Assembly (NCBI GenBank): GCA_963816365.1
Contig: CAWFKG010000005.1
Coordinates: 351,650 to 415,649 of the forward strand
Direction: 5' to 3'
DNA: 64,000 bases
From: an uncultured Bacteroidales bacterium
GTDB taxonomy: Bacteria > Bacteroidota > Bacteroidia > Bacteroidales > VadinHA17
Shown here: positions 1 to 64,000 of the stretch, piece after piece
Layout: the number at the start of each line of letters is the position of its first letter
Position numbering within the stretch: position 1 is the first letter of the stretch
The notes under the pieces: model-generated
Told to the model about the DNA's origin: nothing
Databases searched by the model: none
The model's input: only the letters and a program-made list of their open reading frames with translations
Made by a program: the position numbers and the translations under genes

Positions 1-1
1 T

Positions 2-769
2 CATTATTATACTGATATAAAAGTTACTTCTGAAATAGTCAATGAAATCTACTCTGACAGTTATTTTTATAATGGAGGAAGCGGATATTCTGACTATACA
101 TCGGAAGAAGAAATGCTGATTTCTCGTGGAGAATATTATGCAAGGAAGATCTTAAGGTTTATGAAGCCGGGAACTGTATTAGATATTGGGGCGGCAGCAG
201 GTTTTATTTTAAAAGGTTTTGAAAATATTGGCTGGCACGGAATCGGAATAGAACCAAACGAAAAAATGGTCGAATACGGTATAAAAAAGTTTGGGATTGA
301 TCTGCGACGCGGCACTCTTGAGACAATTAAACTGGAGTCAAAGGTTGATTTAATTGTTATGATTCAGGTAGTTGCACACTTGTTCGACTTGAATCAATCA
401 ATCAAAAATGCTTATGACTGTTTAAACCCAGGCGGATATATGCTGATTGAGACATGGAATCGAAGCAGTATTGCTGCCAGATTGTTTGGCAGGAACTGGC
501 ATGAATATAGCCCACCGGGTACATTGAATTATTTTAATAAAAAAACCCTGGATATTCTGATGAATAAATATGATTTACACAAGATTTCGTCAGGCTGGCC
601 AAAAAAGTACATAATTAGTGATCATGCAAAATCACTGTTGAAGCATAAAGTTGAAGGCAGAAGATTGCTAAGAATAATATCTGGGATTGCAGGGATAATT
701 CCTGATAATCTTCTTCTGCCTTATTTAGGGGATGATCTTTTCTGGTCTTTTTATCGCAAAAACAAATAA
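2..769 (+). CDS. Class I SAM-dependent methyltransferase (5' end outside the window)
   Basis: SAM motif I VLDIGAAAGF and a later LNPGGYMLIE motif; the frame is open back to position 2. Confidence 0.85.
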   Translation, partial: HYYTDIKVTSEIVNEIYSDSYFYNGGSGYSDYTSEEEMLISRGEYYARKILRFMKPGTVLDIGAAAGFILKGFENIGWHGIGIEPNEKMVEYGIKKFGIDLRRGTLETIKLESKVDLIVMIQVVAHLFDLNQSIKNAYDCLNPGGYMLIETWNRSSIAARLFGRNWHEYSPPGTLNYFNKKTLDILMNKYDLHKISSGWPKKYIISDHAKSLLKHKVEGRRLLRIISGIAGIIPDNLLLPYLGDDLFWSFYRKNK

Positions 770-796
770 TTATTTTTGAACGGAAACAAGTTATTG

Positions 797-1597
797 ATGA
801 ATTTGAATTTTTGCAGTCTTAGCAGCGGAAGTAGCGGGAATTGTTATTATGTAGGTAACGAGTTCCATGGAATATTGATCGATGCCGGAATTTCTGCTAC
901 CATGATACGTAAGTTTCTGAAAAGCATGAATATTTCCATGCAAACTATTATGGGAGTACTGGTGACACACAATCACTCAGATCATATAAGAGGATTGGAA
1001 GTACTCACCAGAAGGAACCATCTTCCTGCATTTACTACCCCTAAAATCTGGGAAAGCATTCTCGGTCCTCATGTGAAGATGTCGAGGGATTGTATCCGTG
1101 AAATTCACTTACAGGAAAAATTCCATATAGCAGGATTTGAAATCGAGGCATTTCCTGTTTATCATGATGCTCCTGAAACCATTGGGTTCCAAATTTGTGC
1201 CGCAGAAAAGAAAATAATTATTGCCACCGACCTGGGGCACATTTGCCAGACTGCGGCTCCATATATTAAGGAGGCCAATTTGCTTGTTATAGAGTCAAAT
1301 TATGACGAAGAGATGTTATTGAATGGGACATATCCGTATTATTTGAAGAAAAGGATTCAGTCTGACAATGGGCATCTGGGAAATCTTCAAACCTCTGTCT
1401 TTCTGGCTGATATAGTCAATGACAATCTTAGCCATATTTGCCTTGCACACCTGAGTAAAAATAATAATACTCCCGAAAAGGCGCTTCAAACCTTGCTGCA
1501 GACGTTCTCTGAGAGGGGAATTAAGCTAAATGGTCAGCAGCGAATATCAATTCTTAAGCGCAGTGTCCCGACTGAGATAATAAGATTAGGCGAATAG
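797..1597 (+). CDS. MBL-fold metallo-hydrolase, YycJ/WalJ-like
   Basis: LSSGSSGNC, LIDAG, THNHSDH (HxHxDH), HDA, ATDLG, IESNYD, GHLGN, LAHLSKNNN motifs; ATG 797 preferred as start. Confidence 0.9.
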   Translation: MNLNFCSLSSGSSGNCYYVGNEFHGILIDAGISATMIRKFLKSMNISMQTIMGVLVTHNHSDHIRGLEVLTRRNHLPAFTTPKIWESILGPHVKMSRDCIREIHLQEKFHIAGFEIEAFPVYHDAPETIGFQICAAEKKIIIATDLGHICQTAAPYIKEANLLVIESNYDEEMLLNGTYPYYLKKRIQSDNGHLGNLQTSVFLADIVNDNLSHICLAHLSKNNNTPEKALQTLLQTFSERGIKLNGQQRISILKRSVPTEIIRLGE

Positions 1598-1614
1598 AAG
1601 TCAGTATCCTGCAG

Positions 1615-3690
1615 TCAGCGTACTCCGAAATCCAACCTTGCATTTACAAAATATGTACGACCGGGGCCAGGTTCATAATATCTGTTTGCTGCCGCATTCA
1701 CGGTAACCGCAGTTATATAATGTTTATCGAACAAATTCGAAATACCACCGGAAAGCATGACTTTCATTAGCTGTTTTTTGCCAAAACTAAGTTCTTCGTG
1801 ACCCAGACCAAGGTCGAAAATCGTATAAGGCTTTGCTGATTCAGAATTGGCATCGTTAACATACATTCTTCCATAGCTCTCCGAGAGAAATGAAAAGTAC
1901 AATCCTTTAGCGCTGTGCAGTTTCAGTTCCGAAACTGCATGAAACCGTCCTATTCCCGGTATCCTGTTCCCGGAATAGTCTACCCCGTTTACCACAAATT
2001 TCTTATAAAATGCATCAATATAAGTCAGGCTTGCACTAAATTCAATTTGGGAAACTGGTTTCATCTGAAAGGTCAACTCTCCTCCCCTGTGTATGGTGGA
2101 ACCTGCATTTCTGTAATAGTCCTGGCCCGGTACAGCAGGAACCTGAAACGGGATGAGTTCATCGGTTGTACGGATCAGATAAAGTGCAAAGTCGTAGGTG
2201 AAAACCGGATTAATTGAGCTTCTGAATCCGGCTTCGTATTCAAGAGCATGCGAAGGGTTCAGACCGGGATTGAAACCTCCTGCTTCATCAGGACTGTTGA
2301 CTAATTCAGTTGATGTCGGTGTTTCAAAAGAAGTAGTGATATTAGCAAAAAATCCTGAATTTTTAAACAACATATAAATCAGACCGACAGAGGGATCCAA
2401 TGCATGCATTGTCCGTTTTCCTGTTTTATTGGAATCTGCGGCAGTAAGCTTGTTCCTGAAGCCAAAATAAGTCAGATCATAGCGGAGGCAGGCATCCAGA
2501 TTTAACCTCGAGCTTACAGGCACTACAAACTGCAAAAATGCTCCAGTACCGATTACCTGCTCTTCCTGATTTATTATAAGACTGCCATCCTGTCCGTTAT
2601 CGTTAATATAGTTTTTCCTGTTATTGAATCGGGCTGCTGATTCTATACCCGCGTTCCAGCTCAAAACTTTCGGCCCAACCTTTATTTCTGAAGTAAAAGA
2701 TGCGACAATACCACCGGAATATTGCGGCAGAACAACGATCTTCCCTATTATCGGGTTAACAACAGAGCGATGGATGCCATAGATTGTAAGATTGAAATGT
2801 GAGATACTGTCAGCCCTATGTTTCCAGGTTGCGGCAAGCTGAGACTGATTTCCATCCTGGCCGGCAGCATTGCTGATACTTGACGGATTGGCAATTCCGG
2901 GTGTCAGCTCAGATTCCTGTTTTGTAAGGGATCCCGGATTCAATGCATTGAATTTTACAACTCCTGCCTCAATCCGCAAATTATCTTTTTCCGACACGGG
3001 TGAAATAATCTTAAAGAGAGCTCTTCTGTAACCTGCAGTAGCATGATCACGATAACCGCTATAATGAAAGTCCGAGTATGTGCCCGACAGCTCCGTTTTA
3101 CCTATCCTCCCTTCCAGTAAGCCATTCCAGCGGAAGAGACCGTCAGATCCTGCAGTGGTGGAAACTGAAGCCAGAAAGCGATCATATGTGATTGGTTTAC
3201 TGTGAAGAATTAAGACTCCCCCGGAGGCATTTCCATAAAGTGAGGACCCCGGACCTCTTAAAAGTTCAACATATGATAAATTCTGAAGATCTATCATCTC
3301 GAGATTACTTTGTCCGTCTGCAAAAGTGACCGGCATATCATCAAACACAATTCTTACTCCTCGGACTCCGAACTGGGTACGTGCCCCAAAGCCACGGTTT
3401 GTGATCCGGTCACCAACTGCATAATTATACCTGGCATTGACCTCAAGTCCGGGCAAGCCTGAGATACTTTCAGAAAGGCTTAATCCCCGTGTGCTTATTC
3501 TGGCATTCACCATTGACAGGCTATATGGTATAGAGCTTTCTTTAAATGGCACCCGGAGAGCCGTAACTGATACTTCAGGAAGTCCGATTTGAGATATAGT
3601 GTCAGCTTTCTGCACCTGTGATCTTGCAGAAAGTGATATGCCCAGGATGAAAAAAAGTGAAATAAATCTGAAATGATTGCCTTTAGGCAT
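1615..3690 (-). CDS. TonB-dependent outer-membrane receptor
   Basis: Signal peptide, EVSVTA TonB-box-like segment, plug motif VELLRGPGSSLYGNASGG, C-terminal NLFDKHY...PGPGRTYF. Confidence 0.9.
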   Translation of the reverse strand: MPKGNHFRFISLFFILGISLSARSQVQKADTISQIGLPEVSVTALRVPFKESSIPYSLSMVNARISTRGLSLSESISGLPGLEVNARYNYAVGDRITNRGFGARTQFGVRGVRIVFDDMPVTFADGQSNLEMIDLQNLSYVELLRGPGSSLYGNASGGVLILHSKPITYDRFLASVSTTAGSDGLFRWNGLLEGRIGKTELSGTYSDFHYSGYRDHATAGYRRALFKIISPVSEKDNLRIEAGVVKFNALNPGSLTKQESELTPGIANPSSISNAAGQDGNQSQLAATWKHRADSISHFNLTIYGIHRSVVNPIIGKIVVLPQYSGGIVASFTSEIKVGPKVLSWNAGIESAARFNNRKNYINDNGQDGSLIINQEEQVIGTGAFLQFVVPVSSRLNLDACLRYDLTYFGFRNKLTAADSNKTGKRTMHALDPSVGLIYMLFKNSGFFANITTSFETPTSTELVNSPDEAGGFNPGLNPSHALEYEAGFRSSINPVFTYDFALYLIRTTDELIPFQVPAVPGQDYYRNAGSTIHRGGELTFQMKPVSQIEFSASLTYIDAFYKKFVVNGVDYSGNRIPGIGRFHAVSELKLHSAKGLYFSFLSESYGRMYVNDANSESAKPYTIFDLGLGHEELSFGKKQLMKVMLSGGISNLFDKHYITAVTVNAAANRYYEPGPGRTYFVNARLDFGVR

Positions 3691-3715
3691 GACTACTTCC
3701 TTGCTGGAGGGTGAT

Positions 3716-4717
3716 TCATTCGGTTTTTATCAGCATTTTTCCCAGATTCCTGCCTGCAAATAATCCCAGAAAGGCTTCGGGAAGCTTGTTAAAACCTTCA
3801 ATAATTGTTTCAGTGTATCTGATCTTACCTTCTGTGAGCCACTTCGTAAGATTCGTTCGCGCTTCTTCAAATCGATCGCTGTAATTGCTGACGATGAATC
3901 CCTGTAACATGACGCTTCTTGTGAGCAATGTTCCGAGTATTGAGGTTCCGACAGGTAACCTTGTATTGTTATATTGTGATATCTGGCCGCATAAGGCAAT
4001 TCTTGCCCGATTATCAAGATTGGCAACAACAGCCTCGGTGATCTCACCTCCGACATTATCAAAATATGCATCAACTCCTTCGGGACATAGTTCTCCGATT
4101 TCCTTTCTTAATGATTTGGAGGTTTTATAATTTATTGCTTCATTATAGCCAAATTCCTCTTTTATAAGATTGCATTTTTCATCACTGCCTGCTATACCGA
4201 TGACTTTTGATCCCCTCATTTTTGCAATTTGTCCGGCCACAATACCAACGGCACCAGCTGCACCGGATACTACTACCGTCTCCCCTTTCAAAGGTTTGCA
4301 TATTTCTGTCATTCCAAAATAAGCGGTGAGACCGGGCATTCCGAGAATTCCAAGATAATAACCAGGCGATAAATTCCTGATATCTATCTTCCTGAGTTTA
4401 TCTTCTTTCTCTATGCAAAATGTAGCCCATGGTAACATGCCGTAAACAACGTCACCAGGAAATATCGACATGCTCTTGCTCTTGATGACCTTTGCAACAA
4501 CACCTCCCCGGATTGGATGATCTACCTCGTATGATGCGGCGTAAGATTTTGCAGCGTTCATACGGCCGCGCATATAGGGATCAACTGATATATACCATGG
4601 TTTTAGCAGCACTTCGTTTTCCTGAATTTCATTTATCACTGCTTTCTCAATTCTGAAATTGTCGGATGATGGCAGACCGGATGGTCGCGATGCCAGCACA
4701 AACTGTGAAATTTCCAT
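3716..4717 (-). CDS. NADP-dependent MDR oxidoreductase (CurA/YncB/prostaglandin reductase-like)
   Basis: LASRPSGLP, ISVDPYMRGRM, LGMPGLTAYFG, VSGAAGAVG, YFDNVGG, CGQISQYN. Confidence 0.92.
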   Translation of the reverse strand: MEISQFVLASRPSGLPSSDNFRIEKAVINEIQENEVLLKPWYISVDPYMRGRMNAAKSYAASYEVDHPIRGGVVAKVIKSKSMSIFPGDVVYGMLPWATFCIEKEDKLRKIDIRNLSPGYYLGILGMPGLTAYFGMTEICKPLKGETVVVSGAAGAVGIVAGQIAKMRGSKVIGIAGSDEKCNLIKEEFGYNEAINYKTSKSLRKEIGELCPEGVDAYFDNVGGEITEAVVANLDNRARIALCGQISQYNNTRLPVGTSILGTLLTRSVMLQGFIVSNYSDRFEEARTNLTKWLTEGKIRYTETIIEGFNKLPEAFLGLFAGRNLGKMLIKTE

Positions 4718-4910
4718 TAAGTTACTTTTAAAGGGTCTTTGCTTAAACAAAACTAATTAACTCAATGTTCAAAATATCAGAAAAATCGACTACGAAGGAT
4801 CTCAAAGTGCAACCGTTTCTATGGATCATCTTTTTGCAGGCTTGCAAAACAATTTAATTCATCTATTGTTAAACAGATCAAACAGAATTTCAATCTTAAA
4901 ATATGTAATT

Positions 4911-5729
4911 ATGAAAAATAAATTTTTTTCCAATAGTATCTTTATACCTGTATTCCTGCTTGGTATTTCTCTAAGTGTCAAATCGGCAGGAACGTCCCCG
5001 AACATTAAGGAGGAAACTGTATCGTACTCTGCAAATGGTGTAACATATAAAGGATTCATTGCCTATGATCAAAACATCAATGGCAAGCGCCCTGCGATAC
5101 TTGTTGTGCCGGAATGGTGGGGGTTGAATGATTATCCCAAAATGAGGGCACGGAAGCTGGCAGAGCTTGGTTATATAGCTATGGCAACAGATGTATTCGG
5201 AAATGGGACAGTTGCTGAGAATCCAACTGAAGCCCAGAAGCTTACAGGTCCTTTTTATAAAGATCCGAAACTGGCCAAAAGCCTGCTGGATGCTGCACTT
5301 CAGAAACTGAAGGAAAATCCTCTGACCGATCCCAATAATATTGCAGCAATCGGTTATTGTTTTGGCGGTTTCGTGGCACTAAACTACGCCAAACTTGGAG
5401 CTGACCTGAAAGGAGTTGTAAGCTTTCATGGAGGTATGGGCGGTGCACCTGTAGATAAAAACCTGTTAAAGGCAAAAGTTCTGATCTGTCAGGGAGGAAG
5501 TGACAAATTCGTGTCTCAGAAAGATGTAGATCTGTTTAAACATCAGCTGGATTCCATTGGCGCTGACAATACCGTAAAGGTTTATCCAAACGCGACTCAT
5601 GCCTTTACTAATCCCGCTTCAACTGCTACCGGTAAGAAATTCAATATGCCCATTGAGTATAATCCCCAGGCTGATAAGGATTCATGGAATGATATGAAAA
5701 TGTTTTTCGGGAGAATATTTACGAAATAA
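4911..5729 (+). CDS. Dienelactone hydrolase family protein, secreted
   Basis: PEWWGLN, nucleophile motif GYCFGG, HAFTNP; signal peptide begins at ATG 4911. Confidence 0.9.
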   Translation: MKNKFFSNSIFIPVFLLGISLSVKSAGTSPNIKEETVSYSANGVTYKGFIAYDQNINGKRPAILVVPEWWGLNDYPKMRARKLAELGYIAMATDVFGNGTVAENPTEAQKLTGPFYKDPKLAKSLLDAALQKLKENPLTDPNNIAAIGYCFGGFVALNYAKLGADLKGVVSFHGGMGGAPVDKNLLKAKVLICQGGSDKFVSQKDVDLFKHQLDSIGADNTVKVYPNATHAFTNPASTATGKKFNMPIEYNPQADKDSWNDMKMFFGRIFTK

Positions 5730-5751
5730 TCGTTTTTTGATTGGCGGATTT

Positions 5752-5771
5752 GCGAAGTCTGAAGACTTCGC
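5752..5771. repeat. Short palindrome (REP-like)
   Basis: GCGAAGTCT-GA-AGACTTCGC, perfect 9-bp arms. Confidence 0.6.
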
Positions 5772-5784
5772 CAAACGGTCTAAC

Positions 5785-5817
5785 AGGTCCTGCATTTCTG
5801 ATGCATGACCTTTTTTT
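5785..5817 (+). terminator. Putative Rho-independent terminator
   Basis: GGTCcTGCAT-ttctg-ATGCAtGACC hairpin followed by T7, downstream of the hydrolase gene. Confidence 0.6.
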
Positions 5818-5847
5818 GTGACATTTTTAAAAAAATTCACATTTCGT

Positions 5848-5877
5848 TGTAACCATTTGTAACTTTACAAGTAATCA
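5848..5877 (+). promoter_or_regulatory. Putative ECF sigma promoter (autoregulatory)
   Basis: TGTAACC-N16-GTAATCA upstream of the ECF gene; the same motif and spacing recur at 11432. Confidence 0.65.
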
Positions 5878-5903
5878 TATTAGAGACAAGAAAAAATAAG
5901 ACT

Positions 5904-6443
5904 GTGGAGGAGATTGAGGACAATATAATAATGCAGCATGTAAAGGATGGCAATCTGTCGGAAATGTCAGTGCTGTTTGAAAGATATAATGTCAGGCTCT
6001 ATAATTATTTTCTGAAGCTGACCCGCAACAAGCTGATCAGCCAGGATCTTACTCAAAATTTGTTTTACCGGATGATAAGGTATAAAAATACATATAAGAA
6101 CGAGTTCAGCGTCAAAGCATGGATGTATCAGATGGCCAGGAATCTTCATATTGACTACTGCAAGGAAGAAAAAAGATCAGGTGAGCTTTTTCTGAACACC
6201 GAATCTTACCCTGAAGATATCACCGACGAAAATGATGGATTTCCGGAAGAGGATTATGAACGGCTGGAGCGATCATTCGCCGCTTTAAGCCGTGAGCAAC
6301 GCGAGCTCATCATACTCAGCAGGTACCAGGGATTAAAGTACGAAGAGATATCTCATATCGTAAATCAATCCGTCCCAGCAATCAAAGTGACTATACACAG
6401 AGCCATAAGGCAGTTAAGAGGGATTTATTTTAAACAGATTTAA
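5904..6443 (+). CDS. ECF-family RNA polymerase sigma factor
   Basis: Region 2 (QDLTQNLF, KAWMYQMARN) and region 4 HTH (LSREQRELIIL...GLKYEEIS). Confidence 0.93.
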   Translation: MEEIEDNIIMQHVKDGNLSEMSVLFERYNVRLYNYFLKLTRNKLISQDLTQNLFYRMIRYKNTYKNEFSVKAWMYQMARNLHIDYCKEEKRSGELFLNTESYPEDITDENDGFPEEDYERLERSFAALSREQRELIILSRYQGLKYEEISHIVNQSVPAIKVTIHRAIRQLRGIYFKQI

Positions 6444-6453
6444 GAAACTGACA

Positions 6454-7263
6454 ATGAAATGTGAGGAAGTTGAAACGAAAATGATCGATTATCTCGATAA
6501 AAACCTTGAAGAAGGTATACGTCAGGAGATCGACAAGCACCTTGAGACCTGTGAAAGATGCCTTGATGAATTACGCGATACCCAGCAGGTACTGAAGCTT
6601 ATTTCAGAGGACGATATGGTGAAACCAGACGATTCATTGCGTATAAATTTTTACCATATGCTTCACAGTGAGATAAAAAAGAATGATGCAGGTAAAAACC
6701 TGTTATTGGGTGGAAAAACGCCGTCACCATGGTATAGTATCGTACGGTACAGAATAGCAGCTGGATTTGCATTGCTTATAGCTGGCACATTCCTAGGCAT
6801 GCTTATCAACGGAGGATTATTTAATTCCTATAATTCAAATGAAGTAAAGCAATTGCATTCGGAAGTTTCTGATCTCAGGAAGACAGCCATGTTCACCATG
6901 CTGAAGGATGAATCATCGAGCGACAGGATTCAGGCGGTTAGTTATGCTGATGAACTCGATAAGCCCGATCAAAATGTAATTGCTGTCCTGGTTAAAACCC
7001 TGGATAAAGACAAAAATGTAAATGTACGCATGGCAGCAGCATATGCTCTTTCAAAATTTGCAGATCAGCCTGCAGTTTGCGATTCCCTGGTAAAGTCTCT
7101 TTCATTACAGGTCGATCCTATATTGCAGGTAACTCTTATAAATATACTTGCTGAGAGAAAAGTAAAAAGTGCTCTTGTGCCAATACAGAAGATTATTGCA
7201 AACAGAAACACATTAAAAGAGGTAAGAGCAGTAGCTGAAAACAGCTTAAGAGTCCTTATCTGA
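6454..7263 (+). CDS. Anti-sigma factor: zf-HC2 domain, TM helix, HEAT-repeat domain
   Basis: HLETCERC (HxxxCxxC), a hydrophobic segment, DKNVNVRMAAAYALSKF HEAT repeat; directly follows the ECF gene. Confidence 0.88.
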   Translation: MKCEEVETKMIDYLDKNLEEGIRQEIDKHLETCERCLDELRDTQQVLKLISEDDMVKPDDSLRINFYHMLHSEIKKNDAGKNLLLGGKTPSPWYSIVRYRIAAGFALLIAGTFLGMLINGGLFNSYNSNEVKQLHSEVSDLRKTAMFTMLKDESSSDRIQAVSYADELDKPDQNVIAVLVKTLDKDKNVNVRMAAAYALSKFADQPAVCDSLVKSLSLQVDPILQVTLINILAERKVKSALVPIQKIIANRNTLKEVRAVAENSLRVLI

Positions 7264-7358
7264 AAAATATAAGAAAAAGATTGAATTCAATATAAACAGA
7301 TCGTGGCAGATTCCGGGTTTGCCTGATTAGAATGTAAATTACTTAATAATTAAAAATC

Positions 7359-8138
7359 ATGAAAAAAATGAAAATCAGCCTGATGGCTTTGTTAATATTC
7401 TTATCAGCAGGCATTCTGTCTGCGCAGGAATACAAGATTACCACCACCAACAGCAAGGATGGAAGACTTATCCTGAAAGACTTTTCGGGCTCCCTGCCTA
7501 TTGAAGGTTACAACGGAACCGATATAATAATTACTTCAACCTCTGAAGACCTCACCCCTCCTGCTAAAGCGAAGGGTTTAAAGCCTGTGTTCCCAGCTGG
7601 AACTGACAATACAGGGATAGGTCTTGGTGTGGAAAAAACTGATAATATGATCACAGTAACCTGCCTCCTGCCCTTTACAAGAGATGGAGAATATAAGCTC
7701 AGGGTCCCGGAGAACCTCTCACTTGAAATAAGTAGCGGATGCGAACGGAATACTGATATTTCGATTCAGAATATGAAAAATGAGATTGATATTAAGACCT
7801 GTCACGATATTAAGTTAACCGGCGTTACAGGCCCACTGGTTCTGTCAACAATAAGCGGAAATATTGATATTACTTACAGCAGTATCAATACTACCAAATC
7901 ATCTTCTGTTAATTCGATTAGCGGTGAAATTGATATTACATTGCCTGTGAAAACAGCGACGGACCTTGAGCTACGAACAGTTTCCGGTGCAGTATATTCT
8001 GATTTCGACTTCTCAGATTCTCAAAAGAACATGAAAAAGATTGGCGGAAATGACATGAATTATTCACTGAACGGAGGCGGATTCAAATTTAATGTTGGGA
8101 CAGTAAGCGGAACTATTTATCTGAGGAAAGGGCAGTAA
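7359..8138 (+). CDS. DUF4097 (adhesin-like beta-repeat) secreted protein
   Basis: Signal peptide; repeated TISGNIDI, SISGEIDI, TVSGAV, TVSGTIYL. Confidence 0.8.
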   Translation: MKKMKISLMALLIFLSAGILSAQEYKITTTNSKDGRLILKDFSGSLPIEGYNGTDIIITSTSEDLTPPAKAKGLKPVFPAGTDNTGIGLGVEKTDNMITVTCLLPFTRDGEYKLRVPENLSLEISSGCERNTDISIQNMKNEIDIKTCHDIKLTGVTGPLVLSTISGNIDITYSSINTTKSSSVNSISGEIDITLPVKTATDLELRTVSGAVYSDFDFSDSQKNMKKIGGNDMNYSLNGGGFKFNVGTVSGTIYLRKGQ

Positions 8139-8140
8139 TA

Positions 8141-8208
8141 TTTCGGAATGCGGATTTGAGATTTCGGATTCTTTTTAATTCCGCAATCAAAAATCCGCAA
8201 TCCGCAAT
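8141..8208. repeat. Heptamer-repeat hairpin (TTTCGGA/TGCGGAT arm against AATCCGC arm)
   Basis: Degenerate 7-mer tandem arrays in inverted orientation; sister copy at 22994-23062. Confidence 0.75.
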
Positions 8209-8245
8209 ACCCTAAATAAGTTCTTCAACTTAAAAATCTAATTAA

Positions 8246-8887
8246 ATGAAAACAAAAACAATTTTAGTTGTTTTGTGGATGTGCTTTGGCTCATCCCAGG
8301 CTCAACAGATAATCGAGAAACATATAGATTTTTCAGGAAAGGAAGCCCTTTCACTTGACATTAAGATAGCCGATTCCATAAACATACAGACCTGGAACAA
8401 AAATGAGGTTTATGTAAAAGCTTCAGTTAATATAAATGAAAATAAAGATAATGCAGCTTATGTTACCTCTTTCAATGAAGCAGGTACTACAGTCACAGTA
8501 AATGCGAATTTCAAGGATAAATATTTCAAGGGAAGGAACAATTGCTGTAATGAATCTGACATATACTGGCAGATATTCATGCCTGAAAATACGAAGATAT
8601 CCGTTGAGACAATTAATGCAGACATCACAATTACCGGGCAGACAAAGGAGATGAAGGTAAAATCCATCAGTGGCTATATCGATCTGGCAGTGCCGGCCAA
8701 TAAACAAGCCGATCTGGATTTTTCAACCATCTCCGGGAGGATGTATTCAAATCATGATCTTGCTCTGAGTAATATGCACAGTGGAATTCCTTTGAAAATC
8801 ACTGAAAAGCTTAACAGTGGTGGTGATCCTATAAGGTTAGAGACAATTAGCGGCGATATCTTCTTCAGAAAATCAGGTGCAAACTGA
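8246..8887 (+). CDS. DUF4097-like secreted protein
   Basis: Signal peptide; TINADITI, SISGYIDL, TISGRMYS, TISGDIFF repeats. Confidence 0.75.
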   Translation: MKTKTILVVLWMCFGSSQAQQIIEKHIDFSGKEALSLDIKIADSINIQTWNKNEVYVKASVNINENKDNAAYVTSFNEAGTTVTVNANFKDKYFKGRNNCCNESDIYWQIFMPENTKISVETINADITITGQTKEMKVKSISGYIDLAVPANKQADLDFSTISGRMYSNHDLALSNMHSGIPLKITEKLNSGGDPIRLETISGDIFFRKSGAN

Positions 8888-8907
8888 GTTATAAAAAAAA
8901 TCAATGC

Positions 8908-11280
8908 ATGAAAAAGTTCAATCTTCAGATTGGATTACGCAATATTTTGCGACACAGGCTCATCTCCTTCATAACAATTTTTGGATTGTCAATCGGTCTT
9001 GCAGGTAGTATGTTCATCTTTCTATGGGTTTCTGATGAGCTTAATTTCGACCATTTCAATAAAATTGGAGATCGGCTTTACCGTGTTGAAGAAGATCAGC
9101 CTTATTCCAAAGGACTTTTTCATGTTAATGTAACTCCATGGCCATCAGGACCAGTATGGAAAGAAAAGATACCCGAGATTGAGAACAGTTGCAGAATGAC
9201 TAATACAGGGAGTCTTCTCTTTCGTTATAAGGATAAAACCTTTTACGAAGAAAAGGTAGTAGCAGTAGATTCAACTTTTTTCCTGATGTTCACAATGCCA
9301 CTTCTTACCGGTGATCCACGGACGGTATTGAAGGATCCTCAGTCAATTGTGATCAGCAGTGAAATGGCCCGTAAATATTTTGGAAGTGATGACCCTGTAG
9401 GGAAGAGCATTGAGGTAAATAATAATGAAGTCTTTCAGGTTGCAGGAATTATGAAGAAAATCCCGGCAAACAGCTCAATTGAAGCCGACTTCTTAATTCC
9501 TTTCGATTATATGAAGAAGTCGAGCTGGTATTCTGATGGCTGGTCAAATAATTCAATTGCCACATATATCCTGTTAAGTAAAGGAGCAGTTCAGGATCAG
9601 GTTGTTCCCAAAATCAACAAAGTAGTAAAAGAACATAATCCGGATGGTACTACCAGGTTCATACTTTTCCCATTTCTGAAGATACATTTACATGCTTACT
9701 GGGGATTCGGGCACCCTCCCGGAGCGATAGTGAATATATGGATATTTTCATCTATTGCCCTTCTGGTCCTGATAATTGCATGTATTAATTTCATGAATCT
9801 GAGCACTGCACGTTCAGCTGCCAGGGCAAAAGAAACCGGCCTTCGAAAATTGAACGGAGCATATAAAAGGGATCTGATATTTCAATTTTTTGGTGAAAGT
9901 CTTTTATATGCCTTAACCTCCATGGTTCTTGCATTTGCAATTGTAGCAGCTCTGCTTGGCCCATTCAATCTGCTTACCGGTAAAACATTCAGGGAAGCAG
10001 AGCTGATAACTCCCATGTTTGTTGTGAGTGCTTTGCTGATAACAATTCTTACTTCAGTTCTTGCCGGCAGCTATCCTGCATTCGTTCTGTCTTCTTTTAA
10101 GCCTATTAATGTTCTTCGTTCGGGAATGACAGGTGGGACAAGAGGAGTCTATTTCAGGAAGATAACTGTGGTGGCACAATTCATTATCAGTATAATCCTT
10201 ATTCTTTTTACCATAATTACCTACAGGCAGGTTAAATTTATGCAAAACAAGTCTTTAGGTTATGACAAAGAAAACCTGATTTATGTCCAGATGAAAGGAA
10301 ACATGAAGGATAATTATCCGGTCATAAAACAGGAGTTTTCGAGAAACCCATCAATCATTTCTGTAACAGCCTGCACAAATCCTCCCCAGAGCATCGGTAG
10401 CAATGCTGATAATATCTGGTGGGAAGGCAAATCACCTGATGAGCATTCACTTGTTAGCATGGCTGGTGTGGATTTTGATTATGCTGAAACTATGGGTATT
10501 AAAATGAAGGCAGGAAGGTCATTCTCAAAGGCCTATTCAATGGATATTCCTCATGATACAGCAGGGACTTTTATGATTAATGAACAGCTTGAAAAATTGA
10601 TGGGAACTGATGACGCCACTGGAAAACAGCTAAAATTCGGAACAACGCGTGGCCTTATAGTAGGCGTAATGAAGGATTTCAATTATGCATCCTTACAGTC
10701 AAAAATTGAACCCCTTGCGGTATGGATCTGGCCAGATAAATACCTGAATTTCATTTATTTCAGGATTAAGCCTGGAAATCTGCACCAAACAATTGCCAGC
10801 CTTGAAAAGACATGGCAAAAGATCATGCCACAATATCCATTTGATTATCAATTTCTTGATCAGGAGATAGATAAGATGTACCGGGTGGAGGAACGGACTG
10901 GCTCTTTATTGAAATATTTCTCAATTCTCGCAATCCTGATTGCATGCATCGGACTCTTTGGTCTTGCTACCTACACTGTTGAACAGAGGACCCGTGAATT
11001 AGGTCTGAGGAAGGTTCTTGGTGCGTCAGGAAGTTCGATATTCGGGCTTATTTCCGGGGAATTCATGAAGCTTCTTCTGATTGCCTCATTTATTTCTATC
11101 CCACTGTCGTTATTTATGTTGCACAAATATCTTTCAGGTTTTGCCTATCACATTCAATTGACGGCCGGGACCTTTATTTTTGCTCTGCTCCTTGCAATCA
11201 TAGTTGCCGGGCTGGCAATTAGTTATCAGCTGTTAAGGGCTGTCAGAACTAATCCGGCTAAAAGCCTTAAGTATGAATAA
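8908..11280 (+). CDS. ABC transporter permease (MacB/FtsX family, duplicated)
   Basis: IACINFMNLSTARS, RAKETGLRKLNGA, IACIGLFGLA, QRTRELGLRKVLGAS, NPAKSLKYE. Confidence 0.92.
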   Translation: MKKFNLQIGLRNILRHRLISFITIFGLSIGLAGSMFIFLWVSDELNFDHFNKIGDRLYRVEEDQPYSKGLFHVNVTPWPSGPVWKEKIPEIENSCRMTNTGSLLFRYKDKTFYEEKVVAVDSTFFLMFTMPLLTGDPRTVLKDPQSIVISSEMARKYFGSDDPVGKSIEVNNNEVFQVAGIMKKIPANSSIEADFLIPFDYMKKSSWYSDGWSNNSIATYILLSKGAVQDQVVPKINKVVKEHNPDGTTRFILFPFLKIHLHAYWGFGHPPGAIVNIWIFSSIALLVLIIACINFMNLSTARSAARAKETGLRKLNGAYKRDLIFQFFGESLLYALTSMVLAFAIVAALLGPFNLLTGKTFREAELITPMFVVSALLITILTSVLAGSYPAFVLSSFKPINVLRSGMTGGTRGVYFRKITVVAQFIISIILILFTIITYRQVKFMQNKSLGYDKENLIYVQMKGNMKDNYPVIKQEFSRNPSIISVTACTNPPQSIGSNADNIWWEGKSPDEHSLVSMAGVDFDYAETMGIKMKAGRSFSKAYSMDIPHDTAGTFMINEQLEKLMGTDDATGKQLKFGTTRGLIVGVMKDFNYASLQSKIEPLAVWIWPDKYLNFIYFRIKPGNLHQTIASLEKTWQKIMPQYPFDYQFLDQEIDKMYRVEERTGSLLKYFSILAILIACIGLFGLATYTVEQRTRELGLRKVLGASGSSIFGLISGEFMKLLLIASFISIPLSLFMLHKYLSGFAYHIQLTAGTFIFALLLAIIVAGLAISYQLLRAVRTNPAKSLKYE

Positions 11281-11431
11281 AAGGTGTGAGGAGTAAGTAG
11301 GGAGGCGTGAGGTGAGAGGCGTGAGGAAATAAAAGCCCGATTTTGTTTTTAGAAATCTAAATAATTCAATGTCATATTTAATTGACAGAAATGCAACTAA
11401 ACATTATATCCAACGTCTTTAGAAAATTATC

Positions 11432-11461
11432 TGTAACCCTTATGCAATTGGAGCGTTATCA
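11432..11461 (+). promoter_or_regulatory. Putative ECF sigma promoter
   Basis: TGTAACC-N16-GTTATCA, matching 5848-5877. Confidence 0.6.
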
Positions 11462-11499
11462 GAGTTGAATCCGATAAAACTTATTCTAAAATATTAGTC

Positions 11500-14142
11500 A
11501 TGAAATTCACTTTCCTAAAAAGAATCGTACTCTCCCTGATATTGATTTTACTTTTTAAAGGCAGTTATTCGCAAAAGGCTGATTCTGTTATTTTAAAAAG
11601 GACCTATCAGACAGCATTTACAAAGACACAGCCTGTAATTGACGGTTTAGGGAATGATGAATGCTGGAACCTCGTTGATTGGACATCCGATTTTATTCAG
11701 TCTCAGCCGGCTGAGAATAAACCGCCGTCTCAACAGACAGCTTTTAAGATACTTTATGATAATGATAATATCTACATGTTTGTCCGTTGTTATGATACCG
11801 AACCTGATAAGATAAGTAAGATCATGTCACGAAGAGATAATTTCAACGGAGATATGATCTTTGTGGAGTTTGACAGCCACTTTGATAAGCAGACGGATTA
11901 TCTGTTCTCTGCTTCTGCTTCGGGAGCAAAAAGTGATGCAGCAATTTCAGATGATGGCCAGAACGAGGATGACAACTGGAATCCGATCTGGTTTATGAAA
12001 ACATCGGTCGACGATAAAGGATGGAGTGCAGAAATGAAAATTCCATTAAGTCAGCTGCGCTTTGATAAGAATAACTCCCAGACATGGGGACTTCAGGTTA
12101 CAAGGCACATATTCCGGCTTCAGGAACGCTCTCAATGGCAATATATACCAAAAGGATCTCCTGGCCTAATTCATTTATTTGGTGAACTTCACGGAATTAA
12201 TAATATAAAACCAAAACACCAGATAGAATTGATGCCCTATACAGTCGCCCGTACTGAAAGATTTCAAAAAATTGACGGTGATCCTTTTAATACCGGCAAG
12301 CTTTCAAAGATATCAGCCGGACTGGATGGGAAGATAGGTCTCTCCAATAATTTCACACTGGACTTTACCATTAACCCTGATTTTGGTCAGGTCGAAGCTG
12401 ACCCATCCGAAGTAAACCTTACAGCATTTGAATCCTACTTTTCTGAAAAACGTCCTTTCTTTATTGAGGGTCAGAATATCTATCAGTTTGTGCCTGATCA
12501 GACAATAGTGATTCATAATATGTATTCTGACAACCTGTTTTACTCCCGCAGGATTGGACGATATCCTCAGTACTATCCTTCAGTTGCGGATAGTGTACAC
12601 GTCAAGATGCCAGAATCTACGACAATACTCGGTGCAGTGAAGTTATCGGGAAAAACAAAGAAAGGACTATCAGTTGGCATTCTGGAAAGTCTGACATCAA
12701 GGGAAGATGCATTAATTGACAGTGCGGGGTTCAGACGGAAAGAGACTGTTGAACCACTCACAAATTATTTTGTAGGAAGAGTGCAGCAGGATTTCAATAA
12801 AGGTCAGACCATTCTGGGTGCTATGGTTACATCAGTAAACAGAAATATTAAATCCACAAATCTCGATTTCCTTCACTCTTCAGCGTATACTGCGGGTATA
12901 GACTTCCAGCATAACTGGAAAGAGAGAACCTGGTATTTATCAGGAAATGCCGAATTCAGTGATGTTAAGGGTTCAACACGCTCAATAACTGAAACTCAAT
13001 TATCATCTGCCCGCTATTACCAAAGACCCGATGCAAAATATCTTTCCGTTGATTCAACCCTCACCTCACTTCCAGGTTATGGTGGAACTGTAAAATTCGG
13101 GAAGACAAGCAAAAAGAGGCTCCAGTTTGAAACTTGTGTAATCGTGCGATCACCCGGACTTGAATTCAACGATATTGGTTATATGAGATACTCAGATGTA
13201 ATTTACCAGGGAAACTGGATGGGTTATTATCTGCGAAATCCATTCTGGATATTCAATAATTTGTATCTAAATACCAATTACTGGATGTACTTTAACTTTG
13301 GCGGTCAACTCTTATCAAGAAACTACAATACCAATTTTAATGCCCAGTTCAAAAATAAGTGGCAGCTCAACGGACAGTTCAACAGAGAAAGCGAAAATAT
13401 TTCTACAACACTGTTACGTGGTGGTCCGTCATTCATAATGCCTGGTAATCAGAGTTTTAATCTGAATATTAGTTCTGACAGATCCAAAAAACTCAATTTT
13501 TTCGTTGGTAATTATCATGGTTCAGGTGATGTTAATAGCATGAGCGGCCATGAATACTATGGTGAGATTAATTACCGGCCAACAAACTCAATCTCAATCT
13601 CAGTTGATCCGGATTACCTTATTCAGAACTCTGAAATGCAATATGTAAATACAGTCAATAGTAATGGAAATCCGGTATACTTGTTTGGTAAGTTGCATCA
13701 GACAACTCTAAGCTTTACATTCAGAATTAATTATACTATTAATCCTGAACTAAGTATTGAATATTACGGCCAGCCATTCATTTCAGCAGGCAAGTATTCT
13801 GCATTTAAAAAAATCACAGTGCCTGATGCCGGTAAATTCAAAGAAAGGTTTTTTGAATTTACTCCAACCGAATTGACTTATGCAGACGGCACATATAATG
13901 TAAATGATGGCGGAACTTATTCTTTTGGAAATCCCGATTTCAATTTCAGACAGTTCCGTTCTAATCTCGTGATTCGATGGGAATATCTTCCCGGATCAAC
14001 ATTATACCTGGTATGGTCGCAAGGCAGGACAAGTACTGATACCAATGGTATGTTCTCTTATGGAAATGATATAAAATATCTATTCAGGAAAACAGCTCAT
14101 AATGTGTTCCTGATCAAATTCTCTTACTGGTTTGCGTTATAA
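11500..14142 (+). CDS. CBM9-like + DUF5916 outer-membrane protein
   Basis: PVIDG...W N-terminal domain, WSAEMKIPLSQLRF, TINPDFGQVEAD, EKRPFFIEG, LFYSRRIG, aromatic C-terminus KFSYWF. Confidence 0.85.
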   Translation: MKFTFLKRIVLSLILILLFKGSYSQKADSVILKRTYQTAFTKTQPVIDGLGNDECWNLVDWTSDFIQSQPAENKPPSQQTAFKILYDNDNIYMFVRCYDTEPDKISKIMSRRDNFNGDMIFVEFDSHFDKQTDYLFSASASGAKSDAAISDDGQNEDDNWNPIWFMKTSVDDKGWSAEMKIPLSQLRFDKNNSQTWGLQVTRHIFRLQERSQWQYIPKGSPGLIHLFGELHGINNIKPKHQIELMPYTVARTERFQKIDGDPFNTGKLSKISAGLDGKIGLSNNFTLDFTINPDFGQVEADPSEVNLTAFESYFSEKRPFFIEGQNIYQFVPDQTIVIHNMYSDNLFYSRRIGRYPQYYPSVADSVHVKMPESTTILGAVKLSGKTKKGLSVGILESLTSREDALIDSAGFRRKETVEPLTNYFVGRVQQDFNKGQTILGAMVTSVNRNIKSTNLDFLHSSAYTAGIDFQHNWKERTWYLSGNAEFSDVKGSTRSITETQLSSARYYQRPDAKYLSVDSTLTSLPGYGGTVKFGKTSKKRLQFETCVIVRSPGLEFNDIGYMRYSDVIYQGNWMGYYLRNPFWIFNNLYLNTNYWMYFNFGGQLLSRNYNTNFNAQFKNKWQLNGQFNRESENISTTLLRGGPSFIMPGNQSFNLNISSDRSKKLNFFVGNYHGSGDVNSMSGHEYYGEINYRPTNSISISVDPDYLIQNSEMQYVNTVNSNGNPVYLFGKLHQTTLSFTFRINYTINPELSIEYYGQPFISAGKYSAFKKITVPDAGKFKERFFEFTPTELTYADGTYNVNDGGTYSFGNPDFNFRQFRSNLVIRWEYLPGSTLYLVWSQGRTSTDTNGMFSYGNDIKYLFRKTAHNVFLIKFSYWFAL

Positions 14143-14207
14143 ATGGCACACCCCCGGTTCAGCTTCTGGAATTGAGGGTGCGACCTTTGCGGTTAATGGA
14201 TTTTAAG

Positions 14208-14438
14208 TCATTTTTTGAAGTTTCTGCTTGTCAGATACCCTATAAGTGAATACACCGCTCCTATTATAAGCAACATGAATACGAAATTCATCAGAGTGTC
14301 GCTTACAGAATGCGATCTGCCGTCAATATCAAGAAAACTCCAGACGGCGAAAATTAATCCGAAGACCAATATTATCCAGCCTATATAGGTGGCTGGTATA
14401 AAAAATATTCCTATTCTTTTAAACCAGGGAAAGTTCAT
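14208..14438 (-). CDS. Small membrane protein (76 aa)
   Basis: Starts MNFPWFKRIG at ATG 14438; two hydrophobic helices; follows the 14450 gene. Confidence 0.7.
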   Translation of the reverse strand: MNFPWFKRIGIFFIPATYIGWIILVFGLIFAVWSFLDIDGRSHSVSDTLMNFVFMLLIIGAVYSLIGYLTSRNFKK

Positions 14439-14449
14439 TTTAATGTGTT

Positions 14450-14833
14450 TTAGAGTGAGTACATTATTAATACAACAACAGCAAATGCAATAACCATAAT
14501 GTTTAGCCAGACGGATTGCAGGAAAGCTGCTGACTTTGGAGATCCGGATAAAAAATAGATCTTTCTGATACTGAGAGCATTGATTATTATGAGAACAGCA
14601 GGTGATATCAGGAAGAAAATAATTGATACAAAATTGTTTTGCAGTTCCATCTCCTTCATATTTGAGACCAATGTTGTCCCCGGCATATAAACACTCTTCA
14701 TTACCAGCATTAGAACAATAAATGCAGGTACGCTTAGCCACCATAAGCTTACAACAGATTTGTCTTTCGCATTGACTATTGCATTTCCAAGCATATCCTC
14801 ATGTTTCATATGAGGGATTTCGGGTTTTGTCAT
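14450..14833 (-). CDS. Hypothetical membrane protein with 3 TM helices (possible anti-sigma partner)
   Basis: Hydrophobic ORF directly downstream of the ECF gene; start uncertain. Confidence 0.6.
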   Translation of the reverse strand: MTKPEIPHMKHEDMLGNAIVNAKDKSVVSLWWLSVPAFIVLMLVMKSVYMPGTTLVSNMKEMELQNNFVSIIFFLISPAVLIIINALSIRKIYFLSGSPKSAAFLQSVWLNIMVIAFAVVVLIMYSL

Positions 14834-14887
14834 TTCATGTTAATTTCATTTCAAAATTGTCTTTTTTCATACCAATAATGTTAAAAG

Positions 14888-15447
14888 TTAAAATTGGTTG
14901 CATTTTTTACGAAGTTTTTCCAATCCTCTTGATAACAATGATTTTAAAGTACCTTCATTTATATTAAGAATTTCAACAATTTCTTTATTATCCTTTCCTT
15001 CAAAATATTTAAGCGCGATTACTTCCTGGTATTTTACTGGAAGTGTTTTCAATTCTTTAAGAACAGAAAGAAACTGTTCATGTTTCTGAAATTCTGTTTC
15101 TATTTCCTTTCTGTCATCAGCCAGATAATTATTAAATATGTCTTTATCCTCAGTAATTATTCTTTCGAAGATTGAAGTGTGTCTTTGTTTAAACCGGAAA
15201 TACAGATTTATTTCATTAGTGGCTATCCGGTATAACCAGACCTTCACAGAAATGCCGCTATACCTGAAATTATGGATATTGTCGGAATGCTTTAAGAAAT
15301 GTATCTGCAGCAATGTCGGCTGTATCATCAAAATTGCCTGTACGACGAATTATATACCCAAAAATCGGCTGATAATACAATTTGAAAAGCTCTGAAAAAG
15401 CTTCAGGCTGTCTTTTTTATTCTTTCTAAAAGATCTTTTTCATCCAT
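14888..15447 (-). CDS. ECF-family sigma factor (frameshifted in this sequence)
   Basis: Reconstructed MDEKDLLERIKK/QPEAFSELFKLYYQPIFGYIIRRTG...DTFLKAF/...WLYRIATNE...LPVKYQEVIALKYFEG...GTLKSLLSRGL; about 2 indels. Confidence 0.85.
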
Positions 15448-15551
15448 TTTGAATCAAAATCTGAAATCAATAATTCAAAAAGGTTGTTACAGTTGCAGTT
15501 TCCGGGCGCGGATTTGACTCGTCGAGCTCGCAGAAGTTGTCGCTGATCTTT

Positions 15552-16863
15552 TCATTTAATGTTGTGACAAATTATCTTAAATTCTGTTCCTTTTGTCTCT
15601 TTGTTCCGGAAACTGAAAGAGAATCCGTGATTTGTAAGTATCTCCTGTACAAGTGTTAAACCAATCCCCTGCCCTCCTGGTTTTGTTGAAAAGAATGGTG
15701 TAAATAATTTTTCTGACACTTCCTTTGATAAACCTGTCCCATCGTCCTCGAATATTACTGCAACAGGATTTTTCTGAGTTGTTATTTTCAGATGCCCATT
15801 AACCGGAACTGCTTCTTTTGAATTCTTAATAATGTTAAGAAAGACCTGCTCCATCTGGCTCCGGTCTGCATTAATCAAAGGTATGGTGCTATCCAGATTC
15901 ACTTCTACAGAAATATTTTTTTCTTTCAGTTCGGCAGAGAATGACTCAATAACTAGCGATAACGAATCATTAAGATCCATTTCTTCCTTATCAGGAGCTG
16001 GCAGCTTCACAACATTTGAGAAGTTCTGCATAAATCTGTTCATCTGATAGTTGCGTTGAATGGCAACACCAAGCATCCTGATTATATCATCCTGTTCGGA
16101 ATTTACAAATGTTTCAGGATTTGACTGGATGCTTGTCATAATTGAGTTTACTGACCCGACAGTATTATTTACCTCATGTGCCATCATTCTGATCAGTTTT
16201 CCATAAGCTTCTTTCTCTGCTCTTTTTATTTCTTCGGTGAATTCTTCTATTATATAAAAAGGATGTTTAAATCCATGATCCATGAAAAACAATTTGCGGC
16301 AAAGATATTTCTGTCCGTCTGCCAGAACAACCAGTTGTTTTTCTTCATACGCTATCTTATGCTAATTCAACAGAAAGATTGCTGTTTAGTTCTTTAAGAT
16401 ACTTTCCTTTATAGCTATCTTCTTTAATGCCAAGTGATCTGATTGCAGCCTTATTTATTTCCATGATCCTGTCATCCAGATCCATCATTACGATTCCGAG
16501 AGGTGATGATTCAATCAGCAAATCGAGAAAATGATTCTTTTCCCTTACCGACAGCCTCTCCTCACGCAGACGATTAATCATCGAATTATATACTTCGATA
16601 ATGTTATCTACATCGCTGTTTCCGGTTTTAACAAGGGTAATGTTAAAATCTCCCTCTTTAAGCAGATTAAGGCTTCTTCCGATACTGGAGATAGGTTTAA
16701 GTGACCTCATCATTATCCAGATCGTAATGCCATATAATAGAGGTATTACAAATTCGGAAGCGATGAGAAGAAACGGGTTATTTTTATGGAAAGAAAATAT
16801 TGCCAGTACCAGGAATAGAGAGAATACGAGCGTCAGCCAGATCAGTGTCCATTTTTTACTCAT
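15552..16863 (-). CDS. Sensor histidine kinase (TM, HAMP, PAS, HisKA, HATPase), frameshifted near 16.35 kb
   Basis: H-box MMAHEVNN, N-box QVFLNIIKNS, DDGTG, FFSTKPGGQGIGL; N-terminal piece starts MSKKWTLI at 16863. Confidence 0.88.
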
Positions 16864-18235
16864 TCTTTTCTGTTTGTATTCCGTGTTTTTCCATTTTCCG
16901 GTACAGTGTGGCCCTGCCAATGCCAAGCTTTTCTGCTGATCTTGACAGATTGCCACGGCATTCTTCAATTGTGCTGATGATCATTTGTTTCTCCATTTCA
17001 TCCAGAGTATGAAATGAATTTCCTGCATTTTGATCAGGTATTTGGGCAGCAATAAAATCTTCAGGTTTTATCTGGTCACCTTTTGTCAGCAACAGACTTC
17101 TCTCAATTATGTTTTTTAGTTCCCTTACATTTCCGGGCCAGGCTGATTGCATAGCCATTCATTTGCACTTCCGGATAAATGATTTAACCGGTAGCGAATA
17201 TGCTTTTACTGCATTATTAATAAAATACTCTGCAAGGACAGGTATGTCACTTGTCCTTTGACGCAAGTGGAGGCACTTCGATCTGAATAAGATTAATACG
17301 ATACAGCAGGTCTTCTCTGAATGATCCTTTTTTAACCTGGGAGTAAAGATTATGATTTGTGGCAGACAGGATTCTCACATCAACAGTAATGCTGTTGGGA
17401 TCACCCAATCGTTCAAAAGTCTGATCCTGAAGTACTCTCAGCAATTTAACCTGTGAAGTAAAATTAAGATCACCGATTTCGTCGAGGAAGATGGTGCCTT
17501 TATTTGCTTTTTCAAACCGGCCGGTATGGTCGCTTTTGGCATCTGTAAAAGCGCCTTTCCGGTAACCGAACATTTCTGATTCGAACAGGCTGGCAGGAAT
17601 TCCTCCCAGGTTAACCTTGACGAATGGGTTGTTTTTTCTTGTACTGAATTGATGAATTGCAGAAGCAATCAGTTCTTTACCGGTACCGCTTTCACCTGTT
17701 ATTAAAACCGGAGCATGTGTGGTGGCAACTCTTTTAATAATGTCAAGAATCTCAATCAGCTTTGGATCATTCCCGATAATTGACTCAAATTCAGCAGGTC
17801 GTTCAGATTTATTTGGACTGATTTGTTGATTATCCATTGAACTGATGTTGTCTGACAAGCTGATGGATGTTTCAATTATCTTAAGTAATTGAACATTATT
17901 CCAGGGTTTGGTAACAAAATCCGATGCACCTAGTTTTATTCCCTGGACTGCAAGTTCAACCGAACCCCAGGCTGTAATGAGGATTACCGGAAGAACCGGT
18001 TTAAGTTTTTTTATTCTTTTCAGAAGTTCAATTCCTTCGTCTCCGTTTATGGATAATGAGAAATTCATATCGAGCAAGAACAAGGTCGAAGTCAGATTCT
18101 TCCACATACCTTGATAATATCCTCTGGCCTTGAGGCAAAGAATGGAGTATAACCGGCTTTACTCAATAAGAATCCCAGTGAGCTTCTTACAGCATCATCA
18201 TCATCACAGACTAATATGCGGTGTGACTTTATCAT
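16856..18235 (-). CDS. Sigma54-dependent response regulator (NtrC family), frameshifted
   Basis: Receiver RILVCDDDD...DMNFS, Walker A GESGTGKE, GAFTDA, FLDEIG, WPGNVREL, Fis HTH LGIGRATLYRKM. Confidence 0.92.
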
Positions 18236-18254
18236 TGCTGACGAAAGTACTAAC

Positions 18255-19463
18255 TTATTCTGTTTTCAGGGCAATTGCAGGCCGTATTTTTGATGCTATA
18301 GTTGCAGGTATCCATGTACTTAAAAAAACAAGTATGATCATAGATACAACGCTTATTAAAATTGATTGCAACAATACACCTGGTTCTGGTGGTTCCCCTC
18401 TGCTGACGAGGATTGGAATTTGGAGAACTATTAGAAGAACCATCAATAGTCCTGTCCCTGCAATAACCAGGTTTTCAGTTATCAGGAGACGTTTAATTCC
18501 TTTTCCAGTGGACCCGAGTGCACGTTTTATACCGATCTCGTGGATCCTCAGGTTCGTATTGTACCATAAAATACCAATAGTGCCAAGGAAAATATTGATG
18601 AGAACAAACAGTGCAATTATTACTGTAAGGTAATTTCTCTGATAGTTTTCGTTATTCACCTGTAAACGCATGTTATCGAGAGAATTCAGGCTGTTAATAG
18701 TCCAGCTTTCAGGATTAAGCGTTGAATAAACCTGGCTTTCAGCAATTGCCAGCATGTCGCTGGTTTTATTCTCTTTTGTGCGTATAAGCACTGAAGTTTG
18801 CCAGCTTGAACCTGCCTTAACTGAATCCTTTAATATAAATGCTGACAGGGTATGGTGTTTCAATATCATTTCGCTTAAACCTGTCAACTACACCGATAAT
18901 TTCATAGTTTGTGACATTGCCGGATCTCCCGTTTTTTTCGTATATTCTTTCACCCACTGCATTGCCTTTGAAATATTTTTCATCGGCATCGTTGGTAATA
19001 ATAATAGGATGGACGGCTTTTCCTAAATCTGTTTCATCGAACCATCTTCCTTTCAAGGGAACAATTTTCATTACTCTGCGCATAATCGATATCAACATTA
19101 CGGTTGGCAAAACCCATCTCAATGCTGTCGTGTTTGAATCCGGTCTGTGCTGATACTGTAATTGTAAGGTACAGCATTAGTGCTGATTGACACTGACTCA
19201 ACGAATGAGTTTGAAGCAAGTACTTTTTTAAGATTCTGAAATGACACCTCAGCAATTTTTTCAGATTCAGGGTTCTTTTTAGTTATATCTAACAGAATGA
19301 CATTATGAGTATCGTAACAGTTCTTAATACGATATATTGACAGCATATTGTCAAGGTAAAGAATCAGATTAACAAGAACGAAGGAAATCATAAACAGTTC
19401 TATAAAAACCAGGATATTCCGTCGTTTGTTATTCCATAGAGTTTTAAAAAACAAGCGTATCAT
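18255..19463 (-). CDS. ABC transporter permease (FtsX family), frameshifted
   Basis: Pieces 19119-19463, 18817-19122 and 18255-18887; RIHEIGIKRALGS, IRPAIALKTE. Confidence 0.82.
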
Positions 19464-20731
19464 AACTCACCTCCTTTCAGATAAACAGCAGGTTTCATCC
19501 TTGATAGTCTTACAGCCGGAAGGAAACCTGAGAGAAGTCCAAAAATCAGACATGCTATAAGCGCACCAGCAAATACTATAAAATTGAATGAAAAAGACAA
19601 TGGAACATTATTCATAAAATCTATACTAAGAGTTAAGAGAATTTCCAAGAAGGGCGACTACTATATATGAGAGAATGATTCCAATTAATCCTCCGGCAAG
19701 TGTCATCAGAATATTTTCGAATAAAAATTGTCCGCGTAAGACTTTGCTTGCTGCACCAAAAGACTTTCTGACGGCTATTTCCTCCCCGCGTTCATGAATA
19801 CGTGCAAAGTTCAGAGCCATCAGATTTATTGCAGGAAGAAGAATGAAGGCAAGGGCCATCATCAGATATTTAAAGAGGCTGGTTCCCATAGAGTAATCTT
19901 CGGGATCGCCGTATCCCACCATCATTTTTTCAATTTGCGAATATGGTCCTGAAAGAAAAATTGCCCGTGATGTATCAGCTGCATCGATACGAGACACCAT
20001 CTCCTGAACTTCATCTCTGATAAGTTTAAACTTGTTTCGAGGAACTTTTAAATGCAACATTATATCCACCGATGTAATCATCAAAGTCGTCGCCTTTCAT
20101 GAGTGTATAAGGAAAATAAAGATCCCCAATTGCATTCTGATCCGTTTTTGGAGGATCATCAACTACTCCTGTAACAACCAGATTCATAGATGTATATTTA
20201 ATCGTTTTGCCAAGAACATTTTCCTCAGTACCAAAAAGCAGTTCTTTCAGCGATTTAGTGATAACAGCCAGATTGGCGCCATTTGTTAACCTCCTCTGCA
20301 TTATATGGTCTTCCCTGAAGAAACTTGTAGTTAAAAACTTTCCAGTATTCAGCGTCAGTATGGTTCTGAAGCTTCTTCTGGTAGTTTCCATTAAAGATAA
20401 ATTCCCAGGGATTAGGGCCGGAGTACATTGAAACTATATCTGCACTCTTCGATTTTTTGAGATGTTCTTCACTGAGCCTTTTGCTTACGGATGCAACACT
20501 ATAACCCTCACTCTTTTTCCCCTTATGGGTTTCCTTCGTCTTCACCCTCTGGCAGAAGACAATCTCATTGAGATCTTTTTCAGGTCCCGATCCGCTAGTA
20601 ATCTTTGATATTGTCATGCTGAAGATCATAACAAACATTATAGTCAGGCTTATGCCGAATAAGCTCAGAAAAGTAAAGAGCTTACTCTGCGAAGCGACTT
20701 TCAGAAATATTTTGAAATAGTTTTTTAACAT
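19460..20731 (-). CDS. ABC transporter permease (MacB/FtsX family), frameshifted
   Basis: MLKNYFKI...SLFGISLT; LPAINL...ERGEEIAVRKSFGA; SGFLPAVRLSRMKPA across four frame pieces. Confidence 0.85.
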
Positions 20732-20768
20732 GATAGTATTAATTAATTCTTAACCCTTAATCTTGCTT

Positions 20769-20794
20769 GGCACGGATTACAAATCCGCGCCAGC
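20769..20794 (+). repeat. 26-bp REP-like palindrome, family A (solo copy)
   Basis: GGCACGGATT-ACA-AATCCGCGCC-AGC; at least 7 copies in the window. Confidence 0.85.
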
Positions 20795-20802
20795 GTTTTT
20801 AA

Positions 20803-20845
20803 CCTTTGTGAACCTTTGTGCATCCTTTGTGTCCCTTTGTGGTTA
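20803..20845 (+). repeat. Short tandem repeat (CCTTTGTG)x4
   Basis: cctttgtg-aa-cctttgtg-cat-cctttgtg-tc-cctttgtg-gttaa. Confidence 0.7.
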
Positions 20846-20863
20846 AAGGATTTTTCTATATCC

Positions 20864-21526
20864 TCATCCTACTAGCCTTCCATCAAACAGTCTCACAATC
20901 CTGTGGGTGGATTTTGCAAGCATTTCATCATGGGTAACCATTACTATAGTTGTACCCTTTTTATTTAGTTCAGCTAGAATATCCACAACTTCATGGCCAA
21001 TCTTACTGTCGAGATTTCCAGTGGGTTCGTCAGCCAGTATTATCTTCGGATCTCCAGCTACCGCCCGTGCAATTGCTGCACGCTGGCACTGACCTCCGGA
21101 AAGCTGTCCGGGATAATGTGACATCCTGTTTGTGAGTCCTACTTTTTCGAGAGCTTCCATTACTCTTTTTTTGCGCTCACTTGCAGGAGTTTTTCTATAG
21201 ATAAGCGGCAGTTCAACATTATCATAAATATTAAGTTCCTTGATAAGATGAAAGCTCTGAAAGATAAAACCAACAAGTTGGTTTCTCATTCTTGCGGTCT
21301 TTTTATCCTCATAGGTGAGAATATCCTGTTTGTCAAGTGCAATTTTCCCGTTATCGGGTTCATCGAGCAAGCCTATAATGTTCAGTAATGTGCTTTTCCC
21401 GCAACCTGAAGGGCCCATGACAGATACAAATTCACCTTCCCTTACTTCAAAATTAATGTTGTCGAGTGCAAGAGTTTCGATCTCTTTTGTTCTGTAGACT
21501 TTACTTATGTTTTCGAGTTTGATCAT
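20864..21526 (-). CDS. ABC transporter ATP-binding protein (LolD/MacB-type)
   Basis: GPSGCGKS, LSGGQCQR, ILADEPTGNLD, MVTHD. Confidence 0.95.
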   Translation of the reverse strand: MIKLENISKVYRTKEIETLALDNINFEVREGEFVSVMGPSGCGKSTLLNIIGLLDEPDNGKIALDKQDILTYEDKKTARMRNQLVGFIFQSFHLIKELNIYDNVELPLIYRKTPASERKKRVMEALEKVGLTNRMSHYPGQLSGGQCQRAAIARAVAGDPKIILADEPTGNLDSKIGHEVVDILAELNKKGTTIVMVTHDEMLAKSTHRIVRLFDGRLVG

Positions 21527-21640
21527 ATTGTTTGAAATAATATTGAAATAGATAGAAAATAAATTGAAATATGCTGAAATATTTAGTTCCTTTTGTTTTT
21601 GTCTTTTATCATAATAATTCTCACTTTCTCCGTGTTTTGG

Positions 21641-21730
21641 CCCCCCTGCCCCCCCTACAGGGGGTAAAAGCTCTTAAGCGCCTGAGATTTTCCTCCCCTT
21701 CAGGGGAGGTGCCGCGAAGCGGCGGAGGGG
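21641..21730. repeat. GC-rich CCCC/GGGG palindromic element
   Basis: CCCCCCT..CCCCCTACAGGGGG...CTCCCCTTCAGGGGAG...GGAGGGG; relatives at 23247, 30040, 37738, 49605 and 59337. Confidence 0.7.
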
Positions 21731-21745
21731 TTTACTTCCTTACTT

Positions 21746-22984
21746 TTACCTGATATCCCGTCTCGTATATTTTTCTCCGATATCCGAAAGTATCACCTTC
21801 TCCCCTTCTTTCAGTCCTTCAAGCACTTCCACATAATCGAAGTTTGAATCTCCGAAGAGTATTTTTGTCCTGTATGCTTTATTTCCTCTAACCACATACA
21901 TTTCTTTATACCCACGATCTTTATAATAAGGCCCGTTGGGAAGCCTGAGAACTTTGTCCTTTTTTGAAATAATAACCCTTATTTCAAGCTGTTGCGCTGG
22001 ACGTAGGTTTGTGATATCTCCTTTATCGATCCGTATAATACATTCCATCATTCCCTGGATTATGGCAGGCATAATATTCTCAATTGTCCCTATCATGTCC
22101 TTATCCTGGTTCCTGATGTCAACTTCCTGTCCTGATACAACTCTTCCTGCCCAGGCATTGCTTATGGTTCCTTTCAGCTTATAACTTGAAAAATCAGCCA
22201 CACGTGCAATCTGCTGACCTTCTGAAACTGATGCTCCGGGCTGATCAATCACCCAGCTTAAATCGCCATGAAATGGTGCTTTAACGTAAGCCTGATCAAC
22301 CAGATCCTTTGCCTTAATTATTTTATTCTTCTGAATGTTAATCTCGGTTTCCAGTTCCCGGATCCCGTTATTCCTAGAATTTACCTGGTTATTAAAATTA
22401 TACTGTGCCTGGCTGTTCTCGAGTTGCTCTATGTCCCAGGCGGTTTTTGCTTTTTTTACTTCTGAAGCAGGACTGCCTCCCATTTTATTAAGTGTAACCT
22501 CCCCTTCATACTCCAATCTGGCATTTTCAACTTTTATCTCTTTAATCTTTTTGCTGAATTCGAAATCCTCCCTGAGTTGCTGTAATTCAATCTTAAGTTT
22601 ATCAATACGAATATTCTCAAGAGCCAGTTCATTTGTCAACATATTCAGATCATTCTCGGCCAGCTTATTATTGAGTATCAGTAGAGTGTCTTTCGGGAAT
22701 ACTTTATCGCCCGGCTTTTTGATGATTTTCATTATGTTGCTCTTGAATGGGGAGGTAATTATCTCCTCGTATGCCGGTATAACATTACCCGAACCTTGAA
22801 TAGTGATCTGGATATCACCTTTGTCAGAAATGCCTGTTGCGACTTGGGAAATACTTACGGAAGGAATAAAAACACTTTTAAGGAAAAGAATGATTAAAAG
22901 CGGAACCACTATTATTATTGAAATAACACCGATCTGTCTGAAAAGTAATTTTCTCTTGTGCTCTTTTGAAACCGGACGATCCAT
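21746..22984 (-). CDS. Efflux RND/ABC periplasmic adaptor (HlyD/MacA-like)
   Basis: N-terminal TM helix, coiled coil, VKAPFHG lipoyl half, GDSNFDYVEVLEGLKEGEKVI. Confidence 0.9.
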   Translation of the reverse strand: MDRPVSKEHKRKLLFRQIGVISIIIVVPLLIILFLKSVFIPSVSISQVATGISDKGDIQITIQGSGNVIPAYEEIITSPFKSNIMKIIKKPGDKVFPKDTLLILNNKLAENDLNMLTNELALENIRIDKLKIELQQLREDFEFSKKIKEIKVENARLEYEGEVTLNKMGGSPASEVKKAKTAWDIEQLENSQAQYNFNNQVNSRNNGIRELETEINIQKNKIIKAKDLVDQAYVKAPFHGDLSWVIDQPGASVSEGQQIARVADFSSYKLKGTISNAWAGRVVSGQEVDIRNQDKDMIGTIENIMPAIIQGMMECIIRIDKGDITNLRPAQQLEIRVIISKKDKVLRLPNGPYYKDRGYKEMYVVRGNKAYRTKILFGDSNFDYVEVLEGLKEGEKVILSDIGEKYTRRDIR

Positions 22985-22993
22985 GATTTTAAT

Positions 22994-23062
22994 ATTTCGG
23001 ATTTCGGAATGTCGATTTCGGATTGAAGAAAAATCCGCAATCCAAAATCCGCAATCCGCAAT
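22994..23062. repeat. Heptamer-repeat hairpin
   Basis: ATTTCGG-type array facing an AATCCGC array, as at 8141-8208. Confidence 0.75.
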
Positions 23063-23067
23063 TCTTT

Positions 23068-23083
23068 GTCAATACTTATGCCA
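23068..23083 (-). promoter_or_regulatory. Sigma54 (-24/-12) promoter
   Basis: Minus strand TGGCAT-AAGTA-TTGAC upstream of an operon that encodes an NtrC-type activator. Confidence 0.7.
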
Positions 23084-23101
23084 TAAATATAAGCATCATG
23101 T

Positions 23102-23171
23102 TATCAGATGTTTGAAAATACTTTGTTATGAATTAGTGTATCAGAATGAGACAGGTGCGGACATATTGTCC
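23102..23171. promoter_or_regulatory. Putative IHF site and enhancer palindromes
   Basis: TATCAGATGTTTG (fits WATCARNNNNTTR) at 23102-23114; TGTATCA-GAA-TGAGACA at 23137-23153; GGACA-TAT-TGTCC at 23159-23171. Confidence 0.55.
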
Positions 23172-23192
23172 CTACAATAGCTTTGAGAGACT

Positions 23193-23221
23193 GGAGGGCC
23201 ATGCCATGGCATGTCCCCTAC
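23193..23221 (-). repeat. GTAG-type REP-like palindrome
   Basis: Minus strand GTAGGGGACATGCCATGGCATGGCCCTCC. Confidence 0.65.
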
Positions 23222-23276
23222 GAAATCAAGGATAATCATTGAATTAGCCCCCCATATGGGGGTTGGGGCGTTCTTG

Positions 23277-24944
23277 CTATTTATACGAATCTACATGCAC
23301 GCTCTTCACAGACCGTCCCGAGGGATCATTCAAATTTTTAAACGACGCATCCCATGCCAGAGCCTCTGGAGTGCTGCATGCCACTGATGGTACTGACGGG
23401 ACACATAATGCAGCAGAATCTGAAGGAAAATGCTCTGTAAAAATACATCTGTAAAAATATTCCTCCTTCGACATTGGCGGATTTATCGGGAATCGATATT
23501 TTGCATTTGCAAGCTGATCGTCACTCACTTCATGTGAGGTAAGTTCTTTCAGCGAATCGATCCAGTTATAACCGACTCCATCCGAGAACTGTTCTTTTTG
23601 TCGCCATGCCACGCTGGCAGGCAGGTAATCCTCGAAAGCTTTCCTGAGGACCCATTTTTCAATACGATCCTTATTTATCATCTTATCTTTAGGATTCAGA
23701 CGCATCGCCACATCCATAAACTCTTTATCCAGGAAGGGTACACGGCCTTCCACACCCCATGCAGCCAGAGATTTGTTTGCACGCAGGCAATCATATAAAT
23801 GAAGTTTGCTGAGTTTCCTTACAGTTTCTTCGTGAAGAGCTTCCGGAGATGGGGCCTTGTGGAAATAGAGATAACCTCCGAAAATTTCATCTGCTCCTTC
23901 ACCTGACAGAACCATCTTTACTCCCATTGATTTTATAACCCTTGCCAGAAGATACATCGGAGTGGATGCCCTTATCGTCGTAACATCGTATGTTTCAATA
24001 TGATATATCACATCCCTTAATGCATCAAGCCCTTCCTGGACAGTAAAATTAATTTCATGATGGATCGTTCCGATATGTTTGGCGACCTTTCGTGCAGCAG
24101 CCAGATCGGGTGAACCTTCAAGCCCGACAGCAAATGAGTGTAATTGCGGCCACCAGGCCTCACTTTTGTCCTCCGATTCAATTCTCTTCGGTGCAAATTT
24201 CTTGGCTATAGCTGAGACCACAGATGAATCAAGCCCTCCCGAAAGCAGAACTCCATATGGCACATCTGACATTAACTGACGGTGAACTGAGGCCTCAAGC
24301 GCCAGCCTGAGATCCTCTATGCTTGTGCTGTTATTTTCAACTGCTGAGTATTCTTCCCAATCACGTTTATACCATCTGGTCATCACGCCATCCTTGCTGT
24401 AGAGGTAGTGTCCGGGCAAAAATTCCTCTATCTTATTACAGACTCCCTCCAGGGCCTTAAGTTCAGATGCTACATAAAAGTTTCCAAACTGATCCCATCC
24501 GACGTATAAAGGAACTATTCCTATATGATCACGGGCAATAAAATAGCAGTCTTTGACCCTGTCGTATAGTGCGAAAGCGAATATCCCGTTTAATTCTTCA
24601 ATGAAAGCGGGACCCTTATCCCTGTAAAGCGGGAGGATCACTTCGCAGTCGGAATGAGTCTGAAATTCGTAAGTCTTTTCATATCTTTTCCTGATCTCCT
24701 GATGATTGTAGATCTCACCGTTTACTGCAAGTATAAGGTTGCAATCCTTACTATATAATGGCTGTTTGCCCGACTGAGGATCAACTATGGATAATCTTTC
24801 ATGAGCAAGGATAGCTTTCTCGCAATAAAATATACCGGACCAGTCAGGACCACGATGCCTTACTTTTTTCGACATTTTCAGAACAGTCGATCTTAATTCC
24901 ATATGATTGACTTTCAGATCAAATACGCCTATAATTCCACACAT
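23277..24944 (-). CDS. asnB: Asparagine synthase B (glutamine-hydrolysing)
   Basis: N-terminal MCGI, RHRGPDWSG, HERLSIVD, NGEIYNH, LLSGGLDSS, SGEGADE, RQKEQFSDGVG. Confidence 0.97.
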   Translation of the reverse strand: MCGIIGVFDLKVNHMELRSTVLKMSKKVRHRGPDWSGIFYCEKAILAHERLSIVDPQSGKQPLYSKDCNLILAVNGEIYNHQEIRKRYEKTYEFQTHSDCEVILPLYRDKGPAFIEELNGIFAFALYDRVKDCYFIARDHIGIVPLYVGWDQFGNFYVASELKALEGVCNKIEEFLPGHYLYSKDGVMTRWYKRDWEEYSAVENNSTSIEDLRLALEASVHRQLMSDVPYGVLLSGGLDSSVVSAIAKKFAPKRIESEDKSEAWWPQLHSFAVGLEGSPDLAAARKVAKHIGTIHHEINFTVQEGLDALRDVIYHIETYDVTTIRASTPMYLLARVIKSMGVKMVLSGEGADEIFGGYLYFHKAPSPEALHEETVRKLSKLHLYDCLRANKSLAAWGVEGRVPFLDKEFMDVAMRLNPKDKMINKDRIEKWVLRKAFEDYLPASVAWRQKEQFSDGVGYNWIDSLKELTSHEVSDDQLANAKYRFPINPPMSKEEYFYRCIFTEHFPSDSAALCVPSVPSVACSTPEALAWDASFKNLNDPSGRSVKSVHVDSYK

Positions 24945-25118
24945 ATAAATCGGTTTATCAGTTTAATTTCTTTTTACAATAAGAGGTACAAAGCTAACAT
25001 TTATTTCAATTCATAAAATCATTTTGTTATTTAATTTAATTAAAACAAGACAATAATTAAGCAAATATATAGAAAATGTGAATGAATCATATCTATTATC
25101 TTAATTTAATAAATATTA

Positions 25119-25142
25119 TTAATATGACAAAAGTCATATTAA
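25119..25142. promoter_or_regulatory. Perfect palindromic operator upstream of the redox cluster
   Basis: TTAATATGAC-AAAA-GTCATATTAA (10-bp arms, 4-bp spacer); TGA-N6-TCA geometry resembles Crp/Fnr sites. Confidence 0.6.
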
Positions 25143-25241
25143 GTCTGTTTTTAACATTTATTAATATAATTGAGCTTCATAGTTTTATTGAAGTCTGCAA
25201 AATCCTGATAATTTTGTTCCTGAATTTAAATCAATCACAAA

Positions 25242-26486
25242 ATGAAAAATTTATTAGCGTCTATCTCCTTAATATTTTGTTTATTACAATTAACTGAGGG
25301 TCAAAAAATAAGCGAATGGCGACCGGAAAACAGAACCGGCGTTTCGGCCGAAACCGGATTGCTTAAATCGTGGCCTGCATCGGGCCCTGCTTTGCTTTGG
25401 TTTAACCAGGATCTGGCTTCAGGCTTTTCATCGGTAACATTTGGGCAAAACTCTATATTTTTGACCGGAATGATTGGCAAAAACGATGTATTATTTGCAT
25501 TAGATACTGTTGGAAAAATAAAATGGCAGGTACCGTATGGTCGTGCCTGGACCGGAGCCACTCCTGAAAGCAGATGTACTCCCACTGTTGAAGGGAACAA
25601 TGTTTATGTATCCAGCGGATCGGGTGATCTGGCATGTGTTGACGCAAATACCGGTAAAATTATCTGGTCGGTTAAAGCAAGTGAAACATACAAAGGAACC
25701 TTTGAACAATGGGGCATTGCGGAATCACTTCTTTTAGATGGAAATAAACTTTATTTCACGCCAGGTGGATCACAGACAATGACAATCGCCCTGGATAAAA
25801 AAACCGGAACTTTAATCTGGAAATCTGCAAGCCTTAAGGATGCTCCCGCCTACGTTTCTCCTATCCTTATTAATTTCAAGGGAAAGAGATTAATAATTAA
25901 TGTTTCAAGCAGTTATATTTTTGCGGTTGATCCTTCAAATGGAAATATAGTATGGAAAATAAAGCATCTTGACATTAACCCCGCAAAAGCTGAAGTAATA
26001 AAATGCGTTACCCCTCTTTATTACGATGGGAAAATTTATGTTACCGGAGGTTATGATCATGGAGCCATAATGCTCAGTTTAACTGACGGCGGCAATAATG
26101 CAAAGGTGGCATGGACAGATAATGTTCTTGATGTGCATCATGGGGGTGTGGTTCTGGTTAACGGTCATATATATGGATCAAACTGGCTGAACAACAACGA
26201 TGGAAACTGGTGTTGCATAGACTGGAATACCGGTAAGAAAAATTATGAAGAGCACTGGAAATGCAAAGGCTCAATCATTTCTGCTGAAGGTATGCTGTAT
26301 ATCTATGATGAACGATCAGGTTTTGTAGGTTTGGTTAAGGCAAATCCTGATAAGTTCGATTTAGTAAGCAGCTTTAAAATATCCAAAGGATCAGGACCCT
26401 ACTGGGCACACCCTGTCATTCATAATAAAAAGCTATACATCCGTCATGGCAAAGCGCTTATGGCCTTCAATATTCAAAGCAATTAA
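25242..26486 (+). CDS. PQQ_2/BamB-like beta-propeller protein 1 (secreted)
   Basis: Signal peptide; WRPENRTG...W N-terminal motif; repeated CVDANTGKIIW and ALDKKTGTLIW blades; WAHPVI...LYIRH C-terminus. Confidence 0.88.
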   Translation: MKNLLASISLIFCLLQLTEGQKISEWRPENRTGVSAETGLLKSWPASGPALLWFNQDLASGFSSVTFGQNSIFLTGMIGKNDVLFALDTVGKIKWQVPYGRAWTGATPESRCTPTVEGNNVYVSSGSGDLACVDANTGKIIWSVKASETYKGTFEQWGIAESLLLDGNKLYFTPGGSQTMTIALDKKTGTLIWKSASLKDAPAYVSPILINFKGKRLIINVSSSYIFAVDPSNGNIVWKIKHLDINPAKAEVIKCVTPLYYDGKIYVTGGYDHGAIMLSLTDGGNNAKVAWTDNVLDVHHGGVVLVNGHIYGSNWLNNNDGNWCCIDWNTGKKNYEEHWKCKGSIISAEGMLYIYDERSGFVGLVKANPDKFDLVSSFKISKGSGPYWAHPVIHNKKLYIRHGKALMAFNIQSN

Positions 26487-26582
26487 TATTCTTAATTTCC
26501 GTTTTTATACGGAATAAAATAAAGTTCAGGAATGCATTATTCTTTATCCAGGTAAAGGTTTGTAAGAGGATAAAAAAAAGAA

Positions 26583-26590
26583 TAGCTTTG
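26583..26590 (+). promoter_or_regulatory. Bacteroidota sigmaA -7 element
   Basis: TAGCTTTG (TAnnTTTG) about 45 bp upstream of 26633. Confidence 0.5.
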
Positions 26591-26632
26591 CGCACTGATG
26601 CGAAAGCATTAAGTATATAGCAGAAGGAGTGG

Positions 26633-28084
26633 ATGATACACGATAAGCAAAGTAAAATTATTATTTCTTTAGTTGTATTAGTTTTTGGAACTGTACTTCT
26701 TTGGTGGATACTTAACCCGCAACCTCTGCCAGTAACCGAAAGGATCCCTGGCATGGACGAACGTCCAAAAATGATTGTCCGTTCAGACACAGTGAATATC
26801 GGAGAATTTTTTGATACTCTCTCGGCGATGGATGAAGTTGTGCCTGGTGACTGGCCACGTTTCAGGGGCAATGATTTTGATAATATAAACAAAGACACAA
26901 CTCCGTTATCAGAGAATTGGGACACTTCCGGACCTTCAATACTCTGGAGAGCAACTCTTGGTGAAGGGTATGCCGGTCCGGCAGTACATAACGGCAGAGT
27001 TTACCTTCTCGATTATAATGAAAGAAAAAAGGCCGATGTGCTGAGATGTTTTTCGCTTTCATCAGGAAAAGAACTCTGGAGGCGGTGGTATTATGTTGAT
27101 CTGAAACGAAATCACGGATACTCAAGAACGATTCCTGCAGTTACCGACAAATATCTTGTTACAATCGGACCACGATCTCATGTAATGTGTGTTGATCCGT
27201 ACAGCGGAAAAATGCTGTGGTCGATTGATCTCGAAAAAGAGTTTGGTATCCCGGGTACAGAGAAAGGAAGAATTACTCCCGACTTTTATACAGGACAATG
27301 TCCCATGATCGATAATGATATAGCTGTTATTGCGCCTGGTGGAAAGGCTCTGATGATAGGTGTGGATTGTGCTTCAGGAAAAATAATCTGGGAAACACCT
27401 AATCCTGATTCCCTGCGAATGTCACATAATTCAATAATGCCAATGACTATTCACGGGAAAAGAATGTATGTATATAATGCAGTCGGGGGAGTATGCGGTG
27501 TATCTGCTGAAAAAGCCGATTTAGGCAAGCTCATGTGGATAACTACTGACTGGAGTCCGGCAACAACCGCAGCCTCACCAATCCTCCTGGGAAATGACGA
27601 AATTGCTGTTTTTGGAAGCTATGGGGCTGGAGGTGCAAGGATCCTTATTAGTAGTACGGCATCGGGTTATTCTGCCACCGTCAGGGAACAGCACAAAGCT
27701 ACAAATGGACTCGCCAGCGATCAACAAACGCCGGTAATCATCGGAAATTATATCTGGAGTGTTCTTCCTGAAAACGCCGGAGCATTGAAAAAGCAGCTTG
27801 TCTGCTATAAAAAGACGGATCTTTTAACAGCTGTGTGGTCGAGCGGCAAAGAATACAGGTTTGGCCGCGGACTAGGACCATATATTGTTAGCGGTGATAA
27901 ATTATATCTTCTGGATGATGACGGAAATCTTTACTTTTATAAGATTCAGGATAACAAAGCCACATTGTTGGCAAGTCATAAAATATTGAAAGGGATTGAA
28001 GCATGGGGCCCAATGGCCATAGCCGGTAAGTACCTCATTATGAGAGATTCACGAAATTTGCTTTGTTTGAATATTGGTAAATGA
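26633..28084 (+). CDS. PQQ_2-like beta-propeller protein 2 (membrane-anchored)
   Basis: N-terminal TM helix; DWPRFRG; GEGYAGPAVHNGRVY; blades SGKELW, SGKMLW, SGKIIW. Confidence 0.88.
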   Translation: MIHDKQSKIIISLVVLVFGTVLLWWILNPQPLPVTERIPGMDERPKMIVRSDTVNIGEFFDTLSAMDEVVPGDWPRFRGNDFDNINKDTTPLSENWDTSGPSILWRATLGEGYAGPAVHNGRVYLLDYNERKKADVLRCFSLSSGKELWRRWYYVDLKRNHGYSRTIPAVTDKYLVTIGPRSHVMCVDPYSGKMLWSIDLEKEFGIPGTEKGRITPDFYTGQCPMIDNDIAVIAPGGKALMIGVDCASGKIIWETPNPDSLRMSHNSIMPMTIHGKRMYVYNAVGGVCGVSAEKADLGKLMWITTDWSPATTAASPILLGNDEIAVFGSYGAGGARILISSTASGYSATVREQHKATNGLASDQQTPVIIGNYIWSVLPENAGALKKQLVCYKKTDLLTAVWSSGKEYRFGRGLGPYIVSGDKLYLLDDDGNLYFYKIQDNKATLLASHKILKGIEAWGPMAIAGKYLIMRDSRNLLCLNIGK

Positions 28085-28091
28085 ACCGAAA

Positions 28092-29012
28092 ATGAAAAAG
28101 AATCTGATAACAATTCTATCCGTGTTGGTTATACTCGCTTTCATTGGGTATATAGTATTTGATTCTGTTAAGCCGTCTCTGGCTGCTAAAAGTGAACCTG
28201 TGACAGTGGAATCTCAGGAGATACCTGATGCCTGGGAGATCTCAAATGTTTTCAAGGTGAGTGAAGGTTCTCTTAAAGCTGTAACAGTGACCCCAAATGG
28301 AGAAATATATCTTGGAGGAACTTCATTCCTTTCGTGTTATGACAAGGATTTGAATCTCGTCTGGAAAAAGAAAACAAAATCACCTGTAACATCGCTCTCA
28401 AATTATGGCGACACAATTTATGCATCAACATCAAGTATGATATATGTCTTGAATTTCGCTGGCAGAATATTAAGCGAATGGGGGCCGTTTGAAGACAGTT
28501 CTCTCATTACTTCATTAAGCTCAAACAGGAAATATGTTGCAGTTGCAGATGCAGGAAATAGAATGGTCTTTATTCTGGATAAAGGTGGTGAGGTTAAGAA
28601 GATGATAGGCCAGAATAAAAAAGAATTTGTTATCCCGAGTCCTTATTTTGACGTGGCCCTCGATAACGACGATAATCTTTTTGTTGCAAATACAGGGAAA
28701 CATCGCATTGAAACCCGGACTATTGATGGTAGCTTAAAAAGTTATTTTGGAGAAGCAGGAACTGCTCCGGGATTGTTTTGCGGGTGTTGTGCTCCTCCAC
28801 ATTTCGCAATCATTCCTGAAGGATTTGTGACAGCTGAAAAAGGAATTAACAGGATCAAGATCCTGAACAAAAAGGGTGAATTCGTTGAGTTCGTCAATTC
28901 AAAAAATAGCTTCGTTAAATCTGTTCCTCTGGATGTGGCTTCCAGTGATGGTAAAATAATTTATGCGGCCAATCCGGCTGACTCGAGACTATATATATTT
29001 AAAAGGAAATAA
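28092..29012 (+). CDS. NHL-repeat-like beta-propeller with CGCC motif
   Basis: VAVADAGNRMV, LFVANTGKHRIE, FCGCCAPPHFA, VTAEKGINRIK; N-terminal TM helix. Confidence 0.75.
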   Translation: MKKNLITILSVLVILAFIGYIVFDSVKPSLAAKSEPVTVESQEIPDAWEISNVFKVSEGSLKAVTVTPNGEIYLGGTSFLSCYDKDLNLVWKKKTKSPVTSLSNYGDTIYASTSSMIYVLNFAGRILSEWGPFEDSSLITSLSSNRKYVAVADAGNRMVFILDKGGEVKKMIGQNKKEFVIPSPYFDVALDNDDNLFVANTGKHRIETRTIDGSLKSYFGEAGTAPGLFCGCCAPPHFAIIPEGFVTAEKGINRIKILNKKGEFVEFVNSKNSFVKSVPLDVASSDGKIIYAANPADSRLYIFKRK

Positions 29013-29029
29013 ATTGATAGAAAAGTACA

Positions 29030-29086
29030 GAGCGAAGTTGCAAACTTTGCTCAGCAAAGGCGAAGATGCAAACTTTGCTTAGCAAA
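29030..29086 (+). repeat. Tandem pair of 26-bp REP-like palindromes, family B
   Basis: GAGCGAAGTT-GCA-AACTTTGCTC-AGC followed by a degenerate copy 28 bp later. Confidence 0.7.
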
Positions 29087-29128
29087 AAAAAACCAGCAAC
29101 TAGAAACCAGTAACCAGCAACATATTTT

Positions 29129-29293
29129 ATGACCAGAAGTGAATTATTAAAAAGACTCGGCAGATACATACTGCTTCTGCTGATTGCTATAATTGCCATT
29201 TCGCTCGGAAAGAAAGTTGTGGGAACAAATGATTGCACAACCTGTGCCGGCAAGGGTATTTGCAACGGCAAAACAGACTGTAATAAGTACTAA
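29129..29293 (+). CDS. Small Cys-rich membrane protein (54 aa; absent from the ORF track)
   Basis: MTRSELLKRLGRYILLLLIAIIAISLGKKVVGTNDCTTCAGKGICNGKTDCNKY; ends 11 bp before the ferredoxin start. Confidence 0.75.
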   Translation: MTRSELLKRLGRYILLLLIAIIAISLGKKVVGTNDCTTCAGKGICNGKTDCNKY

Positions 29294-29304
29294 ACAGACC
29301 ATAC

Positions 29305-29874
29305 ATGAAGGCCGGCAAAAATAAATATCAGTCAAGACGCGATTTTGTGAAAGCTGCAGGAAAGGTGATTGTGACGATACCCCTGATAATAATCCCGGCC
29401 TTTCTTGCAAAAAAAACTTCTGCTTCCGGTTATGTCTGGCAGATCGACCCGTTCAAATGCACGCAATGCGGTCAGTGCAAAACCAATTGTGTCCTTACTC
29501 CTTCTGCCTCAAAATGTGTTCACGCGTTCAGGATGTGTGGTTATTGCGACCTCTGCGGCGGCTATCTCCGCCAGGGAGTTAAAACTATAAGTACAGGCGC
29601 AGAAAACCAGCTATGTCCTACCGGAGCAATTACCCGAAAATTCGTAGAAGAACCGTATTTTGAATATACCATCAATGAAAAGCTATGTGACGGTTGCGCT
29701 AAATGTGTCAAGGGATGCGGCGATTTCGGGAATGGATCACTTTATATGCAGATCCGGCATGACAGGTGTCTGAACTGCAATGAATGCTCGATTGCACGAA
29801 CCTGCCCTTCGAATGCAATTTCAAGAATTCCTGCCAGGATTGCATATTTACCTAAAGACGCACCCAAAAAATAA
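29305..29874 (+). CDS. Polyferredoxin with twin-arginine signal (NapG/MauM-like role)
   Basis: SRRDFVK followed by a hydrophobic stretch; CTQCGQCKTNC, CGYCDLC, CPTGAI, CDGCAKCVKGC, CLNCNEC..CP. Confidence 0.85.
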   Translation: MKAGKNKYQSRRDFVKAAGKVIVTIPLIIIPAFLAKKTSASGYVWQIDPFKCTQCGQCKTNCVLTPSASKCVHAFRMCGYCDLCGGYLRQGVKTISTGAENQLCPTGAITRKFVEEPYFEYTINEKLCDGCAKCVKGCGDFGNGSLYMQIRHDRCLNCNECSIARTCPSNAISRIPARIAYLPKDAPKK

Positions 29875-29895
29875 AAAAGAAATCCATTAACCGCA

Positions 29896-29985
29896 GCTGG
29901 CGCCGATTTGTAATCGGTGCCGATTAGGAAAACAAGGAACAATAAACGTATCAGAACCAGGCACGGATTTCAAATCCGCGCCAGC
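29896..29985. repeat. Inverted REP doublet (REPIN-like), family A
   Basis: Minus-strand copy at 29896-29921 and plus-strand copy at 29960-29985. Confidence 0.85.
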
Positions 29986-30008
29986 AATAAGAAACGCAGA
30001 ACAATTTA

Positions 30009-31355
30009 ATGACTCAATTCCAAAAATATAACCGTATTAACCCCCCTTTAGGGACGCAGGGGGGCAAATTCGCTAAGGGGGGCCAATCCCGAAAGAAAAC
30101 CTTACCATATATATTATTTGTACTGCTTTTATGCTGGCACGTGGTTCTCTTTGCCCAGGACAGGTTTCCGAGACCTGAATTTGAATCAGGTCATATCTAT
30201 CCCACCAACCAGATGCCGGTGCCCAGGGCCCAGGTACTGGAGTACCTTGATGTTGTGGTTTTGATCGGTGCGTTGATATTAACCACCTGGCTGGCATTGA
30301 AAAAGCGTTCACGACGGGGCCTGATCTGGATGTCGGTGTTTTCGGTGGCATATTTCGGTTTCTACAGACAAGGCTGTATCTGTTCGGTAGGATCGGTTCA
30401 GAATGTATCACTGGCATTGTTTAATACCGGCTACTCGATTCCGGTTACAGCACTTCTTTTCTTTATTATTCCGCTCCTCTTCGCTCTTGCTTACGGACGT
30501 GTATTTTGCGCGGGAGTTTGTCCGCTTGGTGCCATTCAGGAATTAACCGGTTTAAAGCCCGTCAAACTGCCAAAACCTGTGGAAGTGATCCTTGCATTTG
30601 TACCTTTTATTTATCTCGGGATTGCAATATTGTTTTCAGCCACAAACAGTCAGTTCATGATCTGCAAATATGATCCTTTTGTTGGTATTTTCAGACTTGA
30701 TGCCCCCTATACAATGATAATATTTGGAGCCTTGCTGCTTCTGGCAGGAATATTTGTCAACAGGCCATATTGCAGATATCTGTGTCCTTACGGAGTCCTT
30801 CTCAATATCTTTTCACGGTTTGCAGGGAAACATCTGACAATAACACCAGCTGAATGCACGAATTGCCGGCTTTGTGAGGAAGCATGTCCCTATGATGCCA
30901 TCCTCCCTGCTGATACTGATCAGACCAGGGAAGAACCTGAGAGATCAAGAAAAAGGTTTATTCTCTACTTTATTCTTGTGCCAGTCTTCGCAATCAGCGG
31001 AGCATTTTTACTTTATAACCTCGCTCCTGCCTTGTCAGGTGCAAACAGTACTGTCAGGCTGGCAAGAGAGATCAGAAGTGAGAAAAAAACCGGGCTTGAA
31101 ACAACCCTGAAAGATGTTGTTGCATTCAAAGAATCGGGAAAAACAGAATCCGAGCTATTCAAGGATGAAGAGGTGATAATTAATCGATTCATAAAAGGTT
31201 CACCCTGGGCCGGCGCATTTCTTGGAATTTCATTCGGCCTCGGAATGATCTCACTGACAATTAGAAGTAAGAGAAGTGAATATAAGCCACATCAGGGGAA
31301 GTGTTATAGTTGCGGGAGATGTTTTAAATATTGTCCAATTAAAGTGAAAGTTTAA
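30009..31355 (+). CDS. Integral-membrane 4Fe-4S protein (NapH/MauN/NosR-C-terminal family)
   Basis: FCAGVCPLG and YCRYLCPYG (CX3CP), CTNCRLCEEACP, C-terminal CYSCGRCFKYCP, multiple TM helices. Confidence 0.88.
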   Translation: MTQFQKYNRINPPLGTQGGKFAKGGQSRKKTLPYILFVLLLCWHVVLFAQDRFPRPEFESGHIYPTNQMPVPRAQVLEYLDVVVLIGALILTTWLALKKRSRRGLIWMSVFSVAYFGFYRQGCICSVGSVQNVSLALFNTGYSIPVTALLFFIIPLLFALAYGRVFCAGVCPLGAIQELTGLKPVKLPKPVEVILAFVPFIYLGIAILFSATNSQFMICKYDPFVGIFRLDAPYTMIIFGALLLLAGIFVNRPYCRYLCPYGVLLNIFSRFAGKHLTITPAECTNCRLCEEACPYDAILPADTDQTREEPERSRKRFILYFILVPVFAISGAFLLYNLAPALSGANSTVRLAREIRSEKKTGLETTLKDVVAFKESGKTESELFKDEEVIINRFIKGSPWAGAFLGISFGLGMISLTIRSKRSEYKPHQGKCYSCGRCFKYCPIKVKV

Positions 31356-31356
31356 A

Positions 31357-33052
31357 ATGAAGATTGCTTTAACTGAAAAAGATATCCGGGTTCTGAAAGT
31401 TGTCAGTCAGATTGCAGGAGGATTTGCGCTTATCGTTGCTCTGACCATGATCTTCGCTCTGATCCAGTTAAAAACTGTGAATCCGTTGGATAATCCGGTT
31501 TTGCTTTCGGTGAAGGAGCAGTATGACAAGGACCCGTCAGATGCTGCAAAAGCGGCACAGGTCAGAGCCATGGATCTTATGGCCCGGAAAGCCTATTTCA
31601 GTTCAAGGTGGCAGGTTGAAGCCGGTTCATATCTTCTTATTGCAGGAGTCATTGTATTCATAATATGTCAGAGACTTATTACGGAAAATGAAAAACTCAA
31701 CCCGGTACTCACTGATGCAAAACCCAGCGCCATATTGAATCGCGAGAGGAACAGAAAATATCTCATTTCTACTGTCACCGTAGTTTTTATATTAGCTGTT
31801 GCAGCATCTTTTTATCTTCGTGCGGATCTTCCCGATATATCGGGCAATTCTTCACGAACTGCAAAGAGTGAAGGAGGAGGAGACGATAGAGCTTCTAAAC
31901 CTGATAAAACAAACTGGCCATTTTTCCGCGGACAGGATAGTCGTGGAATTGCAGGCGGTTCAGGTTATCCGACCGAGTGGAATGGAGAATCGGGAAAGAA
32001 TATTGAATGGAAACTGGAGGTGCCCGGAAGAGGAAAGAGCTCTCCTGTTATATGGGGTGATAAGATTTTTATTACAGGTGCGAAGGATAAGGTCTGTGAA
32101 ATATATTGCATCGATAAGAATAACGGGAAAATTTTGTGGACCGGTTCTGCCTCTAATATTCCGGGAGAACCTGCTGTATCTCCAAAGACCGATGCTGAAG
32201 CTGGTCTGGCTGTATCAACAGTAGCTTCAAATGGCAAAGTTGTTTGTGCTGTTTTTGCAAATGGCAACCTGGCCTGCTTTGATTTGGATGGAAAACAGCT
32301 CTGGGCAAAAAATATAGGGGTCCCTGAGACCAGTTACGGTTACTCATCATCCCTGCTCATATATAAAGATATTCTGATTGTCCAATTCGATAGCAATTCC
32401 AAAATATCACTTAATGGATTTGATCTGGGAACCGGTGCATCAGAAATGGGAAACTCTCCGGCAGGGACGTGCAGTATGGTCATCTCCGGTACTCGGGTAT
32501 TTTAACGGCAAAACTCAGGTAATAATAAACGGTAATCCTTCCGTCAGTAGTTATGATCCGGTTACCGGAACCGAACTCTGGGAAATAGAATGTATGAGCG
32601 GTGATGTTGCGCCATCAGTAGCAGTTAACAGCACCCTTGCATATGCTGTAACTGATTATGCAAAGCTTGCAGCAATTAAACCCGGTAATGGAGTCTCAAT
32701 TGCCTGGGAAGACAATACTTATACTCCTGATGTATCGAGCCCGGTTGCTACAGATAAGTTCTTATTCCTGTCAACAGGAAATGGGGACGTTGCCTGCTAC
32801 AATGCATCGAAAGGAGATACAGTCTGGACTCATTATTTCCAGGATCCGTTTTATGCCTCACCTATAATTGCAGATGAAATGGTTTATCTGCTTGACAGAG
32901 CTGGTATCATGCATATAGTCAAAGCAGGAGATAAATTCACTCATATCGGTGATTCTCCTCTTGGTGAAAGCGCCGATTGCTCACCTGCCTTTTCCGACAA
33001 GAAAATTTATATCAGGGGAACGAAAAACCTCTATTGTATTTCGAAGAATTGA
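31357..33052 (+). CDS. PQQ_2-like beta-propeller protein 3 with N-terminal TM helices (frameshift near 32437)
   Basis: Three TM segments, NWPFFRG, SSPVIWGDKIF; continues in ORF 32378-33052 (KWETLR...WSSPV...IYIRG). Confidence 0.85.
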
Positions 33053-35458
33053 AAACAGATAAATCAAAAATATTGTCCGGCACCTGTGAATGCGAAAAGA
33101 TTTCGCAGGCAGATATTACAAATGTAATAGATGAAGTTCTGGCTATTACAGGCACGTGAACCTGAAAAAGTTATATTGATACTCCAGGAGGTTCAGAAAA
33201 GGCTTAACTGGCTACCTTCAGAAGCTCTTAAATATATATGTAAAGTAACTGATATCACACCCGGGCAAATATCGGGAGTTTCTACATTTTATACCCAGTT
33301 CCGTCATCTTCCTGTCGGTGAGCATACAATCAAAATATGCGCAGGAACAGCATGTCATGTAAAAGGCAGTCCGTTGATATCCGATGCGTTTAAAAGAGTT
33401 CTGAAAATTGATGATTCAAAAAATGCTTCTCCAGATAATCTTTTTTCAATTGAGGAAGTAGCCTGCCTTGGCTGCTGTACGCTGGCTCCGGTTGTTCAGA
33501 TTGACGGAAAGACATATGGCCATGTCAAAACAACGCAGGTTGACGAAATAATTTATGATTTTCTGCATCAGGGTAAAATGAGTACTATGATTCAGGAACA
33601 AGAAGCCGGCACAGAGGTAGATGCTGAGATCAGGGTAGGAATCGGTTCATGCTGTGTTGCCGGAGGAAGTAAGGAAATCGTGTCTGAAATTTTTGAAATT
33701 AAACAAAGATATAATCTCAATATCAGATTAAAACAGGTAGGTTGTGTAGGTGTTTGCAATCAGACTCCTTTAATGGAGATAGTTACAAAAGATGAAGTCC
33801 ATTCCAGTTATACAAAAGTATCTAAAGAAAGAGTTGAAGAAATTCTTCTTAAGCATGTACAGCCCAGGGAATTGAATAAAAGGATCAGGTACAAGATAAA
33901 TGATCTTGTTGATACATTCCTGTCTGAAGACAAGCTTACGGGGCAGGTTAATTTACCAGTTGAACAAAGAGAGAAATACCTTGATAACTTCCTGAATCAC
34001 CAGGTTCATCTTGCAACAAAAAACAATGGTATGCTTTCTCCTGAATCCTACAATGAATATTGTTTGTCAGGAGGGTATGATGCATTAAAAAAATGCCTTA
34101 AGGAATCTGACCGGGGATCGATAATTAAAATTATATCAGAGAGTGGCCTTCGAGGTCGCGGAGGTGCAGGATTTCCTACAGGTAAAAAATGGGATATTTC
34201 AGCAAATTCAAACGGTGACACGAAATATGTAGTTTGTAACGGTGACGAAGGTGATCCCGGAGCGTTCATGGACAGAATGCTTCTTGAATCATTTCCTTAC
34301 CGGGTTATAGAAGGAATGGTCATTGCAGGTTATGCGACAGGAGCCAGCGAAGGGATATTTTATATCAGGGCAGAGTATCCGTTAGCTGTAACCAGGGTAA
34401 GGATAGCACTGAAAGCTTGTTATGAAAACGGAATTCTCGGAAAAAATATTTTTGGCACTTCATTTTCATTTGACATTAATATTTTTGAGGGTGCCGGTGC
34501 TTTTGTTTGCGGAGAAGAAACCGCTCTGATCGCATCTCTTGAAGGTAAGCGCGGAACCCCGCATATCCGGCCTCCCTACCCTGCTGTAAAAGGATATAAG
34601 AACAGACCTACGCTCGTTAATAATGTTGAGACCCTTTCACTTGTTCCATGGATAATCAATAATGGTGCAGTTCTATTTGCATCAATCGGCACTGAAAAAA
34701 GCAAGGGGACAAAAGTATTTGCTCTTGCAGGGAAGATTTCAAAAGGTGGTCTGATCGAAGTGCCAATGGGAACAACAATCCGACAAATAGTTGAGAATAT
34801 CGGAGACGGTGTTGCTGATGGTAATACTTTTAAAGCCATTCAGATCGGTGGTCCTTCAGGAGGTTGTATTCCTGCAAGTCATGCTGATATTGCAATTGAT
34901 TATGAGGAACTTACAAGGATGGGTGCGATGATGGGCTCAGGTGGAATGGTAGTCCTCGACAATACCGACTGTATGGTCGACATGGCAAAATACTTCCTTA
35001 CTTTTACTCATAAACAGTCGTGCGGGAAATGTACATTTTGCAGAATTGGTACAAAACAGATGCTCAATATTATTAACGCATTGTCTGAGGGTAAAGCCAC
35101 TTTAGATGATATTAAGGAGCTTGAGAAGTTATGCAAATTCGTTAAGGATGGCAGCTTATGCGGCCTTGGAAAAACATCCCCCAATCCGGTACTTACTGGT
35201 TTGAAATATTTCAGGGAGGAATATGAAGAACATACAAAAGGGATTTGCAGGGCAAACAAATGCCAGGCTCTCATCAAATATCAAATAAATGATGATTGTA
35301 CCGGCTGCACAAAATGTTCGCAGGATTGTCCGGTAAAAGCAATTCCGTTTAAACCTTATGAAAAACATGAGATAGACCAGCTAATATGCACTAAATGTGA
35401 TAACTGTAGAATTGTTTGTCCTGAAAAGGCTATTGAAATAGTAAATATTAATGCTTAG
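33049..35458 (+). CDS. Fused NuoE + thioredoxin-like [2Fe-2S] + NuoF + 2[4Fe-4S] protein (HydC/HydB or BfuC/B-like); frameshift near 33157
   Basis: TTG start overlapping the previous stop; CAGTAC..CLGCC, GSCC..GCVGVC, SGLRGRGGAGFPTG, GDEGDPGAFMDR, GAFVCGEETAL, GGPSGG, SCGKCTFC, CTGCTKC..CP, CTKCDNC..CP. Confidence 0.92.
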
Positions 35459-36551
35459 AATTAAAATAGACAATATTGATTTTGAAGCCGCTGAAGGTTT
35501 AACCATCATGGATGTCGCCAGGGATGCCGGAATACACATCCCTTCCCTGTGCTTTTCAGATAGATTACCACACTATTCTTCATGTATGGTTTGCATGGTA
35601 AAAGATAAAAGAACAGGTAACTTTTTACCCTCGTGTTCTGCGTTGGTACAGGATGGCATGGACATTGAATCTGCCTCTGAAGATGTAATTACTATAAGAA
35701 AAAAATCACTGGAACTTCTACTGTCTGAGCATCGAGCGGAGTGTGAGGCACAATGTAAAGTTGTTTGTCCGGAAGGATATGATATTCCTCTGATGAACAG
35801 GCTTTTAAGTGCTAATGATTTGGATGGTGCCGTCTATCTTTCTATAAGTCAGACAAAATTTTCAATATTAAAATGCTTTGATTGCAAGGGATATTGTGAG
35901 AATGCCTGCCGGAGAAAAAAAGTTGATGCTCCTGTTTCAATCCGCAATATGCAAATGTTTGTCTACGGACAAATCAGTAGGGGCGTTGCATGCAACGCCC
36001 CTCCCGGTGGTCTTGAACAGGGTAATAGTGAGCTCCCAAAACAAAAAGCACCAAAACGTTTTTCATCACGTATTGGCACAATTGAGCAAAATGAACTGAA
36101 AGAATGGCTTAAAGAATGCAAAAATGGCCTTTCCCGTTTCAGGGATATCACAAATATTGAATCTGCTGCCCGGGAGTCTGAGAGTTGCATGCATTGTGAT
36201 TGTCGCGCTGCAGTCGATTGTAAACTGCGACTCCTGGCCGATGAATTAGCTGTTAAAGATCCAAAAGGGAAACTGGTTAATTCTCCTATTCAAAAGAAGA
36301 TAAATATCAATACAGGACTTATCTTTGAGAATGCCAAGTGCATCAAATGCGGTCTTTGTGTCAGACTATGTGAGGAATTAAAAGAAGAACCGGCACTTTG
36401 CTTTATAAACCGGGGATTTGTCAGTATAATCTCAGAGCCACTTACTGAGGACTTTGAAAATATACTGAGGACAAGAAGCAAAGAGGTTGTTGAGATATGC
36501 CCTACGGGGGCTTTAAGTTTGCGAACACCGACTGCTAGCGCGGATTTATAA
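35451..36551 (+). CDS. Fe-S relay subunit (NuoG/HydA N-terminal-like plus GltD-like Fe-S domain), no catalytic domain
   Basis: IPSLC..SCMVCMV..SC [2Fe-2S]; LLSEHRAEC; AQCKVVCP..DIP; YCENACRRKKVDAPVSIR; CMHCDC..DCKL; CIKCGLCVRLC..ICPTGAL. Confidence 0.85.
   Translation: MLRIKIDNIDFEAAEGLTIMDVARDAGIHIPSLCFSDRLPHYSSCMVCMVKDKRTGNFLPSCSALVQDGMDIESASEDVITIRKKSLELLLSEHRAECEAQCKVVCPEGYDIPLMNRLLSANDLDGAVYLSISQTKFSILKCFDCKGYCENACRRKKVDAPVSIRNMQMFVYGQISRGVACNAPPGGLEQGNSELPKQKAPKRFSSRIGTIEQNELKEWLKECKNGLSRFRDITNIESAARESESCMHCDCRAAVDCKLRLLADELAVKDPKGKLVNSPIQKKININTGLIFENAKCIKCGLCVRLCEELKEEPALCFINRGFVSIISEPLTEDFENILRTRSKEVVEICPTGALSLRTPTASADL
35977..36002 (+). repeat. GTAG-type REP palindrome inside a CDS
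   Basis: GT followed by the perfect 24-bp palindrome AGGGGCGTTGCATGCAACGCCCCT. Confidence 0.75.
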
Positions 36552-36606
36552 TGCGTGCTAGCATATATTAGTTTTATATAAGCACGGATTACAAATCCGC
36601 GCCAGC
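36534..36606. repeat. Inverted REP doublet, family A
   Basis: Degenerate minus copy at 36534-36559 (contains the TAA stop of the 35451 gene) and plus copy at 36581-36606. Confidence 0.8.
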
Positions 36607-36619
36607 AAACGAATTATTT

Positions 36620-37726
36620 ATGAAATTCATTCTTACAGGCATATTAAGTTTTCTCTTATACGTTTCTGTTTCCGGTCAATCAGCAGACTGGCCATTATTC
36701 AGAGGCAAGGCAGATCTGGCAGGAAAGACAGAATCGGAATTTCCTCTGTCACCCAGGCTTCTGTGGAGCATTAAAACAGGTGCAACGACGAAATCTTCGC
36801 CGGTTATTAGTGAAGGAACCGTTTATTATGGAAATGATAAAGGGTCTCTTATAGCGGTCAGTTCCGACGGAAAGATAAAGTGGAAATATGAAGCTGGAAG
36901 TTCAATAGATGCCGCACCAATGGTATTTGGAAATAAAGTGGTATTTGGAAACAGCGATGGAATTCTGAGAGCAATTGACAAATTCTCAGGCAAATTAATA
37001 TGGTCATATACTACTGATAATCAGATTGCCGGCTCCGCAAATGTATGGACTGAAGGCGACAGGTCAGGAATTGTAACAGGAAGCTATGATTATTATCTTC
37101 ATTGTGTAGATCCTCACACGGGCAAATCTCTCTGGAAGGTCGAGACTGAAAACTATATAAACGGAACCCCTGCAATACTGAACGGAAAAATAGTGTTCGG
37201 AGGCTGTGACGGGATGTTAAGAGTTGTGGATCCTCTGACGGGCAAGGAAAATGATACCATTAATATAGGAGTATATATTGCATCCTCTCCTGCCCTCTCA
37301 GGCAGTCTGGCGTACTTCGGGGATTATGACGGTACAATATATTGTGTTAACATCAAGACCAGGAAGATCATCTGGAAGATACAGGGAACCGGAGAAGGAG
37401 GCTCAATAATGTCAATTCCAGCAATCGGAAATAATTCCGTTGTAATAGGCAGTGAGGATAGATATCTTTATTGTTATAACTCTGCCGATGGTAAGTTGTT
37501 ATGGAAATTTCGAACAAACGGAAGAATAGTCGGATCTGCTGTAATATCATCAACTCAGGTTCTCTTTACAGGAATGGATGGGTTCATCTATATATTAAGG
37601 CTGTCCGACGGGAAAAAGCTTTGGAGCTTCAATGCAGGTACCCCTGTAAGCAGCTCTCCGGCGGTGGTTGACGGAAAGTTTTATATTCTGACAGAGGATG
37701 GCAGATTAATGGCATTTGGGAATTAA
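36620..37726 (+). CDS. PQQ_2/BamB-like beta-propeller protein 4 (secreted, regular blades)
   Basis: Signal peptide, DWPLFRG, repeated SSPxI...G..DG...GK..W. Confidence 0.9.
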   Translation: MKFILTGILSFLLYVSVSGQSADWPLFRGKADLAGKTESEFPLSPRLLWSIKTGATTKSSPVISEGTVYYGNDKGSLIAVSSDGKIKWKYEAGSSIDAAPMVFGNKVVFGNSDGILRAIDKFSGKLIWSYTTDNQIAGSANVWTEGDRSGIVTGSYDYYLHCVDPHTGKSLWKVETENYINGTPAILNGKIVFGGCDGMLRVVDPLTGKENDTINIGVYIASSPALSGSLAYFGDYDGTIYCVNIKTRKIIWKIQGTGEGGSIMSIPAIGNNSVVIGSEDRYLYCYNSADGKLLWKFRTNGRIVGSAVISSTQVLFTGMDGFIYILRLSDGKKLWSFNAGTPVSSSPAVVDGKFYILTEDGRLMAFGN

Positions 37727-37737
37727 ACTCTGTGTGG

Positions 37738-37808
37738 CCTCTCCCTAAATCCTCTCCCCCAAGGGGGAGGGACTTAAGGGGGATGAGGTAATAGAATTTA
37801 GGGAGAGG
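37738..37808. repeat. GC-rich palindromic element with 13-bp terminal inverted repeats
   Basis: CCTCTCCCTAAAT...ATTTAGGGAGAGG with an inner CCCCC-AA-GGGGG hairpin. Confidence 0.75.
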
Positions 37809-37838
37809 TAAAAGGGCTACAGAGGAATATTAAATAAT

Positions 37839-39143
37839 ATGAAAATAGTCTATCTCATTACAGGTTCGGGAGGTTCATTTTATTGCGGCAATTGCTACCG
37901 CGATATGATCTACCTCAGGGCCATCCGCAAGGTCCCGGGGATAAGCGCTTCCGCTATCCCATTGTATCTTCCTCCTGATGGTCCGGAAAACGAAACAGGA
38001 ATGGATAAAAATGTCTTTTTCGGTGCAATCTCGATGTATCTGAGAGAAAAAGTCCCGTTTCTCAGAAATATGCCGGTATTTCTGGAAAAGATGTTTGATT
38101 CCGCTCCAATGCTTAAAATGGCCGCTCAAAGAGCCGGTACAACCAGGACAGAGGGTCTTGAAGAGATGACACTTAACATGATAAAAGGGGAAAATGCATT
38201 TCCGGAAAAGGAACTGAATCGGTTGACGGATTATCTTACAAAAGACGGAAAACCTGATGTTATTCATCTCTCTAATGCGCTCATAATCGGACTGGCACGA
38301 CAGATCAAAAAGAAGCTTGATGTAAAGATCGTTTGCTCTCTACTTAATGAAGACGACTGGATAGACGAAATGGCGGAACCTTATCAGTCGGGAGCATGGA
38401 AACTGATATCAAAAGAAGCATCAAATGTTGATGCGTTCCTTACCCCGAGTAATTATTATAAAGAGTTGTTCATTGCAAAAACAGGAATTTCAGGAGCCAA
38501 TTTTCACGTTATCCCACTCGGATTTGATCCCGGCGAACAGATAAAAACTGAAAAGAGAGATAATTATCCTTCTGTTGGATATTTCTGCAGAATAAGCTCT
38601 CAGAACGGTTTTGACAAGCTGGTAGATGCTTTTATTGAGATGAAAACAGCTGATTATCTTCCGGGACTGACCCTTCACGTATCTGGCGGTTATACTGGTG
38701 ATGATAAACATTTTATTGCTCAGCAGATAAAGAAAATAAAATCAAGTGGCCTGAAATCTTTTGTAAGAATTTATCCCGAATTTCATGGTAACAGCAAACA
38801 GGAGTTTTTCAGGAATATAGATGTGATGAGTGTGCCAGTCAGAAAGCATGATGGTTATGGTTTATACATCCTTGAAGCAAATGCTGCAGGAGTACCGGTT
38901 GTCCAGCCTGCAACAGGAGCATTTCCGGAAATTATTGCGAGGACCACGGGAGGATTAACTTATTTACCGGACACAGTATCGGAACTGTCAGCAAACCTGC
39001 TGAAAATACTGAAAGAAAATGAATTACGTATTCAACTGGGAAAACAGGGAAAAGATAAGGTTCTGTCTGAACTCTCTCTTGAGAAAATGTCAGAAGGCTT
39101 ATCTAAAGTTTATAATTCTTTACCGCAAAGGAACACGAAGTAA
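37839..39143 (+). CDS. Glycosyltransferase family 4 (GT-B) with N-terminal CxxC
   Basis: PDVIHLSN; donor-binding motif DGYGLYILEANAAGVPVVQPATGAFPEI; N-terminal GSFYCGNCYRD. Confidence 0.88.
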   Translation: MKIVYLITGSGGSFYCGNCYRDMIYLRAIRKVPGISASAIPLYLPPDGPENETGMDKNVFFGAISMYLREKVPFLRNMPVFLEKMFDSAPMLKMAAQRAGTTRTEGLEEMTLNMIKGENAFPEKELNRLTDYLTKDGKPDVIHLSNALIIGLARQIKKKLDVKIVCSLLNEDDWIDEMAEPYQSGAWKLISKEASNVDAFLTPSNYYKELFIAKTGISGANFHVIPLGFDPGEQIKTEKRDNYPSVGYFCRISSQNGFDKLVDAFIEMKTADYLPGLTLHVSGGYTGDDKHFIAQQIKKIKSSGLKSFVRIYPEFHGNSKQEFFRNIDVMSVPVRKHDGYGLYILEANAAGVPVVQPATGAFPEIIARTTGGLTYLPDTVSELSANLLKILKENELRIQLGKQGKDKVLSELSLEKMSEGLSKVYNSLPQRNTK

Positions 39144-39348
39144 AAGCAATTGAGTGACATACATATACGTTCGCTGGCGCGGATTTGCAATCCGTGCCAT
39201 TATGCAAACTAGGACCGAGGAGATGAAGGGGCACAGATAACAACCGGGCAGATGCAGGGGCACGGATTGCAAATCCGCGCCAGCATTATAGTAAAGTTTT
39301 TTTTCCAGAATGGATCACTAAGTAAAGGCAACCGAGACATACATATAC
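39139..39348. repeat. Inverted REP doublet (family A) flanked by imperfect direct repeats
   Basis: REP copies at 39173-39198 (-) and 39259-39284 (+); flanks AGTAAAAGCAATTGAGTGACATACATATAC (39139-39168) and AGTAAAGGCAACCGAGACATACATATAC (39321-39348). Confidence 0.8.
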
Positions 39349-39356
39349 CAAAATAG

Positions 39357-40031
39357 ATGCTTTTAGTAAAAAATATTTCAAAATCCTTTATTCAGCGCGG
39401 TTTAGTTCTCGATAATCTTTGTCTTGACGTGGCCGAGGGAGAGACTATCGCCATAATGGGTCCATCGGGTTCGGGGAAAACGACCCTTATGAATATCATA
39501 GGGTTGCTGGATAAGCCCGATTCAGGTGAAATATCTTTCAGAGGTGCTGCAATAGCGGGATTTTCAGAGGATGAATCGGCTGATTACAGGAACAAAAATA
39601 TCGGTTTTGTATTTCAGGACCATCACCTCCTGCCATATCTTACCGTTTCTGAAAATATATACCTCCCGCTTCTGGCTTCAAAGCATTCAAAGGAAGACCT
39701 TTCTGCAAGTCAGGACTATTTGGAGGAACTGATGGAGAAGACCGGCATTTCTGATCTGAAAGACAAATATCCCTTCAGGATATCAGGCGGAGAATCTCAA
39801 CGGGTTGCGCTGGTCAGGGCGTTGGCAAACAAGCCTTCAATCATTCTTGCAGATGAACCAACAGGTTCGCTAGATGCAAGAAATGCAGAAATTCTGGGCG
39901 AACTCCTTGTACGAACGAGTGTAGATTTTGGCAAAACAATCATTCTCGCCACTCATTCAATCAGTCTGGCTAAAAAGATGTCAAAAATATTGTACCTGAA
40001 AGAAGGTGTCCTGAAAGTCTCAGCAGATTAA
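39357..40031 (+). CDS. ABC transporter ATP-binding protein (LolD/MacB-type)
   Basis: GPSGSGKT, ISGGESQR, ILADEPTGSLD, LATHS. Confidence 0.94.
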   Translation: MLLVKNISKSFIQRGLVLDNLCLDVAEGETIAIMGPSGSGKTTLMNIIGLLDKPDSGEISFRGAAIAGFSEDESADYRNKNIGFVFQDHHLLPYLTVSENIYLPLLASKHSKEDLSASQDYLEELMEKTGISDLKDKYPFRISGGESQRVALVRALANKPSIILADEPTGSLDARNAEILGELLVRTSVDFGKTIILATHSISLAKKMSKILYLKEGVLKVSAD

Positions 40032-40047
40032 CAGAACAATTACTATC

Positions 40048-43000
40048 ATGCTAAGCATTAAGTTAGCTATACAATCAATTAAATTCTATAAAAGGCAGGT
40101 TGTAAACCAGGTTCTTATCATCGTTTTGCTGACAGCCGTAATAACCGGTTCACTGCTGACGGGAAGTTCAGTTAAGGAGAGTTTGAGGAGGACAGCTTCC
40201 CACCGCCTGGGCAACGCTGACATTGTGATTAGTTCAGAAAACAGATATTTTAGTCGTGACCTTGGTATAAGAATGCATGCAAAATCAGGTATTTCAAGCA
40301 CAGGATTGCTGGAAACCAAAGGTTACTGTCAGGTACTGAATAATCAGAAGGGTTCATTCAATACAAATATTTACGGTATCACGAAGGATTTTTTTGGTTT
40401 CCAGGGATTTGATACAATAAATCTGAAGCCGGGAGAAATTATTATTAACAGCAAGCTGGCCGGTATACTCGGAGCTAAGCAGGGTGACGACATTATGATT
40501 CGTTACAAAGAGATAAGCTACATACCTTCTGATGCTCCTTTTGCTCCTTCAAAAGATGAAAGTAAATCACTTGTGATGAAGATCGGACGTATACTGCCAC
40601 CTGATCAGATTGGCAGCTTTTCATTGTCAATCAGTCAGATCACACCTTCGAATATTTTTGTGAACCTCTCCGATCTGGAAGATACTCCGGATAATTCACT
40701 GAAGATTAACCGACTGCTTATAAAGCAAATAAGTTCGAATTCGGTGAAGAAGGTATCGCAGGAATTGAAAACCTCATTGAGGCTTTCCGATATCGGACTA
40801 AAGTTAAGAAAGGTGGCAAAGACCGGGGAGTATGAACTTATATCTGACAGGATATTTATAGATAAATCAATTATTAATGAGATTGATAAGATTCTCCCGA
40901 ATTCCTCTCCTGTCATCACTTACCTTGGAAACAAGTTTGTTGCTGGCTCTGAATTTACCCCCTATTCATTTGTTTCAGCTTTACCTGCAGCACTTTATCC
41001 TGAAATCCCTGGTGATAACGGAATGATAATAAACAGGTGGATGGCAGAAGATCTTTCAGCTGGTGTTGGCGATACAATTCAAATTTACTGGTATTCTCCT
41101 GATTCCCTGAAACAGCTTATTGAAAGAAACAGCAGGTTCATTATAAAGAAAGTTGTTGACATGAAAGGTATCTGGTCGGATTCACTGCTGATGCCTGACT
41201 TTCCCGGGATCTCAGGAAAAGAATCTTGTTCCGGCTGGGATGCTGGGGTAATGATAAAAACCGATGAAATACGGAATAAGGATGAGCAATACTGGAAAAG
41301 ATACAGAGGTACTCCGAAAGCCTTTATAGCTTATGAAAAAGGCAGGGAACTATGGGGCAATAATTTTGGACCTGCTACCGCAGTGCGATATCCTGCTGGA
41401 TTGACTGCCATTCAGATCACCGATAAGCTTGAAGGATCGCTTGATCCTGCGTATATGGGTTTTATTGTCACCGATCTGGCTGATGAATCGCTTAAAGCAG
41501 CAAATACAGGTGTGGATTTCGGTTCTCTTTTTCTAAGCCTTGGTTTTTTTCTCATTGTGGCCTCCCTGGTCCTGTTGTCATTTGCTGCCTCTTCATATTT
41601 CTATTCCAAAAGAGATCACATAAATACATTATTTGCCCTGGGTTTTAAAAACAGGCAGATTTTGCAACTGTTGTTCATGGAAAGTGGATTAATTGCTCTT
41701 ACTGGCTGTTTTGCCGGGGCATTTTCCGGATATCTGGTGACTTTAGCAATTGCAGGTGCTCTCAATTCAGTCTGGAAGGGAGCCGTTCAGACAGATACGA
41801 TTGGCGCATTCTTTAACTTACTGCCAATTAGCTATGGCTTTCTCTTAACATTTTTTACGATAATGACGCTGATGTTTGTTAAGATAAAGCGATATCTCAA
41901 CCGATTGACCATAAGCCGAATGGAGAAATATACAATTCCCTCGGCAGCTCAGAATGCCATCCTGGTTTCAGTTTCAGCAATCATAACTGTTTCTCTGTTT
42001 ATAATGGCTTCAAAATTCAGCAGCCTGCGAATGCTATTTTCTTTTTCGGCCGGTGCAATGCTTCTGATTACACTGATGCTTTCATGGAGACAGTATTTTG
42101 TAAGCAGAACTGTTAGGTCCCGGATTTCAATTAAGAACAGGAAGCAACTGTCACATTTATACTATTCATTCAACCCTTCAATTGCGGTCACTCCTATTCT
42201 ATTTATCGCTGCCGGCATTTTTACGGTTTTTATAACCGGGGCCAACAGAATGAATTTCAATGAAAAACAAATGAACAAGTCGGGAGGTACCGGCGGATAT
42301 TTGCTTTGGTGTGAAAGTTCAGTTCCTGTAATGGCAGATCCTAATACCCTTCCGGGAAGGAAAACTCTTGGATTCGACAGTGATCAGCTGTCCGGAATGA
42401 GCTTTGTCCTCCTCAAAAGATCTGCTGGCAACGATGCAAGTTGCCTTAACCTTAATCACATAATGTCACCACCTATCCTTGGAGTTGATCCTGAGGTGTT
42501 CATAAAAAATAAATCATTCTCATTTGCAGGTTCCGTTGCCGTGAAAAAGCTGGCCAACCCCTGGGAATACCTGAATCTTCCGCCGATGCACAACACTATA
42601 TATGGCATTGCAGATCAGACGGTTCTTGATTGGGGACTAAAGATAAAAACAGGAGATACACTAGTCATGAGAGCCGAGAATGGTCAGCTGCTGAACATAA
42701 TTATTGCAGCAGGTCTGCAATCTTCTGTATTTCAGGGTAATGTATTGATTGGCGTGCGCAATTTCACAATATTCTACCCTTCCGTGCCGGGAAGTCAGGT
42801 GATGCTCGTAGACGGTGACAGGTCATTGATCGATATATACAAAAACTCTATTGCTGAACGATTGGAGAATTATGGGATGGATATTGAAAAAACATCTGAT
42901 CGTCTTGCTTCATTTTATCAGGTTACCAATACCTATCTTTCAGTATTTGGAATATTCGGCGCCCTTGGAATGGTGATAGGTATCGCCGGACTTGGATTTG

Positions 43001-43308
43001 TTCTGCTGAGAAATTATAACCAGCGAAAACATGAATTTGCCCTGCTTCTTGCTACAGGGTTTCATATAAAACAGATACGACAAATGATTCTCAGTGATCA
43101 GGTTCTGATACTCTTTGCCGGAGTATCATCCGGTATCATTTCTGCTATTGCTGCAACTTCGGTTTCGATACAGAGCAACCCGGGCATACCATGGCTGTTT
43201 CTGATCATCATGATACTGGCAATTCTTGCAACAGGCATAGTTGCCTTGTTATTGTCGGTACGGTCTGTAACAAGGACTTCCTTAATATCGAGCTTAAAGA
43301 ATGAATAG
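40048..43308 (+). CDS. Large FtsX/MacB-type ABC permease (1086 aa)
   Basis: AVITGSLLTGSSV, two TM blocks with LFALGF and RKHEFALLLATGF motifs, large extracytoplasmic domains with SCSGWD and DASCLNL. Confidence 0.85.
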   Translation: MLSIKLAIQSIKFYKRQVVNQVLIIVLLTAVITGSLLTGSSVKESLRRTASHRLGNADIVISSENRYFSRDLGIRMHAKSGISSTGLLETKGYCQVLNNQKGSFNTNIYGITKDFFGFQGFDTINLKPGEIIINSKLAGILGAKQGDDIMIRYKEISYIPSDAPFAPSKDESKSLVMKIGRILPPDQIGSFSLSISQITPSNIFVNLSDLEDTPDNSLKINRLLIKQISSNSVKKVSQELKTSLRLSDIGLKLRKVAKTGEYELISDRIFIDKSIINEIDKILPNSSPVITYLGNKFVAGSEFTPYSFVSALPAALYPEIPGDNGMIINRWMAEDLSAGVGDTIQIYWYSPDSLKQLIERNSRFIIKKVVDMKGIWSDSLLMPDFPGISGKESCSGWDAGVMIKTDEIRNKDEQYWKRYRGTPKAFIAYEKGRELWGNNFGPATAVRYPAGLTAIQITDKLEGSLDPAYMGFIVTDLADESLKAANTGVDFGSLFLSLGFFLIVASLVLLSFAASSYFYSKRDHINTLFALGFKNRQILQLLFMESGLIALTGCFAGAFSGYLVTLAIAGALNSVWKGAVQTDTIGAFFNLLPISYGFLLTFFTIMTLMFVKIKRYLNRLTISRMEKYTIPSAAQNAILVSVSAIITVSLFIMASKFSSLRMLFSFSAGAMLLITLMLSWRQYFVSRTVRSRISIKNRKQLSHLYYSFNPSIAVTPILFIAAGIFTVFITGANRMNFNEKQMNKSGGTGGYLLWCESSVPVMADPNTLPGRKTLGFDSDQLSGMSFVLLKRSAGNDASCLNLNHIMSPPILGVDPEVFIKNKSFSFAGSVAVKKLANPWEYLNLPPMHNTIYGIADQTVLDWGLKIKTGDTLVMRAENGQLLNIIIAAGLQSSVFQGNVLIGVRNFTIFYPSVPGSQVMLVDGDRSLIDIYKNSIAERLENYGMDIEKTSDRLASFYQVTNTYLSVFGIFGALGMVIGIAGLGFVLLRNYNQRKHEFALLLATGFHIKQIRQMILSDQVLILFAGVSSGIISAIAATSVSIQSNPGIPWLFLIIMILAILATGIVALLLSVRSVTRTSLISSLKNE

Positions 43309-43314
43309 TGATGA

Positions 43315-44673
43315 TCACTTTTTCCCCACCCCGACAAGATACTTCTGAGTTCTGAAAATAATCATGCCATCTGTAATTGCCGGAGCAGTCATACAGGTGT
43401 CATTCATAGGTATTTCAGCCAGAAGCTTAAAACTTTCACCGTCCTGTAAAACATATATTGTTCCCGCCTCATCTACAACATATATTTTACCGTCTGAGGC
43501 GACAGGAGAAGCGATAAAGCTGTTTGCCTTACCAAGCTTTGCATTATAGATCTCTTTTCCGGTAAGTGGGTCGAGACAAATAATGGTCCCATTCCAGTTT
43601 ACATTATAGAGGTGATTCTTATACAGCAGCAAGGTATGCATATACGAACCACCCCTGGGCAGGCTCCATTTTATATATTCATTGGATGTTTCTGTTTCTT
43701 TCAGGGTAATATCTCCGACAGCATTTGTCTTAACCGCTATTATAGGTGAATATCGCCCGTGTGCGCTATTAAAGTATATCAGGTCATTTCCTACAATTGG
43801 CGTCGGTATCTGTATATCTCCGCCACCTGACATTTTCCAGACTTCTTTTCCTGTTTCAAAATCATATCCGCCTCTGTTTTTATATCCATTAAGTGCAACA
43901 TAGGTCTTGCCGGCGTTTGTATAGATATTCGGAGTACACCATCCGGGATACTCATCACGTTGCGTTTTCCAGAGCTCTTTTCCTGTTTTAACGTTGTAGG
44001 CAGCAACAAAAGAGTTCTCAAGAACATCGCACTGGACGATCAGCACACCTTTATATATAACAGGAGAACTGGCAAATTCCCATTCTGCAGATTTTACTGC
44101 AAAGAAAACGGACCGCAGCAGTCCGAAGTTTTTCTGCCATACAAGATTGCCTTTCATGTCATAGCAAAAAAGGCCTTCAGACCCAAAAAAAGCAACGACG
44201 TACTTTCCATCAGTGGCGACTGAGGTGTTTGCATGGGTTGATTTTGGATGACGTTTCATCCTGGGTATTCCTTTAAATGAGGTTCTCTCCCAAAGGGTCT
44301 TCCCGGTATTTTTATCAATGCAAAATACTTTCCATTCGTGCACAGATGAGTCTTTTACCGGAGTAATGTCGCCATAAATACCGGGCTTGAATCCTGCTTT
44401 ATCAGCCTGACCGATAGCACTTGTTATGAATATTTTATTATCCCATATCACCGGGCTGGATAGTCCGAGACCAGGTATTTCCCTCTTCCACCTTACGTTG
44501 ATCATGTTGAGTATGTCGAAGGATTCGGGAAGGTTTGCATTATCGAGAACGCCGGAAGAGAAATTCCCTCGATAAGAGGTCCATTGCCTGTCAGGATTAA
44601 CCTGACCGGATGTCTCAATGACCGAAAAACCTATAAATGAAAATAATAGTACAAATGCCAGGTACTTTTTCAT
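43315..44673 (-). CDS. PQQ_2-like beta-propeller protein 5
   Basis: Signal peptide, QWTSYRG, IPGLGLSSPVIW, TPNIY, APAITDGMIIFRTQKYL. Confidence 0.88.
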   Translation of the reverse strand: MKKYLAFVLLFSFIGFSVIETSGQVNPDRQWTSYRGNFSSGVLDNANLPESFDILNMINVRWKREIPGLGLSSPVIWDNKIFITSAIGQADKAGFKPGIYGDITPVKDSSVHEWKVFCIDKNTGKTLWERTSFKGIPRMKRHPKSTHANTSVATDGKYVVAFFGSEGLFCYDMKGNLVWQKNFGLLRSVFFAVKSAEWEFASSPVIYKGVLIVQCDVLENSFVAAYNVKTGKELWKTQRDEYPGWCTPNIYTNAGKTYVALNGYKNRGGYDFETGKEVWKMSGGGDIQIPTPIVGNDLIYFNSAHGRYSPIIAVKTNAVGDITLKETETSNEYIKWSLPRGGSYMHTLLLYKNHLYNVNWNGTIICLDPLTGKEIYNAKLGKANSFIASPVASDGKIYVVDEAGTIYVLQDGESFKLLAEIPMNDTCMTAPAITDGMIIFRTQKYLVGVGKK

Positions 44674-44675
44674 GA

Positions 44676-46037
44676 TTAATTATTTTTTCCTACGGCGAAA
44701 AGATATTTCTGAGTTCGGAAGAATATCATACCATCAGTAATCGCCGGAGCTGTTAAGCATACGTCATTCAGAGGTATCTCAGCGAGTTTCTTAAAGGTTG
44801 AACCATCCTTAATAATATAAACTGTTCCATGTTCGTCAACAATGTACAGTTTTCCATCTGATGCTACCGGCGAAGCGATGAAGCTTTGCGCATTTCCTAA
44901 TTTTGCATTATAAATCACATGACCGGTCCCTGCATCGAAACAAACAATAGTACCGTTCCAGTTGACATTATAAAGATGATCACGGTAGAGAAGTAAAGAA
45001 TGGATGTAGGATCCTCCACGCGGAATACTCCATTTAACATATTCATTGAGAATGCCTGTCGGTTTTAGAGTAATATCGCCGGAAGCATTGGTTTTAATAG
45101 CATAAATAGGTGAAGAAGGCCCATGCGCACTGTTAAAGTAGATCAGGTTCTTCCCCACAATCGGCGTAGGAATTGGAACATCGCCCCCACCTGACATCCG
45201 CCAGATTTCTGTTCCAGTCTCAAAGTCATATCCGCCTCGATGTTTGTAGCCGTTAACAGCTATACGTGTTTTATCTCCGTCCTTATAAATGTTTGGTGTA
45301 CACCATCCAGGATATTCATCTCTGCTTGTTTTCCACAATTCCTTCCCTGTCCTGAGATCATAAGCTGCTATAAAGGAATTTTCCAGTACATCGCACTGTA
45401 TGATAAGAACGCCATTATATATTATTGGAGAGCTTGCGAACTCCCATTCAGCGGCAACGTAATCAAATGCAACAGATTTAAGAATACCGAAATTCTTTTT
45501 CCAGATTAGATTACCCTTATGATCATAACAATATAAACCCTCAGATCCGAAAAAAGCAACAGCATAACTGCCATCAGTTGCTATTGATGCATTGGCATGA
45601 GTCGATTTCGGATGTCGTCTGATTTTAGGAATTCCTGTATATGCTACCCTTTCCCAAATTGTTTTACCGGAATTTTTATCGATACAGAAGACTTTCCAGT
45701 CATGAACTGAGCTGTCCTGAACCGGCATACCATCTCCGTAAATGCCAGTCTTTATTCCCTGTTTATCTGATTTACTGACTGCACTGGTAATAAATAATTT
45801 ATTGCCCCAGATTACAGGGCTCGACAAGCCCAGCCCAGGTATCGTGATTTTCCATCTTACATTAATCGTTTTTTGAATGTCAAATGAATCAGGAAGGTTT
45901 GCATTATCAAGGACACCTGATGCCATATATCCCCGAAATCCGGGCCATTGTCGTTCAGATAATATTTGTCCGTCGATATTTACTGTAAGAGTTAATAATA
46001 CAATAATCAGTCCGGAAGACAGAAGATTTAATCTCAT
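44676..46037 (-). CDS. PQQ_2-like beta-propeller protein 6 (tandem paralog of 43315)
   Basis: QWPGFRG, IPGLGLSSPVIW; long blocks identical to the neighbouring gene. Confidence 0.88.
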   Translation of the reverse strand: MRLNLLSSGLIIVLLTLTVNIDGQILSERQWPGFRGYMASGVLDNANLPDSFDIQKTINVRWKITIPGLGLSSPVIWGNKLFITSAVSKSDKQGIKTGIYGDGMPVQDSSVHDWKVFCIDKNSGKTIWERVAYTGIPKIRRHPKSTHANASIATDGSYAVAFFGSEGLYCYDHKGNLIWKKNFGILKSVAFDYVAAEWEFASSPIIYNGVLIIQCDVLENSFIAAYDLRTGKELWKTSRDEYPGWCTPNIYKDGDKTRIAVNGYKHRGGYDFETGTEIWRMSGGGDVPIPTPIVGKNLIYFNSAHGPSSPIYAIKTNASGDITLKPTGILNEYVKWSIPRGGSYIHSLLLYRDHLYNVNWNGTIVCFDAGTGHVIYNAKLGNAQSFIASPVASDGKLYIVDEHGTVYIIKDGSTFKKLAEIPLNDVCLTAPAITDGMIFFRTQKYLFAVGKNN

Positions 46038-46065
46038 AGTATTATGGGGATTTTAAGAATCCAGT

Positions 46066-47463
46066 CTATTTCTTATTTGTCAGCTTTCCATTATTCATCC
46101 ATAACGTCACACGGCCCATTCTGTCGAATGGCGGATAGGCATGCATATCTCCAGTCACAAAATCCATTAATCCGTCATTATTGAAATCACCCATTTCGAG
46201 AGTTAAAATATGAGTGGGAGAATTTGCTATATTATGAACGACATATTGCATGTTTCCTGTGTTCTCCAGCCAGATAAAACTTTGAGATTCAGGCTTATCC
46301 CACAAGTTAAATGCGCTAACGCAAAATATGTCCAGATCGCCATCATTATCTATATCAACCGGCCGTGCATTATAAGCTCCTATGAAATTGCAGATCCTGT
46401 GGAATTCAAACTTAAGGTTACCCTTGTTTTCAAGCCATTGAACTCCATGCCAGGGTTTACCTCTTGGCGGAATGTAATCAAATGCATCTCCGTTAGTATA
46501 TAGTATATCGTCATCACCATCTTTATCAAGATCGCAGATATAAATCCCGCTGGAACCAAAGTCTTCATTATCAGAGCCCCATATCAGCTTTGATGTAAAA
46601 TTCCCTTTCCCGTCATTAATAAAACCATAGATCTCCTCCCACTCCTGGCTGACAAGTGAAATTATGTCGAGATCACCATCTTTATCAATATCGACAGGAA
46701 TGACATTAATAGGACCTGAGAGATTCTGCAGGACATGGCTTTTGAATTGCCAGTTTCCCAGGTTCTCAAGCCATTGTGTTTCACCATCATCATATCCGAA
46801 TTGTGCAAGTGCAAGATCAAGATCTCCATCCTTATCAAAATCCCCAGCCCTGACATCTGAAACACGAGCCGTCTTTTCGATAGCTACATGTTTTTTAAAA
46901 TGATTCTTCCCGTCGTTTTCGAGAATAACAACTGAGCCTATTTTATCATTACTTGGGAATATCAGTCCCAGAACTGCAACCAGGATGTCGTTATCACCAT
47001 CCTTGTCAAAATCAACTACCTGAACATGAGCCGGGGCATTCAGGCTATCTGCAATGACTGTTTCTGTGAATACGCCGGCCGGATATTGTCTTATCCAGTT
47101 AACCGAGTTACTTCTGCAATCACAAACGATTATGTCCATTAAACCGTCTTTATCAAGGTCGGCTGCTTCAACATTTGATATCATCGGAGCTTCAGTAAAC
47201 TTCTGACCTACAGGCATCGGGTTTAGAAAATCTATTTTTGCTCCCACAGTGTTGGCTTTGAGCTCTACAGATTCCTTGTTTTTTGCACCTGATTTATTTA
47301 TAATCCGGTTCATGACTTCCCTCCGGGTCATACCTTTTTGTTTGGCCTGGTAACTGATCAACAGATACGGGATTCCAATAATAAGAAATAACACTATAAC
47401 TAATAAAATAAGGTTTTTCAGACCCTTTTTACGATTTCCCGGAGAAGGTTTATTTTTTGCCAT
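46066..47463 (-). CDS. FG-GAP/VCBS repeat beta-propeller, membrane-anchored
   Basis: Seven Ca-binding DxDxDGxxD loops (DLDKDGLMD, DFDKDGDND, DFDKDGDLD, DIDKDGDLD, DLDKDGDDD, DIDNDGDLD, DFNNDGLMD). Confidence 0.88.
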   Translation of the reverse strand: MAKNKPSPGNRKKGLKNLILLVIVLFLIIGIPYLLISYQAKQKGMTRREVMNRIINKSGAKNKESVELKANTVGAKIDFLNPMPVGQKFTEAPMISNVEAADLDKDGLMDIIVCDCRSNSVNWIRQYPAGVFTETVIADSLNAPAHVQVVDFDKDGDNDILVAVLGLIFPSNDKIGSVVILENDGKNHFKKHVAIEKTARVSDVRAGDFDKDGDLDLALAQFGYDDGETQWLENLGNWQFKSHVLQNLSGPINVIPVDIDKDGDLDIISLVSQEWEEIYGFINDGKGNFTSKLIWGSDNEDFGSSGIYICDLDKDGDDDILYTNGDAFDYIPPRGKPWHGVQWLENKGNLKFEFHRICNFIGAYNARPVDIDNDGDLDIFCVSAFNLWDKPESQSFIWLENTGNMQYVVHNIANSPTHILTLEMGDFNNDGLMDFVTGDMHAYPPFDRMGRVTLWMNNGKLTNKK

Positions 47464-47625
47464 AAGCTGTATTTAGTATTAGGGAGAAGAAAATATTAAC
47501 CTCAAAAATAATCTAAATGTGCTTTATGACAGCATCGTATTGAAATAAATTAATTATTATTGAAAATTGAAGAATTCTCTTTTGGGATTTGTGGAAATCA
47601 GAAAATTTTATGTTATTGTTCTAAT

Positions 47626-49573
47626 ATGAAAGTCACCGGAAGGCATATTCTTAATCTATTAATAATCTTTGGGTTTGGACTGGTTTCAGCTTTGATATGC
47701 CAATCATTCACTGAAAAACCAACCAGCCGCCATATTCATATAAGAAGTTTCCGGTATGGAAAGGATCCGTATGTAATAAAATGCAACAGAGGGTGATACG
47801 CTAATTCTGACCTTTTCAACTGATGACACCGGGCATTCATTTTTTCTTCAGGAATTTGATAAAGATGTTAAGATCACTCCCTCCAGTGATGAAGTAGCAG
47901 TTTTTAAGACAAGTGATCCTTCTGCTCAACCTCTTCTTGAAAAAGAAGTTACAATTGTAGCCAGGCATCCTGGTATCAGTAATTATATAGTATCGAAAAG
48001 CAATTACCGCTGTCATGTATGGTGTGGTCCCATGCATGCTTTTGAACAGGGCAAGCTAATAATATTACCCAATACTTTGCTTGTCTTCAGTCTGGGCAGT
48101 CTCTTCGGAATATTATTTATCTGGCTTGTATCTGTTTTCAGAAATGCAGTTCCGGAAATAAGCAGCAATGATGAGAAAGCCGGCTACAAAGATCTGCTAA
48201 AAAAATCAGGCTTTTTAAAAGGTGTTGCAACATCAAGATATACACAGGCAACGCTTACCATTATTACTATGGTAATGATTTATATCGTAATTCTGACATC
48301 GGTTTTTGGTACCAAAGTGTCAGGCAGAAACCTCGGGGTGCTTTTAATGTGGGCGGTCTGGTTATTTGCCCTGGTAGCAATTATTACTCCATTTTTTGGA
48401 AGATTCTGGTGTACGATCTGTCCTCTGCCTTTTTTCGGAGATCTGATTCAGCGTAAATCATTCTTTAATCCTCTGAAAGGAAAAACAAGAAGCTATAACA
48501 ATAAATTTTCAGGCCTCTTTCTCAAATGGCCCGATTGGTTAAAAAATGACTGGCTTAGATTGCTGGTCTTTCTGGTGCTTGCAACTTTTTCCACGACACT
48601 TGTTGCAACTCCATTTATATCGGGCATCACAGTGCTGATGCTAATGATTGTACCCACGATAATGTCGGGGATCTGGGAACTAAGAGCATTCTGCCGGTAC
48701 GTATGTCCGGTGAGTGTTTTTGTTGCGCCTTTTTCGAGGGTGAGTACTTTATCTCTCCGTAATAAATCACAGGAAGTATGCAATCAGTGCAAACCGCATT
48801 ATTGCGAGAATGGGAATACAAACGGATGGGCATGCCCTTATGGATTGAATGTCGGTGAGATTAAAGAAAATACGGATTGCGGCCTGTGTCTCGAATGTAT
48901 ACGAAGCTGCTCATATAATAATGTCTCACTTTTTGCACGACCCTTTGCATCTGAGATGGGAACGCGTAATCTGAGTGAGGCATGGATGTCAATGGCAACG
49001 TTTACAATATCAATCATTTATAGTATATTGTATCTTGGCCCCTGGCCCGTGGTTCGCGATTATGTGAATATCCTTGACAAGCATAACTGGGGTCTATTCG
49101 GAATATATTCACTGTTAATGTGGACCTCAGTATTGATCATTATTCCAGGAATTATTTATTTTCTGTCCCGGCTTGGCCTCCTCATGGCAGGAATTAAAGT
49201 TGGTGCAAAGGATTTATTTCTGGAATATGCCGGATCTCTTCTTCCTTTTGCCATGATGAACTGGATAGCTTTTGTGATACCGATGCTCTTTGTCAATGTC
49301 ACTTTCATAAAGCAATCAATATCTGATCCTTTTGGCTGGGGATGGGATTTCTTTGGTACGGCTAATACTCCCTGGCATCAGTTCCTGCCGCAGTTTGTTC
49401 CATGGTTTCAGGCATTTGCAGTACTAATTGGATTATACCTTAGCTTAAGGAATATAAGAAGGTCCGGAAAATTTTTGGATTTGAATCAGGCTCAGGTTTT
49501 AAAGGTAAGCTTACCAATCAGTCTGTTTCTATCAGGAGCGGCAGCAGCAATGCTGTTCTTCTTTACAAATTAA
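47626..49573 (+). CDS. CuA-like cupredoxin domain fused to a polytopic 4Fe-4S membrane protein (frameshift near 47792)
   Basis: Removing one G at 47791-47793 joins MKVTGRH...PYVIKCNR to GDTLILTFSTDDTGHSFF...YRCHVWCGPMHAFEQG, which is open into ORF 48032 (WCTICP, FCRYVCP, CNQC..C..CP..CGLCLECIRSC). Confidence 0.82.
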
Positions 49574-49739
49574 TGATTGCGTATAAATTATTTTTGAGTT
49601 CATCCCAGCCTTCCCCCATGGGAGAAAGAGAATCTAAACCTTTCACCCTTGGGGTAAAATTTACTCTTTATTCACATCTTTAATTTAGATTGGAATCATC
49701 AGAATTAATTACCTGAAGTAATTAGAATTACGGGTCATA

Positions 49740-49912
49740 AGAAGGAGATTCCTCACTTCGTTCGGAATGACAATGTTTGCTTAGTTATGGAGGGAAGAAG
49801 TGGCGATTCGCGACACCAATTGGCATATTAATTCTGCTGCGAATCGCCACTTCTTCCCTCATTCTCCACCATATGACTCTGTCATTCCGAACGAAGTGAG
49901 GAATCTCCTTCT
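49740..49912. mobile_element. MITE-like element with nested perfect inverted repeats
   Basis: 33-bp IR at 49740-49772/49880-49912 and inner 22-bp IR at 49790-49811/49839-49860; no ORF. Confidence 0.75.
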
Positions 49913-49950
49913 CCCAAAAAGTATTTCTGGGCAGGCAGGTTTGCGGTTAT

Positions 49951-50628
49951 TTAGAATTTGATTTTATAATTTACCGATATAATGTTAATATCGGAGAGAT
50001 GAGGCTGATAATCCCTCTGAAAAATATACTCCGTCTCAATTGAATGTCGTTTTGTAATTCTTAATTCCATTCCTGCAGCTAACCTGTTTTTACCTACCGT
50101 TCCGGATTTCTCCGAAAACATAGGCATGAAAGTTTCAATGTATACATAAGGATCAATAGGGAAAGTGGGGGTCTTATAGATGGCTTTTAATTTTATTATG
50201 CCGGTATAATCAGGGTAGTTATCGTTATTGTCCTTAATATAAGTCTTCATCCTTGTCTGAAATCTAAAGCGGCTTGAAAAACTAAAATTCCCGACCGGAA
50301 GGATTCCTTTTACATCAAAAAACAGCTTGTGCTGGAAGAAGTACCTATTGTTATCCTCCAGATTTTTATTAAGCCGGTACGACGCAGCTATTGTAAGGTA
50401 CTTTCTGATGCTGTATCCCACTCCGCCTTCGAGAAAACCCTCTTCAATTTTAGTCGCATTATTAAATGTCCGGATATCAGTGGAAAGATTGATTTCCAGT
50501 TTTTTGGATAATTTATGTTCCACTGAAATCCCATACCAGATCCCAAAATCTTTTTTCTGGGATGAAGCAACCAGTGGAATAAAAAAAGAAAGCAGAATAA
50601 CAAATAGTTTTCTAATCATCATCGTCAT
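49951..50628 (-). CDS. DUF2490-like outer-membrane beta-barrel protein
   Basis: Signal peptide, DFGIW, alternating beta strands, RFRFQ, PYVYIETF, C-terminal YKIKF; start approximate. Confidence 0.72.
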   Translation of the reverse strand: MTMMIRKLFVILLSFFIPLVASSQKKDFGIWYGISVEHKLSKKLEINLSTDIRTFNNATKIEEGFLEGGVGYSIRKYLTIAASYRLNKNLEDNNRYFFQHKLFFDVKGILPVGNFSFSSRFRFQTRMKTYIKDNNDNYPDYTGIIKLKAIYKTPTFPIDPYVYIETFMPMFSEKSGTVGKNRLAAGMELRITKRHSIETEYIFQRDYQPHLSDINIISVNYKIKF

Positions 50629-51319
50629 CGTCTCTGGCATTTTTATTATTGTCATTCAGGCCGATAGTATTTACCATGGGACCGCTCACATCGTAAAAGA
50701 TCTGAAGGGTACATGTATCTTTCAGGAAATCAATTTTACCTATCTCGACCCTTTTGATTGTCTTAATTCCAGTGCGATCCTGCAGGTCATTCAGCAATTC
50801 CTGATTGTTTTCCGGCTTGATAAGCTCAATTTTTTCATAGATAATGATTTTTGATAATTCATGCTTCTGCAGCCATATTTTCTCCATACAAAAAGTGATG
50901 GCAATTATCACAAAGTTTGTAAAAAGGACCTCCGCAACGCTGGTCTTGGTGTCAGCAAGTGCGTTTATGATTGAGACTCCGATTATCAGAAACAAGTAGG
51001 TCATCTCTTTTATGGGAATTGAACTTGTCCTGTAGCGTATTATACCGAAGATTGCGAACAGACCTAGTGCAAATCCTATCTGAAGCTTTACACTCGCCAG
51101 AAGATAACATAAACTGAAGATAAGGCAGGAGATCAGAATATAGGTAAAGAGATAATCTTTACGTTTAGTTGTTGAGTAGTACAACCATCTCACCAGGATC
51201 AAGACCACAGCCATGTTCAGGGCAAATCGTCCCAGGAGTTCAAGAAAACTCGGGATATCTATAATTTCTATACCTGCAAAATTTATCTTGTCAGGGTCGA
51301 GCAGATCTAGTGTATTCAT
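50612..51319 (-). CDS. DUF4956 family membrane protein
   Basis: GFALGLFAIFGIIRYRTSSIPIKEMTYLF signature; downstream of the VTC gene. Confidence 0.88.
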   Translation of the reverse strand: MNTLDLLDPDKINFAGIEIIDIPSFLELLGRFALNMAVVLILVRWLYYSTTKRKDYLFTYILISCLIFSLCYLLASVKLQIGFALGLFAIFGIIRYRTSSIPIKEMTYLFLIIGVSIINALADTKTSVAEVLFTNFVIIAITFCMEKIWLQKHELSKIIIYEKIELIKPENNQELLNDLQDRTGIKTIKRVEIGKIDFLKDTCTLQIFYDVSGPMVNTIGLNDNNKNARDDDDDD

Positions 51320-52074
51320 TTTCAATCTTATTTATTAAAAGCAAATCAGGCTTTAAGATGTTCTTCCGGGGCATATCCCTTATAAGTGTGCTGCCGATGC
51401 AATATTTGCTGAAACTGCAAGGCTGAATACCAGCTTCCCGCATGATCTTATATACAGGTGTTTGACAATTATGAATTTCTCTTTTTAATTCAGCAATTGC
51501 TAAAAAGGGTAATCGGGAATTATTGCCTTCCGGGCTAGTGAAACTCAGGTTGTAATCAAGTGTGATCCGCTCCTTAGCCTCCAGTCCGACCAGTGTGATC
51601 CTGGTGAATTCATTGATCAGTACAGGCATTAGACCTGTCAAACTGTAATTTAGATATTCTCTTATAAATGCTGATGCATTCCGGTCAGGTGAATTGGAAC
51701 TTAATTTGTTTTCAATGCGCCATTTAATGGTTCTGTGCTTGTTGGTCCTTTTTTTTATCTCAAGAAATGAAACACCGGTCGATTCATACCATCTGTATCT
51801 GATTTTGTACCTGTTAAGCTTACCTCTTACCTGCTGGTTGTAAAATAAAAGCTCAGGGGTGTCAAGGTAGGTGGTATAATAAGGAAAAGCCCTCAGATGT
51901 ACCAATGTCAAGTACCTTATAGTTTTCTGATAAACGATTAAGTAAAACAGCCAGTTTCATAGTTGAAAATACATATTTTGTCTCAATCCTGTTCATTAAG
52001 ATAACCCCTTCCATTTCACTTAAGCCAATTGGCCTAAAAGAGCTCAAAACCGTTTGAATATCAGAACTGTACAT
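51291..52074 (-). CDS. VTC (polyphosphate polymerase) domain protein, frameshift near 51905
   Basis: LMNRIETKY; YLDTPEL..Y; RYKIRYRWY; FLEIKKR; ERITLD; ELK; FSKYC. Confidence 0.88.
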
Positions 52075-52077
52075 AAT

Positions 52078-52485
52078 TCAGAATGTTGTATATACATAAG
52101 TCTTTTTTGACTTTATCTTCTTGTTTGGATCATAAACTGTTTTTTCAGTCCTTAATCCATTTTCATATTTGTACTCAGATGATTCCTTCAGTTTGCCGGA
52201 AGCATCAAATTCCTGTTCTTTAATCTTGTTATTATCTGAATCATACTCGTATTTGAAATGCTTATTCACTTTACCCTGCTTATATGTAATATTTTCCGTG
52301 ATATTGCCTTTTCTATCATAGTATGTTTCAGATTCCTTATATTGTTTATTGACAAGCATATCATATTTCTCTTCTGAAACTACCAGGCTTTTAATATTGC
52401 CGGTGGAATTGGCTTTCTGACCCTCTGCTGACAAGGTACCACCTAATATCAGGATAATTAATACTGTTGTCCTAAGTGTTTTCAT
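52078..52485 (-). CDS. Small secreted protein with YD-like beta repeats
   Basis: Signal peptide; YYDRKGNITE, YEYDSDNNKIKE, FDASGKLKE, YKYENGLRTE. Confidence 0.65.
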   Translation of the reverse strand: MKTLRTTVLIILILGGTLSAEGQKANSTGNIKSLVVSEEKYDMLVNKQYKESETYYDRKGNITENITYKQGKVNKHFKYEYDSDNNKIKEQEFDASGKLKESSEYKYENGLRTEKTVYDPNKKIKSKKTYVYTTF

Positions 52486-52743
52486 TTTGTAAAATTAATT
52501 GGTGATTAAAAGCATATCAGTTCGGGTAAAAAGGTTAAAAGTCGTGTTTCCAAATGTACATTTACTTCAAGTCAGTAAAAAATATTTTTAGTGAATAATT
52601 GAACCGGTTCACAGTATATGACCTTTTATATGTTAAAAACCCTCATTTACTGAATATTATTTTGTCAATCAGGTGATAATGGATTTCATCGTAATTCTTC
52701 CATCCGGCCTGTAATCATCGTTTGTGAAAAAAATTACATAAAA

Positions 52744-52785
52744 CTGACCATTTGAACAACCAAGTCAGGCGGATTGTTATCTTTG
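52744..52785 (+). promoter_or_regulatory. Bacteroidota promoter overlapped by a putative TetR operator
   Basis: -33 TTTG at 52751-52754, -7 TATCTTTG at 52778-52785; CTGAC-N15-GTCAG inverted repeat at 52744-52768. Confidence 0.55.
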
Positions 52786-52800
52786 CATCTTTTTACTGAA

Positions 52801-53424
52801 ATGAATAGTACAGGAACAGGTTCTGCAAGGAACGAGAAAGTGCAAATGATAATCGAAGCCTCACAAAGGCGTTTTGGATTATATGGAATTGAGAAGACCT
52901 CGATGCGCGAAATAGCAGATGATCTCAAATTATCGAAAGCATCATTATATTACTATTTCCCCGACAAAGAAAGTCTGTATAAAGCTGTTGTTGAGAAAGA
53001 GCAGGCTGAGTTTATAGCTAAGATTTCCGAAAGAATTTTCAGTATAAGGAAACCGGAACAGTTGCTCCTGGAATATGCCAATGCACGTCTCTCGTATTTT
53101 CGTTCTCTCCTGAATCTGAGCAGACTGAGGTTGGATGCCTATTCAGGTCTTAAGCCCGGGTTTCTTGCCGCCAGCCAGATCTTCAAGGAAAAAGAAAAAG
53201 AGATAATAAAAAAGATTTTTAAAAAAGGGATAACCAGCGGCATATTCTTTATAAAAGATACTGATCAGATGGCTACCCTGTATCTCGACCTTCTAAGGGG
53301 ATTAAGGATTACGCTGATCAATGAAAAGGAGACACTTTTCATAGAACAGGCAGAATACGATCTGCTCCTTGAAAAAACCATTGCTTTTACCAATTTTTTC
53401 ATAAAAGGGCTAAAGTGTAAATAA
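52801..53424 (+). CDS. TetR/AcrR family transcriptional regulator
   Basis: FGLYGIEKTSMREIADDLKLSKASLYYYFPDKESL HTH. Confidence 0.93.
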   Translation: MNSTGTGSARNEKVQMIIEASQRRFGLYGIEKTSMREIADDLKLSKASLYYYFPDKESLYKAVVEKEQAEFIAKISERIFSIRKPEQLLLEYANARLSYFRSLLNLSRLRLDAYSGLKPGFLAASQIFKEKEKEIIKKIFKKGITSGIFFIKDTDQMATLYLDLLRGLRITLINEKETLFIEQAEYDLLLEKTIAFTNFFIKGLKCK

Positions 53425-53469
53425 CTATACATCATTAATTAACGATATAATTAAATTCAGAACTTTTGT

Positions 53470-54477
53470 ATGAAAGAAGAAACAAAGAAAAACCGCCTCA
53501 GGATCTACATTCCGCTTGCTATAGTTATTATAATTGTTTTGGCAGGCGCATGGTACTGGTATAGAGATTATTCCATGTATATTACCACTGATGATGCACA
53601 TGTTGATGCTGACAACATCAGTGTCGGATCAAAGATATTAGGAAGAATATCTTCGATTTATGCTAAGGAAGGGGATCTTGTTAAGCAGGGGGTTCTCCTT
53701 GCTGACCTTGACAGTACGGATTTATTTGCCCAGAGAAACCAGACCTCGGCATTAATGGCACAGTCGCAGGCTAACCTGGTCCAATCAGAAGTTAAATTCA
53801 GTTCTGATCAGAAGAGTATAAGAGTGCTCGAGATAAATCTCGAAAGAGCTAATGAAGATATGAACAGGGCAAAAAATCAATCTGAGGGAGGTGTAATAAC
53901 TGCTGAACAATTTGACCATATAAAAAAAGCTTATGAGACAGCTTCGGCCCAGCTGGATGCGGCCAAAGCTCAATTACTCGTATCAAAATCAATGATCTCA
54001 AGCGCATCTGCATCAGTCGAGACTGCAAAGGCGCAGGTAAAGGTTCTTGATACACAGCTTAAGAATACCAGGCTCTATTCGCCAGCCGACGGGATCGTAG
54101 CAAAAAGGTGGTTACTTCCGGGCGATGTTGTTCAACCGGGCCAGTCAGTTTTTACTCTTACCCTGAGTAAAAATCTATGGATTGTAGCTTATATTGAAGA
54201 GACAAATATTTCAGAAATTCATCAGGGACAAAATGTGAAGTTTTCTATTGATGCCTTTCCCGATGTACAATTCAGCGGTAAAGTTTTTCTGCTAGGATCC
54301 AGTACGGCATCAGTATTCTCATTGATCCCGGCAAATAATGCAGCAGGCAATTTTACAAAAGTCACTCAGCGGATACCTGTCAGGATATCTATTGACAGGG
54401 CAGATAATAATAAGGAAATATCTTCATTCAACATTTTATCAGGAATGTCTGTTGTTGTAAAGATTATTAAAAATTAA
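53470..54477 (+). CDS. EmrA/HlyD-family membrane fusion protein
   Basis: ITTDDAHV, LIPANNAAGNFTKVTQRIPVRI. Confidence 0.92.
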   Translation: MKEETKKNRLRIYIPLAIVIIIVLAGAWYWYRDYSMYITTDDAHVDADNISVGSKILGRISSIYAKEGDLVKQGVLLADLDSTDLFAQRNQTSALMAQSQANLVQSEVKFSSDQKSIRVLEINLERANEDMNRAKNQSEGGVITAEQFDHIKKAYETASAQLDAAKAQLLVSKSMISSASASVETAKAQVKVLDTQLKNTRLYSPADGIVAKRWLLPGDVVQPGQSVFTLTLSKNLWIVAYIEETNISEIHQGQNVKFSIDAFPDVQFSGKVFLLGSSTASVFSLIPANNAAGNFTKVTQRIPVRISIDRADNNKEISSFNILSGMSVVVKIIKN

Positions 54478-54478
54478 G

Positions 54479-56101
54479 ATGGAAAGAAGAAGAACGCCAT
54501 CTCACCGGATCAGGTACTTTGTAAGGAACAGTAATTCATCGTTTCACCCCAAACATTTGTCATACAAATGGTTCCTTCTTGCAAATGTTATGCTTGGAAC
54601 CTTTATGGCAGTTCTTGACGCTACTATTGTAAATGTAGGGCTGCCGAAAATCATGGCATCATTCGGTGTAGGGCTCGATAAAATTGAATGGGTCGTTACA
54701 GCATATATGCTTGCGATGGCGGTCGCACTTCCTACTTCCGGCTGGCTCGCTGATAAATTTGGTTACAAGCGTTTATACTTCATCGGATTATTCCTTTTCA
54801 CGTTAGGATCAATGTTATGCGGAAGGTCATCGGATGAAAACATGTTAATCGCTTCGAGAGTCATTCAGGGTCTTGGAGCCGGGACAATACAACCGCTCGG
54901 CATGGCAATTATTTCAAGGGAATTTCCTCCGCATCAGAGGGGAATAGCTCTTGGATTCTGGGGTATTTCTGCTGCAGCATCAGTCTCATTCGGACCAATA
55001 ATAGGAGGTTTTCTGATAGACCGTTTCAGCTGGCCGCTGATTTTTGATGTGAATATACCGATTGGGATATTAGCAATGCTGTTTACAATTATCATTCAGA
55101 GTGAATACATAAACAGAAGTACAAGAAAATTTGATCTTGCCGGATTCATCTCAGTCACTATATTTTTGCCTCTTACGCTCTATGTTCTTTCCCAGGGCAA
55201 TGCAGCTACAAATTCTGCAGGATGGCATGCCCCTTTTATATTGGCTTTCGGTGCTATTGCCTTAATTGCGTTTGCTGTTTTTATAACTGCAGAATTAACA
55301 GCAAAGGAACCTCTTCTCGATCTGAGGCTCTTAAATAATCATAATTTCGGTATAGCTAATATTATCCTGTTAATCTTCAGTCTCGGCATGTTTGGAAGTA
55401 CATTCCTTTTACCAATTTACCTTCAGAATTCTTTGGGCTATACGGCTCTGCAGGCAGGTTCAGTTTTTCTGCCAGTAGGTATCATACAGGGAACAATTGC
55501 ACCTATCTCAGGCAGGATATCCGATAAACTGAATCCAAAACTTCCTCTGTTTATAGGTGTGGTACTTTTTGCCTTTAGCTTCTGGCTCAACTCAAAATTG
55601 TCATGGCTCACCGAGCTTCATTTCATTATGTTGTCATTATATTTGAGGGGAGTGGCTATGGGCCTGATGTTCACTGCTCTGACAACAGTTTCTCTGTCTG
55701 AGATACCTCGCGAAAAGATGGCTCAGGCATCAGCGATAACAAACTCCATCAGGCAGCTTGGCGGAAGTCTGGGAGTGGCCCTACTTGCCACTTTATTGAC
55801 CACCAGGGTCAATTTTCATGCACAGGTATTTGGCGGCGCAGTCAAACCCGGTTCTGAAATCTATAAACAGACAACGGCTAAAATAAAATATTATTTACAG
55901 GATGAAGCCGGTAGTTCACCAGCCATTTCGACGATGCAAAGTCAGGCTTTGCTTCTTTCAAATCTTAGTAAACAAGCTTATATACAAGGTATTGACGACG
56001 ATTTTCTTCTTGCAGGCATTATAACCCTTATAGGAGGTATCCCGATAATATTCCTGCATACAAAAAAATTAAAAAATAAAAATCTTCCTGCACATGAATA
56101 A
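54479..56101 (+). CDS. DHA2 family MFS efflux permease (EmrB/QacA)
   Basis: GTFMAVLDATIVNVGLP, WVVTAYMLA, GWLADKFG, RVIQGLGAG, RQLGGSLGVA. Confidence 0.93.
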   Translation: MERRRTPSHRIRYFVRNSNSSFHPKHLSYKWFLLANVMLGTFMAVLDATIVNVGLPKIMASFGVGLDKIEWVVTAYMLAMAVALPTSGWLADKFGYKRLYFIGLFLFTLGSMLCGRSSDENMLIASRVIQGLGAGTIQPLGMAIISREFPPHQRGIALGFWGISAAASVSFGPIIGGFLIDRFSWPLIFDVNIPIGILAMLFTIIIQSEYINRSTRKFDLAGFISVTIFLPLTLYVLSQGNAATNSAGWHAPFILAFGAIALIAFAVFITAELTAKEPLLDLRLLNNHNFGIANIILLIFSLGMFGSTFLLPIYLQNSLGYTALQAGSVFLPVGIIQGTIAPISGRISDKLNPKLPLFIGVVLFAFSFWLNSKLSWLTELHFIMLSLYLRGVAMGLMFTALTTVSLSEIPREKMAQASAITNSIRQLGGSLGVALLATLLTTRVNFHAQVFGGAVKPGSEIYKQTTAKIKYYLQDEAGSSPAISTMQSQALLLSNLSKQAYIQGIDDDFLLAGIITLIGGIPIIFLHTKKLKNKNLPAHE

Positions 56102-57435
56102 TCAAATTAGCAAAAAATCAATTTTTCTCATCTTCGCACTGGTCATAATCTTTAACAGCACTTTTTTTGGACAAAATGCCTCTGATAAAGACAAAATCTC
56201 TGGTGATTCATTATCGCTTAAGAGTGTCATTCAACAAGTTATCTCCTCTTATCCTACAGTCAAGGTTGCGGAAGAGGCTATAAGGAATGCGGATTCTAAA
56301 ATTGCATTAGCGAAGACAGGTTATAATCCTGTTGTTGATTTGGAAGCCAGCTTTGCTGACCTTGCTCCGGTTACAAAGCTTTCTTTTCCCGACCTTGGAA
56401 CTTTTCAGCTTTACCCCCAATACAACTATTCCGCTTCACTTAATTTGAATCAGCTTGTTATATGATTTTGGCAGAACCCACCAGAATGTGGCACTTGAAA
56501 ATGAAAACAAAGCAATTGGCGAACAGAGCCTTGAGCAGGTAAAACAGAAGTTGTCTCTTTATACTGTAAATAATTTTTATGCTCTGCTTTTTCTACAGGC
56601 TGCTATAAAAATTAAGGATGAACAGCTTGCAACACTCAATGAGCATCTTCAGTATATTGAAAAAGTTCTGGCTACAGGTTCCGCTACTGAGTACCAGGTT
56701 CTTTCAACAAAAGTCAGGATTTCAACTGTTGAGAGTCAGAAAGTCGATCTGGAGGCTTCGCTTAAGTCGCAACAGGCAACTCTTAACTCGTTGCTGGGTA
56801 AAGACCAGGTGAATATTCCTGTTGTAAGAAACGATATCGGTATCGAGCCTCCTGTAATTCCTTCCGATTCAGTCCTATCCTTTGCATATCGTAACCGTGA
56901 CGAGGTAAAATTAAATCAAAAGAGAACAACACTTGCCGAGCTGAGATTTGGAATGACAAAGTTGCAGAATAAACCGTTTTTAAACCTTGAAGCATCTGGT
57001 GGAGCTAAAAACGGATATATCCCTGATCTGGCTAGATTTACTCCGAACTATGTGGTAGGAATAGGACTCAGAGTACCAATATTTGATGGGATGAAAAATA
57101 AGTACAACGTTGCCCAGGCACAATCAGCAATATCTTCGTTAACATTTGAATCGGATCTTACAAAAAGAAATATCTCAAATGAGGTTTATGAATCAGAGGC
57201 ATTAATGTTCGCAGCACAAAAGAAAGTCAGCCAGTCAGAGCTTCAAATGCAGCAGGCTTTGAAAGCGTATTCGCTGGCTGAGACCAGCTTTAAATCAGGA
57301 ATGATAACAAACCTCGATCTGCTGGACGCAAATACTTCCGTGTCGGAAAGCAGTTTAATGCTGCTTAAAGCAAGAATAGATTATGCTGCAAGCATTTATA
57401 AACTGAAAGCTGCGCTTGGTCAAAGGATTTATTAG
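56094..57435 (+). CDS. TolC family outer-membrane efflux protein (frameshift near 56460)
   Basis: LKSVIQQVISSYP..., LNQLV/YDFGR, GLRVPIFDG, FKSGMITNLDLLDA. Confidence 0.88.
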
Positions 57436-57440
57436 CCCGA

Positions 57441-57954
57441 TTATTTAGTATCATTCGATCGGCCGAAGGTTGGAGCCTGCCATTTAAAAGGCCCTATGCC
57501 ATTAGGAACTCTTGAATACGATAATTCCAATGTTTGCTCCGGATAGGTAATTTTATCCGTGTTTGTACCATCAGGCCTGGTCAGTAAAACTTCTTCACCA
57601 AGTGATGAAAGCTTAAAGTTTGCATGCAATCCGGCCTGGGTAGTGTCTTTATCAGCCCATACAATAACATATCCATTAGCTCCGATAATTGTACCCTTAG
57701 GTATTTTCCATTTCAGATGATTCTTCTTACTGTCTGATAAAAAATAACCCGACAGATCAAAATCAACATTGGCCAGGTTGTATAATTCGATCCAGTCATC
57801 ATATTCTCCATCCTGATCAGTGACCGTAGTTTTATTTACCGGCATCAGCTCATTGATTACTATATTTCCTGGTACCGTTTCATAAGTTTTTTTACACGAG
57901 TACAATATACTAAGGATCAGAAGGATATAGTAGAATGCATATTTTTTTCAGCAT
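57441..57954 (-). CDS. Lamin-tail-domain (LTD) lipoprotein
   Basis: IVINELMP..N, DWIELYN, DLSGYFLSD, HANFKLS, SYSR.PNG; lipobox LYSC; the signal peptide is restored by removing one A from a homopolymer near 57945. Confidence 0.82.
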
Positions 57955-57976
57955 GATATTATTGTTAATTTTAAAG

Positions 57977-59331
57977 TCAGATTTTACATCTGGTGAGTCC
58001 AAGGTTCAGGGAAGACTTTGAACCTGAGACAACCAGGGCTGCTCCAAGAGCTGATCCATTTGCAATTTCAGACGTGTATACAAATTTCGAGGGAAACGCT
58101 TTTGTGATCAGATTCAGGAAGAGATCATTGCCTGAAAAACCACCGGTTATGTAAATGTTTTCAGTATCATCATTTGCAGGAAGAACAAGATTGATTGCTT
58201 CTAATAACAGATCGCCTAATTCATTCATTAACTGATGATAAGCTTCCTCAAAAGTGTTGAACTCATACATATCTATATATTCTTTCAGCTCACGGGAATA
58301 TGGACCTGTCTGAAAGAAAATTTTTTTATCTCCATATTTCTGCTTTAATGAAGCTCGACAACTGATCGTCGGCTTTGATTTTTTTATAGTAATCATCTGG
58401 TTTTCTGAAATGATCACATACCTGTTTTAGTGCAGTTTCGTGCATATGGCCAATAAACAGCCTTGAAGATTTTACCGGCTGCCTGGTTATACTCATATAA
58501 CAGAGGCAATCTTTATCAAGCTGATCTGCTGTTAATTTTTCCTTATTAAAAGGATTCATATTAATGCACCATGTTCCGGTGGATATCAGGAAAAACGTAC
58601 CCTGACTGCCAGTGAAATATGGAGCAAGTGAGGCAGAACTATCGTGAATTCCGATTCCGACCTGAATTTTTTTCCCGCCGATTTCAACTTCATTTAATAG
58701 TATCAACAGGCACAGGATCAGGCAGGTTCAATCCATAGATTTTGGTCCAGGGATGATAATTCATATTATCAAAATCCCACATAGCGGTATGACATCCGAT
58801 GGAAGTGTGTTCGGAGTATATCTTTCCTGTTACCAGGTATGAGAGATATTGTGGAAAATGAAGGATATGTTTTATTTTAGAATTGACATCCGGCCGTGTT
58901 GCTTTAAGCCAGAGAGGCTGGATCCCGGAATTAAGCATACCGAGGGCTGGCGAAGCTGTCCGCCTGCAAAACTCATCTCGTCCACCGTATCTCTTGTACA
59001 GACTTTCAGAGATCTTTTCTTCGATAGGTTTGAGATAATTATAAAGAGGAGTAAGTCTTTTGCCGTTCTCATCGAGATAGACCAGTGTAGCACCATAAGT
59101 TGTAAAGTTAACAGCCTTTAGGTCATACACGTCTGAATGGACCAGGCTGGTCAGCGAATCCTTTATCCAACTCTCAATATGTTCAATATCATCACATTCA
59201 AAGCCGTCATCATCCAGAATTTCAGCAAATTTTTCCTCAATTTCTGAAACAATCCTGAAGTCTTCATTAAAGAGAATTATCTTTTTATTCGTTTTACCAA
59301 TATCATAAATAGCAATAACTGTCTCTTTCAT
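57977..59331 (-). CDS. FGGY-family sugar kinase, probable rhamnulokinase (frameshifted into 3 pieces)
   Basis: IYDIGKTNKK, GIHDSSASL, ISTGTW, ITGGFSGN, SALGAA; located within the rha cluster. Confidence 0.8.
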
Positions 59332-59406
59332 TTTACCCCCCAACCCCCCCGAAGGAGGGCTTTAGAATATTCTTATCAATTTAGTTTTTTACTTTGTATG
59401 AATTAA

Positions 59407-60672
59407 TCATCTTTTCAACAGCACTTCTTTCTCGTACTTCATAATATCATCTATATAATCCTGCCCGGCCGGAACTTTATTCTTCATGACAATAGTAATC
59501 ATAAACAGCGCCAAAAGGTTTAGTTTTCAGTAGCTCAAGGTAGCGAGCCTCTCAAAATTCCTTCCCTCCTCTTCAAACTTAACAAGTTTTTCATGAGGTT
59601 CAAGAAGAGCATACATAAATGCCATCTGTGCAGAACGGGTTCCAATTACATATGCACCTATACGATTGAGACTGGCATCGAAAAAATCCAAACCGACATT
59701 TACCCTTCCCAGGGCTTTTGCCCTCACTATTTCCTGAGTAATAAGCAACAGTTCTTCATTGAAGGTGAGAACATGATCACTGTCCCAGCGCACACCACGT
59801 GTCAGGTGCAGCAGCAGCTCATCAACAAATTGAAGGATAGATGAAACCTTATCACCTACCTGTTCAGTCGGATGAAAATGACCATTATCCAGGGTGATCA
59901 TAATATTGTTCCTGATTGCGTAGCCAAGATAGAAATCGTGAGATCCTACAACCATAGATTCAGATCCGATGCCGAACAATTTGCTCTCAACTGAATCCTT
60001 CAGATGTTCTTTCGGATATTTAACCGAAAAGATCTCATCAAGAGATTTTTTCAATAGTTTCCGCAGGGTATTCCTGTCAACCGGGGAATCCTTCATACCG
60101 TCAGGTATCCAGATATTATGAACTGCCGGAGTTCCGAGTTGTTTTCCCATTTCAGCTCCAATTGCCCTGCAACGTTTTGTATGTTCAACCCAGAATTTTC
60201 TGATTTTCTCATTTTTGCTTGAAAGAGTAAAACCATCATCAGCCAGGGGATGTGAGAAACAGGTACAATTGAAATCAAGTCCAATACCTCGTTTTTTAGC
60301 CCAGTCGATCCATCCCTGAAAATGTTTTGGCTCAATCTGATCGCGATCAACCAGTTTTCCCCCGAATTCACCATAAATTGCATGCAGATTTAATCTCTGT
60401 TTGCCGGGAAGAAGCGACATAACCTTATCAAGATCAGATCTCATCTGTTCAATTGTTCTTGCTTTGCCGGGGAAATTTCCGGTAGCCTGAATACCTCCAC
60501 CGCCAAGAACTGATCCCGGTTTTTCAAAACCACCAACATCATCTGTCTGCCAGCAATGCAAACTGATAATTATATTATCCATTTCGGAAATTACTTTGTC
60601 GGTGTCAACTCCCAGTTCGGCATATTGTTCCTTTGCCAGCTGATATGCTTTTTCGATGATCTCCTTTTTCAT
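59407..60672 (-). CDS. rhaA: L-rhamnose isomerase (frameshifts near the 3' end)
   Basis: SLHCWQTDDVGGFE, TGNFPGKAR, LNLHAIY, WIPDG, ESKLFGIGSES, LDNGHFHPTE, RGVRWDSDHV, GLDFFDAS. Confidence 0.93.
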
Positions 60673-60860
60673 ATTCAATGTTATTTAAGTTTTATTATTC
60701 TTAACTTTAAGTTGCACTGATTTTTCACTGAGTTATTCACTGTTTTCAAACCTCCACTGGCTCCCAATGAGGTACATTCTAGTCATTTTAGAAGTTAACT
60801 TGACACCGAATTAGTCCTTAAGCCTTTAAGCCATTGCGCCTTTGCGTCTTTGGGCGTTTG

Positions 60861-61181
60861 TTACTCCATATAAAAAACCTGTTCCAAAGGAATTGTAACC
60901 GGAGAATTATCAGCATTTGTCTCCATAATATCGGCCATATATTTCCACCATTTCTTCACAATTTCTGTATTCCCAAGATCCTGAGAAGAACTTTCACCCG
61001 ATTGTTCCTGATAGGCAAAAAGAGTATTGGTCTCTTCATCAAGGAATATAGAATAATTCCCGATACCTTCATTTTTCAAAAGCCGCACAAGTTCGGGCCA
61101 TATTTCACTATGACGTTTCTTGTACTCCTCCCTGAAACCCGGAAGCATTTTCATTTTAAAACCAAATCTTTTTGTTTCCAT
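60861..61181 (-). CDS. rhaM: L-rhamnose mutarotase
   Basis: FKMK..EEYKKRHSEIWPEL..GIGNYSIFLD..LFAY..WWKYMADIM..NSP; ATG at 61181. Confidence 0.93.
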   Translation of the reverse strand: METKRFGFKMKMLPGFREEYKKRHSEIWPELVRLLKNEGIGNYSIFLDEETNTLFAYQEQSGESSSQDLGNTEIVKKWWKYMADIMETNADNSPVTIPLEQVFYME

Positions 61182-61186
61182 ATTAT

Positions 61187-62220
61187 CTAACCTAATTTTA
61201 CAACAAATGTGGAAAGAATAAGAATAATAATACCAATAGACAGTACAATCATGGTTTTCCTTTTCGCCCCTTTCCATTCATTCAGGAAGATTCCCCATAT
61301 ATTGCTTATTGCAATGTTAAGAGCCATCAGGATACTCCATCCAAAAACAGCCATTCCCTGCGGAAGTTTACTCGATCCCATTCCGAAAAAATGAAACTGA
61401 AGGAACCACAGGAATCCTGCCAGGAAGGTAAAGAAGAGATTATTCAGCAGAACACTGCCCGAGACAGAAAAATAATCCCTGTAGGTTTTATTTTTGATAT
61501 TCAGATAACCGCAATAAACCAGGTTAGTAATAAATCCTCCAAGAAGAATAAATATGAGAGATGGGATTTTTCTGAAATAGGGGATTCGTACCATGAGCCA
61601 GTGCTACAGTTTCTATGGGTTTACCCGATTCAAATCCGAAATTAAAACAAGCGCTCATCACACCTGCGAAGATGGCAATAAAAATTCCTTTCTTCAAGAG
61701 CAAATTCCTTAACCGCTGCTCTTTTCTCCTCCTCAGTCATCTCCCTGCTTTTAAGTGCGCCCGCATAACCAATGACTGCAATTCCGACAACTGTAATAGA
61801 CACCCCGATAATTGTTAATATTCCTGCTGTGGACGAAAAAAGATTGTCACCGGCAATTATTGGAGGAATTAAAGTTCCGAATGCAGCACAAAGCCCAAGT
61901 GCAATACTCTGCCCCAGAGCAACTCCCAGGATATCTGTATACTTAATCCAAATGTCAATCCGCCGAAACCCCATAGAGCACCAAAAAACATTGCCATAAG
62001 TTTTGCCCTGGAAGGTGCTTCATGAATTATTGAAAAGAGTTCTCCTTTCGGAACAAAAATAAATGCAAACAAAACAGGTGCTATCAGCCAGGCTGCAACT
62101 CCCTGACTTATCCAGTACGATTCCCATGCCCAGGACTTTACTTTTTTAAACGGCACATAAAAACTTGCGGCGCCAATGCTTCCCAGAGCTATCAGTAAGA
62201 TACCTGGTAAATGGATTCAT
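61187..62220 (-). CDS. rhaT: L-rhamnose/H+ symporter (frameshifted, at least 3 indels)
   Basis: SFYVPFKKVKSWAWESYW, GALWGFGGLTFG, LGVALGQSIALG..FGTLIPP, GGFITNLVYC, SNIWGIFLNEWKG. Confidence 0.88.
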
Positions 62221-62347
62221 TTAAAAATATTTAACTAGAGTGATCTGCAATTTATAAACTTTCAGCCATGAAAAAGACATTTCAGATATTTTTTTATTCA
62301 GACAATTTTTTATAACCTTGATATTAATTACCAATTCTTCAGAAATC

Positions 62348-64000
62348 ATGAAATCACTCAGACTCACGCTTATTTTTCTTTCTCTTTTCGGAGTTGCATG
62401 TTGCCCAGGATCTGTCTGTAAAAGATCTGACAGTGGATCATAAGATAAATCCTGTTGGTATCGGGAATAAACAGCCACGATTTTCGTGGAAGATTACCGG
62501 AACCGGTAATAATATAATGCAAACTGCATATTCATTGAAAGTTGCGACAGACGAATAAATTTTCCTCAAAGATTGTCTGGCAATCGGGAAAGATTGAATC
62601 AGGGGAATCAGTTCTTCAGCCATATAAAGGACCTGACCTTAAATCAGGACAGAGATATTTCTGGCAGGTAAAGATCTGGGACAACAAAGGAAAAGAATCA
62701 AAATGGAGCTGAAACAGCTTACTGGGAAATGGGACTGCTCTCACACATCTGACTGGAAAGCAAAATGGATTGAAATGGCAAACGATACTCCCAGATATTC
62801 CCCTTCACCGTATTTCAGAAAAGAATTCCCGGTAACCAGGAAAATTGCAGCTGCAAGAATATATGTTACGTCTCATGGCTTTTATGAACTTCAGCTGAAC
62901 GGGAAAAAAGTCGGAGACCAGGTGCTTACTCCGGGCTGGACATCCTATAGCAAAAGACTTCAGTATCAGGTATATGATGTAACCAAACTGCTCATAAAGG
63001 AAATAATGCAATTGGAGCTGTTCTTGGCGACGGCTGGTACAGGGGAACACTTGCCTGGGGAGATAACTGGGCAGTTTATGGAAAAAGACTTGGACTTCTT
63101 TTTCAGTTGAAAATTACTTATACGGATGGTTCCGCGTCACTCATTGTAAGCGATGAAACATGGAAAGCTTCAAATGACGGAGCGATCAGGATGAATGATA
63201 TTTATAACGGGGAGACTTATGATGCAACAAAAAAACTTACCGGATGGGATCAAACCGGGTTATGATGATAAAAACTGGCAAAATGTGAACACTGGAAATT
63301 ATAATAACAGCAACCTGATAGCTTCTGAAGGTTCTCCTGTAAGGAAAATTCAGGAAATAAAGCCGGTAAAAATATTCAGGACTCCAAAAGGCAGATCTCA
63401 TAGTTGATATGGGTCAGAATATGGTTGGCTGGTTAAGATTGAAGGTATCAGGTAACAAAGGAACTGTTGTTACCTTAAGGCATGCTGAGGTACTGGATAA
63501 ATACGGTGAGTTTTATACAACAAATCTTCGTGCTGCAAAATGTCAGCTAACTTATACTCTTGCAGGTACAGGAGAAGAGATCTATGAACCCACGATTTAC
63601 TTTTATGGGATTCAGATTTGTTGAAGTTACAGGATTCCCCGGTGAACTTACAACCGATAATCTTACAGGTGTAGTTGTTCATTCTGATATGCCTGTTACA
63701 GGAAGTTTGAATGTTCAAATCCTCTTCTGAATCAGCTGCAGCATAATATACAGTGGGGTCAGAAGGGCAATTTTGTTGATGTGCCGACCGATTGTCCGCA
63801 GAGGGACGAGCGTCTGGGCTGGACCGGAGATGCGCAGGCATTCTGCAGGACTGCAGCTTTTAACATGGATGTTTCATCATTTTTTACCAAATGGTTAAAG
63901 GATGTTGCTGCAGATCAGAAACCCGGTGGTGAAGTTCCTGATGTTATTCCGGATATTCTGAACAGACAGGGATGCTGTATCCGCTCAGCCTTCAGCCGGC
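62348..64000 (+). CDS. Alpha-L-rhamnosidase (GH78), heavily frameshifted, runs off the window
   Basis: NPVGI..QPRFSW, YFRKEF, YELQLNGKKVGD..TPGWTSY, DMGQNMVGW, LRHAE, VPTDCPQRDERLGWTGDAQ. Confidence 0.9.

What the first reader, a model, noticed from the sequence alone, without database searches (positions are those of the whole stretch)
25242..49573. About 24-kb orphan redox locus linking a cytoplasmic bifurcation-type NADH module to membrane ferredoxins and a set of extracytoplasmic beta-propellers
Seen: a co-oriented run (25242-43308, with several overlapping or abutting genes) of propeller, propeller, NHL(CGCC), Cys-rich micro-protein, Tat polyferredoxin, NapH-like membrane Fe-S protein, 3TM-propeller, NuoE/F fusion, NuoG-like Fe-S relay, propeller, GT4(CxxC), ABC ATPase and a 1086-aa permease. 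It is followed by two more propellers, an FG-GAP propeller and a CuA-ferredoxin fusion. Established: NapG/NapH pairs move electrons between the quinone pool or cytoplasm and periplasmic enzymes, and HydB/C-type modules normally serve a catalytic subunit (H-cluster, NiFe, Mo/W). No such catalytic subunit, no multiheme cytochrome c and no pqq genes are present here. Inference: this is an uncharacterised trans-envelope electron conduit whose terminal catalysts or scaffolds are the propeller proteins, possibly acting on a glycosylated compound made by the GT4 and moved by the ABC system. I know of no characterised pathway with this gene set.
Basis: partly seen in the sequence, partly recalled or inferred. 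Interest (0 to 1): 0.9.

Follow-up and report, generated by a model that had tools for sequence, protein, structure and literature searches.

The report
Conserved Bacteroidales periplasm-directed redox gene cluster
A block of about 13 genes, kept in the same order in many anaerobic Bacteroidales, joins an NADH/ferredoxin-type flavoprotein module to a membrane and periplasmic iron-sulfur relay and to a set of cofactor-less propeller proteins; its substrate is unknown and it appears not to have been described.

Summary
The gene run is real. Pfam and NCBIfam confirm every label except the 'CuA' part of the last gene. The '3TM-propeller' is one gene, broken in this assembly by a single extra base at 32438.

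The order g02/g03-NHL-(micro-protein)-polyferredoxin-NapH-like-TM-propeller-NuoEF-FeS protein-propeller-GT4-ABC-permease recurs in 11 of 12 relatives. It also recurs in most of 100 further loci, including cultured Perlabentimonas gracilis.

The NapH-like gene has orthologues in 72 of 401 sampled genomes of the order and in 0 of 400 others of the phylum.

NuoEF plus the FeS protein is a Bfu-type module; the closest solved relatives are NfnB/NfnA. It has no catalytic domain. One clade of 9 loci has lost it and kept the rest.

The conserved unit ends at g14/g15. The genes at 44676-49573 are neighbours only in close relatives.

The terminal reaction remains unknown. No haem, Mo or Cu site and no PQQ-enzyme signature is found; the only candidates are invariant cysteines.

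The parts
25242..26486 (+). g02: secreted PQQ_2-type beta-propeller (414 aa). One to four paralogues sit at this end of the cluster in relatives.
   Evidence: PF13360 E 5e-23. BamB and PQQ-enzyme NCBIfam scores are far below their cut-offs. Paralogue numbers.
26633..28084 (+). g03: N-terminally membrane-anchored PQQ_2-type propeller (483 aa) with four conserved Cys (139, 186, 223, 391).
28074..29012 (+). g04: membrane-anchored six-bladed NHL propeller (312 aa) with an invariant vicinal Cys238-Cys239 in the motif F-C-G-C-C-N/A-P-x-H-F.
   Evidence: AF2 model with pLDDT 89.7 shows a TM helix at 9-32 plus a propeller. Foldseek top hits are TRIM2/Brat NHL domains.
29129..29293 (+). g05: 54-aa protein with one TM helix and a tail carrying C-x2-C-x5-C-x5-C. 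Arg3 and all four Cys are kept in at least 95% of 53 sequences.
   Evidence: No family hit. Not detected by tblastn in some loci.
29305..29874 (+). g06: twin-arginine (SRRDF) exported polyferredoxin. Its 16 conserved Cys are enough for four [4Fe-4S] clusters.
   Evidence: TatC is present in the genome.
30009..31355 (+). g07: NapH-like integral membrane Fe-S protein (448 aa, about 8 hydrophobic segments). It has two CX3CP motifs, two CxxCxxCxxxCP motifs, and invariant Cys123, Cys125 and Cys219 in loops that I place on the outer face.
   Evidence: No structural relative in the PDB: 0 hits at E <= 0.001. The outer-face placement is my inference.
31357..33052 (+). g08: three-TM plus PQQ_2 propeller gene, split here into two frames by one extra base at 32438.
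33131..35458 (+). g09: BfuC-BfuB (NuoE-NuoF) fusion. It holds a NuoE [2Fe-2S], an extra [2Fe-2S], the FMN/NADH site, an N3-type [4Fe-4S] and two C-terminal [4Fe-4S].
   Evidence: The best solved relative is NfnB, E 1e-204. All ligand Cys are kept in 99-100% of 74 sequences.
35451..36551 (+). g10: BfuA-like Fe-S protein without any catalytic domain. It has Fer2_4, a GltD-N-terminal Fer4_20 and a Nqo3-type ferredoxin domain. Orthologues in other families are 484-550 aa and carry a Rossmann Pyr_redox_2 insert.
36620..37726 (+). g11: secreted PQQ-like propeller (368 aa). It has more conserved positions than the other whole propeller genes of the set.
   Evidence: PF13570, 192 bits against a cut-off of 133. 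Conservation.
37839..39143 (+). g12: cytoplasmic GT4 glycosyltransferase with a conserved N-terminal G-S-G-G-S-F-Y-C-x-N-C motif, plus His143 and Cys166.
   Evidence: Its position varies (after g14 in L125 and L135) and it is missing next to the cluster in L124 and L129.
39357..40031 (+). g13: LolD/MacB-type ABC ATPase.
40048..43308 (+). g14: 1086-aa permease with two FtsX domains and two large extracytoplasmic domains (about 41-493 and 731-968).
   Evidence: No solved relative by sequence.
43315..44673 (-). g15: convergent secreted PQQ_2 propeller. It is a probable, looser member of the cluster.
   Evidence: A propeller of this type follows g14 in 9 of 10 relatives with sequence there, and in several loci.

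Best explanation
The locus is one conserved, operon-like unit of anaerobic Bacteroidales. It encodes an electron path from the cytoplasm to the periplasm.

Proposed steps:
1. A Bfu-type flavoprotein module oxidises NADH, and probably reduced ferredoxin as well. The module is g09 (a NuoE-NuoF fusion) plus g10 (a BfuA-like Fe-S protein that has lost its catalytic domain).
2. Electrons pass to the cytoplasmic [4Fe-4S] motifs of the NapH-like membrane protein g07.
3. They cross the inner membrane to the Tat-exported four-cluster polyferredoxin g06.
4. In the periplasm the acceptor-side machinery takes over. It consists of membrane-anchored and soluble cofactor-less propellers (g02, g03, the NHL protein g04 with a vicinal Cys-Cys, g08, g11, g15) and the four-Cys micro-protein g05.
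5. The GT4 (g12) and the MacB/Lol-type ABC system (g13/g14) serve the same process. I suggest they make and handle a glycosylated envelope component.

I think the end use is a periplasmic reductive reaction run on cysteine and Fe-S chemistry. It could be an electron sink for fermentation, or reductive upkeep of the propeller assembly.

Shown: gene content, conserved order, conserved cluster ligands, predicted topology and phyletic range.
Inferred: every electron-transfer step, the direction of flow, and the terminal reaction.
For: Synteny. The same order is seen in 11 of 12 relatives fetched around the g09 orthologue. It is seen in the 80 best genome-contig loci found through g07. In 20 loci from other families of the order, 15 keep g06-g11 contiguous and 17 have g09-g10 after g08. 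Of the 100 loci, 51 hold all nine core genes; I did not check what limits the other 49 (contig ends, fetched range or real loss).

Interleaving. g09-g10 lie between two propeller genes in 66 of 75 loci, and gaps between genes are short or negative.

Bfu identity. The best solved relatives are NfnB (E 1e-204), Stn/HydB-type subunits and NfnA. All ligand cysteines are kept in 74 orthologues. The family framework comes from PMC9304861 (passages read).

No catalytic domain. Pfam finds none in g10.

Topology. The RR motif is conserved in g06 and TatC is present. Signal or anchor segments are present on all propellers.

Independence from other enzymes. Hydrogenase and Mo-enzyme genes lie elsewhere, several with their own NuoF-like genes.

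Range. The g07 orthologue occurs in 72 of 401 genomes and 53 of 236 genera of the order, and in 0 of 400 others of the phylum.
Against: No step of electron transfer is demonstrated.

One clade (9 of 75 loci) has g08 abutting g11 with no g09-g10. The five genomes of that clade that I searched hold no full-length g09 orthologue. So the rest of the cluster works without the NADH module.

One genome has the g06-g07 pair without the other cluster genes; only a weak (31% identity) g13-like ABC ATPase match lies in its 21-kb locus (L086). Three of 20 distant loci stop after g07 or g08. GT4 placement varies. The modules are therefore separable.

The propellers show no conserved His-rich or cofactor-type site. 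The NHL model resembles binding domains, not enzymes.

No outer-membrane partner was found, no expression data exist, and the acceptor is unknown.
Confidence: 0.5

Rival explanations
1. Assembly or maintenance machine. The propellers, GT4 and ABC system build an envelope structure or glycoconjugate. The Fe-S relay only supplies a trickle of electrons to keep cysteines reduced or to mature a site. This would parallel NosGH/NosR plus NosDFY serving the NosZ propeller. That comparison is recalled, not tested here.
For: - There are many paralogous scaffold-like propellers without cofactor sites.
- A GT4 and a mechanotransmission-type ABC lie in the same conserved block.
- The NADH module is dispensable in one clade.
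Against: Every characterised Bfu enzyme named in the passages of PMC9304861 that I read is a catabolic redox enzyme (hydrogenase, Nfn, formate dehydrogenase); that such enzymes carry high flux is my own reading, not stated there. The module is retained in 66 of 75 loci. No structural product is known.
Confidence: 0.25
2. Two or three independent systems that merely travel together: (i) the polyferredoxin/NapH pair with the Bfu module, (ii) the propellers, and (iii) GT4 plus ABC.
For: - L086 has g06-g07 without the other cluster genes; its only other match is a weak g13-like ATPase hit.
- L127 and L128 lack g11-g14 next to g10, and L123, L126 and L138 end after g07 or g08.
- The GT4 moves or is missing in some loci.
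Against: The order is kept at 28-60% protein identity across many families, with redox and propeller genes interleaved. ORFs inserted into the cluster are unrelated mobile or defence-type genes and do not mark module borders.
Confidence: 0.15
3. Inward flow. The propellers oxidise a periplasmic donor, and electrons run through g06/g07 to the Bfu module. The module then bifurcates them to NAD+ and ferredoxin.
For: Bfu enzymes are described as reversible (PMC9304861 abstract, listing; passages). PQQ-like folds are present.
Against: The PQQ-dehydrogenase model scores 17-73 bits against a cut-off of 480. No haem motifs are present. The pqqC search found nothing, but its control was silent too. No catalytic site is evident.
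Confidence: 0.05
4. The NuoEF/FeS pair really serves a hydrogenase or formate dehydrogenase encoded elsewhere.
For: g10 resembles the N-terminal Fe-S part of HydA, NfnA and FDH alpha subunits.
Against: The pair is embedded in the cluster in 66 of 75 loci. In this genome a NuoF-like gene at C10:433119 lies next to the hydrogenase domain at C10:435284. Another at C10:183835 lies next to C10:181952. Another at C15:695275 lies next to the Mo-enzyme piece at C15:692701.
Confidence: 0.03

Closest known systems
NapGH / NosGH / MauMN pairs (a Tat polyferredoxin plus a NapH-family membrane Fe-S protein)
   Same: g06 has an RR signal and 16 Cys, enough for four clusters. g07 has two Fer4_5 CX3CP motifs and two ferredoxin motifs, and its best NCBIfam hits are NapH/MauN, NosR and NapH. 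The genes are adjacent, as in those systems (recalled).
   Different: g07 scores 61.8 bits against the NapH/MauN cut-off of 213 and 52.4 against 234 for NapH. It has about 8 hydrophobic segments and a C-terminal extension with a third Cys motif. No Nap, Nos or Mau enzyme is nearby. The donor module is a Bfu flavoprotein and not, or not only, the quinol pool.
Bfu family of electron-bifurcating enzymes (NfnABC/Stn, HydABC)
   Same: g09 holds the BfuC and BfuB cofactor set, and g10 holds the BfuA N-terminal clusters. The best solved relatives are NfnB (9n5u_B), Stn-type subunits (9bov, 8oh5) and NfnA.
   Different: BfuC and BfuB are fused. g10 has no H-cluster, pterin or NADP/FAD catalytic domain here; a single Rossmann piece survives in other families. 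The presumed third partner is a NapH-type membrane protein. The passages of PMC9304861 that I read do not mention that arrangement. The supplements, which list the clades, could not be opened.
Nitrous-oxide reductase accessory set (NosR or NosGH with NosDFY serving the NosZ propeller)
   Same: The architecture is analogous: a periplasmic propeller, a polyferredoxin/NapH-type electron supply and an ABC system in one cluster. This comparison is recalled, not tested.
   Different: There is no cupredoxin or His-rich copper site. The ABC permease is FtsX-type. The propellers are of the PQQ_2 and NHL types.
MacB / LolCDE / DevCA-type ABC systems
   Same: g13 best matches LolD, FtsE, MacB and DevA ATPases. 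g14 has two FtsX domains with large outer domains.
   Different: All scores are below the curated cut-offs. No MacB_PCD domain is detected in g14, whereas another permease in the window (8908-11280) has one. No membrane-fusion or outer-membrane partner is in the cluster.
PQQ-dependent dehydrogenases and BamB
   Same: The fold family is shared (PF13360, PF13570, PF01011 hits).
   Different: Scores are 17-73 bits against 480 for the PQQ alcohol-dehydrogenase model and 26-138 against 285 for BamB. These are paralogues of neither.

Membership tests
Bfu (BfuBC core plus BfuA) | NuoF-type FMN/NADH domain and N3-type [4Fe-4S] | tested here: met
   PF01512 and PF10589 hit. Cys631, 634, 637 and 677 are kept in 100% of 74 sequences.
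Bfu (BfuBC core plus BfuA) | Extra N-terminal [2Fe-2S] and two C-terminal [4Fe-4S] in BfuB | tested here: met
   A 2Fe-2S ferredoxin-like stretch lies at 174-252. Cys174, 175, 205 and 209, and the two CxxCxxCxxxC sets at 723-733 and 753-763, are kept in 99-100% of sequences.
Bfu (BfuBC core plus BfuA) | NuoE-type [2Fe-2S] subunit (BfuC) | tested here: met
   PF01257 covers residues 9-143 and is fused to BfuB. Cys70, 75, 112 and 116 are invariant.
Bfu (BfuBC core plus BfuA) | BfuA with N-terminal [2Fe-2S] and [4Fe-4S] clusters | tested here: met
   PF13510, PF14691 and PF22117 hit. There are 15 invariant Cys in 37 sequences. NfnA and 9bov_A match residues 1-171.
Bfu (BfuBC core plus BfuA) | Electron bifurcation or confurcation with NAD(H) and ferredoxin | not testable with these tools
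   This needs enzyme assays.
[FeFe]-hydrogenase HydA | H-cluster domain (PF02906) | tested here: not met
   The domain is absent from g10 and from all other locus proteins. It is present elsewhere in the genome.
NapH/MauN (TIGR02163) and NapH (NF007013) | Curated whole-protein score | tested here: not met
   61.8 bits against 213.05, and 52.4 against 234.
NapH/MauN (TIGR02163) and NapH (NF007013) | Two CX3CP motifs and two ferredoxin-type Cys motifs on a polytopic membrane protein | tested here: met
   Cys167/171-Pro, Cys255/259-Pro, the set 283/286/289/293 and the set 432/435/438/442 are invariant in 43 sequences. Hydrophobic segments.
NapG/MauM-type periplasmic polyferredoxin | Tat signal plus four [4Fe-4S] motifs | tested here: met
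   RR-x-F and 16 Cys are conserved. However, no NapG/MauM NCBIfam model was among the hits at E <= 0.001, so membership by model is not shown.
PQQ-dependent alcohol dehydrogenases (TIGR03075) | Curated score; PQQ supply | tested here: not met
   The best score is 73 bits against 480. The pqqC search found nothing, but its control was silent too, so the PQQ supply part is inconclusive.
BamB (TIGR03300) | Curated score | tested here: not met
   26-138 bits against 285.
   Only Fer4_5 is hit at E <= 0.01. The protein has only 4 His.
MacB/LolCDE-type ABC | FtsX permease domain(s) with a large periplasmic domain and a LolD/MacB-like ATPase | tested here: inconclusive
   FtsX is found twice and the ATPase is LolD-like at 210 bits against a cut-off of 308. 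MacB_PCD is not detected. No solved relative was found by sequence.

The most novel reading that the evidence does not exclude
This is the first Bfu-type enzyme wired to a NapH-family membrane protein. It funnels NADH and ferredoxin electrons across the inner membrane to a periplasmic polyferredoxin. The acceptors are cofactor-less propellers that work through vicinal-cysteine and Fe-S chemistry. That would be a previously unrecognised periplasmic electron sink for fermentative Bacteroidales. Possible substrates are organic disulfides, polysulfide or quinone-like humic matter.
Probability: 0.2. Interest if true: 0.85.

Novelty: new variant of a known kind. Interest (0 to 1): 0.62.

Why it matters
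The carriers are uncultured and cultured anaerobic Bacteroidales. Their record titles name bins from fen, peat (SPRUCE), anaerobic-reactor and biofilm samples among others. I did not establish how abundant they are in any habitat.

If the cluster exports reducing power, it would add a cytochrome-free and molybdenum-free route by which fermenters dispose of electrons. That could affect hydrogen and methane budgets in such habitats.

It would also give a physiological partner to one of the Bfu clades whose third substrate is unknown. PMC9304861 states that 17-18 clades are unassigned. It could also offer a handle on how NapH-family proteins move electrons across the membrane, for which I found no solved structure.

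Even on the modest reading, this is a deeply conserved 13-gene unit with no literature found, and a cultured carrier is available for testing.

Tried and rejected
- Complex prediction of g07 (residues 29-448) with g10, each as an alignment, gave no answer: scores 0.00 and 0.26 against a mark of 0.32, and the controls were not run. I do not use it as evidence either way.
- Sequencing runs: no RNA holder was listed. All 24 runs are DNA contigs with word shares of 0.18 or less, so co-transcription could not be examined.
- Promoter scan: 54 sites found against 49.7 +/- 6.4 expected, which is uninformative. Of the 29 terminator-like sites (15.5 +/- 4.2 expected), none is a strong + strand site between genes.
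- Foldseek of the g07 model (pLDDT 79.8) found no hit at E <= 0.001. phmmer of g07 against the PDB matched only NuoI-type ferredoxin stretches. g14 had no PDB relative.
- ESM Atlas: for g04, hits were only uncharacterised or NHL clusters, mostly Bacteroidota. For the N-terminal 185 residues of a g08 orthologue, only unnamed clusters were found.
- Context of the lone g06-g07 pair (L086), and of ORFs inserted into or replacing parts of the cluster in L119, L122, L123, L126, L127, L128, L132, L136 and L138: no catalytic partner turned up. The ORFs included an AbiV-type HEPN protein, a YhcG nuclease, a pentapeptide protein, BipA, ThiF, OmpH, GT2, phosphoglucomutase and others.
- The pqqC search matched nothing in this genome, but its control was silent too.
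- Literature. Six full-text searches returned no paper describing this gene set. From their listings I opened only PMC9304861 (passages only).
- I considered and dropped two labels. The propellers are not true PQQ dehydrogenases or BamB, because their scores are far below the cut-offs. The last gene is not a CuA protein.

Full report
WHAT IS THERE. The window is G000:C5:351650-415649 of a 4.84-Mb, 18-contig genome. Its closest named relatives are uncultured Bacteroidales bins. Between 25242 and 43308 thirteen genes lie on the + strand, with gaps of -11 to +213 bp. Pfam and NCBIfam give the following:
- g02 and g03: PQQ_2-type propellers.
- g04: an NHL-like protein.
- g05: a 54-aa protein with one hydrophobic helix and four Cys.
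- g06: a twin-arginine polyferredoxin.
- g07: a NapH-like Fer4_5 membrane protein.
- g08: a three-TM propeller.
- g09: a NuoE-NuoF fusion with an extra [2Fe-2S] stretch and two C-terminal [4Fe-4S] motifs.
- g10: an Fe-S protein with Fer2_4, Fer4_20 and Nqo3-type ferredoxin domains.
- g11: a PQQ-like propeller.
- g12: a GT4.
- g13: a LolD-like ABC ATPase.
- g14: a 1086-aa permease with two FtsX domains.
Convergent genes follow: two more PQQ_2 propellers (g15, g16), an FG-GAP protein (g17), then a Fer4_5 membrane protein (g18). None of the 20 translated ORFs has a CxxCH motif. No H-cluster or molybdopterin domain occurs in the locus.

CORRECTIONS TO THE OBSERVATION. (i) g08 is read in two frames here. 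A relative that is 94% identical over the gene (L039) lacks one base at window position 32438, which restores a single frame. Contigs of all four metagenome runs laid on the gene also lack a base there: at 32438 in X1, X2, X4 and one X3 contig, and at 32440 in a second X3 contig. In 78 relatives the gene is one ORF of 512-649 aa. So this is an assembly error or a strain-specific frameshift, not two genes. (ii) The 'CuA' label of g18 has no support: only Fer4_5 is hit, and the protein has 4 His. (iii) g16-g18 follow the cluster in only 2 of 8 relatives with enough downstream sequence, whereas a g15-type propeller follows g14 in 9 of 10.

IS IT ONE UNIT? I fetched up to about 28 kb (one or two stretches) around the g09 orthologue in 12 relatives. 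Eleven have the same genes in the same order. The twelfth (G039) is a 10.9-kb contig holding only g09-g10, and its g07 orthologue lies on another contig. The best 80 loci are all titled Bacteroidales, Bacteroidota or Rikenellaceae-type bins, plus the cultured Perlabentimonas gracilis M08_MB. Nearly all of these loci show the same order as far as their contigs reach.

In even samples, a g07 orthologue (E <= 1e-50) occurs in 72 of 401 genomes and 53 of 236 genera of the order, and in 0 of 400 other genomes of the phylum. I took 20 loci from further genomes of the order, with protein identities of 28-60%. Fifteen keep g06-g11 contiguous. Seventeen have g09-g10 directly after g08. Three stop after g07 or g08. 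ORFs inserted into the block are unrelated: an AbiV-type HEPN protein, a YhcG nuclease and a pentapeptide protein. Over all 100 loci, 51 hold all nine core genes. Redox and propeller genes are interleaved, so this is not a juxtaposition of two operons.

THE CYTOPLASMIC MODULE. The best solved relative of g09 is NfnB of an Nfn-Bfu transhydrogenase (9n5u_B, E 1e-204, query residues 167-772). Stn-type and HydB subunits follow. Residues 1-171 of g10 match NfnA and the alpha subunits of 9bov and 8oh5, and residues 246-359 match HydA Fe-S domains. All cysteines expected for the BfuC [2Fe-2S], the extra BfuB [2Fe-2S], the N3-type cluster and the two C-terminal clusters are kept in 99-100% of 74 orthologues. 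This fits the Bfu family as defined in PMC9304861, of which I read passages only. That paper also says that 17-18 BfuB clades have no assigned third substrate.

g10 has no catalytic domain. In other families its orthologue is 484-550 aa and keeps a single Rossmann Pyr_redox_2 piece between the Fer4_20 and C-terminal Fe-S domains. I therefore infer that the module derives from an Nfn-type BfuA that lost its nucleotide-binding part.

The genome's other NuoF-like genes sit beside hydrogenase or molybdopterin-enzyme genes. C10:433119 lies by C10:435284. C10:183835 lies by C10:181952. C15:695275 lies by C15:692701. The second refutation criterion therefore fails too.

THE MODULE CAN BE LOST. In 9 of 75 loci that cover both g08 and g11, the two genes abut (gap -18 to +88 bp) with no g09-g10. 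These nine form an exclusive clade in a g07 tree (94 tips, support 0.995, midpoint root). Five of their genomes hold only the roughly 40-57% paralogues, not a full-length orthologue. Two of those genomes have the same coordinates as G008 and G024, which places the loss inside the window's own genus. More distant families keep the module, so a single loss is the simplest reading. The remainder of the cluster stays intact after the loss. It must then draw electrons from another donor; the quinol pool would be the precedent from NapGH (recalled).

THE MEMBRANE AND PERIPLASMIC PART. g06 keeps its RR-x-F motif and 16 Cys in at least 95% of 76 sequences, and TatC is present in the genome. g07 has two CX3CP motifs and two CxxCxxCxxxCP motifs that are invariant in 43 sequences. 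It also has three invariant Cys (123, 125, 219) and an R-F-P-x-P-E-F motif in loops that, from the hydropathy pattern, I place on the outer face (the topology is my inference). Its score is far below the curated NapH cut-offs. Neither sequence nor fold search finds a solved relative.

All propellers carry a signal peptide or an N-terminal anchor. Their conserved residues are mostly Gly, Trp and Asp of the repeat scaffold. The exceptions are four Cys in g03; Cys238-Cys239 in g04 (motif F-C-G-C-C-N/A-P-x-H-F, invariant in 36 sequences); His161 and Cys196 in g11 (Cys196 in at least 93% of 78 sequences; His161 in at least 95% of the 63 closer sequences but below 93% once the distant families are added); and the four Cys of g05. 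The g04 model (pLDDT 89.7) is a TM helix plus a six-bladed NHL propeller, and its nearest structures are TRIM2, Brat and Thin NHL domains, not enzymes. Scores against the PQQ-dehydrogenase and BamB models are far below the cut-offs.

THE GT4 AND ABC PART. g12 is a GT4 whose nearest solved relatives are a GT1-family fragment, PimB' and BshA-type enzymes, all only at the C-terminal domain. Its N-terminal G-S-G-G-S-F-Y-C-x-N-C motif, His143 and Cys166 are conserved. g13 and g14 are of the LolD/MacB/DevA type. g14 has two large outer domains but no detectable MacB_PCD domain. The position of g12 varies, and it is missing next to the cluster in some loci.

HOW IT MOST LIKELY WORKS. Confidence is 0.5, and every step is inferred. 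NADH, and probably reduced ferredoxin, are oxidised at g09. Electrons leave through g10 to the cytoplasmic clusters of g07. They cross the membrane to g06, which reduces something held or formed by the propeller set. No haem, Mo, Cu or corrinoid site is encoded, and the only invariant redox-capable residues outside the Fe-S proteins are cysteines. I therefore favour thiol/disulfide or persulfide-type chemistry, or reduction of a small quinone-like acceptor bound by the PQQ-like folds.

Rivals are given in the Rival explanations section:
- a low-flux maintenance or assembly role on the Nos model (0.25);
- independent syntenic systems (0.15);
- inward electron flow (0.05);
- a hidden hydrogenase or FDH partner (0.03).

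COMPARISON AND NOVELTY. The parts belong to known kinds: the Bfu core, a NapGH-like pair, a MacB-type ABC, and PQQ_2 and NHL propellers. I did not find the combination described in six full-text searches or in the passages read from PMC9304861. The supplementary clade tables of that paper were not available to me. I rate it a new variant of a known kind. The bolder reading, a new cytochrome-free periplasmic electron sink, gets a probability of 0.2.

LIMITS. There are no expression data. The one complex prediction gave no answer. No outer-membrane component was identified. Nothing outside Bacteroidota was searched for the whole cluster.

Noticed in passing
window 32438: A single extra base splits the TM-propeller gene into two frames. 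A 94%-identical relative lacks it, and so do contigs from all four metagenome runs laid (a second X3 contig lacks a base at 32440 instead). It is probably an assembly indel, but could be a real frameshift in this strain.
   Followed up: yes
L113:14735-16345, L129:7001-8650 and other distant loci: The g10 orthologue is 484-550 aa in other families and carries a single Rossmann Pyr_redox_2 piece. That piece is absent from the 366-aa form here and from the 323-327-aa forms in L124, L125 and L135. This suggests stepwise loss of a nucleotide-binding domain from an NfnA-like ancestor.
   Followed up: partly
window 49951-50655 (- strand): A DUF2490 protein with an N-terminal signal-like segment lies just downstream of the cluster, here and in 7 of the 12 relatives. 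It was not matched in the 20 distant-family loci. Its role and location are unknown.
   Followed up: partly
window 48032-49573: A second Fer4_5 polytopic membrane protein (513 aa, about 8 hydrophobic segments, 12 Cys) is conserved next to the cluster only in the closest relatives (81-84% identity in G016 and G007). It is a separate NapH-family paralogue of unknown role.
   Followed up: partly
G024:C3:74076-76424 (the same place as G820:C3) and G015:C21:2552-4897: A second full-length NuoE-NuoF-fused paralogue (40-41% identity) carries one in-frame stop: TGA in G024 and TAG in G015. It could be a selenoprotein, a pseudogene or an assembly error.
   Followed up: no
L029 (G004:C4:574400-594399): Almost every gene of the cluster is broken into several frames in this 5-contig genome. 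The pattern looks like indel errors of a long-read assembly, not gene decay.
   Followed up: no
L119:14184-14930 and L136:9770-10771: Defence or mobile-type genes (an AbiV-type HEPN protein and a YhcG PDDEXK nuclease) are inserted between cluster genes without disturbing the order.
   Followed up: partly
window 29129-29293: The N-terminus of the four-Cys micro-protein reads (S/N/T)-R-x-(D/E)-F-(L/F/I)-K in most orthologues, with Arg3 nearly invariant. This resembles a one-arginine variant of the Tat motif (the motif is recalled). If it is real, the peptide would be exported folded, perhaps with a metal or cluster.
   Followed up: no
window 8908-11280, 20864-22984 and 53470-57435: Further efflux-type systems lie in the window: a MacB_PCD/FtsX permease; an ABC ATPase with a HlyD-type protein; and a HlyD-MFS-OEP set. 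They are unrelated to the cluster in relatives.
   Followed up: no
G000:C5:429497-430717 (about 14 kb beyond the window end): A 677-aa molybdopterin-family ORF lies on the same contig, outside the window. It is not adjacent to the cluster here, and its context in relatives was not examined.
   Followed up: no

Follow-up and report, generated by a model that had tools for sequence, protein, structure and literature searches.

Does the fused NuoE- and NuoF-like protein encoded at 33049..35458 of the window (the whole 64,000-nt stretch of Bacteroidales DNA analysed here) belong to an electron-bifurcating enzyme and, if so, to what would it pass its electrons? Bfu enzymes play a central part in how anaerobes conserve energy and, to our knowledge, few of their third substrates have been tested so far. 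We consider the best explanation overall, with a probability of roughly 60%, to be that the protein is the BfuBC core of a HydABC/NfnABC-type flavin-based electron-bifurcating enzyme in which BfuC is joined to the N-terminus of BfuB, with an A subunit reduced to an Fe-S wire that may lead to the membrane and the periplasm.

The extent of the gene has to be settled before its product. The interval from 33049 to 35458 is 2410 nt, which is not divisible by 3, and its one-frame translation contains stops throughout. Two overlapping stretches in different frames make up the coding region:

33049..33159, + strand: 5′ end of the gene in the family frame, with TTG at 33049, 35 codons, a conserved C-x-C and a premature TGA at 33157-33159.
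33131..35458, + strand: longest ORF as it stands, opening with ATG 33131, 775 aa, a fused BfuC (NuoE-like) and BfuB (HydB/NfnB-like) protein.

Homologues of the fusion are 802-807 aa long, and because the 35 residues read from TTG 33049 agree with their N-termini, this codon is the start used by the family; a second in-frame TTG lies upstream at 33034. A preliminary description of this DNA had given the whole interval as one gene, and its start is indeed the family's start, but the single open frame is interrupted by one extra base near 33154. That base is omitted, at 33154 or 33155, in the contigs from all three public runs that cover the site, which represent related strains 90-99% alike and not demonstrably the same population; as none of them carries it, the break is most likely an assembly error. 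The adjacent upstream gene, for a three-TM beta-propeller (bpTM), encodes 564 aa in relatives and is broken here by one extra base near 32438-32440, again omitted in run contigs (4 of 4). Real frameshifts at 33154 and 32438 would mean that the gene is a pseudogene in this strain and the cluster is decaying, a reading to which the closeness of the two frameshifts, no more than 720 nt apart in neighbouring genes, and an inserted base outside any homopolymer run, lend something. We find it highly improbable, however, as ATG 33131 still opens a 775-aa ORF with all domains intact, 2.3 kb are free of further stops, identity to intact relatives is 96-97%, and broken genes are abundant elsewhere in the assembly, which fits indel noise. 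In this assembly, other hydrogenase loci are likewise scattered over three frames with many internal stops.

All of the domains previously claimed to lie in one polypeptide were found in the 775-aa ORF using Pfam and, for the second domain, NCBIfam NF041612, and a motif search located all of the motifs that had been quoted. Along the gene, these are:

33155..33559, + strand: BfuC/NuoE-like [2Fe-2S] domain, predicted C1 cluster (PF01257, aa 9-143, E 4e-45).
33626..33886, + strand: second thioredoxin-like [2Fe-2S] domain, predicted B5 site (second PF01257 stretch, aa ~166-252).
34133..34648, + strand: FMN/NADH-binding Nuo51 domain (PF01512, aa 335-506, E 2e-44).
34847..34861, + strand: GGPSG motif in the SLBB region (aa 573-577).
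34970..35263, + strand: NuoF-type [4Fe-4S] region with B1 and an interleaved 3Cys+His site, B2 (PF10589, aa 617-701, E 3e-31).
35288..35437, + strand: C-terminal 2x[4Fe-4S] ferredoxin-like domain, predicted B3 and B4 (Fer4_7/Fer4_21, aa 720-769).

The NF041612 match spans aa 174-252, and this second thioredoxin-like domain aligns to NfnB from residue 7. The NuoF family model TIGR01959 covers aa 303-701 (model positions 10-409 of 410) at 454 bits, under its 559-bit cut-off. No match of the Pfam SLBB model to the fusion was obtained at E <= 0.001; both the NuoF family model and the NfnB alignment span the SLBB region without a gap. The motifs are GSCC (aa 172-175), GCVGVC (aa 204-209), GRGGAGF (aa 342-348), DEGDPGAFM (aa 372-380), GAFVCGEE (aa 456-463), CMVD (aa 614-617) and EH..GIC (aa 700-706) followed by C711, together with two C..C..C...CP motifs. 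Among 32 fused sequences, every one retains the ligands of C1 (Cys70, 75, 112/115 and 116), B5 (Cys174, 175, 205 and 209) and B1 (Cys631, 634, 637 and 677), the predicted ligands of B2 (Cys614, His701, Cys706 and Cys711) and the eight Cys of B3/B4. The bifurcating-type motif states are constant across the same set, in which identity falls as low as 54%.

These features can be set beside published descriptions of the family. The main text of Schut 2022 (PMC9304861) names IPR011538 (NuoF-type FMN/NADH domain), IPR019554 (SLBB), IPR019575 (B1), IPR017896 (B3, B4) and IPR002023 (C1) as Bfu core domains, gives a conserved His at the B2 site and an N-terminal B5 [2Fe-2S] as Bfu features, and ascribes to the family a tight coupling between NAD(H), ferredoxin and a third substrate. 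According to the account in PMC11829005, the Cys/His site binds zinc in most solved enzymes and is dispensable for bifurcation. For the bifurcating beta subunit, the features set out by Losey 2020 (PMC7311640) are extra Fe-S domains, Phe in GAFVCGEE, GGPSG, and Ala/Glu and Met after DPG. The fusion has all of these as well as the B2 His.

Comparison with solved structures gave the B part 544-685 bits against the bifurcating NfnB, StnB and HydB, about double the 273-356 bits against the non-bifurcating FdsB, Nqo1 (348), NuoF and HoxF. The top three PDB matches are all of NfnB type (9n5u_B, 685 bits; 9bov_B, 670; 8oh5_B, 665), followed by the NiFe and FeFe HydB proteins at 544-611 bits, and the Nfn-type B alignment covers aa 167-772 of the fusion. 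The 9N5U entry comes from T. sibiricus, and 9BOV is NfnABC of C. saccharolyticus; 8OH5 we take to be the S. ovata enzyme. In a tree, the 32 fused rows and one broken fused gene form a single clade (SH-aLRT 100), with split HydB genes outside it and the genome's NuoF-like gene on a very long branch. Judged by its sequence, the protein joins BfuC to BfuB and belongs to the Nfn/Stn lineage, and there is little doubt that it represents a Bfu BC core. The earlier assignment to a bifurcating or confurcating type of module thus agrees with the family to which the B part is closest, with the caveat that motif signatures mark the family and not the activity, so that bifurcation itself is something we infer.

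The preliminary description had also set the protein apart from respiratory complex I, and this separation was upheld. Besides the extra Fe-S domains of the fusion, the genome's own NuoF-like gene, located beside NuoH on contig C15, has the non-bifurcating motif states (DEMEPGTFK and GRYICGEE) and lacks the C-terminal ferredoxin domain. The stated absence of nuoA-D and nuoH-N nearby was borne out in that no complex I family was found among the scanned window ORFs of at least 150 aa, and all NuoH matches of the genome lie beyond the window.

The next gene downstream encodes a candidate A subunit:

35451..36551, + strand: BfuA-like Fe-S scaffold of 366 aa, the downstream partner, whose first 8 nt are shared with the end of the fusion gene.

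The N-domain of this protein is of [2Fe-2S] type and is accompanied by Fe-S ligands like those of GltD-N, by a C-x2-C-x-C-x5-C set and by a single [4Fe-4S] site of ferredoxin type; the Pfam matches are to Fer2_4 and Fer4_Nqo3/Fer4_20. Schut 2022 (PMC9304861, main text) describes BfuA as having at least a [2Fe-2S] and a [4Fe-4S] ferredoxin-type domain, and both are encoded at 35451-36551. No flavin, NADPH, H-cluster or pterin domain was found in the A subunit, which is without a catalytic domain; 35451-36551 gave no Pfam match to Pyr_redox, and Fe_hyd_lg_C, the H-cluster domain, was not found in it. The preliminary description had put the gene forward for co-expression with the fusion; its want of a catalytic domain and the larger conserved cluster around the pair had been overlooked. 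Its top PDB matches are the A chains of the same three Nfn-type entries (124-143 bits), in alignments that cover only residues 1-172 and 228-362 and bypass both NfnA/StnA residues ~175-540 (the GltD module) and the C-terminal FDH-like domain, so that the FAD/NADPH module appears as a deletion. All 29 sequences compared share 25 ligand positions, 24 of them Cys and the other His94. In relatives from a Cyclobacteriaceae MAG, from Pontiella and from other Bacteroidales, a FAD-type Rossmann remnant persists from which the NADPH subdomain is gone, and the nearest split relative has a full Nfn-type A subunit. It is very likely that the fusion works with the 366-aa protein. As this A subunit has no FAD/NADPH module, NADP(H) would not be the third substrate.

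The same A subunit gives some room to a non-bifurcating NADH diaphorase, in which electrons would pass from FMN to B1, the A subunit and the NapH-like membrane protein encoded upstream, with the ferredoxin-like and NuoE domains acting as storage or side clusters. The A subunit offers no site for a mid-potential third substrate; with a quinone or periplasmic oxidant as acceptor, NADH alone would be thermodynamically sufficient on the potentials in Table 1 of PMC9304861; and the HydB of S. aciditrophicus, a gamma-beta fusion already in print, is described in PMC7311640 as non-bifurcating. We consider the diaphorase unlikely, however, since B3/B4, B5, the 3Cys+His site, the A/M and F residues and GGPSG are all kept in the fusion and are lacking in non-bifurcating homologues, including, by the account in PMC7311640, the S. 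aciditrophicus type. In addition, the invariance across 32 sequences down to 54% identity reflects purifying selection on the ferredoxin arm, which suggests that the arm is used.

What lies beyond the A subunit is suggested by the surrounding genes, and this membrane/periplasm context is the more interesting point:

25242..29012, + strand: three exported or membrane-anchored beta-propellers, bp1 (414 aa), bp2 (483 aa) and bp3 (312 aa).
29305..29874, + strand: Tat-signal polyferredoxin (Fd189), 189 aa, SRRDFVK, 17 Cys, NapG/NosG-like by architecture.
30009..31355, + strand: NapH-like integral membrane Fe-S protein with two C-x3-C-P and two C-x2-C-x2-C-x3-CP motifs.
31357..33052, + strand: three-TM beta-propeller (bpTM), split into 382 + 224 aa, its stop overlapping the TTG start of the fusion.
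36620..43308, + strand: downstream syntenic genes for an exported beta-propeller of 368 aa, a GT4 glycosyltransferase, an ABC ATPase and a duplicated FtsX permease of 1086 aa.

Compared by motifs, the products of the genes at 29305 and 30009 presumably resemble NapGH/NosGH quinol-dehydrogenase modules. NCBIfam NapH models scored the NapH-like protein at 52-62 bits, far under their cut-offs of 213-234 and in one case 61.8 against 213, and no NapG model matched Fd189. The RR, F and V of the Fd189 twin-arginine signal are invariant in 26 sequences, and this Tat signal and the NapH-like motifs are both conserved among relatives. By model and fold search, the beta-propellers appear to have only generic BamB-like and NHL folds; no cofactor site was seen in the models, and invariant His are few.

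The cluster is common to Bacteroidales, a Cyclobacteriaceae MAG and Pontiella, and the same gene order is found in Pontiella, the Cyclobacteriaceae MAG and further Bacteroidales. Across 33 loci, after rescue by tblastn and counting only loci with room for the gene in question, Fd189 was present in 27 of 27, the NapH-like gene in 28 of 28, bpTM in 30 of 30 and the A subunit in 33 of 33. Of 300 other Bacteroidales genomes sampled, 46 encode the fusion in a single frame and 5 more have it in a partial or one-stop version, or about one in six sampled species. By hand tally in this 300-genome sample, the Tat polyferredoxin accompanies the fusion in 50 of its 51 genomes and occurs without it in only 5.

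Such conservation bears on whether the fusion might instead belong to a soluble Bfu enzyme whose third-substrate module, a GltD-like, hydrogenase or other protein docking on the A subunit, is encoded elsewhere, or to a simple NADH:ferredoxin oxidoreductase, with the beta-propeller and NapH genes functionally unconnected. The genome contains three further HydB-like loci and a number of HydA-like genes, contact between the fusion and the NapH-like protein is suggested by gene order only, and in one genome (G026) a block comprising the fusion, the A subunit, bp368 and GT4 is on a different contig from the NapH block, so adjacency is not obligatory. Nevertheless, a soluble enzyme seems quite unlikely given the near-complete co-occurrence of the fusion and the Tat polyferredoxin in the order sample and a gene order held over three distant lineages with overlapping reading frames. 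Moreover, the other hydrogenase loci of the genome have B and C genes of their own. HydC, HydB and HydA are encoded separately at split loci, Fe_hyd_lg_C matches occur only on contigs C10 and C15, and the fusion is not beside a hydrogenase.

Returning to the bifurcating core, a possible electron path can be drawn. By homology, NADH would bind at FMN, and FMN, the B1 [4Fe-4S] and the C1 [2Fe-2S] would together split or merge electron pairs, as in the solved Nfn enzymes. The ferredoxin-facing arm would be the C-terminal 2x[4Fe-4S] domain, as in solved Bfu enzymes, and B1 would be the homologous exit toward the A subunit. From the lineage, the pair would descend from Nfn/Stn-type transhydrogenases, with the A subunit trimmed to an Fe-S wire. 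Conserved gene order, and it only, suggests that this wire connects the core to the NapH-like protein and the Tat polyferredoxin, so that NADH and ferredoxin would be coupled to an acceptor, either a quinone or one in the periplasm, close to the exported beta-propellers. Electrons might be confurcated toward that acceptor, or a high-potential acceptor might pull NADH-driven ferredoxin reduction. With respect to quinones, a menA model had no match in the 90%-complete genome, which has three genes of the UbiA family as well as NuoH genes. We regard the link of the core to the NapGH-like module as a serious but tentative proposal, at slightly less than even odds. That the fusion is the cytoplasmic head of an undescribed membrane-bound Bfu class, with BfuCB and an Fe-S-only BfuA, derived from Nfn through loss of the NADPH site, seated on a NapGH-like module and coupling NADH and ferredoxin to quinone or to a periplasmic acceptor that the exported beta-propellers would serve, is a speculative extension that we put at appreciably less than an even chance.

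The bifurcating core has thus remained strongly constrained while the NADPH-binding part of its ancestral partner was deleted, and its genes are tied to a membrane/periplasmic set across distant lineages. If the proposed link is true, it would add a new class of third substrate for Bfu enzymes, namely an acceptor in the membrane or periplasm to which a NapGH-like module gives access, and would provide a redox outlet besides H2 for common Bacteroidales of peat, sediment and digesters. It would also connect fermentative redox pools, without cytochromes, to the outer side of the cytoplasmic membrane in Bacteroidales and Pontiella. If it is not, what remains is a fused protein of a known family, clean and easy to express. 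In either case, the single-chain BC core is a handy object for studying the proposed movement of the C1 domain in bifurcation, which the tether must permit or restrict.

The closest known systems are NfnABC/StnABC (T. sibiricus 9N5U; C. saccharolyticus 9BOV/9BP5; 8OH5), the top-scoring solved relatives of both the B part and the A subunit. The fusion shares with them the B1/FMN/C1 set, the 3Cys+His site and the B3/B4 arm, and the A subunit shares the N-terminal [2Fe-2S] and the GltD-N Fe-S arm. In contrast to NfnABC/StnABC, C is fused to B here and the gene context is membrane/periplasmic, and the A subunit has no GltD (FAD/NADPH) module, no FDH-like domain at its C-terminus and one ferredoxin-type cluster instead of two. 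With the HydABC [FeFe]-hydrogenases of T. maritima, A. woodii and T. kivui, the fusion has in common the BfuBC core and the bifurcating beta features, but no H-cluster domain adjoins it. The S. aciditrophicus HydB likewise has a NuoE-like domain N-terminal to a NuoF-like domain in one chain; that protein, as described in PMC7311640, and respiratory NuoE/NuoF are non-bifurcating, without the extra clusters and with other motif states, whereas the fusion has those of the bifurcating type. Use of BfuA as a wire, with other subunits handling the third substrate, would recall the Type 2/3 Bfu enzymes (Wor-Bfu, NiFe-HydABCSL) of Schut 2022 (PMC9304861). Membrane-bound Nuo-Bfu and Mbh-Bfu complexes have been predicted in the same work; a set of NapH-like, Tat polyferredoxin and exported beta-propeller partners is not in its main-text list. 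Finally, by their motifs the neighbours would be like NapGH/NosGH in pairing a Tat-exported polyferredoxin with a multi-TM protein that has two C-x3-C-P and two cytoplasmic [4Fe-4S] motifs. Unlike NapGH/NosGH, the cluster has no nitrate or N2O reductase near it, and a cytoplasmic NADH/ferredoxin flavoprotein would be attached instead of, or besides, the quinol pool.

We find that BfuC (NuoE-like) and BfuB (HydB/NfnB-like) are joined in one chain of 775 aa, encoded at 33131-35458 on the + strand. Its sequence marks this protein as a single-chain BC core that descends from Nfn; the partner subunit has lost its own substrate site. The domain matches along the fusion are listed below.

aa 9-143: NuoE-type thioredoxin-like [2Fe-2S] domain (Pfam)
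aa 174-252: small 2Fe-2S ferredoxin model (NCBIfam)
aa 335-506: Nuo51 FMN domain (Pfam)
aa 617-701: NuoF [4Fe-4S] region (Pfam)
aa 720-769: C-terminal dicluster ferredoxin domain (Pfam)

A second stretch of the NuoE-type thioredoxin-like family was also matched by Pfam, and the NCBIfam NuoF family model aligned end-to-end with aa 303-701 at 454 bits, below its equivalog cut-off of 559 bits. The Pfam matches did not include the SLBB model, although the region aligns gap-free. All motifs quoted in the preliminary description were located in the fusion by motif search. Compared with all PDB chains, the B part scored highest with solved Nfn-type Bfu enzymes, namely 9n5u_B (685 bits), 9bov_B (670 bits) and 8oh5_B (665 bits), the last of which we take to be the S. 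ovata enzyme. HydB chains of NiFe- and FeFe-hydrogenases came next (544-611 bits), and non-bifurcating relatives reached about half the bits (FdsB 337-356, Nqo1 348, NuoF ~333, HoxF 273). The first two structures are the NfnABC enzymes of T. sibiricus (9N5U; PMC12018979) and C. saccharolyticus (9BOV/9BP5; PMC11829005).

Losey et al. 2020 recognise bifurcating beta subunits by additional Fe-S domains, by Ala/Glu and Met following DPG, by Phe replacing Tyr near the FMN, and by GGPSG (PMC7311640). These signatures had been called established for bifurcating HydB subunits, and the fusion carries all of them. In Schut et al. 2022 the Bfu family is defined by the set of BfuB and BfuC domains, and a conserved His is described at the B2 site (PMC9304861); the fusion has both, the missing Pfam SLBB match being the one reservation. 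When the window protein was aligned with 31 fused homologues, the ligands of the [2Fe-2S] sites C1 and B5, the NuoF-type [4Fe-4S] site B1 and the 3Cys+His site B2 were invariant, as were all eight B3/B4 Cys. Most structures have zinc at the B2 site, which is dispensable for bifurcation, and the minimal bifurcating unit comprises FMN, B1 and C1 (PMC11829005), the sites for all of which lie within the single fusion chain. At the family level, these comparisons support the proposal that the protein belongs to a Bfu-type NADH/ferredoxin module rather than to complex I. Unlike the fusion, the genome's own NuoF-like gene (contig C15, beside NuoH) has non-bifurcating motif states and no C-terminal domain. 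Three or more hydrogenase loci of the HydABC type are also present in the same genome, two being heavily frameshifted in this assembly, along with a NuoEFG-like set beside NuoH (C10:181952-185148, C10:432582-436887, C15:196033-202415 and C15:690998-696314).

The preliminary description had treated 33049-35458 as one gene. One long ORF is indeed present, but the span is not single-frame: its 2410 nt contain stops throughout when translated in one frame. The frame from the TTG at 33049 runs for 35 residues to a TGA at 33157-33159, and the long ORF begins at the ATG at 33131 in a different frame. Among the 120 best database relatives of the fusion (777-809 aa, mostly 802 or 807 aa; 79-97% identity), the N-termini match the 33049 frame across its 35 residues and continue in that of the long ORF. 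The window therefore has one extra base after the Gly codon at 33151-33153 and before the next Arg codon. We aligned Logan contigs of four public runs to 32200-33400. The contigs come from runs with peat or soil labels; matched runs contained at most 0.25 of the sampled words, and we make no further claim on habitat. At 90-99% likeness the contigs represent relatives, not provably the same population. One base is absent at 33154 or 33155 in all three runs covering that site, and one at 32438 or 32440 in all four runs. Near 32438-32440 the gene directly upstream, bpTM (31357-33052), is broken into 382 and 224 aa, and its product is 564 aa in relatives. Other hydrogenase loci of the same assembly are scattered across three frames and carry as many as seven internal stops, and further split genes occur elsewhere in the window. 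We read both breaks (33154 and 32438) as indel errors of the assembly. The interrupted frame might instead mark a real pseudogene in this strain, which we consider very improbable, as the 775-aa ORF retains every domain as it stands. The fusion first noticed is real, except that its frameshift had been left unmentioned.

Other broken-looking genes lie at 15552-20731 (- strand) and at 58690-59343. They comprise a histidine-kinase C-terminal piece beside an unassigned 202-aa ORF, a sigma-54 response regulator that begins in the middle of its receiver domain, three short pieces of FtsX permease and the N-terminal piece of an FGGY kinase, consistent with an indel-rich assembly. The N-terminal extension of the fusion (33049-33153) contains a C-x-C pair, which is kept in most close Bacteroidales homologues, varies in a few, and is absent from the Cyclobacteriaceae and Pontiella proteins.

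We placed the B part in a tree of 74 sequences (32 from fused genes, 41 from split genes and one NuoF-like outgroup; quick IQ-TREE, LG+G4, with SH-aLRT as the only branch support). One clade, with support of 100 and a stem of 0.43, unites the 32 fused sequences with that of locus L006, where the MAG has the fused gene in broken form. The nearest split sequences, from loci L032 and L075, have long branches and uncertain placement.

The downstream partner of the fusion, the A subunit (35451-36551, + strand, 366 aa), is encoded by an ORF that overlaps the fusion stop by 8 nt. Only its residues 1-172 and 228-362 match NfnA/StnA chains in the PDB (residues ~4-176 and ~540-700), so that the GltD FAD/NADPH module is skipped and the C-terminal FDH-like domain is missing. 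Across 29 sequences, invariant positions include all four N-terminal [2Fe-2S] Cys, His94 and six of seven Cys in the GltD-N-type region (C142 is found in 27/29), a C-x2-C-x-C-x5-C set and one ferredoxin-type [4Fe-4S]; the second ferredoxin-type motif has been lost. Counted from motifs, not structure, this would allow about five clusters. Distant members of the cluster have A subunits of ~490-550 aa that keep a FAD-type Rossmann domain without the NADPH subdomain (a Cyclobacteriaceae MAG, Pontiella, locus L029 and several other Bacteroidales genomes), and the A subunit of the split locus L075 is full Nfn-type (Fer2_4 + Fer4_20 + Pyr_redox_2). The series from full Nfn-type through FAD-only to Fe-S-only A subunits would fit stepwise loss. 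The enzyme encoded in the window cannot have NADP(H) as its third substrate.

The two genes lie in a cluster whose other members are on the same strand, as follows.

25242-29012, + strand: three exported or anchored beta-propellers (bp1-3)
29305-29874, + strand: polyferredoxin, 189 aa, with a twin-arginine signal (SRRDFVK) and 17 Cys
30009-31355, + strand: NapH-like membrane protein with two C-x3-C-P and two [4Fe-4S] motifs
31357-33052, + strand: bpTM, a three-TM beta-propeller protein; its stop overlaps the TTG start of the fusion
3' of the A subunit, + strand: exported propeller, GT4 glycosyltransferase, ABC ATPase and duplicated FtsX permease

By the positive-inside rule, applied by manual reading, the Fe-S motifs of the NapH-like protein are predicted to face the cytoplasm. 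This gene order was found in 33 of the 80 loci retrieved with the fusion as query (L001-L031, L033 from Pontiella sulfatireligans, and L036). The other 47 encode HydC/HydB-type proteins separately, most with a hydrogenase-sized A subunit downstream and a few with other partners; all three of the hydrogenase-sized A subunits scanned are [FeFe]-hydrogenases. With tblastn added to the ORF-based count, every core gene was found in each syntenic locus with room for it, and all 16 apparent absences that were checked proved to be ORF-picking artefacts. Of 300 other Bacteroidales genomes, sampled evenly, 46 have a single-frame fused gene, 5 more have truncated or one-stop cases, and 55 have the polyferredoxin; related genomes do not count as independent, but ~40 genera are involved. 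Tallied by hand, the polyferredoxin accompanies the fusion in 50 of 51 genomes of this sample and occurs without it in 5. One genome, G026, carries bp1-3, the polyferredoxin, the NapH-like protein and bpTM on one contig and the fusion, the A subunit, the beta-propeller bp368 and GT4 on another, indicating that the halves of the cluster are separable yet co-inherited.

Just beyond the cluster, 43315-49573 encodes two exported beta-propellers of 452 and 453 aa (- strand), which recur in many syntenic loci, an N-terminally anchored FG-GAP repeat protein, and another NapH-like multi-TM Fe-S protein of 513 aa (+ strand). DUF2490, DUF4956 and VTC-domain genes, a polyphosphate-related set, lie in a row at 49951-51911 (- strand), and their homologues adjoin the cluster in several relatives. 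Within the cluster of Pontiella sulfatireligans, an extra gene (L033:1648-3198) encodes DUF116 fused to a polyprenyl synthetase, which may hint at an isoprenoid link (quinone or lipid carrier).

AlphaFold2 models of bp2 (pLDDT 85) and bp3 (pLDDT 89) were compared with the PDB by Foldseek. The bp2 model is a generic eight-bladed BamB-like propeller and the bp3 model a generic six-bladed NHL propeller, and these generic folds gave no clue to cofactor or substrate. Tetrathionate hydrolase and a PQQ dehydrogenase were also listed for bp2 at 12-15% identity, and the ESM Atlas returned only 'BamB family' clusters for it. The invariant residues of the propellers include Cys pairs but few His. In the membrane-anchored bp3 (28074-29012), G-C-C-x-P-x-H at aa 237-243 is invariant in 25 sequences, and the adjacent Cys next to His may form a site for redox chemistry or metal binding.

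A gamma-beta fusion is already in print for the non-bifurcating HydB of S. aciditrophicus (PMC7311640). No description of a fused bifurcating-type BC, or of such a gene cluster, was found in the result listings of full-text literature searches, and the words 'fused' and 'fusion' are absent from the main texts of the Bfu surveys PMC9304861 and PMC11406978. Window-type proteins may already be listed in the supplementary clade tables of PMC9304861, where Bacteroidetes entries are filed under Nfn; if so, the Nfn label would have to be changed for them, as they have no NADPH subdomain. The gene cluster is widespread and conserved, and of a membrane/periplasm type apparently undescribed so far.

Homology gives the fusion a predicted NADH/FMN site, a B1-FMN-C1 unit, a ferredoxin-facing B3/B4 arm and a B1 exit to the A subunit. 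The gene context suggests that electrons would pass, either way, between the A subunit and the cytoplasmic clusters of the NapH-like protein. Complex prediction for the NapH-like protein with the 366-aa A subunit gave no answer (score 0.00), which counts neither for nor against binding. Beyond the tested motifs, the NapH-like protein and the polyferredoxin may resemble NapGH/NosGH. Judging from context, the NapH-like protein and the Tat polyferredoxin could together carry electrons to the quinone pool or to the periplasm, the site of the propellers, along a NapGH/NosGH-like path. A menA model had no match in the genome, which is 90% complete and indel-rich, a result that we do not take to mean that menaquinone is lacking. 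With PFOR and several hydrogenases encoded in the genome, both the NADH and the ferredoxin pools exist. Two directions are possible: NADH and reduced ferredoxin might jointly reduce an outside acceptor, or NADH might reduce ferredoxin, driven by a high-potential acceptor, as in EtfABCX with menaquinone, which is mentioned in PMC9304861.

Follow-up and report, generated by a model that had tools for sequence, protein, structure and literature searches.

A predicted CuA-type cupredoxin with glutamate in the axial methionine position, fused to a membrane polyferredoxin in an uncultured Bacteroidales bacterium

Of the routes by which electrons cross the bacterial inner membrane, NapH-like membrane polyferredoxins are the least understood, and those described use an outward-facing flavin domain. 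The copper-linked protein CcoG/FixG is a cupric reductase for the assembly of cbb3 oxidase. CuA sites (COX2, NosZ) carry the motif H...C-x3-C-x3-H-x2-M, and to our knowledge all known CuA sites have Met at the axial position. Engineered CuA sites tolerate an axial Glu, and laboratory variants with Met changed to Glu, Gln or Leu have been made in CuA-azurin and in the Thermus CuA domain. NapH-like polyferredoxins have been linked to extracytoplasmic partner proteins (PMC8238504). The word cupredoxin is absent from the main text of PMC8238504, and its text supplements contain no cupredoxin, PF13473, PF00116 or PF13517, although the large cluster table of the paper may list such proteins. Our literature searches, at the level of titles and abstract openings, brought up no paper on a protein of this cupredoxin-polyferredoxin type or on a CuA site with a naturally occurring Glu ligand.

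The window, that is the whole stretch of 64,000 nucleotides analysed here, encodes a protein that joins a predicted CuA-type cupredoxin to a polyferredoxin core (Table 1). Its coding sequence is divided between two frames. Frame A extends from the ATG at 47626 to a TGA at 47794-47796 and reads from MKVTGRH to KCNRG, and frame B, to which the called ORF 48032-49573 belongs, stays open as far upstream as 47780. If one base is skipped at the GGG/T run 47791-47794, the ORF 47626-47796 and the frame ending at 49573 form one protein of 648 aa (P0003). A single extra G joining an N-terminal transmembrane segment to the downstream frame had been proposed in the sequence-only reading, and the joined product does have full-length relatives: nearly all of the 120 matches listed are 645-660 aa long, with 100% coverage and 72-98% identity. 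The same reading had the downstream frame open from 47795; it is open there, although the opening begins further upstream. Owing to the indel, the automatic gene call in the assembly misses 135 residues, and the truncated product (P0114, 513 aa) covers 79% of P0003.

Table 1. Features of the fusion gene and its surroundings, with positions in the window.
Feature	Position	Strand	Evidence
Two PQQ_2 (BamB-like) beta-propeller genes, lineage-specific neighbours	43315..46037	-	Pfam; in 16-17 of 80 loci
Membrane-anchored seven-bladed FG-GAP/VCBS beta-propeller, 465 aa, conserved partner	46066..47463	-	Pfam FG-GAP_3 3e-41, synteny, AF2
Intergenic region between the divergent FG-GAP and fusion genes	47464..47625	.	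sequence
5' part of the gene, frame A, M1-G56: N-terminal membrane anchor (~aa 11-29) and first cupredoxin strands	47626..47793	+	translation, alignment, hydropathy
Predicted extracytoplasmic CuA-type cupredoxin domain, aa 30-149, spanning the frameshift	47713..48073	+	AF2, Foldseek, profile vs PDB
Frameshift site: GGG then T, one base more than all related contigs	47791..47794	+	contig comparison
Remaining gene, frame B, D57-N648 and stop; automatic call begins at M136 (48032)	47795..49573	+	translation, homologue match
His70, aligned to the first CuA histidine (His114 of Thermus ba3 subunit II)	47834..47836	+	alignment, profile
Ligand loop C129-H-V-W-C133-G-P-M-H137-A-F-E140, Glu at the axial Met position	48011..48046	+	alignment, profile
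Second transmembrane helix, aa 152-170, predicted to return the chain to the cytoplasm	48080..48136	+	hydropathy
NapH/NosR-like polyferredoxin core, aa 206-440: four TM helices, two CX3CP motifs, ferredoxin-like domain	48242..48946	+	Fer4_5, TIGR02163 (weak), invariant Cys
CX3CP motif 1, C262-T-I-C265-P266	48410..48424	+	alignment
CX3CP motif 2, C356-R-Y-V-C360-P361	48692..48709	+	alignment
Eight Cys for two predicted [4Fe-4S] clusters: C385, C388, C393, C403, C418, C421, C424, C428	48779..48910	+	alignment
Family-specific C-terminal domain, about five TM helices, aa 450-648	48974..49573	+	alignment, hydropathy
SDPFGWGW motif, loop predicted to be extracytoplasmic	49322..49345	+	alignment

The N-terminal domain was modelled by AF2 with high scores (pLDDT 95, pTM 0.87), and a Foldseek search of the PDB placed the ba3 CuA domain at the top (2qpe_B and 2cua_A, E 5e-7 to 9e-7, TM 0.66), followed by NosZ and a Bacillus anthracis Cupredoxin_1 protein. 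A profile of 71 domain sequences of the family matched ba3 CuA constructs in the PDB with E values of 1.3e-22 to 1.7e-18 and NosZ with 7e-13; in its alignment to ba3 CuA the His/Cys/Cys/His columns coincide, and the Met/Glu column of the family falls on Met160. Both lines of evidence agree with the CuA-like cupredoxin that the sequence-only reading had described. The profile search it had suggested for the corrected protein was productive for the membrane part, with Fer4_5 (PF12801) matched in two stretches at 27.4 bits against a cut-off of 22, but no Pfam cupredoxin family was found at E ≤ 0.1, and a phmmer search of the PDB with the window protein alone gave a non-significant E value of 0.64. 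Relatives at 30-46% identity, Met-type proteins among them, exceed the Pfam cut-offs for COX2 or Cupredoxin_1. Clusters retrieved from the ESM Atlas are unnamed or labelled only '4Fe-4S binding'; 83% of their members carry Fer4_5 and 13% carry COX2. The N-terminal domain is best classified as a predicted CuA-type cupredoxin, a homology based on the fold and on the profile of the family, and it may hold a binuclear copper centre with altered potential. We did not favour a Rieske-like 2Fe-2S reading of the two Cys and two His residues, since both the fold and the spacing in the loop match CuA.

The ba3 CuA domain belongs to subunit II of the Thermus thermophilus cytochrome c oxidase (PDB 2cua/1ehk), and in nitrous oxide reductase NosZ the CuA domain is C-terminal. 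H70, C129, C133 and H137 of the fusion protein (codon starts 47834, 48011, 48023 and 48035) align with H114, C149, C153 and H157 of ba3. The axial Met at His+3 is missing, and Glu140 (48044) stands in its place, followed by Gln141 (48047). The His and Cys positions had been given exactly in the sequence-only reading, which also named the Glu and the Gln, and the non-Met axial position proved to be a property of the family: the 24 close relatives all carry H70, C129, C133, H137 and E140, and Glu is present in all 66 loci with a readable, Cys-bearing, non-Met motif. His130 next to Cys129 is an additional invariant His in the close relatives. His at Cys+1 and Glu at His+3 occur together and only in the Glu clade, except for P0205, a Met-type-like protein with Glu alone. 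Seven residues are inserted ahead of the ligand loop when the window protein is compared with Met-type relatives.

A tree built from 75 full-length proteins separates the Met type (4 proteins) from the Glu clade (71 proteins) with 100% SH-aLRT support. Glu is fixed in this clade across Bacteroidota, Planctomycetota and Calditrichota, and Met is kept in more distant relatives. In contrast to the engineered axial variants of CuA, which are laboratory mutants, the fusion clade has Glu as its natural, fixed state in three phyla. The 150 representative clusters comprise 82 with Met, 24 with Cys/Cys and Glu, six with Asn/Asn and Glu and one with Val, the other 37 being fragments or other sequences. 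Loss of the His/Cys/Cys/His set in homologues, named in the sequence-only reading as evidence against its proposal, occurs in the six Asn/Asn clusters, where the first His and both Cys are gone and H130, H137 and E140 are kept, and this speaks in part against that reading. In this subgroup, which includes a full-length protein of 651 aa (P0155), Gln replaces His70 and Asn replaces each Cys; the cupredoxin domain can therefore persist without the CuA ligands.

Fusion to a membrane polyferredoxin in one chain, also part of the sequence-only reading, is well supported by the NapH-like core, with the Fe-S Cys residues on the predicted cytoplasmic side. The best NCBIfam match of the window protein is TIGR02163 (NapH/MauN) at 28.9 bits, far under the cut-off of 213. 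Across 16 proteins with identities down to 27%, C262, C265, P266, C356, C360, P361 and seven of the eight ferredoxin Cys are invariant; the exception, C388, is replaced in P0228 and P0248. Hydropathy and the distribution of Lys and Arg residues (positive-inside rule) suggest that the cupredoxin lies outside and the Fe-S domain in the cytoplasm. No FMN-binding family was found in a Pfam search of the window protein, and the sequence of the fusion protein contains no evident cofactor able to bridge the membrane.

The SDPFGWGW motif of the C-terminal domain was used as a search pattern and yielded 577 relatives; the fusion family is present in at least 577 species genomes of several phyla. The cultured Prolixibacter bellariivorans ATCC BAA-1284 has an intact orthologue (L047, 8001-9947). 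The FG-GAP gene adjoins the fusion gene in 65 of 80 loci; it is either divergent or follows immediately in the same orientation, at a distance of ~30-70 bp or with a short overlap, and a gene for a TPR protein is found in 40 of the 80. By type, the FG-GAP gene accompanies 57 of 66 Glu-type loci and none of the five Met-type loci. The latter have plastocyanin-like proteins and CuA-cytochrome c fusions nearby, and one of them (L089) has a molybdopterin oxidoreductase with a COX2 domain in its EB_dh subunit; the Met-type neighbourhoods are periplasmic electron-transfer settings. The conserved FG-GAP and TPR genes and the large cross-phylum family had been overlooked in the sequence-only reading. 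Its statement that no oxidase or N2O reductase is nearby holds for the window, where neither was found, and the only COX2 of the genome above the cut-off lies ~240 kb away.

The AF2 model of the FG-GAP protein (pLDDT 86) matches the folds of CRTAC1, aldos-2-ulose dehydratase, integrins and lectins. The top face of its propeller is conserved, with H146, D203, H339, H418, H441, E274 and W275 invariant. The protein has no recognisable redox cofactor motif and no NCBIfam family, and a PDB sequence search returned nothing at E ≤ 0.01. A complex prediction with aa 70-465 of the FG-GAP protein and the cupredoxin domain gave a score of 0.00, which carries no weight either way.

With the CuA domains of ba3 and NosZ, the fusion protein shares the fold and the His...Cys-x3-Cys-x3-His spacing, with the loop between the last two strands. 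In contrast to these domains, its cupredoxin domain has Glu for the axial Met and His after the first Cys, is flanked by helices on both sides, and belongs to neither an oxidase nor an N2O reductase. With the NapH-like polyferredoxins (NosR, PceC, NapH and MauN) the fusion protein has in common the Fer4_5 membrane core, the two CX3CP motifs, the two ferredoxin-type Cys clusters and an outward-facing redox domain that is held by a single anchor at the N-terminus. The outward domain of NosR and PceC binds FMN and is flavinylated by ApbE, whereas that of the fusion protein is a predicted cupredoxin, and none of the four has the additional five-helix C-terminal domain with SDPFGWGW. The link to extracytoplasmic partner proteins is likewise shared with NapH-like polyferredoxins. 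CcoG/FixG resembles the fusion protein as a Fer4_5-type membrane Fe-S protein tied to copper; however, CcoG has no cupredoxin domain, and the fusion gene has no cbb3 context.

We lean, with caution, towards a role as a transmembrane electron conduit, by analogy with NosR/PceC-type NapH-like proteins. The 648-aa protein would be an inner-membrane redox protein with an anchor helix, an outward CuA-type cupredoxin, a NapH/NosR-like core and a five-helix C-terminal domain. Its putative copper centre, with His70, Cys129, Cys133, His137 and, in the Met position, Glu140 as predicted ligands, would replace the flavinylated FMN domain. Electrons could pass between a cytoplasmic or membrane pool (through the Fe-S clusters, possibly from quinol) and the copper centre on the outer face, which would serve extracytoplasmic partners; in the Glu clade these would be the adjacent membrane-anchored FG-GAP propeller and usually the TPR protein too. 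A domain of the Glu clade that is no longer CuA, acting instead as a docking domain for FG-GAP/TPR or as a mononuclear metal site of H130, H137 and E140, with the two Cys a relic in most members, seems unlikely to us. Those three residues do survive in the Asn/Asn subgroup, the extra His and the Glu co-occur almost exclusively in the clade, and the change from Met to Glu coincides with the FG-GAP linkage; however, all 66 Cys-bearing Glu-type loci of three phyla and the 24 close relatives retain His70, Cys129 and Cys133 without exception, a sign of selection on the complete CuA set, and axial Glu is accommodated by engineered CuA sites. Somewhat more doubtful is a copper-handling site, a periplasm-facing analogue of CcoG in which Cu(II) bound to a labile Cys/His/Glu site would be reduced by the Fe-S clusters and the copper then passed on for the maturation of cuproenzymes or for detoxification. 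Like the fusion protein, CcoG/FixG is a Fer4_5 membrane polyferredoxin, and TIGR02745 (CcoG) is the best NCBIfam match of the Prolixibacter orthologue, at 21.7 bits and far under the cut-off of 316.7; among the matches listed for the window protein this model does not appear. Glu together with His130 would make a harder, possibly more exchangeable site, and a YtkA-like gene (L083) and a Metal_resist gene (L091) occur in two Met-type loci. Against this stand the fold and ligand spacing, which are those of electron-transfer CuA sites, the neighbourhood of the Glu-type gene, where FG-GAP propeller and TPR genes are conserved rather than a copper transporter or chaperone, and the Cys-less subgroup, which could not bind Cu(I) in this manner. 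We consider equally doubtful a wider extension of the conduit, in which fusion protein, FG-GAP propeller and TPR protein would form a new envelope redox system: a Glu-ligated, Fe-S-wired CuA would exchange electrons with a seven-bladed propeller whose top face is a new catalytic metal site, with the NosR and NosZ logic of polyferredoxin, CuA and propeller redistributed.

The explanations also differ on the state of the gene. The sequence-only reading had called the domain hidden, which appears to reflect an artefact of the assembly and no biology. Among the sequencing runs listed in a search with sampled words, the best contained 0.24 of the words, none reached half and none was an RNA run. 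In four coded peat-metagenome runs (X1-X4), the extra base is absent from every contig crossing 47790/47791. Contigs with the deletion account for the whole depth in X1, X2 and X3, and in X4 their depths add up to the total; one related contig without the base has only two other differences over 109 bases. In the syntenic stretch of 38.2-60.7 kb, comparison with intact relatives shows that 4 of 16 genes are frame-broken, with five shifts in total, and the extra base is therefore most likely an assembly error. Programmed frameshifting was ruled out, because the relatives have no shift at 47791-47794. That the window copy is instead a genuine, recently inactivated pseudogene of the strain we regard as the least probable reading: the extra G does stand in the assembly as given, but the related contigs all lack it, both halves of the gene are still open and 98% identical to intact relatives, and the frame breaks in nearby genes are typical of indel-prone assemblies. 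A gene intact in nature and broken in the window by an assembly indel belongs to the same explanation as the electron conduit, and the two are favoured jointly, with the same caution.

The fusion family is widespread and unstudied, and a natural Glu-for-Met exchange in the CuA-type site of a polyferredoxin fusion appears to be a new aspect. The same polyferredoxin scaffold is used with a predicted copper centre in this family, and Met, Glu and ligand-less forms make up a natural axial series at a CuA-type site, in which the switch from Met to Glu coincides with the gain of a new partner protein. With this series and the partner switch, how the axial ligand tunes CuA can be tested on natural proteins, with a small soluble domain and, for Prolixibacter, an orthologue from a cultured strain. 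On the practical side, other genes near the fusion gene are broken like it, and further fragmented genes were observed elsewhere in the window.

The cupredoxin-polyferredoxin fusion gene is interrupted by a single extra base. A first ORF of 56 residues runs from an ATG at 47626 to a TGA at 47794-47796; its product has a hydrophobic anchor ahead of SFRYGKDPYVIKCNRG. The frame of the called ORF (48032-49573) stays open back to 47780. When one base is skipped in the GGG/T run at 47791-47794, the two frames read as an uninterrupted protein of 648 aa (P0003, whose numbering is used below). The sequence-only reading had described an N-terminal transmembrane ORF and an extended frame joined by one extra G, which was reproduced here, and its ligand coordinates were exact. 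A database search with P0003 gave 973 matches from 8,000 scored candidates. Among the 120 matches listed, nearly all are 645-660 aa long and cover 100% of P0003 with 72-98% identity; the exception is the truncated product (513 aa) of the window itself. The matches are named 'polyferredoxin' or '4Fe-4S binding protein [Bacteroidales bacterium]' in their sources, and hundreds of copies of the family are present in databases under such generic names.

In four peat-metagenome runs (region 47500-48300), every contig crossing 47790/47791 is one base shorter, and one of the contigs without the extra base has just two further differences over 109 bases. When 16 genes from the 38.2-60.7 kb part of the window were compared with intact relatives, four were found to be frame-broken, with five shifts altogether, and three other genes appear fragmented in the Pfam survey (Table). 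This pattern of split genes suggests an indel-prone assembly, and the genome is a MAG (18 contigs, 4.84 Mb). Based on the related contigs, the other broken genes and the MAG origin, the extra G at 47791-47793 is most likely an assembly indel, and there is little chance that the truncated copy represents a true strain-specific pseudogene.

The sequence-only reading had proposed a CuA-like cupredoxin and an HMM search of the corrected protein. In this search Fer4_5 was the only Pfam family detected in P0003, and no Pfam cupredoxin family was found at E ≤ 0.1. The top match of a single-sequence PDB search was subunit II of the Thermus ba3 oxidase, aligned at the first CuA histidine with a non-significant E value (0.64). 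An exhaustive search with the domain of a close relative (aa 30-149 of P0004, 98% identical) revealed 156 representative clusters (E ≤ 0.001). The relatives with 30-46% identity are mostly proteins of 140-210 aa, in which the domain is flanked by one helix per side, and they pass the Pfam cut-offs for COX2 and/or Cupredoxin_1. Several larger proteins (640-820 aa), including P0188, P0189, P0228 and P0248, unite these families with Fer4_5. An AlphaFold2 model of the domain built from 71 sequences (pLDDT 95, pTM 0.87) has the ba3 CuA domain as its top fold match in the PDB (E 5e-7, TM 0.66), followed by engineered CuA domains, NosZ and a Cupredoxin_1 protein from Bacillus anthracis. The profile of the same 71 sequences matches ba3 CuA constructs with E values of 1.3e-22 to 1.7e-18 and NosZ with 7e-13, placing the family His/Cys/Cys/His on ba3 His114/Cys149/Cys153/His157 and the Met/Glu column on Met160. 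By fold and profile, the N-terminal domain thus belongs to the CuA/COX2 cupredoxin superfamily, as proposed, but it is without the axial Met that defines these proteins.

The residues H70, C129, H130, C133, H137, E140 and Q141 are invariant in 24 close relatives, in agreement with the earlier assignment of Glu at the Met position followed by Gln. Across the 150 listed clusters of the domain search, the canonical C-x3-C-x3-H-x2-M loop occurs in 82 and C-x3-C-x3-H-x2-E in 24 (almost always R-C-H-V-[WY]-C-G-P-M-H-A-F-E), one cluster has an axial Val, and 37 are fragments or unrelated. The expectation that homologues retain the H/C/C/H ligands therefore held for the 24 close relatives and failed for the remaining six clusters, which have Gln for His70 and Asn for both Cys and keep H130, H137 and E140. 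A subgroup of this kind (P0150, P0152, P0153, P0155, P0159 and P0270) shares the loop R-N-H-T-Y-N-G-P-[LM]-H-G-T-E-R-G. Among the clusters listed, the Glu type accounts for every match with at least 48% identity, and the Met type for nearly every match below 46%. In a tree built from 75 full-length proteins, a branch with 100% SH-aLRT divides four Met-type from 71 Glu-position proteins, and just two changes explain the three axial/ligand states; an insertion of 7 residues ahead of the ligand loop is a further feature of the Glu clade. The census and the tree indicate that Glu for Met is a fixed and old trait of a clade from Bacteroidota, Planctomycetota and Calditrichota, and no quirk of the window sequence.

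In 16 full-length proteins with identity down to 27%, the residues C262, C265, P266 and C356, C360, P361 of two CX3CP motifs, which are hallmarks of NapH, are invariant, as are C385, C393, C403, C418, C421, C424 and C428; with C388, the latter provide eight cysteines for two predicted [4Fe-4S] clusters. S566, D567 and P568 are also invariant, and the other residues of SDPFGWGW are close to invariant. The top NCBIfam match is NapH/MauN, far under the cut-off. The membrane part thus resembles NapH by its motifs, but the protein lies outside every curated NapH, NosR or CcoG model. Hydropathy predicts helices at about 11-29, 152-170, 210-228, 236-254, 313-342 (two helices), 452-470, 502-520, 538-556 and 627-645, and an extra helix near 590-612 was read by eye. 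The K/R-rich loops share a side with both CX3CP motifs and the ferredoxin domain. Under the positive-inside rule, the Fe-S clusters would therefore face the cytoplasm, and the cupredoxin and SDPFGWGW loop would face outward, matching the accepted NapH/NosR topology.

A genome scan in which each species was represented once revealed 577 relatives or more; the 80 best loci come from Bacteroidales, Prolixibacteraceae, Planctomycetota, Calditrichota, Neomarinimicrobiota, Acidobacteriota and others, with Prolixibacter bellariivorans ATCC BAA-1284 as a cultured host. In 65 of these 80 loci the fusion gene adjoins an FG-GAP relative, located divergently upstream (as in the window) or directly downstream on the same strand. 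FG-GAP ORFs of at least 250 aa are present in 57/66 Glu-type versus 0/5 Met-type loci, and several of the Glu-type loci without one are contig ends or have fragmented ORFs. The proteins P0159 and P0193 start as a cupredoxin domain and finish in FG-GAP-like sequence; these are probably mis-called or mis-assembled ORFs, which hint that the FG-GAP gene adjoins the fusion gene in the ligand-less subgroup too. A membrane-anchored TPR protein (~600 aa) is encoded in 40 of the 80 loci, and an Omp85-like gene is often found upstream of the fusion gene in Prolixibacteraceae. Two PQQ_2 propellers beside the window FG-GAP gene are lineage-specific (16-17/80).

The model of the FG-GAP protein (pLDDT 86) shows a propeller of seven blades preceded by an N-terminal helix, with CRTAC1, aldos-2-ulose dehydratase, fungal lectins and integrins as the nearest folds. 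Its 36 orthologues keep H146, H339, H418, H441, D203, E274/W275/E276 and Y224/D225/D226, as well as many other acidic and aromatic residues. Judging from blade periodicity and the repeats, these residues appear to sit on inner strands and on loops of the top face, which points to a conserved face for binding or catalysis; no known cofactor motif was found in the protein.

The Met-type loci combine a split cupredoxin and polyferredoxin with a second CuA-cytochrome c fusion, plastocyanin-like proteins and a sigma-54 two-component pair. In three of them (L083, L088 and L091), genes for a plastocyanin-like/CarboxypepD_reg protein and the CuA-cupredoxin-cytochrome c fusion flank the split pair, with the two-component pair nearby, and L083 also has a YtkA-like gene. 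In the Planctomycetota locus L089, the EB_dh-COX2 gene is followed by polyferredoxin, cupredoxin and polyferredoxin genes. By gene content, these loci plainly read as periplasmic electron-transfer sets.

A published analysis (PMC8238504) treats PF12801 proteins as modules that connect electron pools of the membrane or cytosol with reductases or oxidases outside the cytosol; an N-terminal outward FMN-binding domain is present in most of the proteins it describes, and its main text does not mention cupredoxins. In the fusion family, the predicted outward domain is a CuA-type cupredoxin instead. Our best-supported reading, which we favour by a modest degree, is a NapH/NosR-type transmembrane electron conduit with a CuA-type centre replacing the flavinylated FMN domain. 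In the Glu clade, this conduit would serve the FG-GAP propeller and its TPR companion. It is improbable that the propeller is a new enzyme fed by a Glu-ligated CuA with NosR/NosZ-like logic. As the sequence-only reading had stated, there is no oxidase or N2O reductase nearby: the Pfam survey found neither an oxidase nor NosZ within the window, and the only COX2 of the genome above the cut-off lies on the same contig at a distance of ~240 kb. A literature search found no paper on a cupredoxin-polyferredoxin fusion or a natural Glu-CuA site.

The main argument for other roles comes from the ligand-less subgroup, where the domain is kept without copper ligands, showing that it can outlive its predicted metal site. 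A non-CuA role, such as docking or a mononuclear His/His/Glu site, is unlikely, and copper reduction or handling by the fusion protein slightly more so.

Table. Coordinates of genes and loci (window positions unless a relative's locus is named)
Feature	Position	Strand	Remark
Fusion gene	47626-49573	+	frame-broken at 47791-47794
FG-GAP gene	46066-47463	-	divergent from fusion gene; membrane-anchored FG-GAP/VCBS protein (Pfam)
VTC-domain gene	within 51300-52074	-	frame-broken, shift near 51900
Outer-membrane efflux gene	within 56094-57435		frame-broken, shift near 56386-56474
FGGY kinase gene	within 57977-59343		frame-broken, shifts near 58694 and near 58348
Sigma-54 regulator/kinase	15552-18107		appears fragmented
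FtsX permease	18255-20731		appears fragmented
PQQ_2 gene	31357-33052		appears fragmented
DUF2490, DUF4956, VTC-domain trio	49951-52074	-	polyphosphate-related families
Same-strand cluster	25242-37726		includes several PQQ_2 beta-propeller genes
Small ferredoxin	29305-29874		in cluster
Second NapH-like polyferredoxin	30009-31355		in cluster; Fer4_5 58.5 bits
NuoE/NuoF-like fusion	33131-35458		in cluster
NuoG-like Fe-S protein	35451-36551		in cluster
Split Met-type locus	L083:6973-11276		~190-aa cupredoxin + polyferredoxin
Split Met-type locus	L088:7105-11223		~190-aa cupredoxin + polyferredoxin
Split Met-type locus	L091:5130-9053		~190-aa cupredoxin + polyferredoxin
Planctomycetota locus	L089:16-9365		molybdopterin oxidoreductase, 4Fe-4S subunit, Nar-delta-like chaperone, then EB_dh haem subunit fused to COX2-type cupredoxin

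The DUF2490/DUF4956/VTC trio downstream of the fusion gene is found near the locus in only 5-6 of the 80 best loci and is therefore probably unrelated to it. The cluster containing the second polyferredoxin looks like a further cytoplasm-to-periplasm electron route with propeller partners.
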